This document shows, piece after piece, positions 1-64,000 of a DNA stretch of 64,000 bases (the first letter of the stretch is position 1; each line of letters starts with the position of its first letter). The DNA comes from Candidatus Falkowbacteria bacterium (GTDB lineage Bacteria; Patescibacteriota; Patescibacteriia; CAIXNZ01). The notes below the pieces were generated by a model. The model worked only from the letters and a program-made list of their open reading frames with translations, had not been told where the DNA came from and did not search any database. The DNA is taken from positions 67,522 through 131,521 of the forward strand of contig CAVZGV010000004.1 of NCBI GenBank assembly GCA_963774955.1. Direction: 5' to 3'. Both the position numbers and the translations under genes were made by a program.

Positions 1-155
1 TACTTTTTACGGTCTTTGCAATTTGTCTCAGCTTTATTTCGGCCTATGCTACAAATTTTATCATTCTCAGAGACTACCATATTTTTGAAGCTTTCGGTGC
101 CGCCTGGAATCTCTTTAAAAAAAATATTGTTATTAGCCTAGAACTGGCTTTTACC

Positions 156-764
156 TTGTTTTTTCTAAAACTAGTAAGCCTGATTCTAATTGTTTGCCTG
201 GCTTTATTTTTCGCTATTCCTATCAGTTTGGTTTTTATTATTACCTGGGGCAGCAAAGATCTGATTGGCATTGTGATGAGCATAACCTTAATGCTATTAA
301 CCATAAGCTTTATCTCGATTTTTATAAATGCTATTTTTAATGTATTTTATTTATCCAGCTGGACCATCACTTTTATCAAATTAACTGAAGAGACATTAAT
401 GGGCAAAATCCACGCTTATATCAGAAATTTACCTTCTTCTTTAAATGACTTAGCTAAACGCTGGAATATTAAAATCGACAAAAAAGAAGCCAAAAAAATT
501 GCCGGAAAACTAGCCAAACAAACCGAAGTAGAGGCCAAAGCCTTGGCTCAAAACTTGGCTGCCAAATATAAAAAATATCAGCCGACGGTAAAAAAGCAAG
601 GGAAAATTCTAGCTAAGGAGCTTCAGGCTGCTTACATTAAATATGAACCGCGGTTAAAAAAAGAAGCCACAAAAATTGCGCTTCAAATAAAGAGTGAAAT
701 CAATCCGTCCAAGGTTACCGTAAAATCGACAAAAAACAAAAGTAAAAAAGTAACTAAAAAATAA
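156..764 (+). CDS. membrane protein, N-terminal TM helices plus C-terminal Lys/Ala-rich amphipathic repeats; probably continues upstream of window (frame break near A8 run 116-123)
   Basis: ORF track 202 aa (TTG start); hydrophobic N-terminus; repeated AKxLAxxL-like motifs; upstream partial ORF 1-141 in another frame ends just before it. Confidence 0.4.
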   Translation: MFFLKLVSLILIVCLALFFAIPISLVFIITWGSKDLIGIVMSITLMLLTISFISIFINAIFNVFYLSSWTITFIKLTEETLMGKIHAYIRNLPSSLNDLAKRWNIKIDKKEAKKIAGKLAKQTEVEAKALAQNLAAKYKKYQPTVKKQGKILAKELQAAYIKYEPRLKKEATKIALQIKSEINPSKVTVKSTKNKSKKVTKK

Positions 765-780
765 TCATACTTAATTTCTT

Positions 781-2529
781 ATGGCAGGCATTGATGATGA
801 TCAAAATGTTAAAGGGCTGTCTGATTTAATCAAGGAGAGCAAAAGCAAACAAATTAAACCAGTCATCTCTGAACAAAAAGTCACGGAAAAATTTTCAGAA
901 AAGATGGAAACGATCAAGGTTAAAGAGCTGGAAGAGGTTGCCCAAAACCAAGCTCAGAATTTGGGTTATCCCTACATTAACCTCGTCGGTATCCCTATTA
1001 ACAGCGATACTATTAATTGTATCCCTCAAGAAACGGCTGAGGCACATAAAGTCCTTTGCTTTTTTAAGTCTGACAAAGATATCAGGATTGCTTCACCAGT
1101 ACCCAACAATCCCAACCTAAAAAAAATATTAGAAGATCTGGCCAAGGAAACAATCAGCGGTCACGGAGAAATCTATCTGGTTTCCGAAAATAGTTTCAAT
1201 ACTGCCTTTAAATTTTATGCAAAATTTCCGCCGCCTCGAGAATTTGTGACCGGAGTAAAAATTACCGGAGATGAACTGGACAAGATAAAAAAGGAGATTA
1301 AAAACTTCGGAATTCTAAATGCCAAACTGAATGAAGAGAAGAACATGACTAACATTTTTAAAATGATTTTGGCCGGTGCCATGCAAGCCGGATCTTCTGA
1401 CATCCATATTGAAGCAGAAGAAGAAAAAATTGCTTTAAGATATAGAGTTGACGGTGTTTTACACGTTGTTGCCACGTTAACAAAAAAAATCTGGGAACGG
1501 CTAGATTCCAGATTGAAAAATATTGCCGGTTTAAAAATTAATGTTACTGACAAACCCCAAGACGGCCGTATCACCATCTATCTGTCTAAAAATGAGAAAA
1601 TGGAAGTTCGTGTTTCCACCTTACCTACAGCTTATGGCGAAAGCATTGTCATGCGTTTATTAAAATCAAATATATCAAGCTTGGAATTTGAAGATTTGGG
1701 TGTCCGAGGTAAAGCTTATGAAGACTTAAAACGGCAGGTCGAACGGCCGACCGGGATGATTATAACTACCGGACCAACAGGCTCTGGTAAAACTACGTCT
1801 TTGTATGCTATTTTAAATAAGCTTAATAGTCCGGAAACAAAAATAATTACCCTGGAAGATCCGATTGAATATAAACTGGAAGGTATTGCTCAAAGTCAGA
1901 TTGACCATTCGGCCGGCTATTCATTTGCCGACGGTCTGCGCTCCATTTTGAGGCAAGATCCTGATATCATCATGGTTGGTGAATTGCGTGATATAGAAAC
2001 AGTGGAAGTTGCCATACAGGCAGCCTTAACCGGTCATCAGGTTTTATCAACTTTACATACCAATGACGCTGCCGGCGCCATCCCCCGCTTTTTATCTATG
2101 GGCGCCAAGCCTTTTCTTTTGGCACCAGCCTTAAACGCAGTCATCGGCCAACGTTTAGTCAGAAAAATCCATGATAAATGTAAAATTGAAATGCAATTAG
2201 AACCTGACAAACTGGAACGGGTAAAAAAAGTACTGCTTAATCTGCCGCCGAATTCCGGCTATAACGTTGATCTGAATAATATGAAATTTTATCGTGGCCA
2301 AGGCTGCGATGAATGTAATCATATCGGCCTCAAAGGCAGACTTGGTATTTATGAAATATTTACTTTAAATCCCCAAATTGAAGCGGAAATCCTTTCAGGC
2401 AAAGCCTCCGAATATAAAATTGCTGAATTGGCCCATGACAGCGGCATGATTTCCATGGTTCAGGACGGTATTTTAAAAGCCTTAGATGGCATTACTACTG
2501 TAGATGAAATCTTCAGGGTAATCGAGTAA
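781..2529 (+). CDS. pilB: type IV pilus assembly ATPase PilB / GspE-family secretion ATPase
   Basis: Walker A GPTGSGKTT, Asp box DPDIIMVGELRD, His box LSTLHTNDAAGA, C-terminal CxxC..CxxC zinc motif (GQGCDECNHIGLKGRLGIYE). Confidence 0.85.
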   Translation: MAGIDDDQNVKGLSDLIKESKSKQIKPVISEQKVTEKFSEKMETIKVKELEEVAQNQAQNLGYPYINLVGIPINSDTINCIPQETAEAHKVLCFFKSDKDIRIASPVPNNPNLKKILEDLAKETISGHGEIYLVSENSFNTAFKFYAKFPPPREFVTGVKITGDELDKIKKEIKNFGILNAKLNEEKNMTNIFKMILAGAMQAGSSDIHIEAEEEKIALRYRVDGVLHVVATLTKKIWERLDSRLKNIAGLKINVTDKPQDGRITIYLSKNEKMEVRVSTLPTAYGESIVMRLLKSNISSLEFEDLGVRGKAYEDLKRQVERPTGMIITTGPTGSGKTTSLYAILNKLNSPETKIITLEDPIEYKLEGIAQSQIDHSAGYSFADGLRSILRQDPDIIMVGELRDIETVEVAIQAALTGHQVLSTLHTNDAAGAIPRFLSMGAKPFLLAPALNAVIGQRLVRKIHDKCKIEMQLEPDKLERVKKVLLNLPPNSGYNVDLNNMKFYRGQGCDECNHIGLKGRLGIYEIFTLNPQIEAEILSGKASEYKIAELAHDSGMISMVQDGILKALDGITTVDEIFRVIE

Positions 2530-2618
2530 TAACTGCCTATTTGACAATCTTTTACAATGATGATAAAGTACTTAATCCCGGCAAGGGTAAACATATAAGG
2601 GTCCAAGGAGGGTGTAAA

Positions 2619-2822
2619 ATGACAACTGAAGACAAGAAAACGATTCTGGTCAAAAAAGAAGAAGTCCATGACCGAAGACTCCAAAGAATATTAGACAAAC
2701 ATGAAGGCGAACCATTTATTCCTCTGGGGGACATGATGGTCACTCACCTCGAGTTTGTCAGAGAAAGAGATCGCCAGAATAACCTAGCTCAAGAAGAAGC
2801 TAGTACCGAAAAGGAAAAATAA
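2619..2822 (+). CDS. small hypothetical protein (acidic/basic, about 67 aa)
   Basis: GGAGG RBS 7 nt before ATG at 2619; followed by hairpin terminator. Confidence 0.4.
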   Translation: MTTEDKKTILVKKEEVHDRRLQRILDKHEGEPFIPLGDMMVTHLEFVRERDRQNNLAQEEASTEKEK

Positions 2823-2828
2823 CTAAAA

Positions 2829-2862
2829 CGCCCCGTACCAACTGGTACAGGGCGTTTCTTTG
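2829..2862. terminator. bidirectional rho-independent terminator between convergent genes
   Basis: hairpin cgccccgtacc-aactg-gtacagggcg followed by T-run. Confidence 0.6.
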
Positions 2863-2871
2863 TATTACAGA

Positions 2872-3726
2872 TTATTTTTTGAAATATTCATGAAATTTTG
2901 AGACCTTAACCAGTAAGTCTTTGGCCTTGGCTATTTTAGCCTGTTCGGCCGGAGATTTCAAAAAATCTTCCAAAGCACCTTTCATAGCAAAAAGTTGTCT
3001 TTCAATTTCTAATCTTAGTAAAGTTTTAATTTCCTTTTCCTTGGGACTAAGATCTTTAGCTTCTTTACTAGAAATTATCGCATCAGCCATTTTCTCTATA
3101 CTGCCATTAGCAATATAGACTTCTAGTCTGGGCATTACAATTCCCCGCAAATCATCGGCTTCTAAATATTTAAAGATAGCATCAACGTCAACAACCTTTT
3201 CTGATACTTCCTCATTGCTAAGCGCAAAATTTCCAGCTCTAATGTTATCGACAAAGCTCTGAGCTTTAAATTTAGCAGCATCAGCACTTAAAGCGTTGCC
3301 GACTTGAATAGCTAGTCCAATATTTGTTTCATCGTTAAGAGGTAAACTCAAAACCATATCTGCATTTTCCCGTAATTGATCAAATCTAGATAAAGAAAAA
3401 ACCTGCAAACCGCTGGCTGCTTCAGCAGCCGATCTTTCAAATAACTGCATTACACCTACAGCAGCCATTAGTTTTTCGCGGTACTGAAACATTTTCTGTT
3501 TATAGCGCCTATCTTCTTCATTTGTGACCCAGTCCTGATCTGTTTTTAATTCTTGTAAATCATCACTGGCAATATCTTTTTGGCTATCCAGAGCAGCCTT
3601 TCTCCATTCCGCCTGCAATTGGGCAATGGCCTTGATTCTAGCATCAGAACTTTCAACATCTAAGATACCATTTTTAAACTCCATATCTTCAATTACTCTC
3701 CCTTCAAAATCGCCTTTTTTAGCCAT
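2872..3726 (-). CDS. hypothetical protein (284 aa, alpha-helical, acidic)
   Basis: long ORF, host-like composition; no motif recognised. Confidence 0.5.
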   Translation of the reverse strand: MAKKGDFEGRVIEDMEFKNGILDVESSDARIKAIAQLQAEWRKAALDSQKDIASDDLQELKTDQDWVTNEEDRRYKQKMFQYREKLMAAVGVMQLFERSAAEAASGLQVFSLSRFDQLRENADMVLSLPLNDETNIGLAIQVGNALSADAAKFKAQSFVDNIRAGNFALSNEEVSEKVVDVDAIFKYLEADDLRGIVMPRLEVYIANGSIEKMADAIISSKEAKDLSPKEKEIKTLLRLEIERQLFAMKGALEDFLKSPAEQAKIAKAKDLLVKVSKFHEYFKK

Positions 3727-3782
3727 AGATTTGAAATAAATTATTAGTAATACTTTAATTTTAGCATACTTTAGCTAAAAAG

Positions 3783-4220
3783 TCAAGAGGAAATTTTAAA
3801 TTCTCTGCTATTATCTTTTAGTATAATCTTTAGCCAAACAACCTTTTTAAATGATTTTAAATATTTTTCAATCTTATCAGCCCACTCAATTATCACTATC
3901 GCCTCAGGATTATTCAAATACTCCTCAATCCCCAAATAAAACAATTCCTGCGGATCATCTAAGCGATAGCAATCCACATGGATTAGATTTTGGATTTTAG
4001 ATTTTCGATCTTGGATTTGGTAAACTTTCATCAAAACAAAAGTCGGGCTGGTTACTTTTTCTTTGATCCCAAAAGCTTTGGCCAAATATTGAGTCAAAGT
4101 TGTTTTACCGGCACCCAACTCGCCCTCAAGCGCAATAATCTCTCCACCCTTAAGTGACTTGGCCAGCTTCTTGGCCAGGGCTTGAGTATCTTTTTCGGTT
4201 TTTATAATAATTTTTTTCAT
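3783..4220 (-). CDS. tsaE: tRNA threonylcarbamoyladenosine biosynthesis protein TsaE (YjeE)
   Basis: P-loop GELGAGKTTLTQ, size 145 aa, adjacent to tsaD. Confidence 0.8.
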   Translation of the reverse strand: MKKIIIKTEKDTQALAKKLAKSLKGGEIIALEGELGAGKTTLTQYLAKAFGIKEKVTSPTFVLMKVYQIQDRKSKIQNLIHVDCYRLDDPQELFYLGIEEYLNNPEAIVIIEWADKIEKYLKSFKKVVWLKIILKDNSREFKISS

Positions 4221-4386
4221 AGATTGATGATAAAGATGAGAAAAAAGGGGAAAGAGAGTAAGAAGGGTAAGAAGAGAATTCCCTTATTACTCCTCTTTAC
4301 CCACCTTACGCTTCTTTCCCTTTTTCAAGGCAACCTTATAAAACTTCATAGAACTTTATATAACCTAATATAACCTTATTTTAAAC

Positions 4387-5427
4387 TTACACTTCCAGGT
4401 TCGGATCCACCTTAACATCCCGCCAAGATTCGCTAAAATTCGCTAAACCATCTTTGGCCTGAAAATAAGCTGCTACTGCTACCATTAAAGCATTGTCAGT
4501 AGTCAAATGCAAGTCAGGCTGAAAAAATTTTACTTGTGGTAATTTCGCTTCTACTTGTTCTGCCAATTGACGTCTTAATTCTTTATTAGCCGCCACACCG
4601 CCACCAAGTAATAAAGACTTAACTTCATATTTTTCCGCTGCTTTTAAGGTCTTGGCAACCAAGACATCAATACTAGCCTGCTGAAAAGACGCGCACATTT
4701 TACGAATATTCCCATTGTCTTTGAATTTCTCTTTTGCCCACTCATATTTAACCGCTGTTTTTAAGCCGGAAAAACTAAAATCAAAATCCTTAGTATAAAT
4801 CATTGGGCGCGGTAATTTGAAATATTCAGAGTCAGCGTTGGCCGCATATTTAGAAATTATCGGACCGCCCGGATAACCCAGCCCCATAATTTTAGCGGCT
4901 TTATCAAAAGCTTCGCCAACAGCATCATCACGGGTTGAACCAATGGTTTTAAAATTATTGGGATCTTTAAGTAAAACCAAAGAAGTATGTCCGCCGGAAA
5001 CAACCAGACATAAAGCCGGGTATTCTATTATTTCCAATTCGCCTTGTTCGCCCTTTAAATAATTAGCCAGAATATGCGCTTTAACATGATTAACCGGAAT
5101 CAAAGGTTTATGCCAAACCATGGCTAAAGTCTTGGCGGTTTCTACGCCAACAATTAGAGACGTTATTAATCCCGGACCATAAACTACGGCAATGGCATCA
5201 ATTTTTTCGGGTTTAACTTTTGCTTGTTTCAACGCTTTATCTAAAAGCGGCAACATATTTTCCATGTGCTTGCGAGCCGCCACTTCAGGCACGACTCCGC
5301 CGTATTTTTTATGAATGTTAATTTGTGAGGCCACGAAATTAGCCAAAACTTTAAATTTCCGGTTATTGATTTCCAGGATAGCAACTGCGGTTTCATCGCA
5401 GGAGGTTTCTATTGATAAGATTATCAT
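4387..5427 (-). CDS. tsaD: tRNA N6-adenosine threonylcarbamoyltransferase TsaD (Kae1/Gcp)
   Basis: N-terminus MIILSIETSCDETAVAIL, ASKHA fold motifs, 346 aa. Confidence 0.9.
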   Translation of the reverse strand: MIILSIETSCDETAVAILEINNRKFKVLANFVASQINIHKKYGGVVPEVAARKHMENMLPLLDKALKQAKVKPEKIDAIAVVYGPGLITSLIVGVETAKTLAMVWHKPLIPVNHVKAHILANYLKGEQGELEIIEYPALCLVVSGGHTSLVLLKDPNNFKTIGSTRDDAVGEAFDKAAKIMGLGYPGGPIISKYAANADSEYFKLPRPMIYTKDFDFSFSGLKTAVKYEWAKEKFKDNGNIRKMCASFQQASIDVLVAKTLKAAEKYEVKSLLLGGGVAANKELRRQLAEQVEAKLPQVKFFQPDLHLTTDNALMVAVAAYFQAKDGLANFSESWRDVKVDPNLEV

Positions 5428-5432
5428 AATTG

Positions 5433-6047
5433 TTAATTCTCACTTATTAAATCCGGATAATTAGTATAAATATATCTATAATTCTCTGCGTCGGGAATTT
5501 TGTGCTTCATAGGATTTTCATAAATATAGCGTAAATGTTCGTCAAAATCATTTTCATTGCGGATGTAATGGTCGCGAAATGATTTTTGCCAATGGAATTT
5601 TAGAAAGTAAGTTTGGGCTTGGCCGTATTTGGCAATAAATAGCTTTCGCAATTCAAATAAATATTCGTAATGTTTTTCGATTAATCCCTCATAAATTTGA
5701 TATTTTCCCTGGTTTCGAACCCGAAGGAGCGATTTGCAAATCGCTCCTTCGGGTTCGTGACCGAGGATAAAATTTATGTGGCGGGTATAATGTCTTTTCA
5801 AAAATTGCATTATTTTGGATAAATCCTTTGATTCCATTGGAAAAAACATCAAATGAAAATGGTCTTTCAATATTACAAAGGCAAAAAGATCCATGTTCTT
5901 CATTTTCTTAACCAATCGTAATTCTTCAATAAACAATTTACAAAAAATCTGTTCCTTAAAATATTCAACACGATTATCGGCAACTGAGGTAACAAAATAT
6001 GTCGCGCCTTCAAAATATATTCTTTTTTGTGCCCCCTTGTGTAACAT
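5433..6047 (-). CDS. REP-associated tyrosine transposase (RAYT, IS200-like Y1/HUH transposase) with an internal roughly 50-aa insertion
   Basis: aligns to E. coli RAYT motifs: YFEGATYFVTSV, HUH motif DHFHLMFF, C-terminal SFRDHYIRN..EHLRYIYENPMKHK (catalytic Tyr region). Confidence 0.8.
   Translation of the reverse strand: MLHKGAQKRIYFEGATYFVTSVADNRVEYFKEQIFCKLFIEELRLVKKMKNMDLFAFVILKDHFHLMFFPMESKDLSKIMQFLKRHYTRHINFILGHEPEGAICKSLLRVRNQGKYQIYEGLIEKHYEYLFELRKLFIAKYGQAQTYFLKFHWQKSFRDHYIRNENDFDEHLRYIYENPMKHKIPDAENYRYIYTNYPDLISEN
5716..5757. repeat. perfect 42-bp palindrome inside the RAYT coding sequence
   Basis: CGAACCCGAAGGAGCGATTTGCAAATCGCTCCTTCGGGTTCG equals its own reverse complement; encodes EPEGAICKSLLRVR within an insertion not present in canonical RAYTs. 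Confidence 0.9.
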
Positions 6048-6146
6048 ATAATTATTTTAATTCTACTTAAAAAATCAACAAAAATCAAGGTTTAATATAA
6101 ATAAAAAAACCGCCTCCGAAGAGAACGGTTTTGATGTCAGCAATTA

Positions 6147-6338
6147 CTAGTCAACTGAATTTCTTTCTTCTTTTGTTTGGCCGCACTTGCAGGAAGATGA
6201 AACAACTTCCCAGCCGGCAATTGGACCTCTCTCAGCCTGTTCAACATGGCGTCCAGTTTCTTTCCAATCATGACGATGCGGTTTTTTGTTTTTCTTGCAA
6301 GTCATACTTACTCCTTTATTATTTCCTTGTCGCCCCAT
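6147..6338 (-). CDS. small Cys-containing hypothetical protein (GC-rich block)
   Basis: ORF track 63 aa; 4-nt overlap with upstream ORF; GC about 50%. Confidence 0.3.
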   Translation of the reverse strand: MGRQGNNKGVSMTCKKNKKPHRHDWKETGRHVEQAERGPIAGWEVVSSSCKCGQTKEERNSVD

Positions 6339-6561
6339 TCATTACCTGAAAACGTTCAAGAAGTTCAGCCTCAGTAAATTGCCCTTCATGGGTAATCGCT
6401 TCTTCAATAAACTTAGCCGGGTCGCCTTGTTTCATGGGATTTAGCTGGCAATCATCGCAGACAGAACTGTCAGCCGTGCTATAAAGCTCCATCAGGCATT
6501 TTTCACAGGTTGCCTGGCTCATGCCCATCTCAGTCAATCTTGGATCCTGATCTGGTCTCAT
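6319..6561 (-). CDS. small hypothetical protein with CxxC..CxxC motifs
   Basis: ORF track 80 aa; CEKC...CDDC; translationally coupled overlaps on both sides. Confidence 0.35.
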   Translation of the reverse strand: MRPDQDPRLTEMGMSQATCEKCLMELYSTADSSVCDDCQLNPMKQGDPAKFIEEAITHEGQFTEAELLERFQVMNGATRK

Positions 6562-6966
6562 TTTTTACCTCCCGATAATTCGGAAGATTTGATCATGCCA
6601 CCTTGAGTGTGCGGATTTTTGCAGTGCGGGCAAATCCCAGCCACCCCCTGAAATTCACCCTTGAACTTTTGACCATTGGCTCGAGCAATACGTTCGTAGG
6701 TACCCCGCTCCCAATGGTAATAGCGTGAACCGTCAGGAAATTCCCAATACCAGCAGCATTGTCCGCATTTTTGAATGAACCTTACCTTTTTACCACGGCG
6801 ACGCGCCAGAGTGACTTCTCCTGGAATGTGGCGGGCTCCTCTGGCTAAATCCTCGGCATCAGATTTGGGAAAGCTGGCATTAGTATCGCCATCTTCACCT
6901 TTATCCTTATCCAGAGCATTGGCCAACATTCCAAAACCCGCCAAAAACTCTCGTCTGTCATTTTCC
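6558..6966 (-). CDS. hypothetical zinc-ribbon-like protein
   Basis: AGGAGG RBS before ATG (MENDRREF); CGQCC..CPHC motif; GC-rich relative to flanks. Confidence 0.4.
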
Positions 6967-7150
6967 ATTGTTTCCTCCTGCTTTTCTGTTTTCCATTTTA
7001 TGTCTAATCTAAACATAATCACTATCATAAGTCAAACCTTGACGCCTACTCAATTTTACCCTATAATATAACCATAATCCCTAGCGGGATTTTTAGTTTA
7101 AATAGAAATTCCATAGTTATTAGTTGTTAGTTATAAGTTTTTAGTTAATT

Positions 7151-7243
7151 GCGCCGCCATCGTCTAGTGGTTAGCCTGTCCGCCTCTGGCGGAGACACCA
7201 GGTTTTTCCGCCAAAGGCGGATCCGCCTCCGGCGGACATCCTG
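7151..7243 (+). pseudogene. 5' portion (positions 1-43) of tRNA-Glu interrupted by two REP-like palindromic insertions
   Basis: GCGCCGCCATCGTCTAGTGGTTAG + insert + GACACCAGGTTTT + TCCGCCAAAGGCGGATCCGCCTCCGGCGGA + CATCCTG, compared with intact copy at 7516. Confidence 0.7.
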
Positions 7244-7255
7244 TTTAGAATTAAT

Positions 7256-7510
7256 ATGTATTATTTATATATTTTACTAAGCTTAAAAGATTCAGGTTAT
7301 TATATTGGAATAAGCGATAACCCGGAGAAAAGACTGCTTGAACATAACCAAGGTAAAACAAAATCCATAAAAAGCAGGATCCCATTTGAATTAAAATATA
7401 AAGAGGCATATAGTACTAAAACTGAAGCAAGAAAAAGAGAAATTTTATTAAAGAAAAATTATCAGATTCGCAAGGAATTACTTAATAAAATTGGATTTAA
7501 TCTTAAATAA
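7256..7510 (+). CDS. small GIY-YIG nuclease family protein inserted in the tRNA-Glu locus
   Basis: YYLYILLSLKDSGYYIGISDNPEKRLLEHNQG (GIY-YIG plus R..EHN catalytic motif), 84 aa. Confidence 0.75.
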   Translation: MYYLYILLSLKDSGYYIGISDNPEKRLLEHNQGKTKSIKSRIPFELKYKEAYSTKTEARKREILLKKNYQIRKELLNKIGFNLK

Positions 7511-7515
7511 ACCAC

Positions 7516-7587
7516 GCCGCCATCGTCTAGTGGTTAGGACACCAGGTTTTCATCCTGGTAACAGGGGTTCGATTCCCCTTGGCGGTA
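7516..7587 (+). tRNA. tRNA-Glu (anticodon TTC)
   Basis: manual fold: acceptor GCCGCCA/TGGCGGT, D-arm GTCTAGTGGTTAGGAC, anticodon stem CCAGG/CCTGG with loop TTTTCAT, T-arm AGGGGTTCGATTCCCCT; no encoded CCA. Confidence 0.8.
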
Positions 7588-8056
7588 CTAGAGCAAAAAT
7601 CACTTCTATCGCAGAGGTGTTTTTTGTTATATAAACTGTTTGATAATTTTTATTATTTAAGGTTTTTCCGCCAAAGGCGGACCCGCCTCAGGCGGGCATC
7701 CTGGTAACAGGGGTTCGATTCCCCTTGGCGGTACTAGAGCAAAAATCACTTCTATCACAGAGGTGTTTTTTGTTATATAAACTGTTTGATAATTTTTATT
7801 ATTTAAGGTTTTTCCGCCAAAGGCGGACCCGCCTCAGGCGGGCATCCTGGTAACAGGGGTTCGATTCCCCTTGGCGGTACTAGAGCAAAAATCACTTCTA
7901 TCGCAGAGGTGTTTTTTGTTATATAAACTGTTTGATAATTTTTATTATTTAAGGTTTTTCCGCCAAAGGCGGACCCGCCTCAGGCGGGCATCCTGGTAAC
8001 AGGGGTTCGCCTGCCCGCCGTAGCTTGAGCGAAGGCGGGATTCCCCTTGGCGGTAC
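7588..8056 (+). repeat. tandem repeat, 146-bp unit x about 3.4; each unit is a tRNA-Glu 3' half with a REP-like hairpin doublet in the anticodon loop plus a 73-bp spacer
   Basis: units start 7661, 7807, 7953 with 1-2 substitutions; last unit also has a hairpin insertion in the T-loop (8010-8039). Confidence 0.85.
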
Positions 8057-8092
8057 TGAGAAAAAACTCTGTTCCATTTAGGAAACAGAGTT
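8057..8092. terminator. bidirectional terminator
   Basis: aaaaaactctgtttcc...ggaaacagagttttt hairpin. Confidence 0.6.
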
Positions 8093-8093
8093 T

Positions 8094-8531
8094 TTAGTTT
8101 GAAAAATAGAAGAGGTCAATACAATTATCCAGATCATGGATTAAAACCAGTTTTTTGGCCAATGAAGGATCAATCCATTGAAATCCCTTATGCTCCGTTG
8201 GCTCAATCTTTACTTCTGGGCGTTTATCCAAAAGGCAGAAATAAATATGATAGATAAAATCTACCCCGCAATTTCTGACAAAAATCGTCTGGAAAAATAT
8301 GACTTCAGATAGGGGTATGACCAAGCCTGTTTCTTCAAAAATCTCACGTTGCATCGCCAAATGAGGCGATTGATCAGTAACGTCAACTTTACCAGAGGGC
8401 AATCCCCAGGTATTCCCTGACTTTTTATAGTCCTGTCTTAAAAGCAGCAAAATTTCTCCCTGGTCTTGCAAAAAACAGCCAACTGCTTCAAAAACAGGAT
8501 TAAAATCTGCAGGTTTTTCTTTAAAGATCAA
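8094..8531 (-). CDS. NUDIX hydrolase
   Basis: Nudix box GLPSGKVDVTDQSPHLAMQREIFEETGL. Confidence 0.75.
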   Translation of the reverse strand: MIFKEKPADFNPVFEAVGCFLQDQGEILLLLRQDYKKSGNTWGLPSGKVDVTDQSPHLAMQREIFEETGLVIPLSEVIFFQTIFVRNCGVDFIYHIYFCLLDKRPEVKIEPTEHKGFQWIDPSLAKKLVLIHDLDNCIDLFYFSN

Positions 8532-8661
8532 CTTATCACCTCCTTGTTAATTTCTTTATATTATCACTAAAATAATTGAAAGTCAAAGCCATATCTCTGC
8601 CCAGAGCTTGATTTTTTGTTTGAATTTGTTATACTACTAAATCTAAGCAAGGAGGTTAAAA

Positions 8662-8904
8662 ATGGCTGAAAAACCAAGTCCCAAGTATCCTGAAAAGACT
8701 TTGGTACAATTTAAACACGGACACGATCTTTATATCGGTCAAATAATTAAAAGTGAAATTGTTCAGGCTGGGCATCGGGGCAGAAAAGCAGGCAGTATTC
8801 TTTATCTGGTCCGCATCCTGTCCATAAATCGCCAAAAAACCACTGATTGTCTCCAATCTACCATTGGCGAAGATGAAATTATCAGCCACAAAAAGCCAAC
8901 TTAG
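8662..8904 (+). CDS. small hypothetical protein
   Basis: AAGGAGG RBS; terminator hairpin 8907-8940. Confidence 0.45.
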   Translation: MAEKPSPKYPEKTLVQFKHGHDLYIGQIIKSEIVQAGHRGRKAGSILYLVRILSINRQKTTDCLQSTIGEDEIISHKKPT

Positions 8905-9009
8905 CCAACAAGTTAATTTGAACTTGTTGGCTTTTTTATTTAACAAATCCTTGACAGATCAATTTATTTAGGCTATATTTGAATATCCAAAATCAAAAGG
9001 AGGTTTACA

Positions 9010-9231
9010 ATGAAAATACTGAAAAATAATGTCTTTATCGACATCACCTGCCCTCACTGCACCAGTGAATTGAGGGTTTATGAAAAAGATATAGATGTTA
9101 ACCATCATTTTGGTCACGGCATTTATATCCACATTTACTGCGCGGCTTGCGGAGAAAAAATTCCTTTGACCATCGCACAGCTACGGCCTGAATGGAAGCA
9201 TCTGCTGATCGATCCAAACGACGACGATTAA
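9010..9231 (+). CDS. small zinc-ribbon protein
   Basis: CPHC...CAAC motif; AAAGGAGG RBS; terminator 9237-9276. Confidence 0.45.
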   Translation: MKILKNNVFIDITCPHCTSELRVYEKDIDVNHHFGHGIYIHIYCAACGEKIPLTIAQLRPEWKHLLIDPNDDD

Positions 9232-9423
9232 AAATTTGCCCTGTTCCGTATTACGGAGCGGGGCTTTTTTTATTTCGTCTTACGTTTTACGGCGTTGTTT
9301 GGCGTTACGTTTTACATATTACGCTAAACGATACGGGCCTCGTTACCATTAACCGCCTAACGTTTTACAAAAGATAGACATGCCTACATTTATTGGCAAA
9401 ATAAACGATTTTCGCCATACCCC

Positions 9424-9453
9424 TTGACAACTTTTTGACCCTATGATACATTG
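9424..9453 (+). promoter_or_regulatory. putative sigma70-type promoter for the nrtR-pnuC-nadR operon
   Basis: TTGACA (9425-9430) then 17-nt spacer then TACATT; about 140 nt upstream of nrtR start. Confidence 0.35.
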
Positions 9454-9593
9454 TGTATATAAGACACTAAGAGGTTAATAACCAATATCCAAATTCCAAT
9501 AACCAAAAAATTTGAAGAAATAAAAAACTTCCATGTTGCAACCTCATATAGCCTCATAAAACTTGATAAAACATTATATAACCTATTAAACTT

Positions 9594-10265
9594 ATGAACA
9601 CACATCCAGCCAAACAGAATATCAAAGTCGCGGTAGACAATTGTATTTTTACCATTATTGACAATGAACTTTATGTCTTGCTCATTCAAATGAAAAAAAG
9701 ACCCTATCAGGGCATGTGGGCTTTGCCGGGAGGACTGGTCAACCAAGGTGAAAACCTGGACAAGGCAGCTCTGAGGATCTTAAAGGACGAAACTAATGTC
9801 ACTGATGTTTATCTGGAACAGCTTTATACTTTTGGCAAAACCAAAAGGGATCCTTTAGGTCGGGTTATTTCCATTGCTTACTTTGCTCTTATCCCCTCAG
9901 CCAATCAGCAATTGAAAACTTTGGCCAAATACCAATCAGTCCAATGGTGGAAATATAATGACTTACCCAAACTGGCTTATGATCATAATGAAATTATCAA
10001 ATATGCCAAACAGCGTCTGGAGTGGAAAATTGAGTATACCAATGTTGTCTGGTCACTGTTACCTGAAAAATTCACCTTAAGACAATTACAGCAAGCTTAT
10101 GAAGCTATCTTGGGGAAAGCTATGGATAAACGCAATTTTCAGAAAAAAATCTTTGCCTTAAAATTAATCCAGCCTTTAGGGCAGAAAGCCATGTTTGGCG
10201 CTCATCGTCCAGCTGAACTTTATAGATTTAAAAGCCGCAAGCCCAAAATCGTTCAGATTCTATAA
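9594..10265 (+). CDS. nrtR: NrtR-like Nudix-related transcriptional regulator (N-terminal Nudix, C-terminal wHTH)
   Basis: Nudix box ALPGGLVNQGENLDKAALRILKDETNV; C-terminal FTLRQLQQAYEAILGKAMDKRNFQKK resembles NrtR wHTH; adjacent pnuC-nadR. Confidence 0.6.
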   Translation: MNTHPAKQNIKVAVDNCIFTIIDNELYVLLIQMKKRPYQGMWALPGGLVNQGENLDKAALRILKDETNVTDVYLEQLYTFGKTKRDPLGRVISIAYFALIPSANQQLKTLAKYQSVQWWKYNDLPKLAYDHNEIIKYAKQRLEWKIEYTNVVWSLLPEKFTLRQLQQAYEAILGKAMDKRNFQKKIFALKLIQPLGQKAMFGAHRPAELYRFKSRKPKIVQIL

Positions 10266-10347
10266 CGCTTTTTCTTACTTTTTTTTAACTTGACTTAGTG
10301 TATAAAATACACTTAAATATAAACTAACTAATTTAACCAACAAATCT

Positions 10348-11073
10348 ATGATCAACATTATCTCAAACTTCTTTAACATCAACAACACCTTTTTCACTCT
10401 TTGGGAATATCCCATGAGCTATCTGGAATTCTTCGGCACCTTGCTAAGCCTCCTGTGTGTTTATCTGGTCGCCAAGAAAAATATCTGGTCTTGGCCAATC
10501 GGCATTGTCGCCACCATCTTATTTGGAATACTTTTTTACCAAATTCAGCTCTACTCTGATTTCTTTGAACAAATTTACTTTCTAGTTACGGGCTTTATGG
10601 GCTGGTGGCTCTGGAAAAAGATGTCCAGCCAAAACAAAAAAAATAAGGAGAATATGGACCTTAAATTTAATAGCCCCAAACTAAACTTAATCTTACTGGC
10701 AGTAATTGTTGTCGGCACCGGAGCTCTTGGTTATTTAATGAGCAATATTCATCTTTACTTCCCTGCCTTATTTCCAATCGCCGCCACTTTTGCTTATCTG
10801 GATGCCTTTACCACTGCCATGAGCTTTGTCGCCAATATGTTATTGGTTTATAAGAGAATTGAAAATTGGCTCCTCTGGATCACCGTCGATATCATCGGCA
10901 TCTGGCTCTATTATGTCAAAGGCGTCAGATTCGTTTCCCTGCTTTATGTCATTTTCCTGGTGATAGCAACCAGCGGCTTAATTATCTGGCTCAGAGATTA
11001 TAAAAAAGCTAACAAACTAAATCAAACCTATGAAAAACGGAATTATAATCGGGAAATTTTACCCACTGCATAA
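10348..11073 (+). CDS. pnuC: nicotinamide riboside transporter PnuC
   Basis: strong similarity to E. coli PnuC region (LFGILFYQIQLYSDFF, GWWLWKK); multi-TM; start may be at internal Met 10414. Confidence 0.85.
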   Translation: MINIISNFFNINNTFFTLWEYPMSYLEFFGTLLSLLCVYLVAKKNIWSWPIGIVATILFGILFYQIQLYSDFFEQIYFLVTGFMGWWLWKKMSSQNKKNKENMDLKFNSPKLNLILLAVIVVGTGALGYLMSNIHLYFPALFPIAATFAYLDAFTTAMSFVANMLLVYKRIENWLLWITVDIIGIWLYYVKGVRFVSLLYVIFLVIATSGLIIWLRDYKKANKLNQTYEKRNYNREILPTA

Positions 11074-12064
11074 CGGACATTTAGCCTTAATTAACTTCGG
11101 ACTTAGCCAAGTTGATGAAATGACAGTCATTGTCTGCGATAAAAAAGGTCAACGCATTCCGGCCAAAGTCAGAGCCAATTGGATCAAAGAGCTGGCACCC
11201 AAGGCCAAAGTAATGATTGTTCCGGATATTGGCCAGGATGATGACTCTCAAGCTTGGGCCGATTACACCTTACAATTTCTGGGCTATAAACCTGACTGCG
11301 TCATCACTTCAGAAGCATACGGCAATACCTGGGCAGAATGCTTGAAAACTAAACATATCCTATTTGACCAGGCCAGAAACCTTGTACCTATCTGCGCTAC
11401 TAAAATTCGGGGAAATCCTTTGGCCAGTTGGGAATATTTACCGCCTCCGGTTCGCGCCTATTTTGCCAAAAGAATCTGCGTCATTGGAGCTGAATCAACC
11501 GGCACCACTACCCTGGCCAAAGACTTGGCTAAATATTACCAGACAACCTGGGTACCGGAATACGGACGCTATTATTCTGAAGCAAAACTTAATGCCAAGG
11601 ATAATAACAATTGGCGCACCGAAGAATTTTCCCACATTGCTGAAAAACAAAATCAGGCTGAAGATGCCCTGGCCCAAACCTGCAATAAAATCCTGATCTG
11701 CGATACTGATTCCTTTGCCACAGCGCTCTGGCATGAAAGATATCTGGGTAATTGGTCTGAACAAGTTGAAAAATTATTTTCAGACAGAAAAATTGATTAT
11801 TATCTGGTAACCAACGACGACATCCCCTTTGTTCAGGACGGTACCAGAGACGGCGAACACATCCGTCACCAAATGCAGCTGCGCTTTATCCAAGAACTAA
11901 AAAAAAGAAATAAAAAATTTACTGTTATTTCCGGAAATAAAGAAGAAAGGTTAACTAAAGCCGTTGAAATCTGCAACAAAATATTGGACGAACAGAATTT
12001 ATTTGCAAGTGCATATTTACAAACAAACAACATAACCATTAATAATAACGCTTATGTAAAATGA
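11030..12064 (+). CDS. nadR: NadR-type bifunctional NMN adenylyltransferase / ribosylnicotinamide kinase (no N-terminal HTH)
   Basis: GKFYPLHNGH (H/TxGH nucleotidyltransferase motif as in E. coli NadR); second-domain Walker A GAESTGTTTLAKDLA. Confidence 0.8.
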   Translation: MKNGIIIGKFYPLHNGHLALINFGLSQVDEMTVIVCDKKGQRIPAKVRANWIKELAPKAKVMIVPDIGQDDDSQAWADYTLQFLGYKPDCVITSEAYGNTWAECLKTKHILFDQARNLVPICATKIRGNPLASWEYLPPPVRAYFAKRICVIGAESTGTTTLAKDLAKYYQTTWVPEYGRYYSEAKLNAKDNNNWRTEEFSHIAEKQNQAEDALAQTCNKILICDTDSFATALWHERYLGNWSEQVEKLFSDRKIDYYLVTNDDIPFVQDGTRDGEHIRHQMQLRFIQELKKRNKKFTVISGNKEERLTKAVEICNKILDEQNLFASAYLQTNNITINNNAYVK

Positions 12065-12234
12065 AAATCCTTCTCCCCAGGAGCTGTGATTATGGGACAC
12101 GGCTCCTGTGACAGGAGGATATTATACCTTCGATTATCCAGATTGCTGGCATAAAGAAGGTAAAGGAAAGGTCTTTGAAAAAAAAGTATTGGGCTTCATT
12201 TCAACCAAACCAAACAAAAGGAGGTGGAAGTAAA

Positions 12235-12828
12235 ATGAAAAGAAAAAAGAACTTGCCCAAGCCGGTCAAATCCCAGCTGCGTATTATCGTGATCCGCTAC
12301 CGCAACAAACTCTATTTCCAGTTGGTTAACTTCCTATTCGACAAACTGGAAGCAAGAAATGTCAAGTATTTTTGCGGCAACGGCAAGATTACGGTTTTAC
12401 GTGACAGAAAAACCTTAGCCCGAATGGAATTTCGGGAAATCGAAGATGACCGAACCACAACCGATGGTTTCATTGAGCAATATCCCTGGGTGATCATGAA
12501 GCATGATGATTACTGCTTTTCGCGAGTACTTTTACCCCAATGGTTCAAACCAGGCGATATTTTACTCTTCAACTACACTACGCCGACTGACAAACTTTTT
12601 GCTCATCGGGTTGTGCCCGAAAAAATCACGCCCCAAGACGCAGCTGCCTATATGGTTTGGCCATATGCCTGGAGCATTTGTGCCTCAAAAGTCTACAATA
12701 ATTTAGGCAATCTGCTTTTGGGCAAACGCAAACAAGTGGATTTCAATTCCCTAATAGCAGCGTATACCCAAAAAGCTGTTTATCAGGGCAAAGAATTCCG
12801 AATCATTAACTTTTCCAAACTAGACTAA
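12235..12828 (+). CDS. hypothetical protein; first gene of GC-rich island
   Basis: GGAGG RBS before ATG 12235 (MKRKKNLPKP); GC jump at about 12200. Confidence 0.45.
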   Translation: MKRKKNLPKPVKSQLRIIVIRYRNKLYFQLVNFLFDKLEARNVKYFCGNGKITVLRDRKTLARMEFREIEDDRTTTDGFIEQYPWVIMKHDDYCFSRVLLPQWFKPGDILLFNYTTPTDKLFAHRVVPEKITPQDAAAYMVWPYAWSICASKVYNNLGNLLLGKRKQVDFNSLIAAYTQKAVYQGKEFRIINFSKLD

Positions 12829-12840
12829 AGGAGGACTGTC

Positions 12841-13446
12841 ATGAGAATCGAAGAGTACGCGAAATTGATAAGGACAGGACAGACAACGAAAAATCCTGTC
12901 ACGGGAATCTGCGGCCGAATAATTCGCGGCCAAAAACCGTCAGATTTTACCACCCTGACTGACGATCCTGAAAGAAAGATCGTCATGCTGGTGGATCCTG
13001 ACGGCCTGGCCAAATTGCTCGGCAAAACCGGATACCAAATGCTCATTGAAGTCGGCTACCAGCCGGATTACCTTGAGCATAAGGTCAAAGAAGGCAACCA
13101 ATTCAAACTGGCGGTCTTTCCCGAAGGCGGCGCTGCCCAGCTTGCGACCTGGGACAATGTCTTTGCCATGGTCAGTCAGGTCTATCCTGACATAACCTTC
13201 AGCACCCAGATCAAAAACGGCCTGAAGAAGCAAAGCTTTGACCAGATCGAAAAACAAGCCGGCTTCAAATTTCTTGAAGTGGAAAAAGCCGGAAAAAACG
13301 ATCCCCGCTTCATGACCTACAAGAAATTTAGAAATCCGGCCAGACCCTGGCCGACTTCCGCGCCTTCCTGTACTTCACCATCCATTTGCGTGAACTCTAC
13401 AGCGGCGACGGCTGGACCTATGACGACAAGGGCAATCGCGGAGTGA
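12841..13446 (+). CDS. hypothetical protein; C-terminal about 40 aa look out-of-frame (probable frameshift near 13325-13332 into the frame of the next gene)
   Basis: AGGAGG RBS; tail PARPWPTSAPSCTSPS is low complexity whereas the alternative frame from 13332 gives protein-like TLADFRAFLYFTIHLRELY and stays open to 13572. Confidence 0.35.
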   Translation: MRIEEYAKLIRTGQTTKNPVTGICGRIIRGQKPSDFTTLTDDPERKIVMLVDPDGLAKLLGKTGYQMLIEVGYQPDYLEHKVKEGNQFKLAVFPEGGAAQLATWDNVFAMVSQVYPDITFSTQIKNGLKKQSFDQIEKQAGFKFLEVEKAGKNDPRFMTYKKFRNPARPWPTSAPSCTSPSICVNSTAATAGPMTTRAIAE

Positions 13447-13571
13447 AAGAATACATCATCCCCAATCTGCCCATTGCCGACCTGGGTCCCAGCGAACTGA
13501 TCGACCTGGATATCCAACTGCCAACCGACATCAGCCCTGCCTTAAAAACAGGCAAAGAAAGGAGAACGACT

Positions 13572-14396
13572 ATGAAAAACCTGAAGATCCATATGCTGGT
13601 CATTGACCCGCAAAACGATTTCATGGACATCAATGGCGCCACCCTACCGGTGGCCGGAGCCAAAGATGACATGATCCGACTGGCGGGTCTGATCGACCGC
13701 GTCGGTCCCAAACTCGCGGACATCCATGTCACCATGGATAGCCACAGACTGCTGGACATCGCTCATCCCGCGTGGTGGGTGGACCAGAACCGGAACAACC
13801 CCGCACCCTTCACTATGATCACGGTCGACGACGTGGCCAACCGCATCTGGGTCCCGCGCAATCCCAACTTCTACGACCGCTGTCTGGCCTACGTCAAGGA
13901 ACTGAACCGCAAGGGCAACTACATGCTCTGCATCTGGCCGCCCCACTGCCTCATCGGCACCTGGGGACACAACGTATACCCCGAACTAAATGACGCTTTG
14001 CAGCTCTGGTCCGGCAAGGAATTCGCCATGGTCGACTACGTGACCAAGGGTTCCAACCCCTGGACCGAGCACTACGGCGCCATGGAAGCCGAGGTCCCGG
14101 ATCCTGAAGATCCCGGTACCCAGCTCAACACCAACTTTCTCAACATGCTGGCCGAGGCTGATATCGTCGCCATTGCAGGCGAAGCTCTCAGCCACTGCGT
14201 CAAAGCCACGGTTTCCCAGATCGCCGACAACATCGGCGAAGAGCACATCAAGAAGTTCCAGATCATCACCGATTGCACCAGCCCGGTCGGCGCCGTACCC
14301 AACGGCCCTGATTTCCCGGCCATTGCCCAGCAATGGTTGCTGGACATGCAAAAACGCGGCATGACCCTGGTCAAAGCCGACGACTTCCTGCGCTAA
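13572..14396 (+). CDS. isochorismatase-family cysteine hydrolase, nicotinamidase (PncA)-like
   Basis: MLVIDPQNDF, WPPHC, catalytic Cys context AGEALSHCV; AAAGGAG RBS before ATG 13572; frame is open upstream to 13332. Confidence 0.6.
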   Translation: MKNLKIHMLVIDPQNDFMDINGATLPVAGAKDDMIRLAGLIDRVGPKLADIHVTMDSHRLLDIAHPAWWVDQNRNNPAPFTMITVDDVANRIWVPRNPNFYDRCLAYVKELNRKGNYMLCIWPPHCLIGTWGHNVYPELNDALQLWSGKEFAMVDYVTKGSNPWTEHYGAMEAEVPDPEDPGTQLNTNFLNMLAEADIVAIAGEALSHCVKATVSQIADNIGEEHIKKFQIITDCTSPVGAVPNGPDFPAIAQQWLLDMQKRGMTLVKADDFLR

Positions 14397-14478
14397 ACCG
14401 GCAAACCCTGGGTTACCCCGCGTCGCGAGGTGACCCAGGGTAACCATCAATTTCCTAACCAAAGAAAGGAGAACGACC

Positions 14479-15234
14479 ATGCCACGCCTAATGGACAACG
14501 AAATGCAAGTTTCCAAAATTCCTGGAATGCAGGGATTTGCCTTCTCTGGCGTTCGGACCGAAAATCTCGGTGCCACCGAGTATACTCTGGTCACGATCGC
14601 GGTCGATGTTACCGGCTCGGTTGCCGGCTTTGAAAACGATCTGCGTAATTCGCTGATCGCCGCGGTCGAGGCCTGCAAAAAATCCCCGCGTTCCGATAAC
14701 CTGCTGTTACGGGTGATCATCTTCTCCACCAGCTACAAAAATGGGGTGGAAGAAATCCACGGGTTCAAACCCCTGGGTGAAATCGACCCGCAAGCCTATC
14801 CGCAGTTTCAGCCCGGAGGAGGCACTCCGCTTTTCGATGCCTGCTTCTCTGGCATCGGCGCCACCAACGTCTACGCCAAGAAGCTCATGGCCGACGATTT
14901 TCTGACCAACGGCATTGTCTTCATCATCACTGATGGCGAAGACAACGCTTCCCAGTCCACGCCCGCCATGATCAAGAAGGAAATCACCAAGGCCATCACC
15001 GGAGAAACCATCGAGTCCCTGATCACCGTCCTGATCGGCATCAACGCCAGCTACTGCAACCAAGCGCTGGATGATTTCCGCAATCAAGCGGGCATCAGCC
15101 AGTACATCGATGCCGGCCAGGCAACCAAAGGCAAGCTCGCTAAGCTGGCAGACTTCGTTTCTCAATCGGTTTCCAGTCAGTCCCAGGCTCTGGGTACTGG
15201 CGGACCGAGCCAGAAGATTTCTGCCACGATCTAA
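14479..15234 (+). CDS. vWA-domain protein (TerY-like) of a TerY-P triad
   Basis: MIDAS-like DVTGS, GGTPLFDA, IVFIITDGEDN. Confidence 0.65.
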   Translation: MPRLMDNEMQVSKIPGMQGFAFSGVRTENLGATEYTLVTIAVDVTGSVAGFENDLRNSLIAAVEACKKSPRSDNLLLRVIIFSTSYKNGVEEIHGFKPLGEIDPQAYPQFQPGGGTPLFDACFSGIGATNVYAKKLMADDFLTNGIVFIITDGEDNASQSTPAMIKKEITKAITGETIESLITVLIGINASYCNQALDDFRNQAGISQYIDAGQATKGKLAKLADFVSQSVSSQSQALGTGGPSQKISATI

Positions 15235-15351
15235 CAACCAAGGGAGATAATGGAGCAATCTGTTATCTCCCTATTTTTTCCCCACGTAGCGGGGTGAAAC
15301 CAGAAAGGCCCCGCCTACGCTAAAGCTTCTACGGACAAGGAGGTGAGATTC

Positions 15352-16227
15352 ATGATCCAGTTACAAACCGATCACTACTTCCACATTGGCAAAACGCACT
15401 TAACCAACGGTAAGCCTTGTCAGGATTATGCAATCTCACAGGTTATTAATGACGCAGCTATTGCGATCATCTGTGACGGTTGCTCTTCCGGCGGACAAAC
15501 CGATGTCGGCGCCAGGCTCTTAGGCTTAACCACCCAAGCTGCTTTGCTTAACCACTGGCTGACCAACGGCCAAATCATTCCGGAACCAACCAGCGCTGAA
15601 ATCAGGCTCAATCAAAAAATCAAACTAGCCTCTGCTTGTCAGCTTTTGGGACTGCAACCCAATGACTTGCTGGCCACCTGCGTTTACGCTTATTTCGGGC
15701 CGCAGGCCGGAATTATTCACATCCAGGGAGACGGAGTCGTTGCCCTCAAATTCACTGACCAACATATCCTGATGCACCGATTTGAGTGGCAAGACAATCG
15801 ACCCTATTACCCGGCTTATGCTGAAAGTCGCTTGGCTGATTTCATTGCCGCTCATGGTAATAATCTGCAAGCCTTACGTTTGAAATCCGAAACCTGGCAA
15901 ACCGTCGCGTCTCAACAACAGCTTTTACAGACCAACGACTACACGCTGAGCCAGGGACTGCAAGGCCTGATCATCAACTTGGACCAGACACTGATCAGCC
16001 AAGGGCTGGAATTCATTGCCGTCTTTTCCGACGGCGTCACCCAAATTGACAATGTGAATTGGCAAGACGCGGTGACTGAATTCCTCAGTTTCAAAAATAC
16101 CAAGGGTGAATTTGCCAAGCGCAGAATGATCCGCGGTATTCAGGATATGATCAAGGTTAATAAAGGTCCATTGGATGACATTGCTTACGCGGTAATTCGG
16201 TTGGACCAAAACCAAAAGGAGGTGTGA
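15352..16227 (+). CDS. PP2C-family Ser/Thr phosphatase
   Basis: IAIICDGCSSGGQTDVGARL and AVFSDGVTQ motifs; AAGGAGG RBS before ATG 15352. Confidence 0.55.
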   Translation: MIQLQTDHYFHIGKTHLTNGKPCQDYAISQVINDAAIAIICDGCSSGGQTDVGARLLGLTTQAALLNHWLTNGQIIPEPTSAEIRLNQKIKLASACQLLGLQPNDLLATCVYAYFGPQAGIIHIQGDGVVALKFTDQHILMHRFEWQDNRPYYPAYAESRLADFIAAHGNNLQALRLKSETWQTVASQQQLLQTNDYTLSQGLQGLIINLDQTLISQGLEFIAVFSDGVTQIDNVNWQDAVTEFLSFKNTKGEFAKRRMIRGIQDMIKVNKGPLDDIAYAVIRLDQNQKEV

Positions 16228-16228
16228 G

Positions 16229-17962
16229 ATGCCAACTATGCGTGGCAACATCGAAGTTGTCTTAGCCAACCGCGGAGCATTGACTCTGCGACCGGCGGAT
16301 CACGTTGCCACCGGGGGAGAAGGCTCGATTTATCGGGCTAAAAACACCATCATCAAATTGTATACTGACCCCAGAAAAATGAATCAGGATGGCATGGTTG
16401 AAAAGATCAAACTCTTATCAGCCATTAAGCATCCTTTCATTGTTTCGCCCACGGGGCTGGTAAACAATAATGCTGGTACTCCTGTTGGCTTTTACATGCC
16501 TTTTAGCGAAGGCGAACCCTTGCCCAGAGTTTTTACCAATGACTGGCGCAAACGCGAAAACTTTAATGACCAGCAGGCAAAAACTTTGGTTGACAACATG
16601 CGACAGGCAGTCGAAGTTGCCCACGCCAACCACGCGCTTTTAGTTGATGCCAATGAGATGAACTGGCTAGTATCTTTGGCCAAAGCAAATCAGCCCGAAC
16701 CCAGAATCATTGATGTTGATTCCTGGCAAATTGGACGCTTCCCGGCCAAGGTCATCATGCTGTCCATCCGCGATTGGCTCAATCCAAAATTTACCGAGTC
16801 GAGCGACTGGTTTAGCTGGGGAATTGTCACCTTCCAGGTCTTTAGCGGCATCCATCCTTACAAAGGAACACTGCCAGGCTACAAACCCAATCAACTTGAA
16901 GATCGCATGAAAGCCAAAGCCTCGGTCTTTTCCCAAGGTATTCAGCTGAATAAAGCGGTTCGGGATTTCTCAGTTATTCCCGGGCCCTTGCTCGACTGGT
17001 ATATTGCCGCCTTCCAGAACGGCGAACGGACCAAACCACCGTCACCCTTCGATTCCGGACTGACTCAAGCCAAAGTAGCCAGAGTACTGCATGCAGTTAC
17101 AACCGCAAGCGGCCTGCTGGTTTTCGAAAAACTATTGCAGCCGGTCAACGACCCAGTGATCAGAATCTTTCCTTGCGGCGTGGTCTTGCTGAATTCAGGT
17201 AAGCTGTTTGACTTACAAAAGCAATACCAAATCAGCACGGCCAAAACCAGGGACGTTGAAATCATCAGGATTGATAACGGCTGGCTCAAAGCCGAGATCA
17301 TTAACAAGCGGTTACAATTCAATTTCATCAATGCAACCAGCCTCAACGAAGAACCGCTTAAATTTGATCTGGCTGGTGAGAAGATCTTTCGCTGCGACAA
17401 TCGCTTGTTTGTCATCAATGAGCAAGGCCTGACCGAAGTGATCCTGAAATTCTTTTCCAAGCCGATCCTGGCTCTGGGCAAAACCTGGGGCGTGCTGGCG
17501 AATTCCATTCGCTGGTATGATGGCTTGGGCATCCAAAACACCATGGGTGCGACTTACATCATTGCTCCGTTCAATGACACTGCCTGCGCCGAAATCAGGG
17601 TGCCGGAACTTGATGGCTTAAAACCCATTAGCGCCAAAGCCGGTCAACGTTACATAGTTGTCATTGCTTTAGACAAGCAAGGCAACTACCAAAAAGTTGA
17701 GCTGACTCTGGATCGGGAATATAAAACCTACAAGGTCTGGCAGGAAATTGTTGACAGCCCTGATCTTAATCTGACCATCTTGCCAAAAGGTGTCTGCGCG
17801 ACAATTGTCAAAGACGGAGAGCTGAACATCTTTGTTCCGACCTCAAGCACCCAAAACACGGTCAAAGATAAAAACATCAGCACTGACATGCTTTTATACA
17901 ACTGGGAGAACAAAGTTGTTTATCTGCAAAACGGCGAAATCTGGGGCGTTAAAATGAAATAA
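16229..17962 (+). CDS. Ser/Thr protein kinase-like protein (N-terminal kinase fold, large C-terminal domain)
   Basis: Gly loop ATGGEGSIYRA, Lys in IIKLYTD, catalytic-loop-like HANHALLVDANEMNWLV. Confidence 0.5.
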   Translation: MPTMRGNIEVVLANRGALTLRPADHVATGGEGSIYRAKNTIIKLYTDPRKMNQDGMVEKIKLLSAIKHPFIVSPTGLVNNNAGTPVGFYMPFSEGEPLPRVFTNDWRKRENFNDQQAKTLVDNMRQAVEVAHANHALLVDANEMNWLVSLAKANQPEPRIIDVDSWQIGRFPAKVIMLSIRDWLNPKFTESSDWFSWGIVTFQVFSGIHPYKGTLPGYKPNQLEDRMKAKASVFSQGIQLNKAVRDFSVIPGPLLDWYIAAFQNGERTKPPSPFDSGLTQAKVARVLHAVTTASGLLVFEKLLQPVNDPVIRIFPCGVVLLNSGKLFDLQKQYQISTAKTRDVEIIRIDNGWLKAEIINKRLQFNFINATSLNEEPLKFDLAGEKIFRCDNRLFVINEQGLTEVILKFFSKPILALGKTWGVLANSIRWYDGLGIQNTMGATYIIAPFNDTACAEIRVPELDGLKPISAKAGQRYIVVIALDKQGNYQKVELTLDREYKTYKVWQEIVDSPDLNLTILPKGVCATIVKDGELNIFVPTSSTQNTVKDKNISTDMLLYNWENKVVYLQNGEIWGVKMK

Positions 17963-17975
17963 CGCCCAACGGGGG

Positions 17976-18013
17976 GAGAAATTGTACCACGTTACAATTT
18001 CTCCCCCACTTCT
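17976..18013 (+). terminator. rho-independent terminator after kinase gene
   Basis: ggggagaaattgta...tacaatttctcccc hairpin. Confidence 0.6.
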
Positions 18014-18290
18014 TTCTTCATAAAATTGCGACCAAAAATATTTTGGTCATAATTTTATACTTTAATCTGAGATTAAAGTGAAACTAAGTTCTTTAAAACT
18101 TATACTCAAAACATATTTTACCCCTCCTTGGGGGTTTGGGGGGCCGAACTAAGCGTCGTGATCAAAACCACGAACGAACCATATGCACTAGCGCATTGAG
18201 GCCCCCCAAAACTTTTTGCATACTTTTTTGTTCAAAAAAGTATGAAGCCGAAGGCTTAAAGTTCTCAGAACCTGAAAGGAGGACCTAATC

Positions 18291-18488
18291 ATGGAAACCA
18301 CCAAACACAACCGGGAAGTGGTCCAAAGAGTGGGCGACTTGGTCGTAGACCTGTCTAACGAAGTCGATCCGCTGCCCATGTCTGAACCGGCCAAAGAAGC
18401 CATGGTCATGGTCATGGTTGCCAACTGCCTAAAAAGCCAGGGCAACATTGTTACCTTTTGTCTGCCAACCTTCAAGACTGGCTTATAA
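18291..18488 (+). CDS. small hypothetical protein (65 aa)
   Basis: AAAGGAGG RBS; preceded by AAAGTTCT box; followed by terminator 18557-18603. Confidence 0.45.
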   Translation: METTKHNREVVQRVGDLVVDLSNEVDPLPMSEPAKEAMVMVMVANCLKSQGNIVTFCLPTFKTGL

Positions 18489-18769
18489 CCAAGGCAATCT
18501 GAGACAGACAAAAAACTTAAATTTTCAGCTAATTTAAGCTGAAATGTTTTACTAGCACCATTAGCGGGGAAAGTCGGTTTTCACCCCGGCTTTCCCCCTT
18601 TTTAAAACCTTGACAAATATAACATATTTTGATAAACTAATAAGTCGTCTTTTACCTAATCTTAGACGAGCAATAGAAAATTTTAACTAAATAATTTTGG
18701 TTAAATTTTTCTGGCTTTGACTCAGTCAAAACCACAGTCCTTTAAACCTTAATTTAAGGGAGAAATCCT

Positions 18770-19405
18770 ATGCCAAAACAAATCATTGCCGTCGGCGGTT
18801 CAGCGGCTAATCCGCCTCACTTGGGGCACTTAGCTTTGATCCAAGCCATGTTACAATCAAAAAAATTTTCCAAAGTAATGTGGATCCCTTCCGGGGTGCG
18901 CCCGGACAAGCCTGACTTCATTGATCCGCAACATCGCCTGGCCATGACTGAACTGACACTGCAATCGATTACAGACAAAAGATTCATTTTGAATCCCAGC
19001 GATGTTTATGGCAAAAACATGCCGACCATCAAATGGATGGAGATTCTCAAGGAACAAAATCCCCAAGCGGAAATTGTCTGGTATACAGGCGTTGATTCTG
19101 TTGTGCCGCAAAAAAAATTCGGCGGCCTATGTAAAATTGAAGCGCGCTGGCAACATGGGGAAAAATTAATTAAGAATTTTAAATTCCTAATTATCCCCCG
19201 CGCCGGTTATCCGCAGCCTTCAACTTTCAAAATTCCTCTTGAGGATTATGAAATCCTGGATGTGGAACTGCCTGACATTGCCAGTTCAAAAATTCGAAAA
19301 CTTGTTCAAGGAGGTAACAGCGATTTTGAAAAACTAGTAACGCCTGAAGTTTCCGCCTATATCAAGGTTAACAAACTTTACGGATGGAAAGGAGAAAAAG
19401 CATGA
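18770..19405 (+). CDS. nadD: nicotinate/nicotinamide mononucleotide adenylyltransferase (NadD-like)
   Basis: GGSAANPPHLGHL (HxGH nucleotidyltransferase motif), about 210 aa. Confidence 0.65.
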   Translation: MPKQIIAVGGSAANPPHLGHLALIQAMLQSKKFSKVMWIPSGVRPDKPDFIDPQHRLAMTELTLQSITDKRFILNPSDVYGKNMPTIKWMEILKEQNPQAEIVWYTGVDSVVPQKKFGGLCKIEARWQHGEKLIKNFKFLIIPRAGYPQPSTFKIPLEDYEILDVELPDIASSKIRKLVQGGNSDFEKLVTPEVSAYIKVNKLYGWKGEKA

Positions 19406-20007
19406 GCAAAGCAGTGATCACTATTGGCGAAAGCGACGCCCTGACCATTGTTGACGGGCAAAATGATTTCATCTTGCAGACCGGAACTCTTTATGTGACC
19501 GGAGTGGAAGGTGAAACCGACAACGAGGAAATCATCAAACGAATCCAGGAACTATGGTCAAAATTTTCAACCTGGAGAACCACGACTGAAGATTTCCATC
19601 CCGAGAATCACGTGGAACACACGATTTTTGGTCCCCATTGCATTGAAGACACCGCCGGCCAGGAATATCATCCTGACCTGATGAAAATATATGAGGACGC
19701 TGATCTAAATCTATATAAAGGCGAAAATCCGGACATTATTGCCTATTCAATTGCAACCAGCCCTGATTTTCATGACCACATTTCCGATTTGCGCCAACAT
19801 GGCATCAAGAGAGTCTTTCTTGTCGGCTGGGCTTTCACCCATTGTGTGGGGGAATCGGCCATTGCCTATGCGACCCAAGGGTTTGAAACCTTTGTCTTCC
19901 GCGATCTGTCCCGGAGCGTTCCTCCGCCCTATGGCGATCCGGATGCAATGACCAAAAAGCTGGAACTCTACGGGGTCAAGCTGATCACGTCTGACCAAAT
20001 CGCTTAA
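19402..20007 (+). CDS. pncA: nicotinamidase PncA (isochorismatase family)
   Basis: LTIVDGQNDF, GPHCIEDTAGQEY, catalytic Cys in LVGWAFTHCVGESAI; ATG 19402 overlaps nadD stop. Confidence 0.7.
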   Translation: MSKAVITIGESDALTIVDGQNDFILQTGTLYVTGVEGETDNEEIIKRIQELWSKFSTWRTTTEDFHPENHVEHTIFGPHCIEDTAGQEYHPDLMKIYEDADLNLYKGENPDIIAYSIATSPDFHDHISDLRQHGIKRVFLVGWAFTHCVGESAIAYATQGFETFVFRDLSRSVPPPYGDPDAMTKKLELYGVKLITSDQIA

Positions 20008-20232
20008 ACACTCAGGGTGAGTCCGATTAATTTCGGACTTACCCTTTAGAAAAATGTAACTAACCGCGTTGTCATGGTGAGTCCTTCGACAAAGCTCAGG
20101 ACAAGCATAACGAGTTTATGGTGAGCCAAGCCGAACCAAACCATGACATTACCCCCGCTCATTTGGTTCCATTTTTCTTCTCTCAAACAGGTTGAGAGAG
20201 AAAGTTCTTTCGAAAAACAAAGGAGAAATAAG

Positions 20233-21165
20233 ATGAAGACTCATAACTATCTCTGGCATGCCTTTGGAATGAACGGGAAAATTCTTAATTGGTGGCCTGC
20301 AGAAAAGAGTAAATTTTCAGCGCCACAAGTTGAACTGGACATTTCTGACATTCAATCCCAGCTTTTTGAGAAGGTGGGTGAGTGGGTAGGAGTTAAGGAA
20401 TCTGAAAATCTTGAAGATGAAGAAATGATCACCCAGCATGTGCTTGAAACTTACCAAGCCTGGGGCAAATTCGGACCTTATGGTGATTTAATCCAAATCT
20501 CCTATGATAGAGACCAGCGCAGAGCGCATATCGATTTCATCGGCCGCCTGGCCTTCCCCAAACCAGCCCTGGCTGCTGACCTGCTTCCGATCATTCGTGA
20601 CGCTGCAGGAAATTTGTTCTTCATCGGCATCACCAGAAAAAAAGAGCCTGGAATCGGCAAACCCGCCTTGATCGGCGGACATCTCGACATCAAAGGCTAT
20701 CATCTAGAAACCGCAGCCGAAGCCCTGATTCACGAAGCCAAAGACGAAGTCGGGCTTAAAATTACAGTAATGAAGCAACATGCGCGCGAAATAAAAACCA
20801 AGCCCTATATGCCCAGGATTCCTGTTTCAGTCGGCTTGAAGGGCTATCCCAAACTGCCAAGCGAACTGCTTCTGGTCGGAACTTTTGAAACCTCGGCCGA
20901 AGAAAAGCTGCTGCATCTGGGTACAAGGCGAGTTTCCCAAACCACAGCTTACACCATGATCATCGACATCCGTGATCGAATATTAACTCCAGATGATGTC
21001 GCTAAGCTGTTTTCCGCCGGAGATGATGCAGCCAGCATCTTTGTTCATCAAATCACAAAAAATCACTGGCTATTCGATTTATTCAATCGCGCCATCTATC
21101 ATCATCAAACGATTTATGTGGCAGCACTGTCACAACTCCGCCGAGAGAGCATAATCAACATCTAA
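20233..21165 (+). CDS. hypothetical protein with degenerate Nudix-like box
   Basis: ETAAEALIHEAKDEVGL resembles Ex7REUxEExGU; AAAGGAG RBS. Confidence 0.4.
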   Translation: MKTHNYLWHAFGMNGKILNWWPAEKSKFSAPQVELDISDIQSQLFEKVGEWVGVKESENLEDEEMITQHVLETYQAWGKFGPYGDLIQISYDRDQRRAHIDFIGRLAFPKPALAADLLPIIRDAAGNLFFIGITRKKEPGIGKPALIGGHLDIKGYHLETAAEALIHEAKDEVGLKITVMKQHAREIKTKPYMPRIPVSVGLKGYPKLPSELLLVGTFETSAEEKLLHLGTRRVSQTTAYTMIIDIRDRILTPDDVAKLFSAGDDAASIFVHQITKNHWLFDLFNRAIYHHQTIYVAALSQLRRESIINI

Positions 21166-21342
21166 AACCCAGGGTGATTCATCAAAGTTACAAACTGCGA
21201 TGAATCACCCTTAGAAAAATGCACCCAAACGCTTCTGTCATGGTGAGCATAGTCGAACCATGACGGGACATCCGCTGATTTGGTTCCATTTTTCTTATCT
21301 CAAGTATCTTGAGGTAAAAGTTCTTTACAAAGGAGTACCAAG

Positions 21343-22128
21343 ATGAAAAAAATATTTGTACTGGCTAAAAGAGATGACCAGCCTAAATTTGTCAAAGCCA
21401 AAGAAGAAATTATCGACTGGCTGCGCCAAAAAAACTGTCTGGTTACTGAAACCAAACAAGCTGAACTTATTTTGGTCTTGGGAGGTGACGGCACCATGCT
21501 CAAAGCGATCAGACAACATGGAGTCAAAGGGATTCCGTTTTGTGGTCTGAATTTCGGCCATAAGGGCTTTTTGCTGAACGAATATAAGCGCGGAGTACTA
21601 ACCCAAATCATGAAAAACAAACTGGAGTACATCACCGCGCCTCTTCTGCAGGCCAAACTATTCAACCGCAACGGCCAGGAACTGGGTTTGATTTATGCTT
21701 TCAATGATATCTACCTGGAACGCAGTACCACCAACACCGCCAAACTGCACATCACTGTCGGACAAAAAATCCGCTTTGATCCCCTGATTGCTGATGGTGT
21801 GATTGTTTCCAGCGCAGCGGGCTCTACTAGCTACAACGCCTCAGCCGGCGGCGTAGTTGTGCCGATTGAAACCAACAGTCTGATTTTGACGGGAATTTGT
21901 CCGGCCATTTTCCACCAGTGGAAAAGCAGCCAATTGGCGGCTGACAGCACCATTACCATCACAGCCACGGAACTGGACAAGCGTCCGGTTCGTCTGGTTG
22001 CCGACGGTGAAGAAGTGAAAAACGCAGTCAAGGCTGTCATTTCCTATTCGGACCAAAAAGTCCGGATCGCTTTTGTCACCACCCAGGATTTCCGGAGCAA
22101 AGTTCTTAACCTGCAATTTCCTGAATAA
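21343..22128 (+). CDS. nadK: NAD kinase
   Basis: LVLGGDGTML (GGDG), NDIYLER, 261 aa. Confidence 0.8.
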   Translation: MKKIFVLAKRDDQPKFVKAKEEIIDWLRQKNCLVTETKQAELILVLGGDGTMLKAIRQHGVKGIPFCGLNFGHKGFLLNEYKRGVLTQIMKNKLEYITAPLLQAKLFNRNGQELGLIYAFNDIYLERSTTNTAKLHITVGQKIRFDPLIADGVIVSSAAGSTSYNASAGGVVVPIETNSLILTGICPAIFHQWKSSQLAADSTITITATELDKRPVRLVADGEEVKNAVKAVISYSDQKVRIAFVTTQDFRSKVLNLQFPE

Positions 22129-22140
22129 AGGAGGCTACAA

Positions 22141-23376
22141 ATGGCTATCATCTCTTCCCTGCTGGACACTGACTTTTACAAGTTCACCATGGGTCAACTG
22201 GCTTTTCTCTTTTATCCGGACATCGAGGTGGAATACACCTTCAAGTGTCGGAATAAGAATTTCCGGCTGGCTGACTTTATCAACCAGGATCGGCTCCGCG
22301 AGGAACTGATCGCCACCAGAGCCCTCAAGTTCAAGCACAGCGAGTTGCACTACCTGCGCGGCACCAATGAATATGCGGAACGCATGTTCAGCGAACCCTG
22401 GCTGGAGTTCCTGAAAAAAATGGACATGCCTGAATTTGAACTCCTGTCTGTCCAAGACGGCAACATTGTCTTGAGCTTCCGCGGTAAATGGCCCGAAGCC
22501 ATTTACTGGGAAACTCTGGCCCTGTCCATCATCAATGAGCTTTATTATGAAGCTCTGATGAAAAACATGACTGCTTTCAAAAAAGACGTCATTCTCAGCC
22601 AAGGCAAAATCCGGCTGGACGAAAAGATCAAAATGCTCAAAACCAGACCTGATGTTACTTTCATCGAGTTCGGCACCAGACGCAGATTTTCCCGGGACTG
22701 GCAGGACTATGTGGTTCAGGCTCTCAAGTCTGAACTTAAGCCTAGCCAGTTCCTCGGAACATCCAACACCTACCTGGCCATGAAGCATGACCTGATTCCC
22801 ATGGGCACTTCGGCTCACGAAGTGTACATGGCCTATTCCGGCATTTATCATGGCAGCGACGAGGAAATCCTCGCATCCCACAACAAGTCTCTGCAGGAAT
22901 GGTGGGATCTGTACGGCTTCGGCTTATCCGTTGCCCTGACAGATACTTACGGCTCGGACTTTTTCTTCCGCGACATGACAGAAGAGCAAGCCCGCAAATG
23001 GAAAGGCCTGCGTCAGGATTCCGGCGATCCTATCGTCTTTGGTGAAAAAGCCATCAAGTTCTACGAGAACTATGGCATTGATCCCAAGACCAAGCTGCTC
23101 ATCTTTTCCGATGGCCTGGATATCCAGACGATTTTCAAGATTGCTGATCACTTCAAGGACCTGATCAAGGTGTCCTTTGGCTGGGGCACGAACCTCACCA
23201 ACGACTTAGGCCTCAAGCCTTTGTCCATGGTCATCAAGCTGACCAAATCCAACGGCCATGGCACAGTCAAACTTTCCGACAATCTGGCCAAAGCCATGGG
23301 CTCTGACTATGATGTCGAACGTTTCAAACGCATCTTCGGCCACACCGTGACCGACAGAATTGATACGAAATACTAA
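22141..23376 (+). CDS. pncB: nicotinate phosphoribosyltransferase
   Basis: N-terminal SLLDTDFYKFTMGQ signature of PncB family, 411 aa. Confidence 0.75.
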   Translation: MAIISSLLDTDFYKFTMGQLAFLFYPDIEVEYTFKCRNKNFRLADFINQDRLREELIATRALKFKHSELHYLRGTNEYAERMFSEPWLEFLKKMDMPEFELLSVQDGNIVLSFRGKWPEAIYWETLALSIINELYYEALMKNMTAFKKDVILSQGKIRLDEKIKMLKTRPDVTFIEFGTRRRFSRDWQDYVVQALKSELKPSQFLGTSNTYLAMKHDLIPMGTSAHEVYMAYSGIYHGSDEEILASHNKSLQEWWDLYGFGLSVALTDTYGSDFFFRDMTEEQARKWKGLRQDSGDPIVFGEKAIKFYENYGIDPKTKLLIFSDGLDIQTIFKIADHFKDLIKVSFGWGTNLTNDLGLKPLSMVIKLTKSNGHGTVKLSDNLAKAMGSDYDVERFKRIFGHTVTDRIDTKY

Positions 23377-23424
23377 AAACCTGGCCCTCCGTATTTCATC
23401 AACGTTAGCGAACTTCGGAGGGCC

Positions 23425-23504
23425 CTCTACTCAAATTATTTTTAGGTGAACCAAAATCCAGAATCTATAATCTAGAATCTAGAATCCAAAAAAATAATTT
23501 AGGC
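23425..23504. repeat. intergenic inverted-repeat module, family A copy 1
   Basis: CTACTCAAATTATTTTTAGG ... (AATCTAGA)n ... AAAAAATAATTTAGG; preceded by terminator hairpin 23383-23424. Confidence 0.8.
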
Positions 23505-23542
23505 GGAGAAAGTTCTTTTCAAAAAAACAAAAGGAGAAAATC

Positions 23543-24694
23543 ATGCAAGTAGTTTACGCAGGTGAAAAAATTCCAACCAGCTGGAAAAAATCCATTTTCC
23601 TGGCTGGCCCAACTCCCCGAGACAAAAATGTTGTCTCATGGAGACCTGAAGCTTTGGCCATCTTACAGGCCAAAGGTTATGATGGCGTAATTTTCGCTCC
23701 GGAAAATCGGGACGGTCAGTCCAGACCCAATTATAATGACCAAGTCGAATGGGAAAACGAAGGACTTAACCGCACCGATGTTATTTTGTTCTGGGTACCG
23801 CGGGAACTGAAAACCATGCCCGCCTTTACCACTAATGTGGAATTCGGCGAATGGTTCAAATCCGGCAAAATCGTTTTGGGCTTTCCCCAGGACGCGCCCA
23901 ACATGAGATATCTGGAAAGCAAGGCCAAAGCTTTCAACGTTTCCTGCGCAGATACGCTGGAGGCAACGATTGATCTGGCCTTGAACATGCTCGGCGCCGG
24001 CGCGGATAGAAATAACGGAGAAACCTATGTGCCTTTACACATCTGGCAGACACCGGCTTTCCAAAACTGGTACCAGAATCTCAAAGCAGCCGGTAACCGG
24101 CTGGACTCAGCTCGAGTCGAGTGGGTTTTCCGCGTTGGTCCCAAGAAAAACTTTGTTTTTCTCTGGGTCCTGTATGTTGATGTTTTCATTACCAAGGAAA
24201 ACCGCCACAAAACCAACGAAGTCATTCTGGCTCGCCCGGACATTGCCACCATCCTGATGTACAAACCCGCAAAAATTTTGCTGGAAACTGAGATTGTCCT
24301 GATCCGGGAATTTCGCAGTCCGGTTTCCAACTCTGACGGCTATGTCTGGGAAATCCCCGGCGGTTCATCTTTCAAACCGAAAGAAGATCCCAACAAACTC
24401 GCAGCGCATGAAGCTTTTGAAGAAACCGGGATGGAAATTCTAGCCGAACGTTTCAAAGCAATCGATGCCAGGCAACTCTGCGCCACACTGTCCACTCACA
24501 AGGCTCATCTGTTTGCCGTGGAAGTAACCGATGATGAAATCAATTGGTTACGCCAGCAGCAAGGAGTTGCTCACGGCGTAATCGAAGACACGGAACGCAC
24601 TTACGTGGAAATAAAAACCCTTCAAGAAATTCTGGCTCAGAATCTGGTTGACTGGAGCATACTCGGCATGATCCTCTCAGTCTTAATAAAATAA
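23543..24694 (+). CDS. fusion of nucleoside 2-deoxyribosyltransferase-like domain and NUDIX hydrolase
   Basis: KSIFLAGP Rossmann-like N-terminus; C-terminal Nudix box GGSSFKPKEDPNKLAAHEAFEETGM. Confidence 0.55.
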   Translation: MQVVYAGEKIPTSWKKSIFLAGPTPRDKNVVSWRPEALAILQAKGYDGVIFAPENRDGQSRPNYNDQVEWENEGLNRTDVILFWVPRELKTMPAFTTNVEFGEWFKSGKIVLGFPQDAPNMRYLESKAKAFNVSCADTLEATIDLALNMLGAGADRNNGETYVPLHIWQTPAFQNWYQNLKAAGNRLDSARVEWVFRVGPKKNFVFLWVLYVDVFITKENRHKTNEVILARPDIATILMYKPAKILLETEIVLIREFRSPVSNSDGYVWEIPGGSSFKPKEDPNKLAAHEAFEETGMEILAERFKAIDARQLCATLSTHKAHLFAVEVTDDEINWLRQQQGVAHGVIEDTERTYVEIKTLQEILAQNLVDWSILGMILSVLIK

Positions 24695-24737
24695 ACTCTT
24701 TAGGCCCAGTACCGAGCTTTGCTCTGGTGCTGGGCTA

Positions 24738-24813
24738 TCTACTCAAATTATTTTTGTTAATCAAAATCTAAAATCCATAATCTAGAATCTATTATCTACA
24801 AAAATAATTTAAG
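24738..24813. repeat. intergenic inverted-repeat module, family A copy 2
   Basis: CTACTCAAATTATTTTTG ... AATCTA repeats ... CAAAAATAATTTAAG; terminator hairpin 24703-24735. Confidence 0.8.
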
Positions 24814-24861
24814 TAGGGATAGTTCCTTAAATTTTAAAGAAACACAAAAGGAGAAATAAAG

Positions 24862-25680
24862 ATGACCATGCCGAGAGATTTAATTTTGGTTCGCCACGGA
24901 CAGTCCGAAGGCAACCTGGTAATTATGCAATTGGAAAAGCAAGGACTGCCAGTGCCGGATGAATATTACCGCAAGCACACAGCTCACTGGCGTCTGACCA
25001 GCAAAGGAGTACAGCAGGCGGAAATAGCAGGACAATGGCTGCGGCAGAACTTGGTTACCGAATTTGACCGCTACTATGTTTCTGACTATGTCAGGGCCAA
25101 AGAAACAGCCGCCTTACTCGGGCTGAAACAGGCTTCCTGGGGCATCAACATTTACCTTGGCGAACGCAACTGGGGTATTATGGATCGATATACTGAAGAA
25201 GAAAGAAACAAAATCTTTGAGATTGATTTAGTAACCAAGAAGATCCACCCCTTTTACTGGACCCCGCCCCGCGGCGAATCCATGGTTCAGCTGTGCCTGC
25301 GTCTGGAAAAAGTCCTGGAAACTCTGCATCGCGAATGCGCTGATGGCCGGGTTATTCTAGTCTGTCACGGCGAGGTAATGTGGGGCTTTCGGATCATTCT
25401 GGAAAGAATTCCTCCGGACAAATACGTGAAACTTGATGAATCCAAAAATCCTTTTGACAGGATTCACAACTGCCAAATTCTGCACTACTCGAGAAAAAAT
25501 CCCGGCACTGGTCAGCTTTCTGACCATCTCGACTGGATGAGGTCTCTTTGTCCGACGGATCTGAGTTTATCTGCCAATGCCTGGCAAGAAATTAGCCGAC
25601 CGCGGTTTACCAACGAACAGCTGCTGAAACATGCAGCCAAATTTCCTCGGGTAATCGATAATCAGGAGGAAAAATCATGA
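24862..25680 (+). CDS. histidine phosphatase superfamily (phosphoglycerate mutase-like) protein
   Basis: LILVRHGQSEGN (RHG motif). Confidence 0.7.
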   Translation: MTMPRDLILVRHGQSEGNLVIMQLEKQGLPVPDEYYRKHTAHWRLTSKGVQQAEIAGQWLRQNLVTEFDRYYVSDYVRAKETAALLGLKQASWGINIYLGERNWGIMDRYTEEERNKIFEIDLVTKKIHPFYWTPPRGESMVQLCLRLEKVLETLHRECADGRVILVCHGEVMWGFRIILERIPPDKYVKLDESKNPFDRIHNCQILHYSRKNPGTGQLSDHLDWMRSLCPTDLSLSANAWQEISRPRFTNEQLLKHAAKFPRVIDNQEEKS

Positions 25681-26639
25681 TTGACAAAATCGCTCACGGC
25701 CAGGGCCAGATGAGAGCCCAGTCTTTTTCCATTCAGGTTTCTGACCGGGAAAAATGCAATGCGGGCTGCAAATTTTGCATCTCGCGCACCACGCCCGGAG
25801 ATTCCCAAAGAATTCTGATTCCAAAGATGCAAGAGACAAAACCCAAGCTCTGCGACTTTGACCGCCTTAAAATCGGCCTGAATTATGCCAGAAGTCTGGG
25901 TGCAACTCATGCTATCCTGACTGGCAAGGCTGATCCGCTTCAGGAGCCGACCGAAGAGCTGTGCAAATTGCTTCAGCTCTGCCGGGAATATCTGCCGCTC
26001 GCGGATATGCACACTAATGGATTACTCCTCCATCCTGAATTCAATAGAGGAAATGACCTGACCCAGCTCAAACAAGCGGGTTTAACCATGATCACTATTT
26101 CTCTGGCATCCTTCAACGAGCAGCAGAACTTTGAACTGATGCGCATCAAAAAAAGCGCCGCTGACCTGATTAAACAAGCAGCGGATCTTGGCCTGCTGGT
26201 GCGCTGCTCCCTGGTCGTCAATGCTCAGGGAGTCGCTGATGTGGCAGGCGTGATTGATTATTGCAGACAAGCCGGTGAGCTCGGCGCTCATATGGTCGTG
26301 GTTCGCGAAGTCTGGGTGCCTGAAATCTATGGCGAGCGCAACCTGGGAGTCTACGATTGGAACAAAACCAATAAGATCAACATCAAGCCGATCCAGGACC
26401 ATTTCATTGAAATTTGCCATAAGAAAAATGATTTTGGCCTATGCCAACTTGATCCTTTGCCATGGGGCACTCCGGTCTTTGGCATGGCCGGTGTCTTTAC
26501 CAATCAAGATCACGGGGTAAACATCACCTTTGCCTGTTGTGACGAAGGCACCACCGGTTCGGTCATCAAGTCTATCGTGCACAAACCCAACGGCCACGGT
26601 TACGGTAATTGGGATCATGGTGGTCGTATCCTTTATTAA
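25677..26639 (+). CDS. radical SAM enzyme of unknown specificity
   Basis: CNAGCKFC (Cx3Cx2C); AGGAGG RBS; ATGA overlap with upstream gene. Confidence 0.6.
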   Translation: MIDKIAHGQGQMRAQSFSIQVSDREKCNAGCKFCISRTTPGDSQRILIPKMQETKPKLCDFDRLKIGLNYARSLGATHAILTGKADPLQEPTEELCKLLQLCREYLPLADMHTNGLLLHPEFNRGNDLTQLKQAGLTMITISLASFNEQQNFELMRIKKSAADLIKQAADLGLLVRCSLVVNAQGVADVAGVIDYCRQAGELGAHMVVVREVWVPEIYGERNLGVYDWNKTNKINIKPIQDHFIEICHKKNDFGLCQLDPLPWGTPVFGMAGVFTNQDHGVNITFACCDEGTTGSVIKSIVHKPNGHGYGNWDHGGRILY

Positions 26640-26676
26640 ATTTTTAGGGCGAATCCCGCGACGCAGGATTCGCCCC

Positions 26677-26778
26677 TCTACTCAAATTATTTTTAGGTAA
26701 TCAAAATCTAGAATCTATGCCGCGTAGCGGCATCCCGCTTCGCGGGAAAACCTAAAATCTAACTAAAAATAATTTAGG
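26677..26778. repeat. intergenic inverted-repeat module, family A copy 3 (with extra GC hairpins in the centre)
   Basis: CTACTCAAATTATTTTTAGG ... gccgcgtagcggc / cccgcttcgcggg ... CTAAAAATAATTTAGG. Confidence 0.8.
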
Positions 26779-26851
26779 CGGAGACAGTTCTTTTCAAAAA
26801 CATTTAACCAAGTCGCCGTCGCTAAAGCTATGGCGACTAAAGGAGAAAAAA

Positions 26852-27859
26852 ATGAGCAGAGACAAAGTAAGAGCCATGTTTTTGGGAGTGGCCATCGGCG
26901 ATGCCCTGGGCATGCCAGTGGAAACAAAAAACTTTTTGGAAATCGAAACTGAGCATGGCCGCGTAACAGATTATCTGGATCCCGGTAACCATAAATGGTT
27001 CAAAGGGTTTCAGCGCGGACAATGGACTGATGATACCCAAGCCACCTTGGCTGTGCTCACATCCCTGATTATTCAAGGCAAAATTGACTTGGCTGATATG
27101 GCTCAGAGACAGATAGACACAATGAACGAATGTTCAAAGGGCTGGGGACGCAGCACCAAAAACTCTCTTCGTGCAGTTGAACGCGGGGTTCACTGGCTGA
27201 AATCAGGTAATCCCCAGGGAGCCGGCAATGGCGTGGCCATGAAAATCGCGCCGCTGGCAGCCTATCTGGCCGCTCCCAATACCGATCATGCCATTGCCGA
27301 AAATGTTGCCGAACTGGCACTGATGACCCATCAGACTGACATGGCGGTACTTTCCGGCTTTGTCCAAATGCACGCTTTGTCATATTGCCTCAATTGCGTC
27401 GACGAAAATCGCCCTTTTTCCGCCGAAGGTCTGTTACAGTATGTTCTGCGCTACGGCAAAGCAGTCAAAGTCATGCTGCGCGAAAAAAAATATCAGCTGA
27501 CCTATCTGCAGGAGGATTTCCTCGGCCGCTTTGCCGCAATGATGTGTCTGTTTGATGAATTCAAGCAGATGACACCGGCCAAATTGGCCGAATGTTACGG
27601 CGGCGCTGACTGCTATGTTTACAATTCGCTGCCATTCACCATTGCCATGTTCCTGCGCAATCCGCATTCCATTGAAACTCTTTACGACACGGTCAATGCC
27701 GGCGGCGACACAGATACCAATGGTTCCATGGTCGCTGCTCTGCTCGGCAGCCTTAACGGCACCAAGATTTTCCCAGCGCATCTGATTGACGGCCTGTGGC
27801 AGAAAGACCGGATTCTCCAGGTCGCCAATGACTTCTGCGACCGTTTCCAAATCAAATAA
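26852..27859 (+). CDS. ADP-ribosylglycohydrolase (ARH/DraG family)
   Basis: AIGDALGMPVE and AGGDTDTNGSMVAALLGS signatures. Confidence 0.8.
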   Translation: MSRDKVRAMFLGVAIGDALGMPVETKNFLEIETEHGRVTDYLDPGNHKWFKGFQRGQWTDDTQATLAVLTSLIIQGKIDLADMAQRQIDTMNECSKGWGRSTKNSLRAVERGVHWLKSGNPQGAGNGVAMKIAPLAAYLAAPNTDHAIAENVAELALMTHQTDMAVLSGFVQMHALSYCLNCVDENRPFSAEGLLQYVLRYGKAVKVMLREKKYQLTYLQEDFLGRFAAMMCLFDEFKQMTPAKLAECYGGADCYVYNSLPFTIAMFLRNPHSIETLYDTVNAGGDTDTNGSMVAALLGSLNGTKIFPAHLIDGLWQKDRILQVANDFCDRFQIK

Positions 27860-27900
27860 ACTCCCGAGGCGTGAATTCCTAAATTCAGGAGTTCACGCCT

Positions 27901-27973
27901 CCTAACTCAAATTATTGTTCCGCCCAAAAATCTAAAATCTAGAACCTAAAATCCAACAATAATTTAAGTTAGG
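27901..27973. repeat. intergenic inverted-repeat module, family A copy 4
   Basis: CCTAACTCAAATTATTGTT ... AACAATAATTTAAGTTAGG (19-bp inverted repeat) flanking AATCTA repeats; terminator 27866-27901. Confidence 0.8.
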
Positions 27974-28022
27974 AGGGAAAGTCCCTTAACAATTTTAAAA
28001 AATACCAATAGGAGGTTTTCAG

Positions 28023-28934
28023 ATGAACAAGCAAATCCTGTACTACTGCCCGCAAATGGCTGACCTGGCGCCAAAAATCAAAACGCTTTGTCCTGATCTT
28101 GTTTTGGGAAACATTTCCTGGGACTTTTTCCCTGATGGTTTTCCCAACATCAAAATCAACGACGTCAAAATGGCCAAAAACGCAGACGTTATCTTTCTGG
28201 CCAGTCTGGACAGCCCGGCTGAAATTTTCAATCAGCTGAGCGTAATCTATGCCCTGCCCCGCTACCTGGTAAAATCGCTCAAAGTGATTTTGCCCTTTTA
28301 CCCGACTGGAACCATGGAAAGAATTGAAACTCAAGGTGAGATTGCCACGGCCATGACCTTGGCACGGATGCTGTCAGCAACGCCAATGACGCAAAGTGGC
28401 CCAACACAAATCATCATCTATGACATCCATGCACTCGGAGAACAGTTTTATTTTTCCGATCAGGTGCTAGTCAGACTGGAAACAGTGGCTGATTCTTTGA
28501 TCGAACTTTTTCCCAAAGATGAATACGATCTGGCTTTCCCTGATGACGGCGCTTACAAACGCTTTGCCCGTTATTTCCCGGGTTATCCCGAGATCATCTG
28601 CCAAAAAGTTCGCGATGGTGATAAGCGCATCATTCAGATCAAAGAAGGAAAGCCTCGGGGCAGAAAAATTGTCATGATTGACGATTTGATCATGTCCGGC
28701 GGAACACTTCTCGAATGCGCCCAAAAATTGCTTGAAGCCGGAGCCCTTGAAGTTCTGGCCTATGCCACCCATCCGGTTTTCCCGGTCAACTCCTGGAAAC
28801 GGTTCATAACCAGCGACATTCTTAAAGTCGTGGTGACTGATTCCTGCCCCAAAACCGTGGCCACAATCAAAGGTCAGCCGAAATTTCAGATAATTTCTCT
28901 GGCCGACAAAATCGCCAACATCATAAACGAGTAG
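28023..28934 (+). CDS. prs: ribose-phosphate pyrophosphokinase (PRPP synthetase) family protein with divergent flexible loop
   Basis: DIHALGEQFYF, PRPP motif VMIDDLIMSGGTL, YATHPVF; the loop region PFYPTGTMERIE differs from canonical PYFGYARQDR. Confidence 0.7.
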   Translation: MNKQILYYCPQMADLAPKIKTLCPDLVLGNISWDFFPDGFPNIKINDVKMAKNADVIFLASLDSPAEIFNQLSVIYALPRYLVKSLKVILPFYPTGTMERIETQGEIATAMTLARMLSATPMTQSGPTQIIIYDIHALGEQFYFSDQVLVRLETVADSLIELFPKDEYDLAFPDDGAYKRFARYFPGYPEIICQKVRDGDKRIIQIKEGKPRGRKIVMIDDLIMSGGTLLECAQKLLEAGALEVLAYATHPVFPVNSWKRFITSDILKVVVTDSCPKTVATIKGQPKFQIISLADKIANIINE

Positions 28935-28947
28935 AAAGGAGTTCAAG

Positions 28948-30915
28948 ATGGGACTGATCAAAATTGGCATGGCTAATATCGACACCACTGTCGGTGCCGT
29001 AGCTTCCAACACTGACAAAATCATCGCCTGTCTCGAAAAGATGTGCGCTGAAAAAGTCACTATTGCCTGTTTCCAGGAACAAGTAATTGGCGGTTATCCT
29101 GCCGAAGACTGGATTCAGTGGCCTGATTTCGTCGCCGCTCAACAGCGCGAACTATACAAAATCATTGCCTTGAGCGGAAAACGGAAATTTCCTGCCGTGA
29201 TCACCCTGGGAGTTACCATGAAGGTTGAAAACAACCTCTATAACTGCCAGGCGGTAATTGCTGATGGCATGTTGATCGGTATTGTGCCCAAGGAAAAACT
29301 GCCGACCTATGGAGTGTTCTACGAAGGTCGAACTTTTTCTCCCGGTATCCCTTATGATTACCGACAAATTGCCACCGGAACATTAGTCAACTTCGGCGAC
29401 ATGATTTTTAAGGCTTCTTTCGGCACTTTTGCCGTGGAAGTCTGTGAGGATATTTGGACACCGGACGGCCCCATGAAACGCCGAGCCTACAGCGGGGCCG
29501 AACTGATCATCAATGCTTCTGCATCCCCTTTCCGCGTCGGCGTGGTTAACACCCGGAAGGAAATGCTGGCCACCAGATCGGCTGACAATCAGGCCACCGT
29601 GGTCTATGTCAACCAGTATGGAGGCAATGATTCCCTGGTCTTTGACGGCGGCGGTTACATTTACCAAAATGGCCGCTGCCTGCTGGAAGCACCCCGCTGG
29701 CAATCGGGCATCTCCTACCAAACTGTGGATCTGAATGTGACTGCCACCTGTCGTCAAACAAACACCACCTGGCGGATGGATCAGCAGGAATTTCTCAAAA
29801 CCAACCAGCCGGTACAAACGATTCCGTGCAATTGTAACCGAGTTCTCAATGAGGACTATGAGTATCCCAAACCCGCGAACCAGAACTTCTTCATGCCGGC
29901 AGTGAAACCGAAAATCGACGAACGCGCCGAATATTTCGAAAATCTGATCGAAGCCATGATTACCGGGCTGGACGGTTACTATGCAAAAACCAATGCTTTC
30001 AAGGGCATTGGCATCGCTCTGTCCGGCGGCAAGGATTCCGTACTAACGCTGATGATTGCCTGGCTTTACCGCCAAAAAATTTATCAGAGAGCAAAAGAAG
30101 CAAACAACTACGCCAAAGTCAGCTTTGCTGATTTTATCCGCTGTTTCTCCATGCCGAGCAAGTTCAATTCGGATACAACCAAGAATATTTCCCGCCTGCT
30201 GTGCGAGGAACTTGAGGTCAGCCTGATTGAACTTTCGATTGAAGATGCATTTGAGCGTGAAGTCGCCGCCACAAAAAAAATGCTGGGACTGCCTCAGACA
30301 GCTGAGCTGAAAAAAATCACCCTGCAAAACATTCAGGCCAGAATCCGCGGCCAGCGCATGCTCAATTGGGCCAATGAAACCAATGGTATGTGGTTGCAAA
30401 CCGGCAACATGTCCGAGAAGGCAGTGGGATACACCACAGTCGGCGGAGACATGATGGGAGCTTACTCCCTGATTTCCAATCTGCCCAAGTCTGTCATCAT
30501 TGAACTGATTGACTATCTGACTGAAAGGTATCAGTTTGAAGGGCTGAAGCTGTTGCAACAGACCAAGCCTTCGGCTGAACTGGCACCTGACCAGGAAGAT
30601 GAAAAGGATTTGATGCCCTTCCCGATTTTAGATGCCTGTATGCATCTCTTTGTCGGGGAAAAGATGAATCCCAGTCAGATGCTGAAAGTCCTCAAAAGCA
30701 TGTGGACTGAAGAGGAACTGAGAGCCATGACTCCGGGTTATGCCCCTGACATTCTCAAGGCATGGGTTAACAAATTCATCACTCTGTTCCATCGCTCCAT
30801 TTTCAAATGGGTTCTCACCCCCGAAGGTGTCCATTTGGGAAAGGAAGATCTGGATCGTGAACGAGCCACGCAACTGCCGGTAGTAACATCTACCGAATGG
30901 TTGCCTAAGCTTTAA
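28948..30915 (+). CDS. nadE: glutamine-dependent NAD+ synthetase (CN-hydrolase plus NAD synthase domains)
   Basis: 655 aa; PP-loop SGGKDS in C-terminal domain; N-terminal nitrilase-like domain. Confidence 0.8.
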   Translation: MGLIKIGMANIDTTVGAVASNTDKIIACLEKMCAEKVTIACFQEQVIGGYPAEDWIQWPDFVAAQQRELYKIIALSGKRKFPAVITLGVTMKVENNLYNCQAVIADGMLIGIVPKEKLPTYGVFYEGRTFSPGIPYDYRQIATGTLVNFGDMIFKASFGTFAVEVCEDIWTPDGPMKRRAYSGAELIINASASPFRVGVVNTRKEMLATRSADNQATVVYVNQYGGNDSLVFDGGGYIYQNGRCLLEAPRWQSGISYQTVDLNVTATCRQTNTTWRMDQQEFLKTNQPVQTIPCNCNRVLNEDYEYPKPANQNFFMPAVKPKIDERAEYFENLIEAMITGLDGYYAKTNAFKGIGIALSGGKDSVLTLMIAWLYRQKIYQRAKEANNYAKVSFADFIRCFSMPSKFNSDTTKNISRLLCEELEVSLIELSIEDAFEREVAATKKMLGLPQTAELKKITLQNIQARIRGQRMLNWANETNGMWLQTGNMSEKAVGYTTVGGDMMGAYSLISNLPKSVIIELIDYLTERYQFEGLKLLQQTKPSAELAPDQEDEKDLMPFPILDACMHLFVGEKMNPSQMLKVLKSMWTEEELRAMTPGYAPDILKAWVNKFITLFHRSIFKWVLTPEGVHLGKEDLDRERATQLPVVTSTEWLPKL

Positions 30916-30921
30916 GCTTTA

Positions 30922-30950
30922 AGCCCCCTGCTAAGCGGGGGGCTTTTTTT
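30922..30950 (+). terminator. rho-independent terminator at end of GC-rich island
   Basis: gccccctgctaagcggggggc hairpin + T7 run. Confidence 0.7.
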
Positions 30951-31126
30951 ATACACACCCCCTCTTGCTATATCTTCATATTCTGGTAAAATGTTACATA
31001 TCTAATACAAACAGCGTCTAAGCAGCAGCAAAGCCGGCCAAACCATGGATCGGCTTTTAGTATTGACAATATCTCAATTTTGTGATATGATATGGGATAC
31101 CCTTAATTAATAATTATCCCATATTT

Positions 31127-31639
31127 ATGAAATTATTTATGTTAAATTTGCATAAAACAATTACTAAAATTAGCCAAATAGCAGAAAAAACAGCGCTTTT
31201 AGTGCTAATATTAGCCTTGGTTTGGCAATGCTTTCCCAGGGTTACTTCATTGGCTGCTATTGATACTCAATTGTTAACAACGCCTCCTCAGGAAGTTGTA
31301 GCTTTAGTAGAAAATGCCATGGAATCTCTTGGTGAGCCTAAACGAGTACTCACAGTACCGGTTACGGCCTACAACAGTTTACCGGGCCAGACTGATTCCA
31401 CTCCCTGTATTACTGCTAATGGCTTTAATTTATGTAAAAATGATACTCAAAATGTTATTGCTGCCAATTTCTTGAAATTTGGCACCAAGGTCAGATTTCC
31501 TGATTTTGATCCTGATACTATTTATACTGTTCAGGACAGAATGAATGCCAGATATACATATCGAGCTGACATTTGGATGAAATCATATGCTGATGCCAGA
31601 CAATTTGGCATTAAAAATTTAAAAATGGAAATTTACTAA
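31127..31639 (+). CDS. 3D-domain protein (MltA/YuiC-like double-psi beta-barrel), secreted
   Basis: N-terminal hydrophobic segment; conserved Asp pattern in VTAYN..TPCITANG..TKVRFPD..YTVQDRM. Confidence 0.55.
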   Translation: MKLFMLNLHKTITKISQIAEKTALLVLILALVWQCFPRVTSLAAIDTQLLTTPPQEVVALVENAMESLGEPKRVLTVPVTAYNSLPGQTDSTPCITANGFNLCKNDTQNVIAANFLKFGTKVRFPDFDPDTIYTVQDRMNARYTYRADIWMKSYADARQFGIKNLKMEIY

Positions 31640-31707
31640 AATCTTAGTATTATCACAAAAATTCGACTTATTAACAGTCGAATTTTTGTTTTTATGCTAT
31701 AATAATA

Positions 31708-32244
31708 GTGGGCCTTAAACTACTCCCCCAATACATATGCATCCATATGAAACAGAGTAGCTTTAAGATCTATCTTTTAACCAAAATAGTAAGGAATCAA
31801 AAATTCCAAATTTTGATAATTGCCTTAATTGTGGCAATTTTTTGTTTGCCTCATATTTCTTCATATGCATATTTCCAAATTGATCCTGCCAATTTTGTTC
31901 ATGATGTTCAGCGCTTCCTGGCTGTAAATTTTAAAGAAAAGCCGAGAACGATGCAACTTTATGTCACTGCTTTTTCCAGCACACCAGAAGAAACTGATGA
32001 TACTCCATGTCTAACTGCCAATGGTTATAATTTGTGTAAACATAACAAGGAAAACGTAGTTGCTTGCAATTTTTTGCCATTTGGGACTAAAATTAAATTC
32101 CCGGAGCTTGATCCGGATCAGATCTATACAGTAGTAGATAGAATGCATGAACGCTATAATAGCCGAATAGATATTTGGAAGAAGTCAAAAAGCGCCGCAA
32201 AAACGTTTGGAAAGAAATATTTAACTGTAGAAATTTATAAATAG
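31708..32244 (+). CDS. 3D-domain protein, paralog of preceding gene
   Basis: VTAFSSTPEETDDTPCLTANGYNLCKHNKENVVACNFLPFGTKIKFPELDPDQIYTVVDRMHERY is clearly paralogous to 31127 gene. Confidence 0.55.
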   Translation: MGLKLLPQYICIHMKQSSFKIYLLTKIVRNQKFQILIIALIVAIFCLPHISSYAYFQIDPANFVHDVQRFLAVNFKEKPRTMQLYVTAFSSTPEETDDTPCLTANGYNLCKHNKENVVACNFLPFGTKIKFPELDPDQIYTVVDRMHERYNSRIDIWKKSKSAAKTFGKKYLTVEIYK

Positions 32245-32246
32245 CT

Positions 32247-33017
32247 ATGAATTTATTCGAAAAACTACTGGCTAAAAATTATCAATTCCTTAAAATTCTT
32301 ATAATTATCTTGGTTATTTTTATTATTATCGCAGATGAAACCTTTAATTTTTATTATTTTCGAAAAGCGCCGCTAAATAGTCTGTTTGATGCAATAGTAA
32401 GTTTGAGCTTAACAATTGTTTTAGTAAATTTTGCCTTTTACATTATTAATATCAAACAACGTCAACTAAATGATCAGCTCAACCAATTAGCCGAAGCTTA
32501 CCAATACATTGGCCAAATTAACCGTAAAATAGATGCTTTGCTGGAACTCGATATTTCAACCTTAGACCACTCTAAGAATAATTCCCTTCACGAATCATCG
32601 TCAGTTATTTTCAAACAATTAATCAGCCTGCTCCAGGCCAAAGCCGGACTTTTTTATCTTAAACCCCCAATGCAATTCAAGGTCTATCATGGCGATCATC
32701 TTAATTCTGAAATAAAAAAATCCTTTGATTTATTGGTCAACCATGGGGTAAAAAATTTTAAATACAGCCATGGGACTGAAAACGAACAATTTTTTAAAGA
32801 TTTAGGCATTACTGCTAATATCTTAAAAAAATACACATTATTAATTAAGCCGGTATACATGCATGAAAAAGATGTGGGACATTTGATTTTACTTTTTTCT
32901 AAAAATCAGATTTTAGAAGACAGAGATTTAAATATAATCAGGATTTATTCTTTTTATCTGGCGTTAAATTATACTTTTAAACCCAACCCTTCGTTATATC
33001 AGGACAAACTTGAATAA
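32247..33017 (+). CDS. hypothetical membrane protein
   Basis: ORF track 256 aa, N-terminal TM helices. Confidence 0.45.
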   Translation: MNLFEKLLAKNYQFLKILIIILVIFIIIADETFNFYYFRKAPLNSLFDAIVSLSLTIVLVNFAFYIINIKQRQLNDQLNQLAEAYQYIGQINRKIDALLELDISTLDHSKNNSLHESSSVIFKQLISLLQAKAGLFYLKPPMQFKVYHGDHLNSEIKKSFDLLVNHGVKNFKYSHGTENEQFFKDLGITANILKKYTLLIKPVYMHEKDVGHLILLFSKNQILEDRDLNIIRIYSFYLALNYTFKPNPSLYQDKLE

Positions 33018-33076
33018 ATAGGTATTTACTGCTAAAATACAGGAAACTTACCATTATGGTAGGTTTTTAAATTTAC

Positions 33077-33120
33077 GGCCTGATAGCCAAGTGGTAAGGC
33101 GAGGGTCTGCCGTCCTTCGC
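33077..33120 (+). pseudogene. degenerate 5' fragment copy of tRNA-Cys
   Basis: GGCCTGATAGCCAAGTGGTAAGGCGAGGGTCTGC matches first 34 nt of the intact tRNA downstream (3 substitutions). Confidence 0.65.
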
Positions 33121-33135
33121 AAAATTTATAAACAC

Positions 33136-33207
<72 letters not shown>

Positions 33208-33269
33208 AAATAAATATATTTGCTACGGACGGTAAACAAAATAATTTTTAAGTCCACCGAAGCTTTAAC

Positions 33270-33378
33270 GAACGTGGACAAGACCCTCCTTCAGGAGTTT
33301 TTATCCGCCGAAGCTTTCCTGTTCGCCAAAGCTTTAGCGACGGCGGAAGCGAAGGCGGACGATTCCCACTCAGGCCTA
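33270..33378 (+). pseudogene. GC-rich tRNA-like fragments / repeat insertions downstream of tRNA-Cys
   Basis: gaccctccttcaggag..., ...ggcggacgattcccactcaggcct resemble anticodon-arm and T-arm/acceptor remnants. Confidence 0.4.
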
Positions 33379-33389
33379 ATAAAAATTTT

Positions 33390-33740
33390 ATGATATCTGA
33401 AATTGCTCAGGCTAAAATTGCCAAATTTGTTAAAAAAATATTACCCTCTATCTCCATTATTCAGAATGATGGCTTTTCTTTGGCTGAGATTGAATCCAAA
33501 GTCAAGCTGATTTTGATGGCAAATTATGATGAAAATCAGCCGGAAAAATTTAAAGATGGCTTAGAATTTATTGCCTGGATTTTTAATTTTATTTTGGAAA
33601 ATGAATATAAACTTCCAGCTAAAAGAGCTGAAGATTTAACAGTTGAATTTTTGGCGGCCATAAATCAGGAGCTTAAAAAGCCCGCCCCGACCGAAGCTAG
33701 TTCTGAAGTTAAAATACTGCCATTTACTATAAGGAAATAA
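33390..33740 (+). CDS. hypothetical protein
   Basis: ORF track 116 aa. Confidence 0.4.
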   Translation: MISEIAQAKIAKFVKKILPSISIIQNDGFSLAEIESKVKLILMANYDENQPEKFKDGLEFIAWIFNFILENEYKLPAKRAEDLTVEFLAAINQELKKPAPTEASSEVKILPFTIRK

Positions 33741-33752
33741 TTTTTTAAAACT

Positions 33753-34355
33753 ATGGCGGCTAAATTCAATTGTACCCACAAAGGAGCATTTTTAATATGC
33801 TTTTTTTTATTATTAACTTCTTGTGCGCCTAAACAGTCAATTAATACCGCCCAACCGTTACCACCTAAAATTGGCGGCCAAGACTGTCAACAGGATACAG
33901 ATTGTTTTTCCGGGGTCTGTAATTTTATCAAACAAAACATTGGCCAATGCATGGTAGCTCAATGTTCTACCAGCGAACAGGCCATCGGCATTAATGGACA
34001 GACAACCTTTTACTGCGATCACAATAACCATTGGCAAAAAGTTAAACAATTTGGTGAAACCTGCAATTACGACTATGAATGTGTTAATATCACCTGCAAA
34101 GATACTCCTAGCTGTCATCCGGGCGATTTCAAATATTATTGCCAGGAGCATGAATGCGTTGGCGAACAACAGGCTGATCCTTGCCGCCAACAAGGACTTA
34201 CCAGGATCATCCAGAAAGATGAATATTTTGATAAGGAACAATGTATTGAAACTTTTGCTCAACGTGAAATCCAAACAATCTGCGCTCCCTGCGGTGACGG
34301 TATCTGTGATCCTGAAATCGAATTTAAATGTAATTGTCCGAATGACTGTAAATAA
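33753..34355 (+). CDS. Cys-rich lipoprotein
   Basis: lipobox LLTSC; many CxxxC/CxC repeats. Confidence 0.5.
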   Translation: MAAKFNCTHKGAFLICFFLLLTSCAPKQSINTAQPLPPKIGGQDCQQDTDCFSGVCNFIKQNIGQCMVAQCSTSEQAIGINGQTTFYCDHNNHWQKVKQFGETCNYDYECVNITCKDTPSCHPGDFKYYCQEHECVGEQQADPCRQQGLTRIIQKDEYFDKEQCIETFAQREIQTICAPCGDGICDPEIEFKCNCPNDCK

Positions 34356-34376
34356 TAAGAATTAATTATAAATTTT

Positions 34377-34601
34377 ATGATTGCCAAAATTATTTTTATT
34401 CAATTTTTAGGTCTGCCCTTAATTGTCTGGGGCGGCATGTTTACTTTTTTATGTTTGATTGTTACTGCTTTAATTGCTTATCTTACCGTCAAAAACATAA
34501 AGCCCATGCCGGTAAAATGGCATGTGCACATGGCCTGGCTGACCATAATCTTAGGACTAATTCATGGCTTAGTAGCAATTTTAGCTTTTTTAGGAATTTA
34601 A
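34377..34601 (+). CDS. small membrane protein (2 TM)
   Basis: ORF track 74 aa hydrophobic. Confidence 0.4.
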   Translation: MIAKIIFIQFLGLPLIVWGGMFTFLCLIVTALIAYLTVKNIKPMPVKWHVHMAWLTIILGLIHGLVAILAFLGI

Positions 34602-34843
34602 ACCAACTTTAATACAGTTCAATCAAAAACGGGAAGCTTTTAGCCGCCCGTTTTTATTTAGCTCTTGATACTTAAATGGGTTTTTGCATTAACACCACTA
34701 TAAACCACTGTGGCGGTTCTTTTTTTGGGCTAAAAATGGTAGAATACAAATACTAGATAACGAATATACAAATTCTCTACAAATTAATACAAAGGACACT
34801 CTTTAATTAAATTTGTAATAATTTGTCACAATATTTGTAACTT

Positions 34844-37621
34844 ATGTCTAAAACAAAATCCAAATTCATACTTATTGACGGCAACGCCCTGGTCCACCGC
34901 GCTTTTCATGCTTTGCCGCCCTTAGCCACTAAAGACGGAGAACTGGTTAATGCTGTCTATGGTTTTTTATTAATATTTTTTAAAGCCATTAAAGAAATTA
35001 AACCGGAATACGTGGCCGTGACTTTTGATAAAGCCAAAAAAACCTTTCGTCATGAAATGTATACTGAATATAAAGCCACCAGAGTCAAAGCGCCCCAAGA
35101 ACTTTATGATCAGATTCCCCGCATTAAAGAACTGGTTAAGCTTTTAAATGTCCCTGTTTATGAACTGGACGGTTATGAGGCTGATGATGTCATTGGCACT
35201 ATTTGTCATTTGAAAACCGTTGATCGGCCCGATATTGAAACTATGATTGTTACGGGTGATTTGGATACTTTACAGTTGGTTGATGACAATACCAAGGTCT
35301 ACGCCCTTAAACGCGGCTTATCTGATACTATTATTTATGATGACAAAGCAGTCCAGGGACGTTTTGACGGCTTAAATCCCGATCAAATGGTTGATTACAA
35401 GTCTTTAAAGGGTGATCCGTCTGATAACATTCCCGGGGTTAAAGGTATTGGCGAAAAAACCGCCATAAACTTACTAAAACAATTTAAATCTCTGGATAAT
35501 CTTTACAAAAATATTGACAGTAAAAAAATCTCCGAATCAGTTCGGGAAAAATTAATTGAGCATAAAGATGAAGCTTTTATGAGTTACCGGTTGGCAACGA
35601 TTGTAATAGACGCCCCGGTTAAGTTTGAACTTAATGACGCCAAAATTAAAGACTACAATAAACAACCAATCATCGACATTTTACAAAAATATCAGTTTGC
35701 CAGCCTATTAAACAAATTACCTGAATTTGGCAACAATCAATCATTAACCGAAACCGACTCAACTCAAAGTCAACAATTACCTGAGCAGAAACAAACAAGC
35801 AACCATAATTATCAAATAATAAAAACGGAAAAAGAACTTGATTCATTTATAAAATTACTGGGCGAACAAAAAATTTTTGCTTTTGACTCTGAAACCACCG
35901 GACTTGATCCTTTTAATCTGCAAATTTTGGGTTTAAGTTTTGCCTGGAAAAATGACGAAGCTTATTATGTTCCCATTGCGGAGATTAACGGCGAGGGTTT
36001 ATTTGAAGAAATTAAACTTAAAACCAACTGGCTGGACAAACTCAAACCAATTCTGGAAAATCCTAAAATTGCTAAATTCGGCCATAATGTTAAATATGAC
36101 GCTGAAGTCTTACTTAATTATCAAATTAAGGTAACCCCTCTGGTTTTTGACCCCATGGTTGCTGATTATGTTCTCAATCCCGGCACCCGCTCTCACGGCC
36201 TGGATAATCTGTCCTTTACTGAATTTGGCTATCAAAAAACCAGCTTTACCCAGCTGACTACTTTGGAAAATAAAAAAAAGATTCCTATTACCCAGGTTCC
36301 TTTGGCTAAGCTAGGCACGTATTCCTGCGAAGACGCTGACTTTACCTGGCGATTATATAAGCTACTTAGTAAAAAACTGGCTGCTGAAAATTTACTCAAA
36401 TTATTTGAAGAGATTGAAATGCCTTTGGTGCCTGTTTTAATTGCCATGGAACAAAATGGCATTAAAATTGATCTGAATTTCCTTAAAACCTTTTCCGTCA
36501 AATTAACTAAACAAATAGAAACAATTTCCGAGAAAATATATAAAATAGCCGGACAGGAATTTAATATTTCTTCTCCCCTGCAATTAAAAGAAATTCTTTT
36601 TGAAAAACTGCAGATTTCTACTCATGGCATTGGCCGGACTAAAACAGGATTTTCCACGGCCGCTGATGAACTGGAAAAATTGCGCGGCCGCCACGAAATA
36701 ATTGATTTTATTTCCGAATATCGAGAACTGACTAAACTTTTATCAACTTATCTTGATGCCCTGCCAAAACTAGTTAACAAAAAAACCGGACGGGTTCATA
36801 CCAGTTTCAACCAGACCATCACTGCAACCGGCCGCTTATCATCCTCCAATCCCAATCTGCAAAATATCCCCATTAAAACAGAAATCGGTCGTGAAGTCCG
36901 CAAGGCTTTTATTGCTGAAAAAGGCTTTAAGCTGGTTTCAGCTGATTATTCTCAGATTGAATTGCGCATTGTCGCCTCTATTGCCGAAGATCAGAACATG
37001 ATCACTGCCTTTAAAAATGACCAGGACATTCATACTATTACTGCGGCTAAAATTAACAATGTCCAGCCAGAAGAAGTAACCAAGGATATGCGCCGGGCAG
37101 CCAAAGAAGTAAATTTCGGCATTATGTATGGCATGGGCGCTAATGGTCTCTCAGCCAGAACCGGTATTTCCAGAGACGAAGCCAAAGATTTTATTGAGAA
37201 ATATTTCGAGGCCTTTCCTAATATGAAAAAATATATTCAGGCAACTAAAGATTTTGTTAAAGACAACGGTTATGTAGAGACACTATTTGGCCGTAAACGT
37301 TATTTACCTGACATCCATTCCGGCGTGCTCAATATTGCCGCAGGGGCCGAGCGCATGGCCGTCAATATGCCTATCCAGGGTACTGCTGCTGACCTGATCA
37401 AACTGGCCATGATAAAAATCCATGACCTCTTGCCAGATGTTTCATCAGGTGCTAAGATGATCCTTCAGGTTCATGATGAACTGGTTTTTGAAGTCCCGGA
37501 AAAAGATGTTAAAAAAGTCAGTGACTTTGTTAAAAAAGAAATGGAGGATATTTATAAATTCAAATGCCCCATCAAAGTTGAAGTAGAAAGTGGAGAAAAT
37601 TGGGGCCATATGTCAGCCTAA
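34844..37621 (+). CDS. polA: DNA polymerase I
   Basis: 5'-3' exo N-terminus, 3'-5' exo domain, motif A DYSQIELRIVA, motif B RRAAKEVNFGIMYG, motif C QVHDELVFE. Confidence 0.9.
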   Translation: MSKTKSKFILIDGNALVHRAFHALPPLATKDGELVNAVYGFLLIFFKAIKEIKPEYVAVTFDKAKKTFRHEMYTEYKATRVKAPQELYDQIPRIKELVKLLNVPVYELDGYEADDVIGTICHLKTVDRPDIETMIVTGDLDTLQLVDDNTKVYALKRGLSDTIIYDDKAVQGRFDGLNPDQMVDYKSLKGDPSDNIPGVKGIGEKTAINLLKQFKSLDNLYKNIDSKKISESVREKLIEHKDEAFMSYRLATIVIDAPVKFELNDAKIKDYNKQPIIDILQKYQFASLLNKLPEFGNNQSLTETDSTQSQQLPEQKQTSNHNYQIIKTEKELDSFIKLLGEQKIFAFDSETTGLDPFNLQILGLSFAWKNDEAYYVPIAEINGEGLFEEIKLKTNWLDKLKPILENPKIAKFGHNVKYDAEVLLNYQIKVTPLVFDPMVADYVLNPGTRSHGLDNLSFTEFGYQKTSFTQLTTLENKKKIPITQVPLAKLGTYSCEDADFTWRLYKLLSKKLAAENLLKLFEEIEMPLVPVLIAMEQNGIKIDLNFLKTFSVKLTKQIETISEKIYKIAGQEFNISSPLQLKEILFEKLQISTHGIGRTKTGFSTAADELEKLRGRHEIIDFISEYRELTKLLSTYLDALPKLVNKKTGRVHTSFNQTITATGRLSSSNPNLQNIPIKTEIGREVRKAFIAEKGFKLVSADYSQIELRIVASIAEDQNMITAFKNDQDIHTITAAKINNVQPEEVTKDMRRAAKEVNFGIMYGMGANGLSARTGISRDEAKDFIEKYFEAFPNMKKYIQATKDFVKDNGYVETLFGRKRYLPDIHSGVLNIAAGAERMAVNMPIQGTAADLIKLAMIKIHDLLPDVSSGAKMILQVHDELVFEVPEKDVKKVSDFVKKEMEDIYKFKCPIKVEVESGENWGHMSA

Positions 37622-37645
37622 CTTCAAACAAAAGGAGGTGCCCGT

Positions 37646-38059
37646 GTGCAAGCTTATCGCAGCAAAGGCAAGATTGACCAGGAATGGCAGGAATTTTTAG
37701 ACAAAACCAATGGTTCTCTAAGAATCAGCTGGCATTGTCTGGAAAGAGTCGCTCTCAGGTTTCCGGATATGCTGGAACTGACTCAAAATGAATTTCTGTC
37801 CCTGGTCAGAGAAGGCAAACCCATTTACATTTTTCACACTCCGACAAAACATAGCCGGGGAATTATCCTGAGAAATGGGATATTGGGCTTTGCTGTCAGT
37901 TTTAATACCGGCAAGGTAATGACTACATTCAAGTACAAACCAGGTCGAATTAAAAAGTTAAGTCTTAACCCCAAAGGGGGCATGACCAGGAAAAAAACCG
38001 GCTATCACCGGCCCAGCGCCAAAATCCAGGCGCGTCAGGAAATTGAACAAGACTTCTAA
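37646..38059 (+). CDS. hypothetical protein (GTG start), GC-rich
   Basis: AAGGAGG RBS 7 nt before GTG. Confidence 0.4.
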   Translation: MQAYRSKGKIDQEWQEFLDKTNGSLRISWHCLERVALRFPDMLELTQNEFLSLVREGKPIYIFHTPTKHSRGIILRNGILGFAVSFNTGKVMTTFKYKPGRIKKLSLNPKGGMTRKKTGYHRPSAKIQARQEIEQDF

Positions 38060-38216
38060 GCGCTTGATCGTAACAACGACTAAGCGCTTTTTAAAAACAC
38101 GGATTTATTTCACGGATAACACTGATCAATATCTTAATCTATCCATGTAATCAGTGAAATAAATCCGTGGTTTAAAAAAGCCGGCCACCCGAAGGTGCCG
38201 GCGTTGTAAGCTGCGA

Positions 38217-39357
38217 TCATTTAGCATTATGCCTTAAATAAGTATCAAGTAAAAGCGGCCCTGAATTTTGGAAATCACCATCACTGGTGAAAGTTATTCC
38301 ACCTTGATTGGGATAGTAACGACCTTTCTCTTTCCAATAATCATGAGGGCCAAGCCAAAGACCGTACCCAAAGGTTGCGTTACTTGAACTCCAGCCGCAC
38401 TCAAAGTGTCGCTGTTCCAGACTTTCCGGAAAAAGTGACAGCTGCAAACTTCTTCCCGGGGAAAGATGGGAAAAGCGAGCCATATCTGCAAAATTACCAG
38501 GCTGGCCATTCCCCAAAGAATTTTTCCAATGATAGACTGGAATTGGGATTGTCCAAAGAGCCAGGGACTCTTGTTCTTCCCGGCTAAATTGCTTCAGTAC
38601 ATCTTTGCTTGGAGTGGTCGTAACAAAAAGAAAATTTGTACCTGCATACTGGCCATGATACCCCACGTCATACGTATAATAGGGAAATGATGGATTGCCA
38701 ATAGGTTTTAGCAACTGCAGCTTCTCGCTGTAAGGCCTTTGAATTTCTTCCAGCACGTAGTTAATCACTTTAGCCATGAGTGACCAATCGGGTCCGCCAT
38801 CCCTTTCAATGTGCTCCTTTAAGGCCCTTTCAAACAAATCCGTTAATTCTTTGGGCACATCGTCGAATTGTCGATTGCTCTGCCCTGAGAATTTGAAGCC
38901 TTCATTCCATTGCTCCAGCCACCTTAGCGGAGCAAATTTTTCATAAACTTCAGGGGCATATTCAGCTTTCCAGCGAGAGCCTGCCTGGTACATCAGGAAG
39001 CGTAGCAATAGCAGCGTCGTTTCTGCTTCAGGCATAACAAAGGTTAGAGTTATCAAAGCTGAAATCGGATCTTCTTCTCCTGGCAGCATCAGGCCGCTTC
39101 TTAAAGAGTGCTCAAGAGCTTCCAGGGCATTACCCATGCCGTCGCGCTTAAGCCTGGCAACAAGATTTCCCATAATCCGCCAATCACTAGCTTGTGCATC
39201 CCATTGTTTGCAAAAAGAACTGGGAGATTCTGCGCACATAGCTAGTTTAAGCGGGTCAGGAAGACTTTGTTCTCGTAGACGCTTAAAAGCCTGATTGCCT
39301 GCGAGCTCTGTTAAAAGAACTTCATACTGCTGTTCTTCGGGCAATTGTTTAGTCATT
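38217..39357 (-). CDS. hypothetical protein (about 380 aa), GC-rich block
   Basis: ORF track (ORF 38217..39395; start taken at MTKQLPEE); no motif recognised. Confidence 0.45.
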
Positions 39358-39637
39358 TTTTTCTCCTTTTGTTGACCAAACCATCCGAAGCGCATACTCC
39401 TGAGAGCATACTTGCCGTCTGATAAAAACTTTTTATCAGTAAATTTATCCTGGGATAAATTTTGCCTAAAAGGCAGGCGTAGATAAAATCAAATTATCAA
39501 TTGGTTTCAAATCTGTCAAGCCAATAACTTCAGATTTTACCGACAGAAAAATTAATCAGTGTTATCTATAAGATAATTCGTAGTGTTAAAAAAGCCGTCC
39601 CTGGCGGAACGGCTGTGAATAAAACCAGTTAACTTAC

Positions 39638-39994
39638 TTAAAGTTCTAGCGAATACATGATGTTGATTTCCTGATCCAGAGTCAGACTCCTGCCTTCTGA
39701 CCAGCGGCAAAGATATTTCCAGTTACCATCTATCTTTTTCAGGATGGCAATACAGAATCCGTTGGTAAAAGGCAGGTAAACATCCTGGGCTTCGATTTCA
39801 ATCAGTAGTAAATAGGGAGTCTGGGTGAAAAACCAGTAGTCTTGCTCCACCATTTCCCTAACCATGGCTTGGGTTTCCTTAGAAAGTTCCCGAAACCACT
39901 TGGATTGCCAGATATTTTGATGACGCAGTTCAAGCTTGCGCCATTCATCTGACTCAAGATATCGCCCTTCTTTGGCTTGTTTCAATGCTGGCAT
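39638..39994 (-). CDS. hypothetical protein (118 aa), GC-rich block
   Basis: AAAGGAGAA RBS; terminator 39587-39616. Confidence 0.45.
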   Translation of the reverse strand: MPALKQAKEGRYLESDEWRKLELRHQNIWQSKWFRELSKETQAMVREMVEQDYWFFTQTPYLLLIEIEAQDVYLPFTNGFCIAILKKIDGNWKYLCRWSEGRSLTLDQEINIMYSLEL

Positions 39995-40021
39995 CTGAAT
40001 TCTCCTTTTGAAAAATATTCC

Positions 40022-40281
40022 TCAGGCTAAATAGCCGCTTTGTTTATGCCAGGTACCTTTGACCCAAATGGTCAGCGGTCCTTTATTGGTCACATCATCA
40101 GCCAAGGCCGGACGATGTTGTTCCAGCAGGCTCAAGGCCTGGGCTTTAATTTGTTCATCGTTTGCCCACGTTTCCATAAGCATCCAGAAAAAAACACAGA
40201 CAAACAAATCTATGGCCATTCTGGTATCCTTAACCACGGAGGGAAAGCGATCTCTTAGATTTTCTTTGTTTGCAAACATTA
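40022..40281 (-). CDS. hypothetical small protein (86 aa), GC-rich block
   Basis: AAAAAGGAGGAAG RBS before ATG (MFANKEN). Confidence 0.4.
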
Positions 40282-40313
40282 CTTCCTCCTTTTTCAATGT
40301 ATGAAAATTAATT

Positions 40314-40395
40314 TTGGTGCGCGAGACCGGAATCGCCCGCCAGAGGGCGGGTCCGCCTTCGGCGGAACCCCTCTGCTAGTATTTTCCCGCGCACA
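40314..40395. repeat. composite REP-like palindromic element (nested hairpins)
   Basis: outer inverted repeat GTGCGCG/CGCGCAC; inner CGCCCGCCAGAGGGCGGG and TCCGCCTTCGGCGGA. Confidence 0.7.
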
Positions 40396-40528
40396 CAAAA
40401 TAATATAGCCTCCAAGCTATTCACCTATATTAACATAGATTAAAGCTTTTGTCAAGACTTACATAATTCGTGCGTTATGTTAAAATAGTCATATAATCTT
40501 TATTGAACTATTCTACTATTTGTCATAA

Positions 40529-40624
40529 GAAAAAGCCTCCTCTGTGTCATGGTGAGCTCAGTCGAACCATACACCGACGGCGCCACCCGTTCGACTATGC
40601 TCAGGGTGACAGAGGAGGCTTTTT
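40529..40624. repeat. family B imperfect palindromic element (GTCATGGTGAGC type)
   Basis: AAAAAGCCTCCTCTGT ... GTCATGGTGAGCTCAGTCGAACC ... ACAGAGGAGGCTTTTT. Confidence 0.7.
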
Positions 40625-40644
40625 CTCTTTAACCCAATTACCCA

Positions 40645-41616
40645 ATGATCATCTTCCTCTACGGCGAAGACACCTACCGTTCCAGCCAAAAACTTAACCA
40701 AATCAAGGACAAATTCATCAAAGAAGTTGATTCTTCGGGTATGAATTTAATTACTCTAAACGGCGCTAAACTTAAATTTGAAGAATTCAACCATCAGGTA
40801 AAGGCCTCCCCTTTTTTAGCCCGTAAACGGATGATTATTATAAAAAATTTAATTTCAGATAACAAATCCAAGGAAATTCAGAAAGAAATTGTAGACTTAT
40901 TAAATACTGAATGGAAAAATCCCCAGGAAGATAATATTCTAATTTTCTGGGAAGCAGTTGATCATTCCAAGACTAAAAGTAAAAATGCACTTTGGGACAG
41001 ATTGGGTAAAGAAAAATTTGCTGAAGAATTTAAGCCTTTAAAACCAATACAAATTAATTCCTGGATAGAAAAGGAAATTATTAAGCGCAAGGCCAAAATT
41101 GAAAAATCAGCCGTGACCCTCTTAGCGGCCATGGTGGGCAATGATCTGTGGCAAATGTCCAGTGAAATTGAAAAACTGATTAATTATTGCCAAGAACGTC
41201 CAATCAATACTACGGATATAGAAAACATAGTTAAGGCAAAGTTTGATGATAATATTTTTAACTTAGTTGATGCTTTAGGCAATAATAATAAAAAACTGGC
41301 TTTAAAGCTAATGGCTGATCAGTTTAGCCTGGAATCTGATGAAATGTATTTACTCTCTATGCTGATTCGACAATTTCGTATTTTGCTTTTAACTAAGGAA
41401 TTAAGTGAAATTAATCCCCGTCTTGGCAAAGAAAAAGTCGCTCAGGAGTTAAGCCTCCACCCTTTTGTTGCCCAAAAAGCCTTATGGCAAATAAAAAATT
41501 TTACTTTGGATAAATTGAAACAAATATATCGAATGCTCTTGGATATTGATTTTAGAATTAAAACCAGCAATCAGAAACCAAGGCTGCTTTTTGATCTATT
41601 TATCGCCCAAATTTAA
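40645..41616 (+). CDS. holA: DNA polymerase III delta subunit
   Basis: N-terminus MIIFLYGEDTYRSSQKL typical of HolA; 323 aa. Confidence 0.7.
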   Translation: MIIFLYGEDTYRSSQKLNQIKDKFIKEVDSSGMNLITLNGAKLKFEEFNHQVKASPFLARKRMIIIKNLISDNKSKEIQKEIVDLLNTEWKNPQEDNILIFWEAVDHSKTKSKNALWDRLGKEKFAEEFKPLKPIQINSWIEKEIIKRKAKIEKSAVTLLAAMVGNDLWQMSSEIEKLINYCQERPINTTDIENIVKAKFDDNIFNLVDALGNNNKKLALKLMADQFSLESDEMYLLSMLIRQFRILLLTKELSEINPRLGKEKVAQELSLHPFVAQKALWQIKNFTLDKLKQIYRMLLDIDFRIKTSNQKPRLLFDLFIAQI

Positions 41617-41639
41617 AAGAGGCTCAGAGAGCCTCTTTT
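41615..41639. terminator. bidirectional terminator
   Basis: aaaagaggctc-agag-agcctctttt. Confidence 0.7.
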
Positions 41640-41962
41640 GTATGTTTTTCCCAGTCATCAGGGCTTACCGGCTTAGGTAAAAAGATGACATTGTGGGGAA
41701 TATCCGCCTGATCTAGACCGCCGCCAGAAGTAATGATTACTTTTAGCTGAGGAAATTTTTCCCTGACCTTAGCAATCAATTCTAGACCATTCATACCAGA
41801 CATTTGAAAATCAGTAATCATCATCTCTATCACCTGTGCTTGCAAACATACCAGGGCCTGCTGACCGTTTTCAGCTTCGATAACTTCGTGTCCCAACCGC
41901 TTTAAACTTTTTACCACCGCTTTTCTTACATTATAATCATCATCTACTACTAAAATACGCAT
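41624..41962 (-). CDS. single-domain response regulator (CheY-like receiver)
   Basis: LVVDDD, phospho-acceptor Asp in MMITDFQMSGMNG, T in IITSGG, K in FLPKP. Confidence 0.8.
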   Translation of the reverse strand: MRILVVDDDYNVRKAVVKSLKRLGHEVIEAENGQQALVCLQAQVIEMMITDFQMSGMNGLELIAKVREKFPQLKVIITSGGGLDQADIPHNVIFLPKPVSPDDWEKHTKEAL

Positions 41963-42073
41963 ACTTCTCTCCTTTTGGGTAAAAAAAATATGTCCCCTGA
42001 TTGAGACATTGTAGATTATAGCATATAAATGACAAAATAAAAAGAACTCCGTTGTCCGGAGCTCTTTTTTATA

Positions 42074-42391
42074 TTATTTTTTTTCAATTTTCTGTTCAAC
42101 TTTTTTTTCAATCTTCTTTTCTGCCTGTCCACCTTTTCGGTAATAGCTCATTAACCTTGAAAGTTTTCTGGCAGCGGTATTTTTCTTCATGATATTCTTT
42201 TGCGCAGCTTTATCTAAACCTTTTTGTGCCTGTTTAATCATGGGATCAATTTTGTCTTTGGCTTCCTTTTTATCAATAGCCTGACGCACTTTTTTCATTA
42301 AGGTTTTTAAATCTTCACGCACTTTCATATTACGCTCAGCATGACGCTGGGTTTGTCTCAAGGCTTTCTTTGATTGCTGTTTAATTGGCAT
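42074..42391 (-). CDS. rpsT: 30S ribosomal protein S20
   Basis: KKALRQ..R..RN N-terminus and LDKAAQKNIMKKNTAARKLSRL matching the S20 conserved region. Confidence 0.8.
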   Translation of the reverse strand: MPIKQQSKKALRQTQRHAERNMKVREDLKTLMKKVRQAIDKKEAKDKIDPMIKQAQKGLDKAAQKNIMKKNTAARKLSRLMSYYRKGGQAEKKIEKKVEQKIEKK

Positions 42392-42500
42392 ATTTTGATA
42401 AAATAAAGATTTAATTTATAAAATTAAGAGCTCAGTGGCAACAAAGCTCTTAGCTAAAATACTACCAAACTTCTATATTTATGTCAAGTTATCCGAATCC

Positions 42501-43565
42501 TTATACTTGGGGCTTATCTAATTCCAAGGGTTCTATCTCCCCTTCCATTCCGGTAATTTTAACAACATCCTTATCAATTTTCTTAAACTCTTTATAAGCG
42601 CTATTATACATACCAACAGTTGTGCCCAGATTATTACCCAGTTTTTGCAAATATGAATCATAAGCCAGCAAATGTTTTTGTAATTGCTCCACTCTTTCTC
42701 TGATTTGCTGAGCCGATTTTTCAATTTGCACAGCCTTTAGCCCCTGCAAAACCGTCTGCAAATAGGCCAAAAACGAAGTCGGTGAAACAATAATCACATG
42801 CTTTTCCTTCATGGCATATTCAATTAAATCCCGGGTATTAACTTTTACTGCACCGACCTGATTGATTAATAAATCATAATAGATTGCTTCGGCCGGAATA
42901 AACATAAACGCAAATTCCATGGTTTTTTCTGCAGGTCTGATGTATTTTGAAGTTTCATCAATGCGATTTTTCAAATCTTGTTTAAATAATTTTTCCAATT
43001 TTTCTTTTTCAGCGCTGTTTTTTTCTTCAACTATTTTATTATAATTTTCCAGGGAAAACTTAGAATCTACAGGTATTATTCTATCATTGACAAAAATTAC
43101 TGCGTCAACAATTTCTCCATCCTTAAATTTATATTGCATTTGAAAAGTATGCGGTGGTAAAACATTCTTTAATAATGTCTCCAAAAAATATTCACCTAAA
43201 ATACCGCGCTGCTTGGGATTGGTTAAAATATTTTCCAAACTTTGAAGTTGTTCAGCAAAACCAATTACTTGCTTATTGGTTTCATCCAATTTGGTTAATT
43301 TTTCTGTTACATCCTGAACAATCTTAGCTGTCTGGCCAAACTGTTGCTGCATGGACTTATGAGTATTATTCAACCCGTCACTGATTGTTTTACTATTTAT
43401 ATTTAAGCCTTCACTCAGGACTTTGCTTAATTCATTAAGTTGATTTTGCAGCATTAAAAGTGATTGGTCGTCTTTTTTAGGCTGAGAACTTTTTGACAAA
43501 AAAATAAGTACGGCAGCAAAGCCGGCAATTACAAGAACAATTAAGATAATTGAGGTTAAATCCAT
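42501..43565 (-). CDS. rmuC: RmuC-like DNA recombination protein (N-terminal TM, coiled coil)
   Basis: architecture and size; no strict motif checked. Confidence 0.5.
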   Translation of the reverse strand: MDLTSIILIVLVIAGFAAVLIFLSKSSQPKKDDQSLLMLQNQLNELSKVLSEGLNINSKTISDGLNNTHKSMQQQFGQTAKIVQDVTEKLTKLDETNKQVIGFAEQLQSLENILTNPKQRGILGEYFLETLLKNVLPPHTFQMQYKFKDGEIVDAVIFVNDRIIPVDSKFSLENYNKIVEEKNSAEKEKLEKLFKQDLKNRIDETSKYIRPAEKTMEFAFMFIPAEAIYYDLLINQVGAVKVNTRDLIEYAMKEKHVIIVSPTSFLAYLQTVLQGLKAVQIEKSAQQIRERVEQLQKHLLAYDSYLQKLGNNLGTTVGMYNSAYKEFKKIDKDVVKITGMEGEIEPLELDKPQV

Positions 43566-44105
43566 AAAAATATATTTTAATTATAGCCTAATTGTATCAA
43601 TCTGTATCTAAATATGCAACCAACTTGACTAAGCATTACATTACTAATAATATATAGTTAAATCTGGCTAAAGAGGTCATTTCCCAAAAGAAGAATCAAC
43701 AGCGAAATCAATTCTTCTAGTGGGTATGCCGATCGCGACCAACCACTCCCCCGTGGTTCCCTTGCCAAGTCTTTAGCCAGACCGGGGAAGCCATTTTGGC
43801 TTCCCCTATTTTATTTCGAGGAATCATTCTATTGCTCAGCTCAAAATTTAATGTTAAAATCATATAAAGATACATAATTATACTTTTAGATGAAATTTTG
43901 TATGTCCAAAACATAAAATTACCAAAACCATTGATTATTTTATTTATAGCGACACCTATTTTTGACTAAAACTATTTATTATTTCAATAATTTGCATTAT
44001 TCATATATAAATGTTTCACGTGAAACATTTTTAAATTAAGGCTAATTATAGTAAAATTCTAACAATAGTCCCCTATTTGATTATAATCAAAATAAGGATT
44101 AATAC

Positions 44106-44177
44106 GTCCCTGTAGTTCAACGGATAGAACGAGAGACTCCTAAGCTCTAGATGGAGGTTCAATTCCTCCCGGGGACA
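44106..44177 (+). tRNA. tRNA-Arg (anticodon CCT)
   Basis: manual fold: acceptor GTCCCTG/CGGGGAC (U-G wobble), anticodon loop CTCCTAA, T-arm GGAGGTTCAATTCCTCC. Confidence 0.75.
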
Positions 44178-44185
44178 TAAGTTTC

Positions 44186-44215
44186 TCCGCCAAAGGCGGA
44201 TCCGCCTCCGGCGGA
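44186..44215. repeat. REP-like hairpin doublet inserted directly after tRNA-Arg with 16-bp flanking direct repeat
   Basis: TCCGCCAAAGGCGGATCCGCCTCCGGCGGA; flanks ctcccggggacataag at 44166-44181 and 44221-44236. Confidence 0.85.
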
Positions 44216-44236
44216 AATTTCTCCCGGGGACATAAG

Positions 44237-44330
44237 CCTATATAAGAGCCTTTAGCTCATCTGGCCTTAGTCGGCCGTAGCTCGGAGAGCAAAGGCCGAT
44301 AGAGTGCTTCCATGGCGTGTTTGCCCGCCG
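44237..44330 (+). pseudogene. degenerate 5' copy of tRNA-Ala with GC hairpin insertion
   Basis: agagcctttagctcatctgg + insertion + tagagtgcttccatggcgtg, compared with intact tRNA-Ala. Confidence 0.55.
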
Positions 44331-44359
44331 AAATTATGCTGTATTAAAATTGAAATAAT

Positions 44360-44432
44360 GGGCTCTTAGCTCATCTGGTAGAGCGCTTCCATGGCATGGA
44401 AGAGGTAAGGGGTTCGATCCCCCTAGAGTCCA
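44360..44432 (+). tRNA. tRNA-Ala (anticodon GGC)
   Basis: manual fold: acceptor GGGCTCT/AGAGTCC with G3:U70 Ala identity pair; anticodon loop ATGGCAT; T-arm AGGGGTTCGATCCCCCT. Confidence 0.8.
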
Positions 44433-44451
44433 CAAATACTATTTGCGTAGG

Positions 44452-44490
44452 TGGGGCATGGAAGAGGTGAGTGGTTCGAGTCCTGTAGGG
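44452..44490 (+). pseudogene. degenerate 3'-half copy of tRNA-Ala
   Basis: gcatggaagaggtgagtggttcgagtcctgtagggtcta versus gcatggaagaggtaaggggttcgatccccctagagtcca. Confidence 0.55.
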
Positions 44491-44807
44491 TCTACTCCTA
44501 CGCTCTACGGAGCTTCGGAGTGCACTGCACTCCATAATTATATAAATAATGGCTATTTAGCTCCCGTCTTCGCCTTTACCTATTAGCAAAGGGAAGTATA
44601 TATACTGAAATTACTTAAGCTTCGGTGGGCAGGCCTACCTTCGCCTATAGATATTTCTAAATGGGAGGTATATTCCTGAATAACTCGGGCTACGGTAGGC
44701 ACGCAGCTAAAAAGGAGGCGAAATTTGTGGAGGCTAACCAGCTACGGTGGGCATTGGCCCACACAAAACTTTTTACATTAAACTTTTGACTTTTAACTTA
44801 TTGAAAT

Positions 44808-45884
44808 ATGTCATTATCCATCGGCATTGTTGGTCTGCCAAATGTAGGCAAATCAACCATATTCAATGCCTTAACCCAACAAAAAGTAGATGCGGCCAAT
44901 TATCCCTTTTGTACGATTAATCCAAACGTGGGCTGTGTTAAGGTACCTGATCAAAGACTTGATAAACTTAGTGAAATGTCCAAGTCAGAAAAGATCATTT
45001 ATTCAACCATTGAATTTATAGATATTGCCGGTTTAGTCAGGGGAGCGAGTAAAGGTGAAGGTTTAGGCAACAAGTTTTTGACTAACATTAGGGAATGTAA
45101 TGCTATTTGCCATATTTTACGACACTTTGTTAATGATAACATAACCCACGTTGAGAATAGAATTTCAGCTAGGGATGACCTGGAAATTATTAATATGGAG
45201 CTAATGTTAGCTGATTTGGATCAGGTTAATGCCAAAATCAAAGCTATTAAAAGTGATAATGCCTTTAAAGAACTATTTCAGCTTTTAGAAAAGATTAAGC
45301 TGGGATTGGATAACAATACCTTAATAATAGATCTGAATTTAACTCCAGAGGAATTTGCCTTAATCCGTGAATACAATTTTTTATCAGCTAAGCCTTGTAT
45401 CTATGTTTTTAATATTTCGGAGGCAGACCTAAATAAAAGTAAAGAGCAAATTTTGTCAGAAGCAAATTTACAATTAGATCCGGAAAAGGTTATCTTAGTT
45501 TGCGCTAAAATGGAAGAAGAACTGATTCAACTTTCAGAACAAGAAGCTTTAGACTATTTAAAAGATTTTCAGGTTGAACAAACAGGCTTACAAAAAATGA
45601 TAATTGCCGGATACAAACTTGTAAATTATATTTCCATGTTAACCACCGGACCAAAGGAAACTAGGTCCTGGCAAATTATTAAAGGCTCAAAGGCGCCCCA
45701 GGCAGCAGGGAAGATTCATACTGATTTTGAAAAAGGTTTTGCCAGAGTGGAAGTCATTGAATGGCAAAAACTGCTGGACTGCGGCGGCTGGTCTCAAGCT
45801 AGAGATAAAGGTTTAATCAGGATGGAAGGGAAGGAGTATGAAGTTAAGGACGGTGATGTAGTCATCTTTCATTTCAATAATTAA
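44808..45884 (+). CDS. ychF: ribosome-binding ATPase YchF (Obg family GTPase)
   Basis: G1 GLPNVGKST, TGS C-terminal domain; terminator 45886-45918. Confidence 0.9.
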   Translation: MSLSIGIVGLPNVGKSTIFNALTQQKVDAANYPFCTINPNVGCVKVPDQRLDKLSEMSKSEKIIYSTIEFIDIAGLVRGASKGEGLGNKFLTNIRECNAICHILRHFVNDNITHVENRISARDDLEIINMELMLADLDQVNAKIKAIKSDNAFKELFQLLEKIKLGLDNNTLIIDLNLTPEEFALIREYNFLSAKPCIYVFNISEADLNKSKEQILSEANLQLDPEKVILVCAKMEEELIQLSEQEALDYLKDFQVEQTGLQKMIIAGYKLVNYISMLTTGPKETRSWQIIKGSKAPQAAGKIHTDFEKGFARVEVIEWQKLLDCGGWSQARDKGLIRMEGKEYEVKDGDVVIFHFNN

Positions 45885-45960
45885 AAGAACCGTTCCACGA
45901 GGTGGAACGGTTTTATATATAAAAGCACTTTATAAGACTTGCTCGGGTCTGTTACGGGAA

Positions 45961-46395
45961 TCACTCCAGCATCTTGGCTAACACAGCATCAAAGTCCATG
46001 CTGGCAAGAACACACATAGTTTTAATGGATTTTTTAAATCCATTAAATCTATTTGCATCATTAACCAACTCTTCTCGGTCGTAACGGTCAACCGTTACTC
46101 TTCCGAAAGTTGTGTTAACGAAGTGTGCTTGTCCAACTTTGACATCATGGATTAGCTGAATCCATTTTGTCAAAAATTCTGCTGCTGCTGACTGGATATC
46201 CGCATCAACCTGCACAACTGTTCCCTGGTCAACCATTTCGATTAACCGTCGAGGGTCGTGCATTCCTATTTTATATAGGAAATTATTGATGGGAGCATCC
46301 CAGTCAAATGCCCAATGATGCCCTTCATTTACAGCCAGTTTTCTGGCTTCGTTTGTCAGAGAACCAGTAAGCGCGGAAAGATTGAATATCGTCAT
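45961..46395 (-). CDS. hypothetical protein, GC-rich block
   Basis: ORF track 144 aa; AAAGAACTT promoter-like box upstream. Confidence 0.4.
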   Translation of the reverse strand: MTIFNLSALTGSLTNEARKLAVNEGHHWAFDWDAPINNFLYKIGMHDPRRLIEMVDQGTVVQVDADIQSAAAEFLTKWIQLIHDVKVGQAHFVNTTFGRVTVDRYDREELVNDANRFNGFKKSIKTMCVLASMDFDAVLAKMLE

Positions 46396-46604
46396 GGTAA
46401 GACTCCTAATCTACTTATAAAGCGCCGAGATAGGCGCGGCTAGGGGTAAAAATAAGTAACAACATTATTTAATGATTTTATTATTAAATTTTTTATAAAG
46501 AACTTACCTATATTTCAATCTTTAAGTAATTGACTTAAAGGCTGAATGTAGGAGGGGAGTAAAACATTGTTTTACTCCCGCAAATTGCTGACAATGACCG
46601 CTTG

Positions 46605-47036
46605 TCAGACGCCCCGAGGCTTCCTCGGAGTATGACGTCGCCAAACACTGTTACAAATATGGCGACGATGCCAGTATTGGGGATCTGGCTTATAGGGATG
46701 ATCTCCGTAGATCTGAATACCTTTTCGAGGTCCGATTACGACTTCGAAGTCGAATCCCTCGAAATTACCTACGAGACGATCTCCCGGTTTATTTAGCCCA
46801 GCCCGCTCTAATTCCTCTCTGGCCCAGGCTTTTCTTCTAATAAAGAACTCGATTTTATTATCATCATAATATTTGCTTCTGGGTATCACGCATTCCTTTG
46901 GGATAGATTTATTCTCCAGAGGGAGAAGCTTCTCTATCGGAATGTCAATACTCACAAGCCCGCGTCTCGGTCCTACGAAGTAACGATCTTTAGTTTTATC
47001 TTTGCCTTTCATTACTTTTCCCCTTTCCGCAATCAA
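46605..47036 (-). CDS. hypothetical basic protein, GC-rich block (start more likely at 47015, MKGKDK)
   Basis: AAAGGGGAAAG RBS before internal ATG. Confidence 0.4.
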   Translation of the reverse strand: MIAERGKVMKGKDKTKDRYFVGPRRGLVSIDIPIEKLLPLENKSIPKECVIPRSKYYDDNKIEFFIRRKAWAREELERAGLNKPGDRLVGNFEGFDFEVVIGPRKGIQIYGDHPYKPDPQYWHRRHICNSVWRRHTPRKPRGV

Positions 47037-47138
47037 GCGGTGTTGGTGATTAATCTTTAAAGAACTTTGACCTATGTTTCAATCTTTCTCTTCTTTGTTT
47101 TTAACTTAGAAGAGCAGGACTAAAGTTAGGAGGCAATG

Positions 47139-47267
47139 TTATTCAAGTTTGACCTCGATAACATTGCCGTTTGGCAGAATGTAGGCTCGGATGAGCCCGT
47201 CCTCGAAGCGACCTTCGAGATACGGGACGCCCAGGGCCGCCATGATGCCGATAAGTTTCATAATCAT
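47139..47267 (-). CDS. small protein (42 aa)
   Basis: AAGGAGGAAAAAAAG RBS before ATGATTATG; the longer ORF-track version overlaps the next gene in another frame. Confidence 0.35.
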   Translation of the reverse strand: MIMKLIGIMAALGVPYLEGRFEDGLIRAYILPNGNVIEVKLE

Positions 47268-47325
47268 CTTTTTTTCCTCCTTGTCCGCCTTTGGCGAACG
47301 GGTTGAGGGTGGATGTTTCAGTGGA

Positions 47326-47571
47326 TTAGTAAGAGGAGGGGGACTCCACTTCCCAGCTCGGCAACAGCTGTTTGAGCTGTTCGACGCTGTATGGCCCAAA
47401 GCCATAGGAAGTGCCGAAAATGCGATTGCTGTCCAAATCAGCCAGACCGCCACCAGCCACCGAACTTTCCGGCACACCGGTTCTTTCAGCGATTTCCGCG
47501 TGAAAGTCGCGGGTGTAGTGCCGATCGCCGAAAATCACCTGACCACCGGAAACGATGAACTTAACGGTCAT
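47326..47571 (-). CDS. hypothetical small protein (81 aa), Gly-rich
   Basis: AAGGAG RBS before ATG. Confidence 0.4.
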   Translation of the reverse strand: MTVKFIVSGGQVIFGDRHYTRDFHAEIAERTGVPESSVAGGGLADLDSNRIFGTSYGFGPYSVEQLKQLLPSWEVESPSSY

Positions 47572-47837
47572 GATTATCTCCTTTTTTCTGAATAAGTGTG
47601 ATTATGTATCTTTAAAGAACTAGTTGTTTATCTTCACAGGATTGAGTAAGCTCTTATCGCTCTCTCAGCCTGATTAAGCAGTATAGCATATATTTCCAAT
47701 CTTGTCAAGACTTATTGGACAATATTTATGTATTTAAAATTCTTTGGACAAACCCATTAAATAAGGGCTTGTATTTATTATTGGAATGTGCTATAATTGG
47801 AAGTGTCCAATAAATACTACAACTTTTCTTAACCCTT

Positions 47838-48581
47838 ATGCAAGACCAAATTAACATTCTCAAACAATTAGGCCTTAATGAAAACGAAGCTAAGTTCTAC
47901 TTGGCTGCTTTGGAATTGGGACCGACTACAATACTTAAATTATCAAAAAAAACCGGCCTGCAAAGGAGCTCTATCTATGAATTTATGGATAATTTGCTAG
48001 AAAAAGGGGTTATTGAGACTGTAATTTCAGGCAAAAGAAAGCTCTATAAAGGCGCTGAACCTGAAAAACTTAAACATTTATTAAAACGGCAAGAGGAATT
48101 ATTGGATTCCATTATCCCTGAACTTTCAGCCTTAATGAATAAAGGAATCCAGCGACCTAAAATTATGCTTTTTGAGGGCACAGAAGGCATAAAAAGAGTA
48201 TATGAGGATTTATTGGATCAACCTGAAGGTTCTGAGTTTGTCGCCTTTACTAGCGTAGAAGATATTATGAGTGTTATATCCGAATCATATAAAGCCAGCT
48301 TTTTAAACCGCAGAACCAAAAGGAATATTTCCGTCAAAGTAATATTAAAAACAGATAAATTTTCTAAAGAATATATAGCAGACAATAAAAAAGAGATAAG
48401 AGAAACTAAAGCTGTTAGCAAAAAAGATTTTCCATTATCCAATGAAATTAATATTTATCAGAATAAGGTGGGTGTATTATCATTTGGAGATGAAAAAATA
48501 GGAGTAATCATTGAATCACCCCAGATAGCCAATTCCATGCGGGCTATTTTTAATTTATTATGGGCCAATTTAAAAAGTTAA
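47838..48581 (+). CDS. TrmB-family transcriptional regulator (N-terminal wHTH)
   Basis: ILKQLGLNENEAKFYLAALELGPTTILKLSKKTGLQRSSIYEFMDNLLEKG. Confidence 0.6.
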   Translation: MQDQINILKQLGLNENEAKFYLAALELGPTTILKLSKKTGLQRSSIYEFMDNLLEKGVIETVISGKRKLYKGAEPEKLKHLLKRQEELLDSIIPELSALMNKGIQRPKIMLFEGTEGIKRVYEDLLDQPEGSEFVAFTSVEDIMSVISESYKASFLNRRTKRNISVKVILKTDKFSKEYIADNKKEIRETKAVSKKDFPLSNEINIYQNKVGVLSFGDEKIGVIIESPQIANSMRAIFNLLWANLKS

Positions 48582-48608
48582 CATCCGTTTAAATTTTAAA
48601 TTAGAAAA

Positions 48609-48642
48609 GCCTCCCGCATGTTTGCGGGAGGCTTTTGGTTTA
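48609..48642. terminator. bidirectional terminator
   Basis: aaaagcctcccgcaaacatgcgggaggctttt. Confidence 0.7.
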
Positions 48643-49848
48643 GCCTTGAATCCTGATGCCATCACTCGGTCTGGCGCAAAAGGACATAGGCATGATTTCA
48701 CTGATTTCAGCTTCAATTGGACTTAGAGAGTCCAATATGCATTTCTGCTTCAGTTCTGCGGGTTTCAAGGTTGTGATATCAACCGCATGAAATTTACTGA
48801 GCTTTTTCTTAATTTCGTACAAATAAGTACGAAAGTCGCCCAAAAGTCCAAGGGCTGAGTTGAACTTTTTATCTTCGGGACCACGCAGGATTTCCATGAT
48901 TTTGTACAGCAAAGCTGCAACTTCCTGCGTAAAATCTTCTGTGGCTGTCGGTACAAAATTAAGGCCTGCCAAGGCCTTGAGGATGCCGATGGCTGTAAAC
49001 TCAATGTTTTGCTTGCCGATCCCACTGATGTGAGTTTTGCCATCAACTACCACGACACTGACAGAAACTTCTTTAACCGGTTCCTGAACAGGCTCTTCAA
49101 CAAGATCAACAAGCTCATAAATTTCACCCTCAAGATCCGCCTCATAGTCCTTAATCAGATTAAGTAAATGAGGTTTGGTCTTGAAGCGTGGCAAGGTTTT
49201 CTTGATCAAAGTTGTGAGCTCGTCAACGTTTGTTTTGATACCTGACTCCGGCAGATATTTTACTATCAGCCGGTTCAAATCTTCAGCAAAGACCCAGCGT
49301 TGTCTGTCACGCAAGGAGACTGATTCCGGGAAACGCCGACTGGGCAGCATGGCCAACTTAATCAATGAACGGAGCAAGTCTTCACGTTCAATCTTTTCCA
49401 GTTCTTCGACGGGGATATCTGGCTTAAACTGGTCCGTGGAAATTTCTTCATTGCAATCAAGAAAATTCCTTAAATGGCGAAATGACTCCAGACTGTTTTG
49501 GTCATACCACATCACATCAGCGGCAATTTGGCCATAGCTGACTGTCGGGTGATCAGGATCGGTGAAAAATTCATATAAAATCTTCTCCAGATCTTCCCAC
49601 ATATCAATGGGCGCCCGACTTTGGTATAGGGCATAGGCCATCAGTTTCCAGCCTTCATTAAAAATGGAGGCGGCTAAGGCCCGATGTTCCTCACCATGTG
49701 TAGCACTAAGCCTGGCATTTTCAATGAATTCTGACCACAGGATTCCATGATTTAGGTCCACGAAAAACCGTTGCAGAAATTCACGAAAAAGAATCAGGCT
49801 ATATTCCTTTTCAATAGCATTCTTATCATCAAAAACCTGCATATTCAT
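48640..49848 (-). CDS. hypothetical protein (402 aa)
   Basis: long ORF, intermediate GC. Confidence 0.45.
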   Translation of the reverse strand: MNMQVFDDKNAIEKEYSLILFREFLQRFFVDLNHGILWSEFIENARLSATHGEEHRALAASIFNEGWKLMAYALYQSRAPIDMWEDLEKILYEFFTDPDHPTVSYGQIAADVMWYDQNSLESFRHLRNFLDCNEEISTDQFKPDIPVEELEKIEREDLLRSLIKLAMLPSRRFPESVSLRDRQRWVFAEDLNRLIVKYLPESGIKTNVDELTTLIKKTLPRFKTKPHLLNLIKDYEADLEGEIYELVDLVEEPVQEPVKEVSVSVVVVDGKTHISGIGKQNIEFTAIGILKALAGLNFVPTATEDFTQEVAALLYKIMEILRGPEDKKFNSALGLLGDFRTYLYEIKKKLSKFHAVDITTLKPAELKQKCILDSLSPIEAEISEIMPMSFCARPSDGIRIQG

Positions 49849-50511
49849 ATTTGGCTCCTTTCTTAGATAAAATGTACAGAATAATACCTAAACACAATGT
49901 TTTGGGATTAATTAGTATATCATATTTTACCGATTTGTCAAGTCAATAACATTGACACAAAGTTTTCCCCAGTAGATACTTTTATATTATACATTAGCCT
50001 GCTAAACTATAATTAAAGGGGGAAATTGGTTCCTCCTAACTAAAAACCGAGGAGGTAAGTCTTGAGAAATGGCCATTTGCGTTCGCGGGCTCGAATGTAT
50101 CAGAACATGAAGTATGCGGCATCAAAGCGACAGCAAAAAGGGAACCATCTCAAAACAAGGAGGTTTTAGAAACCGAGAAACCAAAACAAGGGGGTATTTA
50201 ATGAAAAAGATCGGATGCCAACCCCGAAAGATTCTCAACGTTCAAAACAGAAATTGCCCGGTAGGGTAAAGGAGGTGATCCAATCTAGGGGCGATCCCCC
50301 CATTGGGCCTATAGATATCTAAAAAATATCTATGGTTACCTGATGTCCAATAGAAAGGATGTACCACCTATTTTTCCGCTCAATCATAAAAGCCGTCCCG
50401 TACGCGGGGCGGCTTTTTCTTGACTTTATTCAATATTATTGTTAATTTTGACTCAGATTTACATGTGCTCTTTTGCATCATACATTTGGACTTTTCCAAA
50501 GGAGGAAAAAA

Positions 50512-51216
50512 ATGAAAAAGAATCTTGGCGTTGCAGGTTTGATCATGGCGTTGCTGATATTTTTCACTAGCACTGCCATGGCCCAGGAACAAGCCAATCC
50601 GGCAAAATTTGGCTTCAAAGTCAATATTGGCTTCGCGGTTGAAGCCTATTATCTAATGATGGATATTCCCAACGAAGTGCTGACAGTGCCTGCCAATCCG
50701 GCTGACAGCTCCACAGGTTCTACCAGCACTGAATTACCTTCAAGTATTAATTATGCCGTTAAGCTAAATCTGAGGGCATATTTCTTCGGCACTGAGGATA
50801 TTCAGCTTTACGGCGGAGTTGACTTTGGCATCAGCCCCGTAGTGACAGGTTATCGCCAGGGAATCTATGCCACTGAACTTTCTAACTACGGTGGCGAATC
50901 ATATGCCTATAGTCAGCTGATTCCGTCCAATTACTCAATTGCGCCTGTACTGGGGCTCCAATATTACCTGCTTGTCTTTGAGGTAAGCTTCCCCAATACA
51001 AGTTTTACCTTGGAGACAGGTAATGATCGCTGGGGCAGTTGGGAAAAAGTCAACAGCTTTGAATGGCAAGGCTTTGGCCAAAGGTATATGCTGGGCTTTA
51101 ATGTTTTGGATGATTTTCAACTCGGCCTTTACTATGAGCATTATCAGCCTGACTTTGACGGTCAGCAGTCGGACTTCAACATCATTGGTCTGAGACTAGC
51201 CTACTATTTTCTATAA
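50512..51216 (+). CDS. secreted beta-rich protein (signal peptide, porin-like alternating pattern)
   Basis: signal peptide MKKNLGVAGLIMALLIFFTSTAMA; flanked on both sides by identical hairpins aaaagccgtcccgtacgcggggcggcttttt (50388-50418, 51222-51252). Confidence 0.5.
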   Translation: MKKNLGVAGLIMALLIFFTSTAMAQEQANPAKFGFKVNIGFAVEAYYLMMDIPNEVLTVPANPADSSTGSTSTELPSSINYAVKLNLRAYFFGTEDIQLYGGVDFGISPVVTGYRQGIYATELSNYGGESYAYSQLIPSNYSIAPVLGLQYYLLVFEVSFPNTSFTLETGNDRWGSWEKVNSFEWQGFGQRYMLGFNVLDDFQLGLYYEHYQPDFDGQQSDFNIIGLRLAYYFL

Positions 51217-51464
51217 ATTTAAAAGCCGTCCCGTACGCGGGGCGGCTTTTTCTATTTATTTGGAAAATGTTTTTACAAACGTCCTACAGATTCCCTTGAA
51301 GTAATCAGTGCAGTCTTCTTCAGGTACCAGCTGATAAAGACGACTCCATTTTTCTTTCGGAGAAGCAGGGGAGAGCATAACCAGATAAATCTGGCCCAGC
51401 GCTTACTGAGCGATTTTAAAATTCTGTGGCAACTTTATATAGCCTAATATAACTTCATATAACT

Positions 51465-52538
51465 TTATACAACCTTTTCAAATATAATAATTGAACGCCA
51501 GACAAATTGTTTTTCCCTAAAGTATAAAAGATCTTCTTGATTTGTTGGCTGAAAGCCCAACTTTTCAATTTGCGTTAAAATTTCAATTTTACTTTGATGA
51601 TTTCTGAGATTATAAATCGGGAAAACCATAACCACTTTACCGCCCTTGACCAAGACTTTACTGAATTGCACAAAAGCCTCTAAATATAAGGACTCCAGTA
51701 TTTGAACAGTATTTTCAATCTGTTCCCGACTTTCATTGCCTCTGACCGGCGGCCCCAAAAACGGTTCGGTTACAATCGCCTCAATTGAATTAGCCTTAAA
51801 TTTTAAACTCAAATCCTTAACATCCAACTTCATTACTTTAGACTTTTCCGCCGAAGGCGGATCCGCCTCTGGCGGAAGACTTTCTACTTTAGACTTATTT
51901 AAAAGCCAGTCCAAATTTTTCTTTGTATCCTCAATCGCCCTGTCACTGTTATCCGTTCCAATTAAATTTCTATAACCCAAAACAATCGCTTCCTGCAAAA
52001 TCGTGCCTGAACCGCAAAACGGATCCAGAATCACAGCTTCAGGTTTAACCTGCGCCAAATTAATCATCATGCGCGCCAGTTTTGGCGGCAACATGCCGGA
52101 AACCTGATCCCGGCCAGGGCGGCTAAAATCACGACTGCCAAATTCTTCAAAAGCCTGCACAGCCAAGGTCTGGCCCATGGTAACGATTCCCTGATCAATA
52201 AAAAAACAAAGTTCAGCTCCGTTTTTAAGTAATTTATTCTTGGCTACAATAACTGAAGATAATTCCGGTTCTTTGGCCACCACATAACGGGAACTGATAT
52301 TTTTTTCATCGCGTAAAATTGATTTGATTTCCATGGCAATGGCAGTCATCTTTTTTTGAATAGCCTGAATATTCATCTTTGGTGATAGGGGATAGAAGCT
52401 AAAGCCAAAATAAAACTTGGCTTGTTCAAATTTAACCAGCTTAAAGAAATTATCCTGAAATTCATCAAGGTCCCCCATAGTCGCCAAAATCTTGCCGATC
52501 TTAACTGTCCCGCCCAAACGGCTGTTTAGCCAATTCAA
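51465..52538 (-). CDS. class I SAM-dependent RNA methyltransferase (THUMP-type; UPF0020/RlmL/Trm11-like) carrying an in-frame REP insertion
   Basis: DPFCGSGTILQEA motif I and TEPF motif IV; N-terminal part appears split off into ORF 52501..52719. Confidence 0.6.
   Translation of the reverse strand: MNWLNSRLGGTVKIGKILATMGDLDEFQDNFFKLVKFEQAKFYFGFSFYPLSPKMNIQAIQKKMTAIAMEIKSILRDEKNISSRYVVAKEPELSSVIVAKNKLLKNGAELCFFIDQGIVTMGQTLAVQAFEEFGSRDFSRPGRDQVSGMLPPKLARMMINLAQVKPEAVILDPFCGSGTILQEAIVLGYRNLIGTDNSDRAIEDTKKNLDWLLNKSKVESLPPEADPPSAEKSKVMKLDVKDLSLKFKANSIEAIVTEPFLGPPVRGNESREQIENTVQILESLYLEAFVQFSKVLVKGGKVVMVFPIYNLRNHQSKIEILTQIEKLGFQPTNQEDLLYFREKQFVWRSIIIFEKVV
51847..51875. repeat. REP-like hairpin doublet inserted in frame within methyltransferase CDS
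   Basis: TCCGCCGAAGGCGGATCCGCCTCTGGCGGA flanked by imperfect 12-bp direct repeat tactttag(g)actt; encodes ESLPPEADPPSAEKS between duplicated KSKV. Confidence 0.85.
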
Positions 52539-52719
52539 TATCCAGCTCGTTCTCTGTTTCTAAAACCAAAATCCTATCATAAAACTTTATGACTTTATAA
52601 CTTATAGCTTTCGAAGCCAAGACTGCTTCGATTTCGGCTTTGGATAATATGGGGTTTTTTCCAAGAATGAAAAAATATTGCATATTGTTTATTTCTAACT
52701 TCCAAATATCAAGCATCAA
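52501..52719 (-). pseudogene. N-terminal fragment of the methyltransferase gene separated by a frame break
   Basis: ORF overlaps 51465..52538 by 38 nt in a different frame. Confidence 0.4.
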
Positions 52720-52823
52720 ATCTCAAATAAATTACAGTGATCAAATTACAAATTACAAACATTTGTTATTTATTATTTGAAATTTGAGATTTATTTGCAA
52801 TTTGGACTTTGTTATTTGTTCTT

Positions 52824-53636
52824 TTATAGTGGGCTCTTAATGTTTTTTAAAGCTAAATTGGTCAGATGAGTATAAATTTGCGTTGTTCTGATATTAGCAT
52901 GGCCAAGCAGTTCCTGTACATAGCGAACATCCACGCCGTTTTCCAGCAGGTGAGTGGCAAAGCTATGGCGCAGGGAATGAAAAGTGGCATCATTTTTTAT
53001 CCCAACTTTTTCTTTTGCTCGTTCAAAAATAATCTGCGCTGTTCGTTCAGTCAGATGGCCACCGCGTTCGCTGGTGATTAAATAATCATCGGCTTGTTTC
53101 CCGGCCATGAACTGTGTTATCTGATCTTTCAATTTATCAGGAATAATGGTAATTCTATCTTTTTGGCCCTTGGCCTGGCGGATATTTAATTGCAAGCCAG
53201 GCAAATCAATATCTTTTATTTTCAATCTGATAATCTCTGAAACCCGCAAACCGGCGCCGTAAGTTAAGGCAATCATCAGGCGATGTTTAGGATTGGCTAT
53301 TGATTCAATAATTTTGGCGATATCTTCCCTTGAAAGTATAACCGGCAAACGCTTGGGTTTTTTGGAATATTTGAGATTCAGTTTAAAAGGGACTTTGACG
53401 ATATTTTCGTAAAAAAATTTAATGGCATTGAGGTAAACATTTATGGTCTGCCCGGCCAAACCCGCGTCTTTTTTCTTGATTAAATATTCCTTAACCTTAA
53501 ATTCATCATATTTATCATAATTTTCGCCAAGATAGGCAAAATAATCCTTCAGGCACCCCAAATAACTATCAACCGTCTGCGGACTGTAATTTCTGTACTT
53601 TAATTCAATTTTTACCTTATCCAAATATTCTTGCAT
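52824..53636 (-). CDS. tyrosine site-specific recombinase (XerC/XerD / phage integrase family)
   Basis: box I ..GLRVSE.., box II HSLRHSFATHLLENGVDVRYVQELLGHANIRTTQIYTHL. Confidence 0.8.
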   Translation of the reverse strand: MQEYLDKVKIELKYRNYSPQTVDSYLGCLKDYFAYLGENYDKYDEFKVKEYLIKKKDAGLAGQTINVYLNAIKFFYENIVKVPFKLNLKYSKKPKRLPVILSREDIAKIIESIANPKHRLMIALTYGAGLRVSEIIRLKIKDIDLPGLQLNIRQAKGQKDRITIIPDKLKDQITQFMAGKQADDYLITSERGGHLTERTAQIIFERAKEKVGIKNDATFHSLRHSFATHLLENGVDVRYVQELLGHANIRTTQIYTHLTNLALKNIKSPL

Positions 53637-53829
53637 TAAGGGGTTTTTTATAATAAGATTAAAGTAATTAAATTATATCATACAACTCGTTTCTGTCGCC
53701 AAATCGCGCATCAAAAACGAAATGTATGCGCATAGAAACGAGTTATATGAAATATGCTTTTCTTTTTTCGGCTATAACCCGAATCGGGTAAAAATCTTTC
53801 AATTTAATTCCTTCGACTATTTCTAATTT

Positions 53830-54555
53830 ATGTTAGAAAATTTTGAATCAAAAGCTCCTGATTATCAGGTAGAACATCTTCCAGACTCCGATATTGTATT
53901 AAATATGAACTATGGTGGGTTCGATGACCAGGCGCATCTATTAGAAACACTTAGGGGATCGGGTAGTATTGATGACAAAATTGATCAGTTTAAAAAAAAG
54001 CGTGAGGAAGACAGCAAGCTACAGTATTTTATTAAACAGAAAAAATATACAGCCAAAGCAATATCTGAAGGTATCGCCAAGCGACAAGGATTTGAAAGCG
54101 CCGCAGAGATTGGTTTACGTAGTGTGCTTAATGAAATACTTTTATCGAAGAGAATAAAAGAAATTATTGCAACGGACGAGGCTCAGGAGATTGTCAGAAA
54201 GCACGGTTTTGGGGGGCTTCGCTTTGTCATGCCAATTGCCGGTGTTATCGCAAGGGATGGCAGAAAATTCTTAGTTTACAAGAACATTAAGTCTAAAGAA
54301 GTTTATGAATTCGAATCAGAGGGTTCATTCGATCTTAATTACGGGTTACCAACTGAAGTTAGGGATGATATTGAAAGCAAACTAAGGAACTTATACTCCA
54401 TAGCTGCAGAATTAGACAAAGTGTTTTTTGATAACGGGATCCATGCCAACGATATTAGAGATAATCAATTTATGTTGACCAAACAAGGTGACAAGTACCT
54501 TTTAAATTTGATCGATGTAGAGGCTTATCGAAAACGAACTCGGTCGGTCGAATAA
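53830..54555 (+). CDS. hypothetical protein
   Basis: ORF track 241 aa. Confidence 0.4.
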   Translation: MLENFESKAPDYQVEHLPDSDIVLNMNYGGFDDQAHLLETLRGSGSIDDKIDQFKKKREEDSKLQYFIKQKKYTAKAISEGIAKRQGFESAAEIGLRSVLNEILLSKRIKEIIATDEAQEIVRKHGFGGLRFVMPIAGVIARDGRKFLVYKNIKSKEVYEFESEGSFDLNYGLPTEVRDDIESKLRNLYSIAAELDKVFFDNGIHANDIRDNQFMLTKQGDKYLLNLIDVEAYRKRTRSVE

Positions 54556-54705
54556 TTAATTATTCATGAGAAATGTTGGATTCCAGATCGCTAAGAGAAG
54601 TAAATTTGAAAGATTTTTTACCCGCATCCCGTTGCGGCGGGAAAAAAGAAAAGAATACATCGCTTGTGATATAATTTATTTACCAAATATTTAACCAATA
54701 TAACG

Positions 54706-56136
54706 ATGAAATCACCAGAACAAGGGCTTAACCCGGAAGGTAAATCTATTGAGGTAGAGAAAACGGAAGTGCTCCGTAATGAGTATAAAAACCTAATGGG
54801 TGACTACCAAAGACTATACAGGGAAATAATAAAACTTGAACGGAAACATCCACTAGAACGTCGAGATGAGGCTGTTCAGTGGGAGATATTGGAAATTGAT
54901 AAGGAGCGCAATCAAATACATCAAAAACTTAATAGAATTGCTGAGCAAGTAGGCAGGACAAAAGAAGATGTTATCGTTGACATGGTCAGGTGGCAAAAAA
55001 GTTTAAAAGAATTTGGATTGCCAGAATTTTCGGTCTTGGATAGTGGTGATATGATAGAATCATTTGGGTCAACGTATTTTAACATTGCACTCCAACTTGA
55101 TCGGCCACAGTTCCATGAAAAAAGGGAAACTGTGTTGGGCGAGCCATTTTTGAAAGGATCTGAAGATGAAGAAAAACACTCTAAACCAGTAATCGCTGAT
55201 GATGAGTTATTGATTGTCTTTTCAATAAATACTATATTACCAAAATTTGGATATCCTAGAGGATATGGCATGCTGGAAGAAAAAAAACCGTTCGATTATG
55301 ACGAAAGAATAGCTAGGGCAAAGAATTTGGCTAAAAAAACGAATGGAAAATTTTTTATTAATACACAAGGCAGTCATCACGAATCAGATGCAAACGTCAT
55401 GGGAGTTGTTATCCCTAAAAAAAACTTAGAAAAAGTGGCTGGGGTCATTCGCAATGATCCAGAAAAGTTTAGGTTAGGAGAACAGTTTTATACAGACTCA
55501 ACGCTACAAGAATTAAGAACGAAGAAAAAGGAAGAGGATATACAACGAGAGAAAGAACTTCAGGAAGATGAAAAGCTATGGAGAAAAGACTTTAATAAGG
55601 AGTATCCACACTTTGCGGAACAATGTAATGAAATCGAGAGTAGTTTCGGTTCTCTATCTCTGTGGGTAGACAACCTACGAGCAATTACTGATAATCCCAG
55701 CACAAAAAGTGTATTACAAAATTACGAGGAATTGCGCAAAAAATATAGAAATCTAAAAACAGCTATAGATGAATACCGATCGGGTCGAAAATCTTGGTAT
55801 AATCTTGCCTTGGACGAAGGAAATCCACCCGCAAATTATTTTAGTGCAAACATCCGTGAGATGGAGTGGATGCTCGCAGAATTATCCAAAGATAAAGAGA
55901 TAGAATTGCTACAAGAAAAAGCAAAACGTCTTAAAGATTGGCGAACTAAGGCTGAGTTTAAAAACTTGGCAAGTAAGTTCTCTGTAAAGAAAGGCGACAT
56001 CATGACAGCTTTAAATAAGCTACAAAAATCGCATCCTGAATGGACTGACAACCGATTAGAACCAAATGGTGATATAGTCAATGTCTATTCACCTGAATTT
56101 TTTGACGCATTAATCAAACAATTGGAAACCAAATGA
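54706..56136 (+). CDS. hypothetical coiled-coil protein (Lys/Glu-rich)
   Basis: ORF track 476 aa. Confidence 0.4.
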   Translation: MKSPEQGLNPEGKSIEVEKTEVLRNEYKNLMGDYQRLYREIIKLERKHPLERRDEAVQWEILEIDKERNQIHQKLNRIAEQVGRTKEDVIVDMVRWQKSLKEFGLPEFSVLDSGDMIESFGSTYFNIALQLDRPQFHEKRETVLGEPFLKGSEDEEKHSKPVIADDELLIVFSINTILPKFGYPRGYGMLEEKKPFDYDERIARAKNLAKKTNGKFFINTQGSHHESDANVMGVVIPKKNLEKVAGVIRNDPEKFRLGEQFYTDSTLQELRTKKKEEDIQREKELQEDEKLWRKDFNKEYPHFAEQCNEIESSFGSLSLWVDNLRAITDNPSTKSVLQNYEELRKKYRNLKTAIDEYRSGRKSWYNLALDEGNPPANYFSANIREMEWMLAELSKDKEIELLQEKAKRLKDWRTKAEFKNLASKFSVKKGDIMTALNKLQKSHPEWTDNRLEPNGDIVNVYSPEFFDALIKQLETK

Positions 56137-56542
56137 TTGAAGTGAATTTGTTTTCTGCTAAAGAGAAATAAGGAGTTGGCGGGCCGCAATTCACCCCCTT
56201 TACTTCCCCCTCTTGCGCCCCCACCCAACATTAAAAAAAATAAATTGACCTTGCGGAAAAATTATTTTCTTTCAGAGAATAAAAAGAAAAGCATACATCA
56301 TCTAACACAGTATATCTGGCTACGCTTTTAAATAATTAACCAATTAAAAACAGAAAAGTAAACGCAACGCTCCGCCCATATTGTTCGTCTTAAGATAATC
56401 AAGATATACTATAAAATAACTAATTCAAAACGAACAACATCAGATATACTGAAACGTTAGACGAAATAAATTATTCTTATTTTTAATTTTTGTTAATCGA
56501 TTTGACTTCATCTTCTTAATCTTATATAATCTTATATAGCTA

Positions 56543-57619
56543 ATGTATAAGATTATTTTTATGGCTAAAAATAGACTAAGCACAAGAATAGAAAACATCC
56601 CATCTGAAATTTGGTTAAAAATTAACCAAATTGAGACATTAAATGGACAATGGATTTCGGGGGCGAAATTAGATCCCCAAGTATTAGGTCGACTCAAACG
56701 ATCTGTTTTGATTACCTCAACCGGCGCTTCCACCCGCATCGAAGGCGCAATGTTGTCTGACGAAGATATTGAAAAGATGATGCGAGGACTTTCTGTTCAA
56801 AAATTTACGGATCGAGATGTGCAGGAAGTAAAAGGCTATTATGAGCTTTTGAATAATGTATTTGATTCATGGAAACATACCAAATTCAATGAAAGCACAA
56901 TCAAGCATTTTCACAAAGAACTCTTAAAATATACTGAAAAAGACGAAAAACATCGTGGTGAATACAAAAAACAGGAAAACAAAGTCCACATGATCAACGA
57001 AGCAGGTGAATCTGTTGGCGTGCTTTTTGACACCACGCCCGCTTATCTCACCCCGAAAGAAATGCAGGAGCTAACGGAATGGACGAACGATGCATTGGAA
57101 AATAAAAAATATCATCCGCTACTGACGATCGGCAATTTTTTAGTTGAATTTTTGAATATCCACCCATTTGTTGATGGCAATGGCAGAATTTCACGTGTTC
57201 TTACGAATTTATTGTTGCTCAAAAACGGTTATGAATACATGCCGTATGTTTCGCATGAGAAATTGGTAGAGGATAACAAACCGGAATATTACATTGCGCT
57301 TCGCCGAAGTCAAAAAACGGTTAAAAAAGAAAACGAAAATATTACACCTTGGCTAAATTTCTTTTTAGATATCCTTCTGGAACAGTCAAAACGAGCGGTG
57401 GAATTGCTGTCAAAAGAGAATATTGAGAAACTCCTTTCGCCCAAACAACTGGCTGTTTGGCAGTTTTTAAATACTGTAAATGAAGCCTCTCCAGCAGAAA
57501 TTTCCAAAACAACAAAAGTCGCAAGGCCAACTATCAATCAGGCGGTTGATAAATTATTACGGCTGAAAAAAATTGAACGCATTGGATTAGGAAGAGCCAC
57601 AAGATATAGAAAGATATGA
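56543..57619 (+). CDS. fic: Fic/DOC family protein with C-terminal wHTH
   Basis: Fic motif HPFVDGNGRISR. Confidence 0.85.
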   Translation: MYKIIFMAKNRLSTRIENIPSEIWLKINQIETLNGQWISGAKLDPQVLGRLKRSVLITSTGASTRIEGAMLSDEDIEKMMRGLSVQKFTDRDVQEVKGYYELLNNVFDSWKHTKFNESTIKHFHKELLKYTEKDEKHRGEYKKQENKVHMINEAGESVGVLFDTTPAYLTPKEMQELTEWTNDALENKKYHPLLTIGNFLVEFLNIHPFVDGNGRISRVLTNLLLLKNGYEYMPYVSHEKLVEDNKPEYYIALRRSQKTVKKENENITPWLNFFLDILLEQSKRAVELLSKENIEKLLSPKQLAVWQFLNTVNEASPAEISKTTKVARPTINQAVDKLLRLKKIERIGLGRATRYRKI

Positions 57620-57891
57620 ACAAACCGACTTGGCAGGGTCGCAATTCATTGCTTTTATTCCCCTCTTGCGCCACCGCCAAATGGAATCAAAATTCGCCTT
57701 TAAATAATCGAAGAAAAATTGAAAAATGAAAATAATTTAAATCCGATAACAGCGTGTATGCAGTTCGGGCTTTCCCCGAAAGCCTTCTCCCATATTGCTA
57801 AAGCAACATCGCATACACGCGAACGTTAAGTGAAATATTTGGGCTGCTAAATTAAAACAACCGATTTCTTTTTTTAAAGAGTAAACAAAGT

Positions 57892-58716
57892 ATGCAAAGT
57901 AAAAATGATAATACATTATTCAAGGGAGCAGCTTGGTATTACGCAAATTTTAGACGTGGATATCCAGAATCTTTTTATAATCACTTAATAAAAGTTTTCA
58001 AACTTGATAAATCGTCAAGGGCACTAGATTTAGGAACTGGCACAGGTCAAATCGCAATTCCTTTATCAAAGATAGTCAAAGAAGTCGTCGCTGTTGATCC
58101 TGACGAGGAAATGCTAAACGAGGGTAATACTATCGCTAAATTAAAAGGAGTTTCAAATATTATTTGGACAAAATCACGAGCCGAGGATATATCAAATAAA
58201 TTAGGTCATTTTGATATAACGACAATGGGAGCTTCCTTTCATTGGATGGAACAAGATAAGGTACTGGAAAAAATTTACGACCTTACAAATGACCACGGAG
58301 GGGTTGTTCTAGTTTCAAATACCTCATCAATTCATAGGAATAAGGGTAATGATGCATGGAAAGAGGTTGTTTTAGCGACAATTGAAAAGTATCTTGGAAA
58401 GCAACGTAAAGCTGGTAAAGGATATTTTAAGGAACCAAATGATAGATTTGAAGATATTCTAGAGCGCTCAAAGTTTAAGGTGCTAAAAACTTTTAATGAT
58501 AGATACACTCAAGAATGGAATATTGACACTATCATTGGATTTTTATACTCGACCTCCTTTGCATCCAAACGATTCTTTGGTGACAATATTGAGAATTTTG
58601 AAAATGAATTACGTTCAAATTTGTTAAAGTTAAATAAAACCGGTAAATTTACTGAAACAGCAGTTCTAGAAGCATTACTCGGACAAAAAAACAAAAGAAA
58701 TTTGAAAATTTTTTAA
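57892..58716 (+). CDS. class I SAM-dependent methyltransferase
   Basis: motif I LDLGTGTGQIAIPLS. Confidence 0.65.
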   Translation: MQSKNDNTLFKGAAWYYANFRRGYPESFYNHLIKVFKLDKSSRALDLGTGTGQIAIPLSKIVKEVVAVDPDEEMLNEGNTIAKLKGVSNIIWTKSRAEDISNKLGHFDITTMGASFHWMEQDKVLEKIYDLTNDHGGVVLVSNTSSIHRNKGNDAWKEVVLATIEKYLGKQRKAGKGYFKEPNDRFEDILERSKFKVLKTFNDRYTQEWNIDTIIGFLYSTSFASKRFFGDNIENFENELRSNLLKLNKTGKFTETAVLEALLGQKNKRNLKIF

Positions 58717-58876
58717 AACAATCCGCCTTTGGCGGAAAAAGAAAAGGAATACATCAGCTAATACGGCGTATCTGGCTACGGCTTTTTTCAAAAACCTTCG
58801 CCCAAATAGCTGTGCAACTACAGATATGCCGAAACGTTCAGTAAAAACTAAAGGAGTTGTTCACGAGCGACTCCTC

Positions 58877-58922
58877 TTGACAGAAATAGTCAAATTGCTA
58901 TAATTGTAATACAATGTATTAC
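58877..58922 (+). promoter_or_regulatory. sigma70-like promoter plus palindromic operator for the toxin-antitoxin operon
   Basis: TTGACA (58877-58882), 16-nt spacer, TATAAT (58899-58904); palindrome GTAATACAATGTATTAC 58906-58922. Confidence 0.6.
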
Positions 58923-58937
58923 AATTAATTTATCTCT

Positions 58938-59153
58938 ATGAGACAAGTAATTAACATCTCTTTGCCTCAACAAACAGTCCAGGAAGTTAAATCTGCCGTT
59001 AAAAGAGGCAATTATCTTAGCGTTAGTGAATTTTTTCGTGATCTATTAAGAGACTGGCAGTCTGGTAATCTTCTTAAAGAATTAAACCAAAGCAGAGAAG
59101 AAATCAAAGCCGGCAAGGGCAAAACTTTAAAATCCTTAAAGGATTTGAGTTGA
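58938..59153 (+). CDS. type II antitoxin (ParD/RHH-like)
   Basis: 71 aa, immediately upstream of RelE/ParE toxin. Confidence 0.55.
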   Translation: MRQVINISLPQQTVQEVKSAVKRGNYLSVSEFFRDLLRDWQSGNLLKELNQSREEIKAGKGKTLKSLKDLS

Positions 59154-59159
59154 TCTTTT

Positions 59160-59417
59160 ATGGACATAGTTTATTCCTCAAAATTTGCCCGTGAATACAG
59201 GAAATTGCCTAAGAATGTTAAGATAAAGGCAGAAGAGCACGAAACAATATTCAGACAAAATCCTCATGATCCGAAATTAAACACGCACAAACTTCATGGC
59301 AGACTTATAGAATTCTGGTCTTTTTCAATCGGTAATAAATACCGGATTATTTTTGAATTTGGCAACGACAATATAATCTACTTTCATTCAGTAGGTAATC
59401 ATAATATTTACCAATAA
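59160..59417 (+). CDS. RelE/ParE-family type II toxin
   Basis: 85 aa; SKFAREYRKLPKNVK...KLHG...WSFSIGNKYRIIF pattern typical of RelE/ParE. Confidence 0.65.
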   Translation: MDIVYSSKFAREYRKLPKNVKIKAEEHETIFRQNPHDPKLNTHKLHGRLIEFWSFSIGNKYRIIFEFGNDNIIYFHSVGNHNIYQ

Positions 59418-59662
59418 ACAAACTTCGCATACGCCGAAACGTTAGCTGACATTTTGGGCAGTGAGCGCAATTCAAATCAATTTATTTTTATGGAGATAAT
59501 TACCGCAAATAATTAATTCATTTGGCTACGCCCAAATTTTATCTTTTTTGGGCTATCTGCATACCCCATTGCGTTATTCTAACAAACGTGATATTATTAG
59601 AATAAGATGGTTAATTATTCTAACCGTTAGAACAACAAACCCCCTTATTCTAATCAGTAAAT

Positions 59663-60763
59663 ATGCCAATAAAACCCTATATTTTGCCTAAATTACCAGT
59701 AAAAATTGATTACGACCAACTTATCGGGAAGATTATCAAAGCGCACAGGGCTATTGCTAGCCTTGATTCTTTGCTTGGCGCCCTGCCCAACCCTGCCTTG
59801 CTTGGCAGAACCATGCAAACCAAAGAAGCGGTTGAGAGTTCCAAAATAGAAGGCACCCAGGCTACTATCAATGAGGTCCTGGAATATGAAGCAGTAGGAG
59901 TAAAAAAAGAGGCTACAATAAACCAAAAAGATATTAATGAGGTAATAAATTACCGTCAAGCTTTGGATTTGGGAGTAAAGAGCCTGGAAACATTGCCACT
60001 TTCTGAAAATCTAATCAAAAAACTACATGCTACTTTGCTCAAATCAGGCCGTGGAGCCAATAAAGCTCCCGGTGAATTTAGGAAAGTTCAAGTTTATATC
60101 GGCAAGCCTGGAGCTAGCATTGCTGATGCATCGTATGTCCCACCTGCTGCCAATGAAATAATTCCTTTGTTTAGCAACCTGGAAAAATATTTAAATTCCA
60201 ATGAAGAAAAAGATAAATTGGTGCAAATAGCCATCGCTCATTATCAGTTTGAAGCGATTCATCCATTTCTTGACGGAAACGGTCGAGTGGGCAGATTAGT
60301 AATCTCGCTATTTTTATATGAAAAAAAATTATTATCTCATCCTTTTTTATATTTGAGTGAATTTTTCGAAGAACATCGCCAATATTATTATGAATTATTA
60401 CGTGGCGTAAGCGAAAAACAAGACTGGATAAGTTGGATCCAATTTTTTCTCGAAGCTTTGGCTACCCAAGCCCAAAAAGCCGAATTAACAGGTAAAGAAA
60501 TTCTTAAACTTCATGCCGGCTATAAAGAAAAAATTACAGAAATTAAATCAATTTACGCTATCAACTTATTAGATGCCATTTTTGTTCGCCCAATTTTTAC
60601 CACTGCCAGCTTGCGGAAATACGTTAAAATGAAAAACACCCAGACATTCTTCAGCCTGATTGCCAAATTTGTTGATGTAGGAATTCTGAAAGAAGCCAAT
60701 CCCGAAAAAAAACGCAATAAAATTTACGTTTTTCCTGAATTGATAAAATTGTTAAACAAGTAA
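59663..60763 (+). CDS. fic: Fic/DOC family protein (paralog of 56543 gene)
   Basis: Fic motif HPFLDGNGRVGR. Confidence 0.85.
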   Translation: MPIKPYILPKLPVKIDYDQLIGKIIKAHRAIASLDSLLGALPNPALLGRTMQTKEAVESSKIEGTQATINEVLEYEAVGVKKEATINQKDINEVINYRQALDLGVKSLETLPLSENLIKKLHATLLKSGRGANKAPGEFRKVQVYIGKPGASIADASYVPPAANEIIPLFSNLEKYLNSNEEKDKLVQIAIAHYQFEAIHPFLDGNGRVGRLVISLFLYEKKLLSHPFLYLSEFFEEHRQYYYELLRGVSEKQDWISWIQFFLEALATQAQKAELTGKEILKLHAGYKEKITEIKSIYAINLLDAIFVRPIFTTASLRKYVKMKNTQTFFSLIAKFVDVGILKEANPEKKRNKIYVFPELIKLLNK

Positions 60764-60848
60764 CGTGGCTCTTAAGACAGTCACGGGGTTTATTAGCCGA
60801 AGTATTATCCTTTATCTCGGGAGGTGAAGAACTTTTTAAAACTATACA

Positions 60849-61409
60849 ATGAAAATTAATAAAATATTTTTCTTAACCGGCGTCAATGGGGTAGGCAAAT
60901 CCACCATAATTCTTCATTTGAAGTCTATTCTGCCTGAGAATAAATTTGTGATTTATGATTTTGACGCGCGAGGCGTTCCGGCAAATGCTGACCGCGCGTG
61001 GAGAATTTCCGAAACTAAGCATTGGCTTAGTCAAGGCAATCTGAATTCAAAAAATGGAAAAAGCACGATCATTTGCGGCTTTATTAAACCAAGCGATCTT
61101 GGGACTTACAATTTAATTAATCGTGAATCATCCGAAATCATGCTAATTCTGTTATCTGCCAAACCGGAAATAATCCGCCAACGGCTAATAACCAGATACA
61201 CCGTAAACGGAGTTTTTGACGAATCGCAAATGGTAATAGGCAAAACAATTGACGAATTCATTGAAGGCAATGTTTGGTTCTCAGAACAAATAAAGAAAGA
61301 ATTCGCGAACAATAACTTGCCGATAATTGATACTTCCGATTTAACACCACCGGAGGTAGCGCAAGAATCTGCGAAAATTATTATAGAAAAATCTGCTAAA
61401 AAAAATTAA
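60849..61409 (+). CDS. P-loop NTPase (small-molecule kinase-like)
   Basis: Walker A LTGVNGVGKSTI. Confidence 0.5.
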   Translation: MKINKIFFLTGVNGVGKSTIILHLKSILPENKFVIYDFDARGVPANADRAWRISETKHWLSQGNLNSKNGKSTIICGFIKPSDLGTYNLINRESSEIMLILLSAKPEIIRQRLITRYTVNGVFDESQMVIGKTIDEFIEGNVWFSEQIKKEFANNNLPIIDTSDLTPPEVAQESAKIIIEKSAKKN

Positions 61410-61466
61410 TTTTTCAATGAAACCTAAATATTTTCAATTCAACTGCCGGGAAACAAAAAACTTGAT

Positions 61467-61931
61467 TTGCGTCAGGCTAATGCAGTTTTAAAATATAAAC
61501 CTGACATAATAATTTTAGAATATCCCAATAACAATAAAACTCCAAATATGGAGTTAAATAACTATGCCGCGCTGAAAAAGCCTCAAAAACTGGTGGAAGA
61601 TAGACTGAAAAAATTACCTAGTAGCATTCTTAAAATTCATCCCTGGGCCAAAGCAGATACTGTAATGTGGCAAAATATAGTAAACTTATGGGGAAAAGGG
61701 CATCAAGTTTTAATCTACAAAGTTGACGCGCCCAGTGAACTGACCAAAGAATTGCTATTCAAATGGCCAGCACCTTATCCGAAAATAATGAGAGACTGGC
61801 GCTGGTGGGTGCAAATCTATTTGCGCGAAAGAATAATGACCGATAATATTAAATGGATATTTAAAAATTACAAAGTTAAAAAAAACCGACTACGCTCATC
61901 TTTTTACAAAGTTTTCACTGGAATCATATAA
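61467..61931 (+). CDS. hypothetical protein; possible N-terminal frame break at A6 run (61455-61460)
   Basis: TTG start in ORF track; overlapping ATG ORF 61417-61490 in another frame. Confidence 0.35.
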   Translation: MRQANAVLKYKPDIIILEYPNNNKTPNMELNNYAALKKPQKLVEDRLKKLPSSILKIHPWAKADTVMWQNIVNLWGKGHQVLIYKVDAPSELTKELLFKWPAPYPKIMRDWRWWVQIYLRERIMTDNIKWIFKNYKVKKNRLRSSFYKVFTGII

Positions 61932-62095
61932 AATTTTTGCTTAAAAATCCGAGCAAGGCCCAAATCTGGAAGTATTATTTTGGAAAATTTCCAGAAGTCA
62001 ACCGATCCAATATAGCTTTAAAAATAAGAAATTTTAACAAGGTCTTTTATAAATACTGGAGAAAATACTCCGATTTTAATTCTTAATATGAAAAA

Positions 62096-62566
62096 ATGAA
62101 AAAAACATTTTTAATTTTCAGCGCCTGTTTTGTTTTGATTTTATCAGGCTGTCAAAATATTTCCGTTAACAGCCTTGAAAACAACAAAAACACCAATAAT
62201 GAACCGGCTGCAGGCCTGGCTAATCCGGCTTCTGCCAATTGTATTGCCAAAGGAGGCAAATTGGAAATGAGAAAAAACAAACTGGGAGAATACGGAGTCT
62301 GCTTATTTGAAGACAATCGCCAGTGTGAAGAATGGGCGCTTTTCCGCGGTCAATGTCCTGAAGGCGGAGTAAAAATTACCGACAATGCAAATGCTGCGGA
62401 AGTTTATTGCGTTATCACCGGCGGACAGGTTGTCAGTTTGGAAAAAGATACCCTTTTATGTAAGAGAATTGACGGTACATTATGCACTATCCAGGCAAAT
62501 TTTGACGGCGAATGCCCTGACCCCAATGATCCAAATCCAAACGCAGGTAATGTGGAAGCTCAATAA
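62096..62566 (+). CDS. DUF333-type lipoprotein (putative hemolysin family)
   Basis: lipobox LSGC; two repeats of NPAS.NC..GG...G.C....C.EWA-like motif. Confidence 0.6.
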   Translation: MKKTFLIFSACFVLILSGCQNISVNSLENNKNTNNEPAAGLANPASANCIAKGGKLEMRKNKLGEYGVCLFEDNRQCEEWALFRGQCPEGGVKITDNANAAEVYCVITGGQVVSLEKDTLLCKRIDGTLCTIQANFDGECPDPNDPNPNAGNVEAQ

Positions 62567-62590
62567 AAAGGCCTAATTACCTTAATTTTT

Positions 62591-63835
62591 ATGGAGATAA
62601 TTAACGTAAATAATTTAAGCAAAAAATATTTTGACTATTTAGAGCTGGAACATATTGATGTTGTCAGTCAGATTTTAAGTGAAGTTAAAAAAGACGGGGA
62701 TAAGGCTATTCAAAAATATACCAAAAAATTTGATAATTTGGCTTTAAAAGACTTTAAACTTTCCAAAGAACAAATTAAAAATGCCTACAAGCAAGTTAAT
62801 CCGAGGGATATCCAAATGCTTAAAAAGGCTGCCGCCAACATTAAATCTTTTGCCAGAAAACAGCTGGAAACTTTTAAGAATTTTGAAATTACCAAAAACG
62901 GGGTCACCTTGGGACAAACCATCGTGCCTATAGAAAAAGTAGGGTGTTATGTTCCTGGAGGAAGATATCCATTACCATCCTCTGCTTTAATGACTGTTAT
63001 TCCCGCCAAAGTAGCGGAGGTAAAGGAAATAATTGTCTGTTCACCGAAAATACACCCTTTAACGATTGTGGCTGCTGATCTGGCTGGTGCCCACAAAATC
63101 TTTAACATCGGCGGGGTTCAGGCTATTGGCGCTCTGGCTTATGGAACAAAATCAGTGCCCACAGTCAATAAAATTGTAGGGCCTGGAAATAAATATATTG
63201 CTGCAGCAAAAAAACAAGTCTACGGAATTGTTGGCATAGATTTTATTGCTGGGCCGAGCGAAGTTCTCATAATCGCTGATGAATCGGGGAATCCCGCCTT
63301 TATCGCCGCTGATTTATTGGCGCAAGCTGAGCACGATCCTCAGGCCAGATGTGATTTATTGACCACATCAAAAAAAATCGCTCAAGAAGTAAATCAAGAA
63401 ATAGAAATTCAACTTGCTAAGTTATCAACCAAAGAAACTGCCAAAATTGCCTTGAAGAATGGTAAAATTGTTATCATTAAAACCTTGGCTCAGGCCGTTG
63501 AAATTTCCAATAAACGAGCGCCGGAGCATTTAGAATTACAAATTAAAAACCCCAAAGCTCTGATGCCTAAACTGATTAATTATGGCTCGTTATTTATTGG
63601 AAATTATTCTGCCGAAGTCTTTGGAGACTATTGCAGCGGCACTAATCACACCTTACCGACAAATGGCGCTTCTCATTATACTGGCGGATTATCTGTCAAA
63701 GAATATATTAAAATTTTAACCTACCAAAAAATGAACAGAAAAAGTTGTATTAATTTAGGGAAAATTGCTTCCAGGCTAGCAGATCTTGAGGGACTAAAAG
63801 CTCATAAAAATGCTGCAGATATCAGATTAAAATAA
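62591..63835 (+). CDS. hisD: histidinol dehydrogenase
   Basis: [35 protein letters not shown] and APEHLELQ motifs. Confidence 0.8.
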
Positions 63836-63841
63836 TAATTT

Positions 63842-64000
63842 ATGGATTTTATAAACTTTCCGTCTCAATATAAAAACGCCGTCTTAAATCAAACAAAAAA
63901 TACTACTATACGCGTAAAAAATGAAATAGGGAAGTACAAGACAGGGCATACATATGTAGCGCAATCTTATGCCGGCACTGATTGGGGCCAAAAAATTAAA
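63842..64000 (+). CDS. partial ORF at window end
   Basis: ATG 63842, open to end of window. Confidence 0.3.
   Translation, partial: MDFINFPSQYKNAVLNQTKNTTIRVKNEIGKYKTGHTYVAQSYAGTDWGQKIK

Follow-up and report, generated by a model that had tools for sequence, protein, structure and literature searches.

A probably lineage-conserved, NrtR-linked supercluster for salvaging and recycling NAD(P) in a CPR bacterium of Parcubacteria type

The window, that is, the whole stretch of 64,000 nucleotides analysed here, comes from a tiny Patescibacteria (CPR) genome and carries about 20 clustered genes within 21 kb, all on the + strand (the other features given below are likewise on this strand, except for two operators that have none). 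The first gene, nrtR (9594–10265), encodes an ADP-ribose-responsive Nudix/winged-helix repressor (Pfam NrtR_WHD 1.4e-25, NUDIX 5.5e-15; NCBIfam TransRepNtr 5.8e-44, under the equivalog cut-off). Two NrtR-type operators were predicted beside it: TTGTGTATATAAGACACTA at 9451–9469, a GT-N7-AC palindrome 125 bp upstream of nrtR, and TAGTGTATAAAATACACTT at 10296–10314, between nrtR and pnuC. The GT-N7-AC core is the one published for NrtR palindromic operators (PMC2330246). An identical copy of operator 1 was kept in four related genomes (L247, L248, L251, and L252), and all four had a counterpart of operator 2 in the same place, just downstream of nrtR. The pnuC gene (10348–11073; Pfam NMN_transporter 1.9e-49) encodes a nicotinamide riboside transporter and is followed by a gene for a NadR-type NMN adenylyltransferase and ribosylnicotinamide kinase without an HTH domain (11030–12064; Pfam AAA_28 1.1e-31, CTP_transf_like; TIGR01526 2.2e-66, under the cut-off). 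The next gene, unk1 (12175–12828, start probably at 12,235), is a near-orphan seen in this genome only; profile searches gave no family match, two cluster representatives were found among 1.84 billion, and it is missing from L247, L248, and L252.

A module that the initial annotation had overlooked occupies 12.8–18 kb and comprises a nicotinamidase-like hydrolase, a von Willebrand factor A (vWA)-like protein, a PP2C phosphatase, and a protein kinase with a beta-propeller. The hydrolase is the C-terminal part of a 518-aa fusion protein, whose gene is a single in-frame ORF in L247 and L248 and is split in the window by a 1-nt frameshift, with the missing base visible in the alignment. The N-terminal domain (12841–13446), ended by the 1-nt deletion near 13,330, matched no known family. 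The hydrolase part (13386–14396) matched NCBIfam PRK11609 at 3e-5 and PDB nicotinamidases at 8e-5, and carries the strings DPQNDF, WPPHC..G, KG..HYGA, and SHCV, which we take to be nicotinamidase-like from the family signature. It has a stand-alone start at 13,575 with a strong ribosome-binding site (RBS repeat at 13,553–13,574), and it occurs as a stand-alone protein of 275–281 aa in L251 and L084. The vWA-like protein (14479–15234) shows a MIDAS-type D-x-T-x-S ... T ... D pattern, with D43, S47, T116, and D152 invariant across 27 homologues. Pfam VWA matched only 2 of these 27 (best 4.2e-5), and no PDB match was found by profile; the source records name homologues "YegL" or "vWA domain-containing". 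The PP2C-type phosphatase (15343–16227; Pfam PP2C_2 9.1e-15) is followed by the Ser/Thr-type kinase (16229–17962; Pfam Pkinase 1.1e-7), whose family spans 573–589 aa across Patescibacteria. In the AF2 model, residues 290–577 of the kinase form 28 strands (pLDDT 88.9), and the best Foldseek matches were beta-propellers. An intrinsic terminator with a 15-bp stem and a T-rich tail (17972–18007) lies 3′ of the kinase gene. Beyond it, a 65-aa ORF (18291–18488), uncertain as a gene, has a ribosome-binding site and is followed by a terminator of its own (18,566–18,597); relatives carry an unrelated 105–111-aa gene at this position.

The remainder of the block holds most of the NAD(P) biosynthesis enzymes. 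A NadD-type nicotinate mononucleotide adenylyltransferase (18770–19405; TIGR00482 4.4e-28, 98.6 bits against a cut-off of 112; Pfam CTP_transf_like) is followed by the nicotinamidase PncA (19384–20007; Pfam Isochorismatase 3.6e-9, PRK11609 2.7e-13), NAD kinase (NadK, 21343–22128; Pfam NAD_kinase and NAD_kinase_C, PRK04761 4.7e-53), and a type I nicotinate phosphoribosyltransferase, PncB (22141–23376; PDB 1ybe 1.3e-91). PncB exceeded its NCBIfam cut-offs (NF003704, 437.6 bits against 379; TIGR01514, 354 bits against 269.6). Further downstream lie a divergent ribose-phosphate pyrophosphokinase (Prs-like, 28023–28934; TIGR01251 111.1 bits, cut-off 113) and a glutamine-dependent NAD synthetase (NadE, 28948–30915; Pfam NAD_synthase 3.1e-26, CN_hydrolase 1.1e-16; TIGR00552 89.9 bits, cut-off 63.65). 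The Prs-like protein matched PDB Prs at 1.8e-17, with an alignment reaching residue 301 of 316. Except for PncB and the NadE domain, most assignments in the cluster do not reach the curated equivalog cut-offs.

Between and among these genes lie others that the initial annotation linked to ADP-ribose or NAD breakdown products. A protein encoded at 20143–21165 (start probably at 20,233), called degenerate Nudix-like at first, gave no Pfam or NCBIfam profile match; it carries a variant Nudix box, GGHLDIKG...E-x7-HEAxDE-G, conserved in four orthologues (E-x7-HEAKDEVGL in the window). At 23543–24694, a nucleoside deoxyribosyltransferase (NDT)-like domain is fused to a Nudix domain resembling ADP-ribose pyrophosphatase (Pfam Nuc_deoxyri_tr2 1.3e-13, NUDIX). 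In Foldseek searches with its AF2 model (pLDDT 82.5), the C-terminal half matched the NudF/NUDT5 ADPRases (E 6e-10) and the N-terminal half the putative NDT 4mcj; the fusion has 2,289 homologues, and the same families recur clustered around it in metagenome contigs. A branch 1 histidine phosphatase (24862–25680; Pfam His_Phos_1 3.8e-24), for which the best NCBIfam match was alpha-ribazole phosphatase (6e-12, far under the cut-off), is translationally coupled to a CX3CX2C radical SAM enzyme (25677–26639; Pfam Radical_SAM 2.5e-7), which comes nearest to the MoaA and viperin families, with all matches far under cut-offs. An ADP-ribosylglycohydrolase (ARH) follows at 26852–27859 (Pfam ADP_ribosyl_GH 2.7e-55). 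Thus, profile searches bore out the initial calls of NrtR, PnuC, NadR, NadD, PncA, NadK, PncB, NadE, Prs-like, ARH, NDT-Nudix, histidine phosphatase, and radical SAM genes, and with them a near-complete NAD(P) salvage set plus regulator on one strand. The suggested handling of ADP-ribose is plausible, given the ARH and the Nudix half that models as an ADP-ribose pyrophosphatase.

Four copies of a promoter-like intergenic cassette (23420–23540, 24732–24856, 26671–26800, and 27896–28008) stand one before each of four genes; like unk1 and the frameshift, they had gone unmentioned in the initial annotation. Copy 1 consists of a hairpin, CTCAAATTATTTTT, (AGAATCT)n heptads, AAAAATAATTTAGG, and an RBS, and is kept in a sister genome (L247, 19,289–19,350); copy 4 is also found in L003 at 2,119. 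No NrtR-type site was found in the GC-rich block, the two at 9,451 and 10,296 being the only ones in the window. Nine such sites were predicted in 0.88 Mb of other CPR contigs, whereas shuffled sequence and 1.5 Mb of viral loci had none. In L084 and L251 such a site precedes the hydrolase-vWA-PP2C-kinase operon; others precede the radical SAM/NDT-Nudix genes in L240 (the radical SAM homologue being directly 3′ of the operator), pncA in L187 and L240, nadE in L187, and pncB and pnuC in L084.

The GC content was 0.483 at 12,841–30,950, compared with 0.381 at 1–9,593 and 0.377 at 30,951–64,000, and the nrtR-pnuC-nadR-unk1 stretch was in between (0.403). The step reported initially is therefore real, although the background is about 38% rather than 33% and the block about 48% rather than 50%, and the rise on the left falls at about 12.84 kb, where the fusion gene starts, not at 12.2 kb. 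On the right, GC drops from 0.46 to 0.35 at about 30.9 kb, as had been described, coinciding with a strong intrinsic terminator (30921–30945; 11-bp stem with 8 G-C pairs, then TTTTTT). Mean GC3 was 0.569 for the 16 block genes and 0.360 for the 38 other genes of the window (Mann-Whitney p=1.9e-8), and GC1/GC2 were raised too (0.537/0.373 versus 0.465/0.317). Codon choice also differed, with CTG at 0.47 versus 0.17 and ATC at 0.54 versus 0.24; the enriched codons mostly end in C or are CTG. An assembly chimera was rejected because four independent assemblies share the organisation.

The cluster occurs at the same locus in four other genomes (L247/L003, L248, L251, and L252), with TsaD/Nudix as its left and tandem 3D-like genes/PolA as its right neighbours; where the left flank was recovered, TsaD was 66–87% identical. 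All five genomes keep the order nrtR ... hydrolase-vWA-PP2C-kinase ... nadK-pncB ... nadE, and hydrolase-vWA-PP2C-kinase with NadK, PncB, and NadE forms the invariant core. Within this frame the content is mosaic. PncB is type I in the window and L248 and type II in L247, L251, and L252; NadE is long in the window, L248, and L251 and short in L247/L003 and L252; NDT-Nudix is present only in the window and L247, and ARH is missing from L252. A GC excess over the flanks of +0.04 to +0.12 was found in all five genomes. The cluster is thus passed on at a constant chromosomal position among related species and is not a new acquisition. The initial annotation had regarded a gene order shared by all relatives as the mark of vertically inherited DNA, and this same-locus conservation largely answers to it, except that in L004, a close relative, the region is missing between these flanking genes.

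The nearest precedents are the NrtR regulons (Rodionov et al. 2008, PMC2330246), such as nrtR-pncA-pncB-nadD-nadE in Clostridium, nadR-pnuC-nrtR in Streptococcus, and nrtR-prs-nadV in Shewanella. As there, a Nudix/winged-helix regulator with a GT-N7-AC palindromic operator adjoins salvage genes, the PnuC-NadR and PncA-PncB-NadD-NadE modules are present, and the NAD genes include a dedicated prs paralogue. However, the cluster described here is far larger (about 20 genes), lies in a CPR genome, and is compositionally anomalous; it additionally contains NadK, ARH, NDT-ADPRase, histidine phosphatase, radical SAM, and the vWA/PP2C/kinase trio, and it has only two operators in the window, part of it bearing the different, repeated cassette. 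The trio recalls the TerY-P triad (Anantharaman et al. 2012; Gao et al. 2020), in which, as summarised in PMC11090510, genes for a Ser/Thr kinase, a vWA protein, and a PP2C phosphatase are adjacent. This adjacency makes the trio presumably a phosphorylation switch. But PADLOC TerY-P models did not match the trio, the kinase carries a beta-propeller where that triad has a zinc ribbon or OB fold, and the trio nearly always follows a nicotinamidase-like hydrolase and is set among NAD genes. The four-gene module is uncharacterised, and it is common in giant phages also.

That phage link bears on the initial proposal of a horizontally acquired island with a possible anti-defence or anti-toxin role, under which a recent mobile element or phage would have brought NAD-reconstitution genes to counter toxins or defence systems that deplete NAD. 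The NAD pathways of phages are an established means of anti-defence (NAD-jumbo phages, PMC11662467; NARP1/NARP2, bioRxiv 10.1101/2024.02.11.579819; NARP3, that is, PnuC and NadR, PMC13464706), many island families occur in huge phages, and the same families cluster there (PncB-NadD-NadE, PnuC-NadR, prs-like). The hydrolase-vWA-PP2C-kinase operon was found in at least 80 large viral contigs, and NDT-Nudix, likewise shared with huge phages, has about 50% identity with both gp334 of Bacillus phage G and the LR745208 copy; the foreign-looking composition and the L004 gap also fit. Against this, the island is tied to NrtR, lies on the chromosome, and is syntenic from one species to the next; the three closest genomes (the window, L247/L003, and L248) share its GC step, and its predicted operator is of a chromosomal type absent from viral loci. 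Neither integrase nor flanking direct repeats were found at the island, no tRNA gene abuts either end, profile scans of its ORFs gave no phage hallmark genes, and no DNA match to phage records was obtained. The closest known holders of island genes are other CPR bacteria, with identities of 63/63/42/54/62% for CPR versus 48/48/27/29/51% for phage homologues. NamPT/Namat and NadM genes are lacking, as are the NARP1 and NARP2 hallmarks, and the Prs-like protein looks like cellular Prs, did not prove Adps-like in the tests run, and shares only 23–25% identity (E ~1e-6) with annotated phage "prs" genes. With no defence-system link seen, an anti-defence role is unsupported, and we consider a recent island of this kind improbable; horizontal origin survives in a weak, historical sense only. 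A conflict system centred on ARH, with the NAD enzymes as accessories, is a reading we regard as very improbable. Iyer et al. 2022 (PMC9503650) predicted that ADP-ribose placed on host proteins by viral ADP-ribosyltransferases is stripped off by a set comprising an ADP-ribosylglycohydrolase, a phosphatase, a vWA chaperone, and a Nudix-HTH repressor. All four component types are present in one neighbourhood (ARH, NrtR, histidine phosphatase, vWA-like protein), Pfam scans of the island ORFs revealed no ART or sirtuin family, and the variable accessories, with module accretion and loss between close genomes, correspond to the hallmark given in section 3.8 of that paper. Yet ARH is optional, being outside the biosynthetic invariant core, and adjoins neither NrtR, vWA, nor phosphatase; the phosphatase belongs to none of the families named there (rhodanese-phosphatase, calcineurin-like, HD, HAD), and there are no nuclease effectors.

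The composition could also be native, with the GC excess upheld by selection or biased repair rather than by foreign origin. Highly expressed genes might, for example, favour codons ending in C. Five diverged genomes keep the excess at the same genes, the enriched codons have the form noted above, and the best conserved genes (fusion and vWA) are also the GC-richest. However, GC1 and GC2 are raised too, and the GC of homologous modules varies with the replicon between 0.23 and 0.66, which means that these proteins can be encoded without high GC. L251 and L252 show a smaller excess, as partial amelioration predicts, and within the window there is no ribosomal gene or other gene of known high expression to serve as a yardstick. 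We hold this explanation to be unlikely. Simple acquisition followed by amelioration does not account for an excess that stayed at +0.10 as core proteins diverged by 13–25%. The locus was probably acquired long ago and remodelled since: the block may have entered an ancestor of the clade from a GC-richer source and then have been passed down at that locus while individual genes came and went.

Taken together, the cluster is probably a lineage-conserved, NrtR-linked NAD(P) salvage and recycling supercluster, not a recent island, and is best read as a closed-loop locus for NAD(P) salvage and ADP-ribose recycling. Set against this reading are the frameshift in the fusion gene, the many assignments below cut-offs, and the lack of NrtR-type sites within the GC-rich block, where four genes bear the cassette instead. 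Judged by profile matches, PnuC and NadR would take up nicotinamide riboside and turn it into NAD, PncA (with the second nicotinamidase-like hydrolase), PncB, NadD, and NadE would provide the Preiss-Handler route from nicotinamide/nicotinate, and NadK would form NADP. The vWA/PP2C/kinase trio might tune NAD flux as a phosphorylation switch, and the histidine phosphatase/radical SAM pair and the variant Nudix protein might act on ribosyl or nucleotide intermediates, both being guesses from context. NAD consumption would let ADP-ribose build up and, as is known for other NrtR proteins, release the repressor from its operators. ARH would take ADP-ribose off modified substrates; the ADPRase-like half of NDT-Nudix would split ADP-ribose into AMP and ribose-5-phosphate, and the NDT-like half may free more ribose-5-phosphate from a mononucleotide. 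The Prs-like enzyme would then turn ribose-5-phosphate into PRPP for PncB, and thus both halves of broken NAD would be recaptured.

The NAD gene cluster differs in composition from the DNA that surrounds it. The GC content was 0.483 across positions 12,841-30,950, compared with 0.381 in the left flank and 0.377 in the right flank, and the nrtR-pnuC-nadR-unk1 segment had an in-between value of 0.403. GC3 was 0.569 in the 16 genes of the GC-rich block versus 0.360 in the 38 remaining genes of the window (Mann-Whitney p = 1.9e-8), and GC1, GC2, and codon choice also differed between the block and the rest of the window. The composition shift described in the initial annotation was therefore real when GC, GC3, and codon usage were all computed across the window, but the step sits at ~12.84 kb rather than 12.2 kb, and the background GC is ~38% rather than 33%. 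All genes from 9,594 to 30,915 lie on the plus strand, and the GC drop at the right end matches a strong terminator at 30,921-30,945.

The flanking genes, on a source contig of 455 kb, encode TsaD/TsaE, PolA, HolA, RmuC, YchF, HisD, and a type II/IV secretion ATPase; the relatives of PolA come from Parcubacteria, Falkowbacteria, Buchananbacteria, and other Patescibacteria. Compared with L004, a relative without the cluster (PolA 80%), the window carries ~22 kb of extra DNA at ~8.95-30.94 kb, bounded on one side by a small conserved gene and on the other by the first member of a tandem pair of 3D-like genes. This comparison placed the island, nrtR-pnuC-nadR included, close to the coordinates first proposed. 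The same-locus cluster was also found in JAPLYC01 (the sister genome L247/L083 and L003; PolA 83%, TsaD 87%), a JGI 245-kb contig (L248; TsaD 85%), GCA_042568725.1 (L252; TsaD 66%), and an ENA 394-kb contig (L251). As far as the contigs extend, the neighbors are shared, with TsaE-TsaD ... Nudix on the left and the 3D-like paralogues on the right. The GC excess of the island over its flank was +0.105 in the window, +0.107/+0.111 in L247/L003, +0.118 in L248, +0.058 in L252, and +0.042 in L251. In addition, the island proteins were about as conserved as the core; against L248, the values were 89% for vWA, 88% for the kinase, 90% for PncB, and 85% for TsaD. The shared locus, the GC excess, and the core-like conservation indicate that the block was in place before these species diverged.

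The horizontal acquisition envisaged at the outset is thus not supported as a recent event, the cluster being syntenic in four relatives. Atypical composition, a trait of genomic islands, is present, but absence from close relatives, another such trait, is seen only in L004. Profile scans of the island ORFs found no integrase, the borders were searched for direct repeats with no result other than the internal cassettes, and the nearest tRNA genes are 1.4-2.2 kb beyond the borders. An assembly chimera was also considered and was ruled out because four independent assemblies share the layout. An ancient acquisition followed by continuing module exchange is plausible, and this case cautions against reading every abrupt GC step as recent transfer, since such a step may be ancient and stably inherited.

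Several small features were observed around the borders. The tandem paralogues at 31,127-31,639 and 31,708-32,244, which are 48% identical and have no Pfam match, are the conserved right neighbors of the island in L003, L004, L251, and L252. To the left of the island in the window are a small conserved gene and a zinc-ribbon ORF (8,662-8,904 and 9,010-9,231); the sister contig L003 has a fused zinc-ribbon and small-gene version to the right of the island (4,178-4,501), and the small gene directly adjoins a 3D-like gene in L004. An IS200-like Y1 transposase gene (5,433-6,047, minus strand) lies beside tsaD. Because it occupies the same position in L247 (72%) and L248 (54%), it would seem to be domesticated or of long residence and not an active insertion.

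Within this shared locus, the gene content of the five genomes is mosaic. NrtR, the nicotinamidase-like hydrolase, vWA, PP2C, kinase, NadK, PncB, and NadE form an invariant core. PncB was of type I (411 aa) in the window and L248, whereas L247, L251, and L252 have a 534-542-aa form that carries NAPRTase_C; NadE was of the long glutamine type in the window, L248, and L251, and short in L003 and L252. The NDT-Nudix fusion gene (23,543-24,694) was present only in the window and L247. The histidine phosphatase and Prs-like genes were present in the window, L247/L003, and L252, and missing from L248 and L251; the ADP-ribosylglycohydrolase gene (ARH, 26,852-27,859) was absent from L252, and PnuC-NadR from L251 and L252. 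These gene-by-gene differences fit no single tree.

Profile searches bore out most of the initial gene calls, namely NrtR, PnuC, NadR (enzyme domains only), NadD-like, PncA, NadK, PncB, glutamine-type NadE, the NDT-like/Nudix fusion, a branch-1 histidine phosphatase, a radical SAM enzyme, an ADP-ribosylglycohydrolase, and a Prs-like protein. NrtR has an N-terminal Nudix-like domain (Pfam NUDIX, 5.5e-15) and a C-terminal winged helix (NrtR_WHD, 1.4e-25). The Preiss-Handler enzymes PncB, NadD, and NadE are all present: PncB exceeded two curated NCBIfam cut-offs and matched a PDB PncB at 1.3e-91, the NadE domain model exceeded its cut-off, and NadD, with 98.6 bits against a cut-off of 112, is a family-level match only. 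The two isochorismatase-fold proteins, both nicotinamidase candidates, scored far below the equivalog cut-off; both contain sequence strings that, judged against the family signature, we take to be nicotinamidase-like. A PnuC-like transporter gene adjoins that of a bifunctional NadR-like enzyme.

The Prs-like protein scored 111.1 bits against a cut-off of 113, with a PDB Prs match at 1.8e-17. It aligned to cellular Prs up to residue 301 of 316 (E 1e-17), and its identity to annotated phage "prs" genes was just 23-25%. In the AF2 model of the NDT-Nudix protein (pLDDT 82.5), the C-terminal half best matched ADP-ribose pyrophosphatases (NudF and NUDT5; E 6e-10), and the N-terminal half matched a putative nucleoside deoxyribosyltransferase. 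The "degenerate Nudix" gene (20,143-21,165) had no profile match, and its protein carries a conserved variant of the Nudix box. Searching PDB by sequence gave no useful information on the kinase, the radical SAM enzyme, NDT-Nudix, or vWA, the last queried both as a single sequence and as a profile. A link to the cobalamin lower ligand, through a CobC-like phosphatase and NaMN, was dropped because the phosphatase match was weak and the radical SAM enzyme was not ThiC/BzaF-like.

The initial inventory, otherwise mostly correct, had overlooked a four-gene module at 12.8-18 kb. The genes at 12,841-13,446 and 13,386-14,396 correspond to a single 518-aa gene in two relatives (L247 and L248), and in the window a 1-nt deletion near 13,330 (within 13,290-13,420) splits it into two overlapping ORFs. 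Either the assembly is wrong at this point, or the N-terminal domain has truly become a pseudogene. The C-terminal half of the fusion is nicotinamidase-like and has its own RBS and ATG within 13,553-13,577 (start 13,575). The vWA-like protein (14,479-15,234) has invariant MIDAS-type residues, and its Pfam VWA matches were weak and transitive. A PP2C phosphatase (15,343-16,227) and a 577-aa kinase (16,229-17,962) complete the trio. The C-terminal 288 residues of the kinase gave a confident AF2 model of a beta-propeller (pLDDT 88.9). In CPR bacteria, vWA and kinase both belong to large families of conserved length. Upstream of the module, between nadR and the fusion gene, unk1 (12,175-12,828) was found in the window genome alone; it is a near-orphan, matching just one other cluster representative out of 1.84 billion, and has an intermediate GC of 0.42. 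Downstream, an 807-bp gap (17,963-18,769) with two strong terminators and a 65-aa ORF with an RBS separates the kinase gene from nadD. A promoter-like TTGACA-17-TAAACT lies in this gap at 18,610, and in relatives the gap holds an unrelated 105-111-aa cysteine-rich gene.

The palindrome T[A/T]GTGTA-N5-[T/G]ACACT[A/T] was found upstream of nrtR (9,451) and between nrtR and pnuC (10,296), and both predicted operators are kept in all four relatives. NrtR operators have been described as palindromes of ~21 bp with a GT-N7-AC core (PMC2330246), and the window palindromes contain this core. Inside the GC-rich block, no NrtR-type site was found at ≤2 mismatches; the sole 4-mismatch match was outside, at 32,378. 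In L251 and in L084, a distant GC-rich CPR contig, an NrtR-type motif precedes the hydrolase-vWA-PP2C-kinase(-NDT-Nudix) operon. Other such motifs precede rSAM-NDT-Nudix and pncA (CPR contig L240), nadE and pncA (CPR contig L187), and pncB and pnuC (L084). Nine sites were counted in 0.88 Mb of such CPR contigs, whereas shuffled sequence and 1.5 Mb of viral loci had no site. Because NrtR-type sites precede them in other CPR contigs, the uncharacterized genes are predicted to belong to the NAD regulon.

Four intergenic cassettes of ~110 bp each, at 23,420-23,540, 24,732-24,856, 26,671-26,800, and 27,896-28,008, precede the NDT-Nudix, histidine phosphatase, ARH, and Prs-like genes. Each comprises a hairpin, CTCAAATTATTTTT, AGAATCT heptads, and AAAAATAATTTAGG. 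The sister genome shares these cassettes and L248 lacks them, and the genes that they front are exactly those that vary among relatives.

The module and its companions are widely distributed. The NDT-Nudix fusion had 2,289 homologues; those listed with a named source were mostly from Patescibacteria, with 53-65% identity outside the window's own clade. The fusion shared ~50% identity with gp334 of Bacillus phage G and likewise with a gene in LR745208, a phage of 485 kb. On metagenome contigs, NAD, radical SAM, hydrolase, vWA, and kinase genes gather around NDT-Nudix in shuffled order. Scanning viral contigs with NDT-Nudix or the Prs-like protein as single sequences gave no match, and viral homologues were recovered by alignment-based scans. 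At least 80 IMG/VR contigs have a vWA homologue, and of 80 such contigs, 78 carried the hydrolase, 68 PP2C, and 73 the kinase, usually in the order hydrolase-vWA-PP2C-kinase and sometimes with pncB, nadD, nadE, or nrtR inserted. An 839-kb Variovorax plasmid has the arrangement Nudix<>hydrolase-vWA-x-NDT-NadK. Homologous islands on phages or plasmids were among the checks proposed in the initial annotation, and homologues of the module do occur there. The DNA of the block did not resemble phage records, with no match from a megablast of the 19-kb block. The window copies were nearer to those of L084 (63/63/42/54/62%) than to those of phage LR745208 (48/48/27/29/51%).

Two neighborhoods of these homologues were also noted. 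On Variovorax sp. PBL-H6 plasmid 2 (152,965-169,853), the series hydrolase-vWA-hypothetical-NDT-NAD kinase is beside two Nudix genes, and the region also holds a macro-domain gene, RNase HII, AlkB, and RecX. In the GC-rich CPR genome of L084, an AT-rich insert at 11,300-17,400 with HEPN_AbiV, SocA_Panacea, KilA-N, and Fic genes lies between NDT-Nudix and pncB and breaks the NAD cluster in two.

The locus amounts to an enlarged form of the NrtR-controlled salvage clusters (PMC2330246), and it has parts in common with NAD-jumbo phages (PMC11662467). As to the anti-defence role raised in the initial annotation, the adjoining PnuC-like and NadR-like genes recall NARP3 (PnuC and NadR; PMC13464706). 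However, NARP3 is phage-encoded and directed against defence by NAD depletion, whereas pnuC-nadR in the window is chromosomal, has a host-like GC of 0.39-0.41, and is in place in L247 and L248. The hallmarks of NARP1 (Adps and Namat) and NARP2 (NamPT and NMNAT) were not found either: no Namat or NamPT gene is beside the Prs-like gene, the island ORFs gave no NamPT-type match, and the one type II PRTase, five genes from the Prs-like gene, is a true PncB. Members of the Adps clade are marked by loss of the C-terminal alpha11-alpha12 module; from indirect scores, the Prs-like protein appears to resemble cellular Prs. The anti-defence idea is accordingly unsupported. PADLOC gave no defence assignment, its sole matches being weak pVip-like ones for the radical SAM enzyme, and a PHROGs search returned only weak or unnamed families.

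The adjacent vWA, PP2C, and Ser/Thr kinase genes are similar in domain logic to TerY-P. However, the window kinase ends in a beta-propeller, not in a zinc ribbon or OB fold, and the curated PADLOC TerY-P models gave no match at E ≤ 0.01. The predicted ARG-centric systems (Iyer et al.) have ARG for their conserved core, closely coupled to a phosphatase and to a Nudix or WYL regulator. The likeness to them is loose, as ARH in the window adjoins neither NrtR nor the phosphatase and is missing in L252.

The reading of the locus as an NAD economy is supported, and the family assignments, synteny, operators identified as sequence motifs, and ADPRase-like fold are established here. Taken as a whole, the gene families suggest a closed NAD loop. 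NAD consumers would release nicotinamide and ADP-ribose, and ADP-ribose would de-repress NrtR. Nicotinamide would be returned to NAD through PncA, PncB, NadD, and NadE in turn. ARH would free bound ADP-ribose, which the NDT-Nudix fusion may convert to AMP and ribose-5-phosphate, and the Prs-like enzyme could turn the latter into PRPP for PncB. PnuC/NadR would bring in imported nicotinamide riboside, NadK would make NADP, and the vWA/PP2C/kinase-propeller trio would most simply act as a phospho-switch on the NAD pathway. More speculatively, and with rather more doubt than confidence on our part, the four-gene operon might be an undescribed, widely mobile NAD-linked phospho-switch, often accompanied by the NDT/ADP-ribose-pyrophosphatase fusion and the radical SAM enzyme, and be found in CPR bacteria by the thousand, in many huge phages, and in one or more proteobacterial megaplasmids. 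By responding to nicotinamide or ADP-ribose as signs of NAD breakdown, the switch would control NAD rebuilding, or it would have a role in NAD-centred virus-host conflict, and the radical SAM/histidine phosphatase pair would perform new chemistry on an ADP-ribose-derived intermediate.

Three aspects are new here: the CPR setting, a GC anomaly that has persisted, and a hydrolase-vWA-PP2C-kinase module that is NrtR-linked, is shared with phages, and has NDT-ADPRase and radical SAM companions. A functional context is gained for the NDT-ADPRase fusion (>2,000 homologues, among them gp334 of Bacillus phage G), the vWA/PP2C/kinase-propeller trio with a second nicotinamidase-like enzyme, and the radical SAM enzyme. 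The NrtR-type operators tie these families to NAD metabolism, and the families recur in giant phages, in which NAD supply is a known battleground. For their cofactors, CPR bacteria are believed to rely on partners. The conserved locus of 20 genes described here, which takes up, rebuilds, and recycles NAD(P), indicates how such reduced cells may keep the cofactor pool closed, and which parts are negotiable between species.

Follow-up and report, generated by a model that had tools for sequence, protein, structure and literature searches.

A BoxA-like sequence beside stem-loops in the leaders and spacers of an NAD-salvage operon in Candidatus Falkowbacteria

Form and distribution of the box

What is the short sequence that recurs in front of gene after gene in a GC-rich island of this Falkowbacteria genome, and would it act as DNA or as RNA? 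We analysed a window of 64,000 nucleotides (the whole stretch of DNA considered here), for which a preliminary description had reported the box AAAGTTCTTT and variants of it at eight sites. The sequences were confirmed at all eight, and the box is a genuine repeated element: the exact pattern AAAGKYCTTT occurs six times against 1.73 expected, a number reached in 0 of 100 shuffles, and its recurrence is not due to chance. Of the form first given, AAAG(T/G)(T/C)CTTT with an A-rich tract, the tail holds but the leading AAAG does not, being replaced by AACG, ACCG and ATTG in the relative L036; the conserved core is (A)GTYCYTT, followed by the A-rich tail.

Twelve good copies were found, nine in the GC-rich island and three in a second GC-rich operon on the minus strand (47.7–45.9 kb); the box is enriched in the island but not strictly confined to it. 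All twelve are sense-oriented and lie 23–204 nt 5' of a start codon. The distance to the Shine-Dalgarno (SD) sequence is 11–93 nt, and the earlier placement 15–35 nt upstream of the ribosome-binding site is only roughly right, because the motif G lies 23–65 nt from the start codon in eight island copies and 203 nt from it in the copy at 18088. Counted on both strands, GTYCYTT has 43 matches, 14 intergenic and 29 in coding DNA, with densities per kb per strand of 0.58 and 0.28, respectively, and 12 of the 14 intergenic matches are sense to the next same-strand gene (binomial p=0.0065). The motif lies at most 120 nt upstream of 8/18 island genes versus 1/46 other genes (Fisher p=7e-5), in a comparison set that leaves out the 47-kb operon and whose single match is a terminator tail. 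No motif was found 5' of pilB, tsaD/tsaE, polA and ychF, in agreement with the absence claimed earlier.

Genes and transcripts carrying the box

The genes of the island form a coherent NAD-salvage/ADP-ribose cluster that is conserved in Patescibacteria (CPR) and adjoins nrtR-pnuC-nadR. It had been proposed that the box co-regulates otherwise unrelated acquired genes; a shared, oriented cis-element in foreign-looking operons is borne out, whereas 'unrelated' does not fit genes of the NAD salvage/ADP-ribose pathway. Coding GC is 0.48–0.49 in the box-bearing operons versus 0.38 elsewhere, and SD sequences are used by 19 of their 22 genes versus 9 of 46 elsewhere. The box is supported as one shared, oriented cis-element marking compositionally foreign-looking operons, and it is very likely regulatory.

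On the plus strand, the BoxA-like copy AGGTCTTTGAAA (12169–12180) precedes the first island gene, which starts at 12235, by 65 nt. Two island copies had been missed: the best one, AGTTCTTTAAAA (18087–18098), in the leader of a small ORF (18291–18488) and kept in L001 at 4177, and AGTCCTTTAAAC (18736–18747) in the nadD leader, whose orthologues are degenerate (GCACTTT, GCACCTT). At 18258–18268, the sequence reported earlier (AAAGTTCTCAG) is present but doubtful as a copy, being degenerate, contained within the palindrome GTTCTCAGAAC and without a counterpart at the orthologous site in either L001 or L036. Family B spacers carry AGTTCTTTCGAA (20203–20214), between pncA and the next gene, and AGTTCTTTACAA (21319–21330), 5' of the NAD kinase gene and kept in L001 (7413) and L036 (3073). 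Family A spacers carry AGTTCTTTTCAA 5' of the deoxyribosyltransferase-Nudix gene (23511–23522) and again 5' of the ADP-ribosylglycohydrolase gene (26786–26797), AGTTCCTTAAAT (24821–24832) 5' of the histidine-phosphatase gene and AGTCCCTTAACA (27980–27991) 5' of the Prs-like gene. On the minus strand, the 47-kb operon of orphan genes has AGTTCTTTAAAG in its 5' leader (47610–47621) and in an internal spacer (47055–47066), and AGTTCTTTATAA also in an internal spacer (46493–46504).

Six copies fall within one promoter-to-terminator unit (18610 to 30945), the nadD-to-nadE operon. Its sigma-70-type promoter (TTGACA-17-TAAACT, TG-extended; 18610–18638, plus strand), about 100 nt 5' of the nadD-leader copy, is kept in L001 and L036, and a canonical intrinsic terminator (30921–30945, plus strand) ends the unit. 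The orphan-gene operon has a sigma-70-type promoter matching at 11/12 positions (TTGACA-17-TATACT; 47708–47680, minus strand), its leader copy 60 nt 3' of the -10 box, and a terminator at 45912–45888. The box lies 3' of the region's best sigma-70-type promoter in both operons (copies at 18737 and 47620) and in two relatives (L037, promoter 17466–17494 and box 17518; L038, promoter 4824–4852 and box 4943).

Stem-loops and conservation

All nine island copies are located 1–9 nt 3' of a stem-loop, and in the 47-kb operon 16–22 nt separate the box from the nearest hairpin. A stem-loop at 12127–12160 ends 9 nt 5' of the first copy, and a perfect 19-nt hairpin (18060–18078) ends 9 nt upstream of the best one. 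In family B, the motif stands directly 3' of the stems at 20180–20198 and 21297–21315 (plus strand). The family A stem-loops occupy 23425–23508, 24737–24820, 26676–26783 and 27898–27976, all on the plus strand; that at 23425 ends 3 nt before the motif and consists of an imperfect, roughly 19-bp stem and a loop made up of AATCTAG-type heptads, that at 26676 holds two additional GC hairpins within its loop, and that at 27898 has the arms CCTCCTAACTCAAATTATTGTT and AACAATAATTTAAGTTAGGAGG. The family A stem is real and backed by compensatory changes: over its 19 pairs, 90% of cells are paired versus 35–54% in slid controls, and eight pairs are changed on both sides, with a covariation score of 0.354 versus 0.156 (0/500 shuffles). 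A GC-rich hairpin without an adjacent U-tract (23383–23424, plus strand) comes immediately after the stop codon, with equivalents at 20014–20045, 21171–21211, 24703–24736, 26647–26675 and 27866–27901; a terminator scan of the window listed none of these post-stop hairpins as terminator-like.

In L036 (72% protein identity), the 7-mer is identical in four out of four orthologous family A spacers, including GTTCCTT at the histidine-phosphatase gene and GTCCCTT at the Prs-like gene, while the loops are unalignable, the 3 nt before the 7-mer are variable, the A-rich tail drifts and the -10-like heptads in neighbouring loops are exchanged for unrelated heptads. The segment bounded by the 3' arm and the SD sequence is kept, with about 46 nt identical at the 23511 copy. 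Judged from these orthologues, in which it is the best-conserved piece beside loops that have turned over, the box is under selection. The box recurs in NAD-gene leaders of distant CPR contigs that differ in GC content, as GTTCTTTG twice plus a tandem copy in L037 (GC 0.54) and as GCTCTTTGA in L038; in L040 and L042 (62–65% identity), similar spacers were present and the box was not found.

Resemblance to BoxA and a proposed mechanism

The gamma-proteobacterial BoxA consensus is GYTCTTTAANA (PMC5725501). Against this consensus, which may not be that of the host lineage, the copy at 18088 matches at 11/11 positions and those at 21320, 47620, 47065 and 46503 at 10/11. NusB/NusE reads 8 nt of BoxA, with G2, C5 and U6 as critical bases, and the Aquifex BoxA GGCUCCUUGGCA has C6 in place of U6 (PMC3177189). 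G2 and C5 are present in all twelve copies and position 6 is U or C, and the core N-G-Y-U-C-U/C-U-U followed by an A-rich tract is shared with rrn and suhB BoxA. Positions 3–4 of some copies (GTCC, GGTC) deviate from the consensus, position 3 being U rather than C and position 4 being C in some, and the AANA tail is loosely retained. The Mollicutes 16S-23S spacer contains GTTCTTTGAAAACTGAAT, which serves as a PCR primer (PMC4312986). In E. coli rrnH, the leader BoxA (TGCTCTTTAACA) and the spacer BoxA (TGCTCTTTAAAA) both come after a hairpin and are both followed by an A-rich sequence, and a matrix built from the window copies ranked them 3rd and 1st, respectively, on the rrnH sense strand; the copies in the window likewise lie on the sense strand within predicted transcripts, with a stem-loop immediately 5'. 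We take the Mollicutes box to be a spacer BoxA too. With at most one mismatch, GYTCTTTAANA, a short AT-rich word, has 27 matches in the window against 18 expected, so it is position and conservation, not the count, that confer specificity.

BoxA less than 50 nt from start codons controls non-rRNA genes such as suhB and a ParE-like toxin, and prsA is among its recurrent targets (PMC5725501). The present box, at about 20–65 nt from start codons, resembles such suhB-type targets; a Prs-like gene in the window also bears it. Unlike published BoxA scans, which gave 0–7 per whole genome (PMC5725501), there are seven copies here in one 12-kb protein-coding operon and three in a 1.8-kb operon. They stand on metabolic and orphan genes, not on rRNA or Nus genes, and no G/U-rich boxC-like sequence follows them, unlike in rrn.

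Because the box lies in transcripts just 3' of stem-loops and matches BoxA, an RNA signal repeated from gene to gene along an extended NAD-recycling operon is more likely than a promoter or repressor site. With slightly less than even confidence, we propose that these are reiterated, nut-like hairpin+BoxA modules that recruit NusB/S10. A BoxA-like N-G-U-Y-C-Y-U-U plus A-rich sequence, a few nucleotides after a stem-loop, would act as RNA rather than as a DNA site, in 5' leaders and all long intercistronic spacers of the nadD-to-nadE operon and of one other accessory operon. Once RNA polymerase has transcribed the module, the NusB-S10 (NusE) heterodimer would bind the single-stranded box and the adjacent helix, and would bind AGUUCUUUAAAA RNA better than G2/C5/U6 mutants; on NusB-NusE, the dsRNA site directly adjoins the one for BoxA (PMC3177189). 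NusB-S10, joined by NusG and NusA, could convert or re-arm the elongation complex, as at the nut-like sites of rrn leaders and spacers, and the re-armed polymerase would pass the GC-rich post-stop hairpins and escape Rho over the 12-kb operon. Since the box lies 11–52 nt from the SD sequence, the complex might also damp translation initiation, as in E. coli suhB. The predicted unpaired probability of the box ranges from 0.12 to 0.67 across copies, so accessibility is not uniformly high. Processive antitermination should need only one site per operon, and the seven in one operon therefore call for a further rationale.

Alternative explanations

A DNA-level signal had been suggested at first, and we consider it unlikely. 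The box would then belong to an internal promoter read by an alternative sigma factor or polymerase, or would be the operator of a common repressor, for which NrtR or a TrmB-type regulator could be considered. In its favour, most of the independently spaced genes of the island have the box upstream, many copies have a purine-rich (T)AGG 2–8 nt to their 5' side, AAAG-NN-CTTT is weakly palindromic in some, nrtR is adjacent, and the 47-kb operon has a TrmB-family gene as its divergent neighbour. However, the box lies 3' of canonical promoters in four cases and repeatedly inside operons, has no -35/-10 partner hexamer at fixed spacing (TAGG-to-box spacing itself varies from 2 to 8 nt), and stands beside -10-like loop heptads that are not conserved; the palindromic AAAG half is not conserved either, and a strict single orientation is atypical of a dimeric repressor site. 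NrtR (gene at 9594–10265; Pfam NrtR_WHD, 1.4e-25) is the obvious candidate regulator, and like its operators the box lies upstream of NAD salvage genes. This family recognizes 21-bp palindromic operators that have a GT-N7-AC core and overlap promoters (PMC2330246). The only such palindromes in the window, both candidate operators, are TTGTGTATATAAGACACTAA (9451–9470, plus strand), 5' of nrtR, and TAGTGTATAAAATACACTTA (10296–10315, plus strand), which overlaps the pnuC-nadR promoter; both are outside the motif system, none is in the island, and neither resembles the box, a one-sided 7–8-mer within transcripts. We therefore rejected the box as an NrtR operator. That an AT-rich word recurs by chance in upstream DNA of similar composition, as the common loose versions and the 29 coding GTYCYTT matches could suggest, is already disfavoured and very improbable, given the excess of the exact pattern, the orientation bias, the island enrichment, the fixed place 3' of hairpins and the identity in orthologous spacers.

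At the RNA level, a lineage-specific, Nus-independent leader element for translation or RNA processing is a possible but clearly less probable account than nut-like modules. Three forms of it are conceivable: a pyrimidine-rich anti-SD mimic pairing with AAAGGAG; an S1/standby-type enhancer serving the SD-led genes of a genome that otherwise makes little use of SD sequences; or a cleavage or 5'-stabilizer signal giving stable monocistronic RNAs, in which family A stems would be RNase III-type sites like those in the early operon of phage T7. Base pairing between UUCUUU and AAAGGA is possible, and several minimum-free-energy folds join box to SD, with pairing probabilities of 0.82 (18737), 0.59 (24822) and 0.40 (46503), but the value is at most 0.23 in 9/12 copies. 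The box-to-SD distance varies from 11 to 93 nt, and such pairing leaves the invariant G and the following U unexplained. The box occurs only in operons with strong SD use, yet it is missing from nine genes with an SD sequence in other parts of the window and from island genes that are translationally coupled. Conservation of the entire 3'-arm-to-SD stretch in L036 fits a leader element, as does the post-stop GC hairpin, a possible 3'-end protector, in every boxed nadD-to-nadE spacer; a general AU-rich enhancer would not hold the 7-mer identical while the A-rich tail drifts. Less probable again, and slightly less so than a DNA-level signal, is that hairpin and UUCUUU form a weak intrinsic terminator or attenuator ahead of each gene, or that a functionless box was copied together with paralogous spacer repeats as these multiplied through duplication or gene conversion. 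The terminator scan does list both family B modules (20178–20200 and 21295–21317, then AAGTTCTTT), the genuine terminator at 45912–45888 ends in GGTTCTTTTAAT, and the spacers clearly sort into paralogous families. Against this, the organism's real terminators carry the U-tract directly at the stem, whereas most copies have 3–9 A-rich nucleotides between stem and U-rich run, and the box does not fit a canonical terminator; it also occurs in spacers of unrelated families (A, B, singletons and the 47-kb operon), is better conserved than the turned-over loops and recurs in non-homologous leaders of distant CPR contigs.

Comparison with riboswitches and phage systems

NAD+ riboswitches (nadA and pnuC motifs) likewise occupy the leaders of NAD genes, and for the pnuC motif the SD sequence is a site of action too. 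We rejected this identity, as a Rfam search matched no family even at E≤10, the box also precedes non-NAD orphan genes, and the loops here are not conserved. The proposed hairpin+BoxA modules resemble phage lambda nut in being bipartite, with a short single-stranded box and an adjacent hairpin carried on nascent transcripts of accessory or foreign-looking operons. The order here is hairpin then box, as in rrn, while in lambda nut the box comes before the hairpin; lambda boxB is a 15-nt GNRA-like element, whereas the hairpins here have about 19 bp and variable heptad-repeat loops. Unlike in lambda, there is no N-like protein and there are no phage genes here, and a search of the spacer element and two motif-context sequences against 2.9 million viral contigs gave chance matches only. 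As with the RNase III hairpins of T7 early operons and REP-type stabilizers, conserved stem-loops occur in each long polycistronic spacer and GC hairpins come right after stop codons; those hairpins have no conserved single-stranded box on their 3' side, whereas the box is present here.

The NAD-salvage island and its relatives

The genome belongs to the Patescibacteria (CPR), and its closest public relative is a Candidatus Parcubacteria MAG (contig L001, 83% protein identity). The high-GC stretch of the window, 12.1-31 kb, here called the island, encodes two isochorismatase/nicotinamidase-like proteins, NadD, NAD kinase, PncB, a nucleoside-deoxyribosyltransferase-Nudix fusion, a histidine phosphatase, a radical-SAM protein, an ADP-ribosylglycohydrolase, a Prs-like protein and a glutamine-dependent NadE. 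It also encodes a PP2C phosphatase and a protein kinase, located after a gene that is vWA-like by eye and has no Pfam match. The preliminary description called the genes of the island otherwise unrelated, a view that does not hold, as they encode NAD-salvage and ADP-ribose-handling enzymes. Gene set and order also occur in the CPR contigs L036, L037, L038 and L040, and the region 12235-30915 forms with them a conserved CPR cluster for NAD salvage and ADP-ribose handling. More than 2,000 homologues of the anchor protein were found, and all those with a taxon name come from CPR lineages. In L037, the cluster is broken up by defence/toxin-type genes (HEPN_AbiV, SocA_Panacea, Fic and KilA-N), and a TrmB-family gene lies upstream of the PP2C and kinase genes.

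Directly upstream of the island, in low-GC DNA, are nrtR, pnuC and nadR. The low-GC part of the window also contains mobile-element-type genes (5433-6047, 7256-7588 and 52824-53636), namely those of an IS200-like Y1 transposase, a GIY-YIG protein abutting tRNA-Glu and a tyrosine recombinase. A small minus-strand operon at 45888-47708, of elevated GC (0.434 overall), comprises four small orphan genes and is divergent from a TrmB-family regulator gene (47838-48581); its 135-aa product has a single relative, 99% identical, among 5.8 billion proteins. The genes of the window fall into two classes. Strong Shine-Dalgarno (SD) sequences precede 16 of the 18 island genes (12235-30915) and three of the four genes of this orphan operon (45961-47571), with a coding GC of 0.48-0.49, whereas among the 46 other genes of the window, whose coding GC is 0.38, just 9 have an SD-like sequence (Fisher p=4e-7 against the island and orphan operon together). 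In L036, the three genes called just past the island have, by eye, no SD-like sequence either.

A recurrent box upstream of island genes

The motif AAAG(T/G)(T/C)CTTT had been described at eight sites on the plus strand of the island, and its sequences are present at all of them. The exact form AAAGKYCTTT occurs six times in the window against 1.73 expected, and none of 100 shuffles reached six; chance recurrence of the box is scarcely credible. From a reading of all island spacers, and from scans with looser patterns and a position matrix, the conserved core emerges as (A)GTYCYTT with an A-rich tail behind it. The recurrent box is real, but the leading AAAG is not kept in orthologues. As RNA, the box reads AGUUCUUUAAAA, with the variants GUCCCUU and GUUCCUU. 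The same scans added two island copies, at 18087-18098 (AGTTCTTTAAAA) and at 18736-18747 in the nadD leader. The copy originally placed at 18258 is degenerate, lies within a palindrome and has no counterpart at the orthologous position in two relatives.

Across both strands of the window, GTYCYTT has 43 matches, 14 of them intergenic, and 12 of these 14 are in the sense orientation relative to the next same-strand gene (binomial p=0.0065). A box lies within 120 nt upstream of 8 of the 18 island genes but of only one of the 46 other genes outside the orphan operon (p=7e-5), and that lone match is the tail of a terminator. The supposed restriction to the island was too strict, however, since three good copies, on the minus strand at 47.7-45.9 kb, occupy the leader and two spacers of the orphan operon. 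The box is a short, AT-rich word, and its specificity therefore rests on position and conservation.

Transcription units

Promoters, terminators and folds in this analysis are predictions. A sigma-70-type promoter at 18610-18638 (TTGACA-17-TAAACT), conserved in L001 and L036, is among the best sites of the island, and another of the best in the scan, at 31063, lies beyond it. Canonical terminators, with a GC stem directly followed by a U-run, are located at 15241, 17972, 18566 and 30921. Given the positions of the promoter at 18610-18638 and of the terminators, nadD to nadE (18770-30915) looks like one 12-kb transcription unit. The box is present in its leader and in all six spacers longer than 100 nt, and is missing where genes overlap or follow each other within 2-14 nt, with no spacer. 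For the orphan operon, a promoter with an 11/12 match is predicted at 47708-47680 (minus strand) and a terminator at 45912-45888, the first box lying 60 nt downstream of the -10 element. In L037, a box at 17518 is downstream of the only strong promoter-like site (17466-17494), and the same applies in L038 to a box at 4943 (site at 4824-4852). The box is located downstream of top promoter-like sites in four cases, as well as inside predicted promoter-terminator units. With strong promoter-like sites upstream, the box is thus predicted to be transcribed, in sense orientation.

Spacer anatomy and stem-loops

The long spacers of the nadD-to-nadE unit share one order: a GC-rich hairpin directly after the stop codon, with no adjoining U-run; a second stem-loop; the box, 1-6 nt past it; an A-rich tract of 11-52 nt; and a strong SD. 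Among all good copies, the distance from stem end to box is 1-9 nt in the nine of the island and 16-22 nt in the three of the orphan operon. In the nadD-to-nadE spacers, the second stem-loop belongs to one of two families, A (n=4) or B (n=2). Family A has an imperfect stem of ~19 bp and a loop of tandem heptads, which measures 8-69 nt between genomes. Eleven family-A copies, taken from the window, L001 and L036, were aligned: 90% of cells are paired, against 35-54% with the partner slid, and both partners have changed in 8 of the 19 pairs. The covariation score is 0.354 versus 0.156 in shuffles (0/500), as computed on a mixture of paralogues and orthologues with arms cut out by anchors.

The loop heptads are of AATCTAG type in the window and L001 and of AGTTGTA or GCCATAA type in L036, so that the likeness of the loops to -10 boxes is not conserved; a reading of TAGAAT/TATAAT-like heptads as tandem -10 boxes was rejected on this ground. 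Tandem-heptad loops are located at 23446-23495, 24760-24800 and 27920-27950 in the window and at 5340-5390 and 8620-8675 in L036, the heptad sequence varying by genome and the stem being kept through compensatory changes. In the copy at 26700-26750, two GC hairpins are inserted in the loop.

Conservation of the box

L036 (72% protein identity) has four orthologous family-A spacers, and in each the 7-mer is the same as in the window, the variants GTTCCTT and GTCCCTT included. The three nucleotides before the box are different in three of these spacers, and the loops do not align with those of the window. The copy at 18088 is identical in L001, and the NAD-kinase copy is kept in both L001 and L036. 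In these two contigs, the nadD-leader copy is degenerate, and each has one copy of the form GTTCATT. The distant contigs L037 and L038 carry the box word in NAD-gene leaders although their base composition differs: L037 (GC 0.54) has GTTCTTTG before pncB, as well as a tandem pair before a peptidase gene, and L038 has GCTCTTTGA before a nicotinamidase-like gene. Two other relatives, L040 and L042, have similar spacers and no box. In L040 (65% identity), at 2983-3107 and 4263-4386, the GC hairpin is kept and the box is replaced by a second SD-like GGCAGGAGGAAATT, ~35 nt upstream of the real SD.

Likeness to BoxA

BoxA is an RNA element to which NusB-S10 binds in rrn leaders, rrn spacers and the suhB 5' UTR. 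Against the published consensus GYTCTTTAANA (PMC5725501), which is gamma-proteobacterial, the copy at 18088 matches at 11 of 11 positions and four other copies at 10 of 11. The BoxA core consists of eight single-stranded nucleotides, N-G-Y-U-C-U-U-U; all eight are read in the NusB-NusE crystal structure, G2, C5 and U6 being critical (C6 in Aquifex, GGCUCCUUGGCA), and a double-stranded RNA site is contiguous with the BoxA site (PMC3177189). G2 and C5 are present in all 12 box copies and position 6 is U or C, so that the box agrees with both the core and its critical bases; the deviations are a G at position 3 in one copy and a C at position 4 in two. For some non-rRNA genes, BoxA sites have been reported at less than 50 nt from the start codon, with prsA as one of the few recurrent targets (PMC5725501).

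When scored with the matrix built from the window, the two BoxA copies of E. coli rrnH rank first and third on the sense strand, and both follow a hairpin and precede A-rich sequence. We take GTTCTTTGAAAACTGAAT to be the spacer BoxA of Firmicutes and Mollicutes. This is also how a Mollicutes 16S-23S spacer primer reads (PMC4312986). The window boxes share with rrn/nut-type sites the adjacent stem-loop, which for family A is backed by covariation, but they lack the downstream G/U-rich boxC, the sequence of every copy read being A-rich as far as the SD; an element like the UGUGUGGG of E. coli rrnH does not follow them.

If the BoxA reading is true, a AGUUCUUU(A/G)AA box is expected after a hairpin in the 16S leader or 16S-23S spacer of this lineage. 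Rfam scans of the window and of ~295 kb of fetched loci, the CPR contigs among them, revealed no rRNA. As CPR rRNA genes often carry introns with homing endonucleases, an I-CreI-type LAGLIDADG endonuclease was used as a query for CPR rRNA, and the four contigs looked up from its matches were chloroplast and mitochondrial DNA. No nusB, nusG or rho gene lies within the window, and our literature search found no reports on BoxA or NusB in CPR.

Separately, a very stable predicted leader of 230 nt (18026-18290), conserved in L001 and with terminators at 17972 and 18566 on either side, lies between a weak promoter-like site (18026-18053) and a 65-aa ORF (18291-18488). It contains, in order, a hairpin (18060-18078), a perfect BoxA-like box and long G/C-rich helices (GGGGGGCC...GGCCCCCC), and has no Rfam match.

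Proposed role and alternatives

Of all readings, the one with most support is a BoxA-like RNA module that recurs through the accessory operons of a CPR bacterium. Judged from sequence, it is quite possible, though we propose it tentatively, that the box is a BoxA-like RNA element and that hairpin and box together form nut-like modules on the nascent RNA. NusB-S10 would bind each module and, with NusG and NusA, re-arm RNA polymerase, which could then read through the GC-rich hairpins behind the stop codons and evade Rho for 12 kb. As at suhB, the NusB-S10 complex at the box may in addition restrict the access of ribosomes to the SD nearby. Richness in C relative to G is a property of Rho loading sites. 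The ratio (C-G)/(C+G) is +0.057 in island mRNAs versus -0.063 in other genes (p=3.5e-6), which lends slight support to Rho escape; the orphan operon is not likewise C-rich.

An RNA element acting in translation or processing, with no Nus factors, is a somewhat unlikely alternative to the BoxA-like module: the box can pair with the SD, but the pairing probability exceeds ~0.4 in only 3 of the 12 copies, and such pairing leaves the invariant G of the box unexplained. An SD-sequestering hairpin was accordingly rejected, pairing probabilities being inconsistent across copies. It is improbable that the box is a weak attenuator or merely travels in duplicated spacers; only the two family-B modules pass a permissive terminator scan, with three GC pairs each. 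An intrinsic terminator, with a GC stem and a U-tract within 0-2 nt, does not fit the other copies, which have an A-rich spacer of 3-9 nt, and the genuine terminators of the window look unlike the box modules. Known RNA families, including NAD+ riboswitches, were discarded, since Rfam 15 returned only tRNAs at gathering score in the window and noise-level matches at E<=10 in 17.9-28.1 kb.

That the box is a DNA promoter or operator, as the preliminary description had suggested, is improbable. Strong promoter-like sites sit upstream of the box, which argues against a promoter, and the box has no partner hexamers; sigma-70 matches (-35/-10, 16-18 nt spacing) that overlap it are at the weakest level (9/12), where matches are no commoner than in shuffles (27 against 19.9+/-3.6). 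The one-sided form of the box, its constant orientation and its position within transcripts make a common repressor unlikely. A mobile repeat (MITE or integron attC) was rejected, family-A elements being at orthologous positions in L001 and L036. In searches for a mobile-element or phage origin, the family-A pattern gave 34 loci in 241 million metagenome records, all chance matches in AT-rich DNA, and no match in viral contigs, where two motif-context sequences gave coding-sequence coincidences only; no integron integrase gene adjoins the family-A elements. L018, an unrelated metagenome contig with a chance pattern match, carries a group I intron at 12539-12797 (Rfam RF00028, 60.5 bits).

CPR bacteria account for a large part of bacterial diversity and rely on the salvage of cofactors; to our knowledge, almost nothing is known about their gene regulation. 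If the boxes are BoxA sites, no denser use of Nus-factor sites would be known outside rRNA operons, the suhB paradigm would come to cover an entire metabolic operon, and a 12-nt RNA would offer a handle on NAD-recycling control in a reduced genome. If they are a different RNA signal, the box is still a conserved and easily searchable marker for such operons. The Nus antitermination/chaperone machinery is classically devoted to rRNA. A broader and more doubtful proposal is that Patescibacteria keep a separate expression regime for portable accessory operons, which would be GC-rich, have strong SDs (core genes being mostly without) and carry an rrn-style hairpin and BoxA in the leader as well as at each long boundary between cistrons; in that case, the Nus machinery would be re-loaded gene by gene to drive or gate the 12-kb NAD-salvage operon. 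That accessory operons are GC-rich and SD-using whereas core genes are SD-poor is relevant to the expressibility of transferred operons in new hosts.

NrtR-type palindromes upstream of the island

NrtR proteins recognise, by family consensus, a 21-bp palindrome built on a GT-N7-AC core (PMC2330246). The box was rejected as an NrtR operator, since it is no such palindrome and better NrtR-type sites lie elsewhere. A 21-mer scan for GT-N7-AC palindromes identified 10295, upstream of pnuC, and, among the motif set, only the degenerate copy at 18256; the derived operator pattern matches at 9451 and 10296 only, with none in the island. These are two near-identical 20-bp palindromes (TWGTGTATAWAAKACACTWA) with the NrtR-type core: TAGTGTATAAAATACACTTA at 10296-10315, over the pnuC-nadR promoter, and the closely similar TTGTGTATATAAGACACTAA at 9451-9470, upstream of nrtR. 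On sequence grounds, both are likely NrtR operators. Given that no strong promoter or terminator lies between nadR and 12235, transcription from the pnuC promoter may extend into the first island genes.

Follow-up and report, generated by a model that had tools for sequence, protein, structure and literature searches.

A TerY-P-like vWA–phosphatase–kinase triad that may have become part of NAD salvage in Patescibacteria

In the window analysed here (the whole stretch of DNA, 64,000 nucleotides in length), genes for a vWA protein, a PP2C phosphatase and a Ser/Thr kinase follow directly on a nicotinamidase-like gene, and we give about an even chance to the proposal that this TerY-P-like triad has become part of NAD salvage, as a fixed four-gene cassette (tetrad) that in Patescibacteria is usually controlled by NrtR. 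The proposal draws on the domains and the order of the triad, on the fixed PncA-like gene and on a shared operator, and the triad is therefore understood as a TerY-P-like module recruited to an NrtR-type NAD-salvage regulon. A sequence-only reading of the locus had placed three such genes at 14479–17962 inside a GC-rich island, just 3' of a nicotinamidase-like gene and 5' of NadD, PncA, NadK and PncB genes, and had suspected a phosphorylation switch coupled to NAD or ADP-ribose metabolism. Three co-directional open reading frames are present at these positions, with the nicotinamidase-like gene directly upstream and all four NAD genes downstream, and the tetrad (13578–17962) has a GC content of 51.5% as compared to 37.9% in its flanks. 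The suspected link to NAD is now backed by 80 loci and by the operator, while the mechanism of the switch is one that we infer.

Gene 1 (14479–15234, + strand) encodes a TerY-type vWA protein of 251 amino acids, for which Pfam, NCBIfam and PADLOC returned no match and for which a PDB sequence search with the vWA profile was likewise empty. Its assignment as a vWA/MIDAS protein, proposed earlier, is borne out by the fold of the AlphaFold2 model (pLDDT 80, pTM 0.84), matched by 234 PDB vWA/integrin I-domain chains at E ≤ 1e-3, and by an intact MIDAS, of which D43-x-T-G-S47, T116 and D152 do not vary among 30 homologues. Homologues carry the JGI name YegL, which we take to be the TerY-type vWA COG; the only PHROGs match of any triad protein was that of the vWA protein to one family of unknown function. 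The Ser-rich C-terminal tail (FVSQSVSSQSQALGTGGPSQ) is nearly invariant and is shared by the Patescibacteria, Bradyrhizobium and huge-phage copies, and the protein is 63–89% identical among the best 120 clusters, in host genomes that are otherwise reduced.

Gene 2 (from a GTG at 15343 or an ATG at 15352 to 16227, + strand; about 291 amino acids) matches PF13672 (PP2C_2, E 8.7e-15), as the PP2C-like reading had anticipated, and the metal-binding Asp motifs QD, DGCSxGG, GDG, SDG and DD are conserved across 81 sequences; a PDB sequence search with the protein gave no match. Gene 3 (16229–17962, + strand; 577 amino acids) encodes a Hanks-type Ser/Thr kinase, with a Pkinase score of 31.9 bits that barely exceeds the Pfam gathering score of 31.7 and an AlphaFold2 model (pLDDT 86) matched by 1711 PDB kinase chains. 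Profile match and model agree on the N-terminal kinase fold (residues 1–280), and the large C-terminal domain read initially from the sequence is present as well. The latter domain (residues 288–577; 290 amino acids) is all-beta in the model, had no match in Pfam and only chance-level matches in the PDB sequence search; neither a zinc ribbon nor an OB fold was detected in it, and 150 relatives of the domain included no fusion between cassette members. Because K43, D140, N142, D162 and D164 are invariant, gene 3 is not a pseudokinase, and that reading was dropped; judged from residue conservation, the catalytic residues of kinase and PP2C alike are intact. An NCBIfam scan matched none of the triad proteins.

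The TerY-P triad of Anantharaman, Iyer and Aravind (2012), as summarised in PMC11090510 and PMC4978471, comprises kinases of CoCoNuT type, which end in a zinc ribbon, and kinases of defence type, which end in an OB fold. The triad of the window resembles it in gene order and in its members, the vWA protein being of TerY type with a MIDAS and followed by PP2C and Ser/Thr kinase. The kinase profile aligned with the kinase of a VWA–PP2C–kinase triad on a Mesorhizobium plasmid (hhalign probability 97%, E 2e-11), and both kinases carry GGEGxVY, D-x-N and IDxDS(F/W), motifs that are uncommon and specific to their clade. The vWA profile aligned weakly with the vWA protein of that triad (E 1e-3, probability 21%, one sequence only); a Ser-rich C-terminal tail is present also on this vWA protein from a canonical-looking triad. 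The cassette differs from TerY-P in the 290-residue all-beta domain that takes the place of zinc ribbon or OB fold, in the PncA-like nicotinamidase as an obligatory fourth gene, in having no ter, McrBC/CoCoNuT, restriction or secretion genes nearby, and in its location behind an NrtR-type operator, inside the NAD-salvage operons of reduced genomes. The earlier identification of a TerY-P triad thus stands as regards the adjacent vWA, PP2C and intact kinase genes, with C-terminal domain and context distinct. PADLOC found no TerY-P match among the window proteins, a result without weight since the Mesorhizobium control triad was equally unmatched. Another signalling operon with vWA, kinase and PP2C genes, DRA0331–0334 of Deinococcus radiodurans, includes an FHA protein, has a different gene order (vWA, kinase, FHA protein, PP2C) and is tied to DNA-damage sensing, with no nicotinamidase or NAD link reported in the abstract of that preprint (bioRxiv 10.64898/2026.01.23.701218).

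The first gene of the tetrad (13578–14396, + strand; 272 amino acids from an internal ATG) is predicted to encode a nicotinamidase-like enzyme, on the basis of its residues and its best PDB matches. Aligned to Mycobacterium tuberculosis PncA, 77 family sequences keep the Asp/Lys/Cys triad and the Asp/His/His metal ligands at 70–95% or more, and the Asp-x-His...His metal site and the WPxHC motif of the PncA/Pnc1 nicotinamidases (3pl1, 2h0r) are retained across them. The best matches in the PDB sequence search were nicotinamidases (29iv, 4.6e-5; yeast Pnc1, 2h0r, 3e-4), with M. tuberculosis PncA (3pl1) at 1.4e-3; the Pfam Isochorismatase score of 17.8 bits is under the threshold of 27. The PncA-like protein is set apart from PncA and Pnc1 by an insertion of about 50 amino acids, by a C-terminal extension, by its occasional attachment to an N-terminal domain of about 240 amino acids and by the triad that invariably comes next after its gene. 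In close relatives, domain and enzyme form one protein of 513–518 amino acids. In the window, the domain is encoded by a separate open reading frame of unassigned function (12841–13332, + strand), and an apparent 1-nt deletion near 13329 breaks the fusion, with the frameshifted reading frame of the PncA-like gene beginning at about 13332. The island's open reading frames of unassigned function had no match in Pfam, and a megablast search of phage genomes with the island gave none.

It is the tetrad including the PncA-like gene, not the triad alone, that constitutes the conserved unit. Of the species-representative loci, 64 extend far enough upstream to be judged, and every one of them has the order PncA-like, vWA, PP2C, kinase; overall this order is seen in 80 of 88 loci, with contig ends truncating the other eight. 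Hundreds of Patescibacteria lineages have kept the cassette. Another NAD gene lies within about 10 kb in 35 of the 45 loci that extend 4 kb or more in both directions (pncB in 29, nrtR in 26, nadE in 18, nadD in 12), and in many NAD-linked loci the PncA-like gene is the sole nicotinamidase seen beside pncB. The remaining 10 of the 45, three Bradyrhizobium isolates included, lack any further NAD gene that could be recognised within 10 kb. A Variovorax relative (35% identity) has PP2C, kinase, pncB, a NADAR gene and nadE; vWA and PncA-like genes were not detected there. The association with NAD genes thus recurs across the 80 species-representative loci, a shared NrtR-type operator supports it, and chance juxtaposition was dropped on account of this recurrence and of the common palindrome. 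Our literature search, which covered work other than the original TerY-P paper, found no description of an association between such a triad and NAD genes.

ADP-ribose is a product of NAD cleavage, and the gene at 9594–10265 (+ strand; NrtR_WHD 1.4e-25, NUDIX 5.5e-15), which combines a NUDIX with an NrtR winged-helix domain, is predicted to encode the ADP-ribose-responsive repressor NrtR. Operator 1 of NrtR type (TTGTGTATATAAGACACTA, 9451–9469, + strand) lies upstream of nrtR and overlaps a promoter-like site at 9424–9452; operator 2 (TAGTGTATAAAATACACTT, 10296–10314, + strand) lies between nrtR and the genes for PnuC, an NMN/NR transporter, and a NadR-like NMN adenylyltransferase/NR kinase (10348–12064, + strand), which have host-like GC. 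The palindrome TAGTGTA-N5-TACACTA fits the core GT-N7-AC published for NrtR operators, and 157 copies of it are present in 1.5 Mb of related loci, as compared to 0–3 in shuffles. Within 350 nt 5' of the tetrad there are 66 of these 157 sites, covering 46 of the 80 loci, which makes the tetrad the locus most often preceded by the palindrome; sites are found also 5' of nrtR (24), pncB (15), nadD (7), nadE (6) and pnuC (6). In three Bradyrhizobium loci the palindrome was not found at the threshold used. Many Patescibacteria would thus have the tetrad under a predicted NrtR operator shared with NAD-salvage genes. The arrangement conforms to the NrtR regulon of Rodionov et al. (2008; PMC2330246) in its regulator with NUDIX and winged-helix domains, in the palindromic operator with GT-N7-AC core and in targets that include pncB, nadD, nadE, pnuC-nadR and prs; ADP-ribose was shown there to be the effector of other NrtR proteins. 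It departs from the published regulon in that the vWA/PP2C/kinase set most often has the motif in front, whereas a search of PMC2330246 turned up neither a phosphatase nor a vWA protein, and the kinases named there are enzyme activities of NAD and ribose metabolism.

The two operators of the window precede nrtR and pnuC and not the tetrad directly, which is situated further 3' on the same strand. Since no + strand terminator-like site is predicted from the operator at 10296–10314 to position 14814, co-transcription over the approximately 4 kb from operators to tetrad appears plausible; a weak + strand site occurs at 14814, inside gene 1, and the first strong one is a hairpin with a 14-bp stem and a T-run at 15241–15272 (+ strand), between the vWA and PP2C genes. 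This gap contains a hairpin and T-run of differing sequence in at least 49 of the 80 related loci, and the element is thus conserved as structure, not as sequence. Translational coupling of all three triad genes, as the sequence-only reading had it, holds for genes 2 and 3, which abut (TGA at 16225–16227, ATG at 16229), but not for genes 1 and 2, which are split by the 108–117 nt that contain the hairpin. A further terminator-like hairpin with a 15-bp stem (17972–18007, + strand) closes the cassette. About 800 bp separate the triad from the downstream NadD cluster, with two terminator-like hairpins (the closing one and another at 18566–18597) and a promoter-like site (18610–18638) in between, and the two are not in one operon. 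Four tRNAs were all that an Rfam scan of the window revealed, with no riboswitch near the cassette.

Among the alternatives, the locus might be an autonomous anti-phage or conflict system of TerY-P type that lodges beside NAD genes, the nicotinamidase-like protein being its accessory or effector. TerY-P-like triads have indeed been validated as stand-alone defence systems (Gao et al. 2020, as cited in PMC11090510), the kinase of the window is homologous to that of a triad adjoining an AbiEii toxin gene, the GC content of the cassette is atypical in most loci, and the Bradyrhizobium cassette, without other NAD genes, is near genes for a HerA-like ATPase and an exonuclease. We consider this reading quite unlikely nonetheless. 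The position in a metabolic regulon is fixed although the kinases of different lineages are only 45–55% identical, which is rare for defence genes; one type of operator precedes the cassette, pncB, nadD and nadE; the proteins show unusual conservation instead of diversification; and both the OB fold and the zinc ribbon of TerY-P kinases were undetected. The cassettes of Patescibacteria, moreover, have no restriction, ter or nuclease genes near them, and the neighbours there and in the window are NAD and housekeeping genes.

Only slightly less improbable is a phage or mobile module that sustains NAD salvage during infection, for counter-defence against NAD-depleting immunity or for host takeover, and was domesticated by Patescibacteria, with kinase and phosphatase providing the timing. 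Two huge phages, of 485 kb and 595 kb, carry the complete tetrad in its usual order, and so does a 121-kb provirus from IMG/VR that is collinear with the locus of Bradyrhizobium embrapense. One of the huge phages has in addition a NUDIX gene and a gene 51% identical to the NDT-like gene of the island, and the median excess of the cassette in GC over its flanks is 6 points. These mobile contexts fit a conflict role as well. Yet there are four viral records against hundreds of bacterial clusters, the Patescibacteria cassette is under a host-type repressor and beside core genes (tsaD, rpoB), and rebuilding NAD takes the host's PncB, NadD and NadE besides a nicotinamidase. A general signalling module, responsive for example to host contact or stress, could also have come into the operon by historical accident, its targets unrelated to NAD: the beta-rich sensor domain could bind anything, and the terminator-like hairpin in this window parts the PP2C and kinase genes from those of enzyme and vWA protein. 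This account we regard as the least probable, given that the PncA-like linkage persists where other NAD genes are absent (Bradyrhizobium, phages) and that the Variovorax relative is again beside pncB, a NADAR gene and nadE.

If the triad was recruited to NAD salvage, as we favour, a scheme of the following kind can be envisaged. NAD consumption would cause NrtR to leave its operator, and the cassette would be transcribed along with pncB, nadD and nadE. Nicotinamidase-like enzyme and vWA protein would be made in excess, the hairpin after the vWA gene allowing partial read-through to PP2C and kinase. The C-terminal beta-domain of the kinase may sense a signal, upon which the kinase would phosphorylate the vWA protein, most likely on its Ser-rich tail, and the PP2C would reverse this phosphorylation. 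The phosphorylation state might alter binding by the MIDAS, of metal and/or nicotinamidase, and so gate the first step from nicotinamide to NAD. Taken further, and with considerable doubt on our part, the tetrad could be a dedicated nicotinamide/NAD sensor-switch core to the NAD homeostasis of Patescibacteria, in which the eukaryote-like kinase and the PP2C toggle the phosphorylation of the MIDAS vWA protein and thereby a specialised nicotinamidase; huge phages and proviruses would have captured the switch for control over host nicotinamide/NAD pools in the course of infection, for example against NAD-depleting immunity.

Lastly, the proposal has bearing on how NAD salvage is regulated. Patescibacteria are genome-reduced and host-dependent and must scavenge NAD precursors, and the depletion and rebuilding of NAD is a recognised central battleground between phages and bacteria. 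The hypothesis is directly testable because culturable Bradyrhizobium strains, among them Bradyrhizobium sp. Leo170, Bradyrhizobium sp. Ai1a-2 and B. embrapense SEMIA 6208, carry the cassette. Bacterial NAD salvage is controlled at the level of transcription by NrtR, NiaR and NadR; a kinase/phosphatase switch inside the salvage operon would, if true, add a post-translational layer to that control, and the nicotinamidase would become a concrete biochemical partner for a TerY-P-type module, the mechanism of which is still hypothetical.

The survey comprised 88 loci, of which 8 were obtained by exact-protein look-ups and 80 represent GTDB species with one genome each, all searched by tblastn with the window proteins as queries, and it establishes that the actual unit is a tetrad, not a triad. 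Co-oriented genes for a PncA-like nicotinamidase, a vWA protein, a PP2C phosphatase and a kinase follow each other in this order in 80 of the 88 loci, the remainder being interrupted by contig ends; the tetrad is complete in all 64 of the 64 species-representative loci that have enough upstream sequence. Almost all homologues of the proteins studied come from Patescibacteria/Parcubacteria metagenome bins. The PncA-like enzyme retains the nicotinamidase Asp/Lys/Cys triad, the Asp-x-His...His metal site and the WPxHC motif (77 sequences), contains an insertion of ~50 residues, and finds its best sequence matches among solved structures in nicotinamidases. In close relatives it is fused to an N-terminal domain without known function, giving a protein of 513-518 aa. 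Compared to the 96%-identical relative L009, the window has a 1-nt deletion at ~13329 (13300-13340) that splits the 518-aa fusion gene into ORFs at 12841-13446 and 13386-14396. The frameshift may be genuine or may stem from misassembly of an A/T run, and the enzyme part could still start at ATG 13578, as in many genomes with a stand-alone version. The nicotinamidase family has two members in the window: the tetrad's long PncA-like protein (13578-14396) and, encoded by the downstream cluster, a canonical PncA of 207 aa (19384-20007); in most related loci the tetrad copy is the only gene of this family seen. Between nadR and the fusion gene lies a 217-aa ORF with a TTG start (12175-12828), lacking any Pfam, PHROG or PADLOC match and any tblastn match across the 88 related loci. 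It looks like an insertion specific to the window genome, since the closest relatives have a gap of only ~200 nt at this place.

The three ORFs of the triad are present as the sequence-only reading described them, and their active sites are intact. The vWA gene (14479-15234) gave no profile match; the model of its product (pLDDT 80, pTM 0.84) matches 234 vWA/integrin I-domain structures. Its MIDAS residues are invariant and its last 35 residues (KLAKLADFVSQSVSSQSQALGTGGPSQ...) nearly so, with the C-terminal tail conserved also in huge phages, Bradyrhizobium and further bins outside the Patescibacteria. The second gene (15343/15352-16227) encodes a PP2C_2 phosphatase (E 8.7e-15) whose metal-binding Asp motifs are conserved among 81 relatives. 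For the third (16229-17962), the Pkinase match is marginal (31.9 bits vs a threshold of 31.7), and the AlphaFold2 model (pLDDT 86) matches 1711 PDB kinase chains. The suspicion that it might be a pseudokinase is dispelled by the alignment of 43 homologues, in which the glycine loop GGE and residues K43, H132, D140, N142, D162 and D164 do not vary. When 1.84 billion cluster representatives were searched by phmmer with the all-beta C-terminal domain of the kinase, 714 proteins matched at E<=1e-3, 243 of them at E<=1e-10. Among the best 150 of the 714, most (~90) have 545-600 aa with the domain C-terminal, and the shorter ones mostly look like fragments.

Translational coupling, initially proposed for all three genes, does not extend to the whole triad: PP2C and kinase abut, and vWA and PP2C are separated by a strong terminator-like hairpin (15241-15272). 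This hairpin is no accident of the window genome, for the short vWA-PP2C gap holds a GC-rich hairpin, then a T-run and a ribosome-binding site, in at least 49 of 80 related loci, the structure being kept and the sequence different each time. Its conservation suggests an attenuator setting the expression ratio within the cassette, whereby the PncA-like enzyme and the vWA protein would be expressed in excess over phosphatase and kinase. From the downstream NadD cluster, the cassette is set apart by a hairpin (17972-18007), an AT-rich spacer of ~800 bp 3' of the kinase gene (17963-18770) and a promoter-like site. Further hairpins or palindromes of the spacer lie at 18030-18048, 18523-18544 and 18566-18597. 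A 65-aa ORF in the spacer (18291-18488) has a good ribosome-binding site and matches no family; at the corresponding place on another contig, a product of 62 aa was likewise predicted by a gene caller.

The association with NAD genes, noticed originally in the window, recurs: at least one further NAD gene is found in 35 of the 45 loci having at least 4 kb on both sides (pncB in 29, nrtR in 26, nadE in 18, nadD in 12). In several loci, genes that read as an entire pathway from nicotinamide to NAD surround the tetrad. The closed Niyogibacteria genome CP066691.1 presents, in order, nrtR, PncA-like, vWA, PP2C, kinase, a nucleotidyltransferase (CTP_transf_like domain, NadD-like), PncB, Prs and NadE. 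A full-text literature search, of incomplete coverage and with the original TerY-P paper outside it, returned no published description of a triad or tetrad associated with NAD salvage. A common operator is predicted from the palindrome TAGTGTA-N5-TACACTA, found de novo in the regions 5' of the tetrad, which occurs at 157 sites (<=2 mismatches) in 1.5 Mb of loci vs 0-3 in dinucleotide-preserving shuffles. In 46 of 80 loci, sites are located within 350 nt 5' of the tetrad, 66 of the 157 in all, and the remaining ones lie chiefly upstream of nrtR (24), pncB (15), nadD (7), nadE (6) and pnuC (6). The palindrome includes the GT-N7-AC core of the operators of NrtR, a repressor released from DNA by ADP-ribose (PMC2330246); the paper on its regulon makes no mention of such vWA, PP2C or kinase genes. 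In the window, one palindrome (9451-9469) overlaps a promoter-like site before nrtR and another (10296-10314) precedes pnuC. Prediction of + strand terminator-like sites gave none from the latter palindrome to the vWA gene, so that a single NrtR-controlled transcript may cover pnuC, nadR, the PncA-like gene and the vWA gene; a weak site is predicted at 14814 inside the vWA gene, and the first strong one is the hairpin 3' of it.

Overall GC is low (~38%) in the window, a segment of a bacterial chromosome whose housekeeping genes encode a PilB-like ATPase, TsaD, PolA, HolA, RmuC and HisD. The stretch at ~12-31 kb, rich in NAD genes, rises to 48-55% GC; nrtR, pnuC and the nadR-like gene just 5' of this island are host-like in GC. 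Most Patescibacteria loci have a cassette of higher GC than the flanks, the median difference being 6 and the largest 16 points (window 12000-31000 and 59 related loci); it is 14 points in the window and its closest relatives. The difference fits either lateral spread or a compositional constraint on very conserved proteins. Within the island, a 340-aa protein without family match (20143-21165) follows the NadD-like and PncA genes and has homologues of 31-70% identity in the NAD clusters of L001/L002, L005, L009, L050 and L059. At 24862-30915 there is a run of genes for a histidine phosphatase, a radical-SAM protein, an ADP-ribosylglycohydrolase, a divergent protein resembling PRPP synthetase (Prs) and an NAD synthase of the glutamine-dependent type. 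The Prs-like and PRTase genes together call to mind the ADP-ribose-based pathways of NAD rebuilding in phages.

The triad resembles TerY-P in part. As defined in PMC11090510 and PMC4978471, TerY-P has three members, namely a vWA protein like TerY, a PP2C phosphatase and a Ser/Thr kinase, the kinase being fused to a zinc ribbon in CoCoNuT systems and to an OB fold in the Gao 2020 defence system, and is hypothesised to be a metal-sensing phosphorylation switch. A Mesorhizobium plasmid triad adjoining an AbiEii toxin gene served as the canonical comparison. Its kinase aligns to the profile of the window kinase family with 97% probability and distinctive motifs in common, and its vWA protein shares the Ser-rich tail, the profile match being weak. 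The assignment to TerY-P thus stands for three-gene architecture and kinase clade; it fails for the C-terminal domain of the kinase and for the genomic associations, which differ. PADLOC recognised neither the window triad nor the Mesorhizobium one and is thus uninformative here. As less probable alternatives to a part in NAD salvage control, the tetrad could be an autonomous defence system, or else a phage-derived module for NAD maintenance or counter-defence. All four tetrad genes are found in their usual order, some of them separated by unrelated ORFs, in two huge phages, LR756511.1 (595 kb) and LR745208.1 (485 kb). LR745208.1 additionally encodes a NUDIX protein and a 51%-identical counterpart (L092 11012-12229) of the 383-aa nucleoside 2-deoxyribosyltransferase-like protein of the island (window 23543-24694), so that island and huge phages have at least five genes in common.

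A third such alternative is a signalling module unrelated to NAD. Outside the Patescibacteria, three Bradyrhizobium isolates (L067, L074, L077) carry full tetrads (kinase identity 43-45%), with no further NAD genes inside 10 kb and without an NrtR-type palindrome at the threshold applied; radical-SAM, DUF3268, RNase T-like, HerA-like and M20 peptidase genes are the neighbours. A 121-kb region collinear with the Bradyrhizobium locus is classed viral by IMG/VR (UViG_2906610324_000001). Full tetrads also occur in a Thermosynechococcus, an Agitococcus and a gammaproteobacterial bin. On megaplasmid plasmid 2 of Variovorax sp. SRS16 (NZ_LR594667.1; L089 7108-19227), PP2C and a 35%-identical kinase are neighbours of pncB, AlkB, a MazG-like NTP pyrophosphohydrolase, a NADAR gene and NAD synthase (nadE). 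No vWA or PncA-like gene is detectable at this locus, and a 304-aa Cys-rich protein with CxxC motifs takes the expected vWA position.

That the tetrad is a functional part of NAD salvage control appears to us evenly balanced against the possibility that it is not. A specific reversible phosphorylation switch is a more tentative and, in our estimate, rather unlikely proposal. In it, the kinase, with its beta-domain as the sensor, and the PP2C phosphatase would act oppositely on the vWA protein, most likely on the invariant Ser-rich tail, and the MIDAS site would in turn govern metal binding or nicotinamidase association. Nicotinamide entry into the PncB-NadD-NadE route would thereby be gated when ADP-ribose derepresses NrtR.
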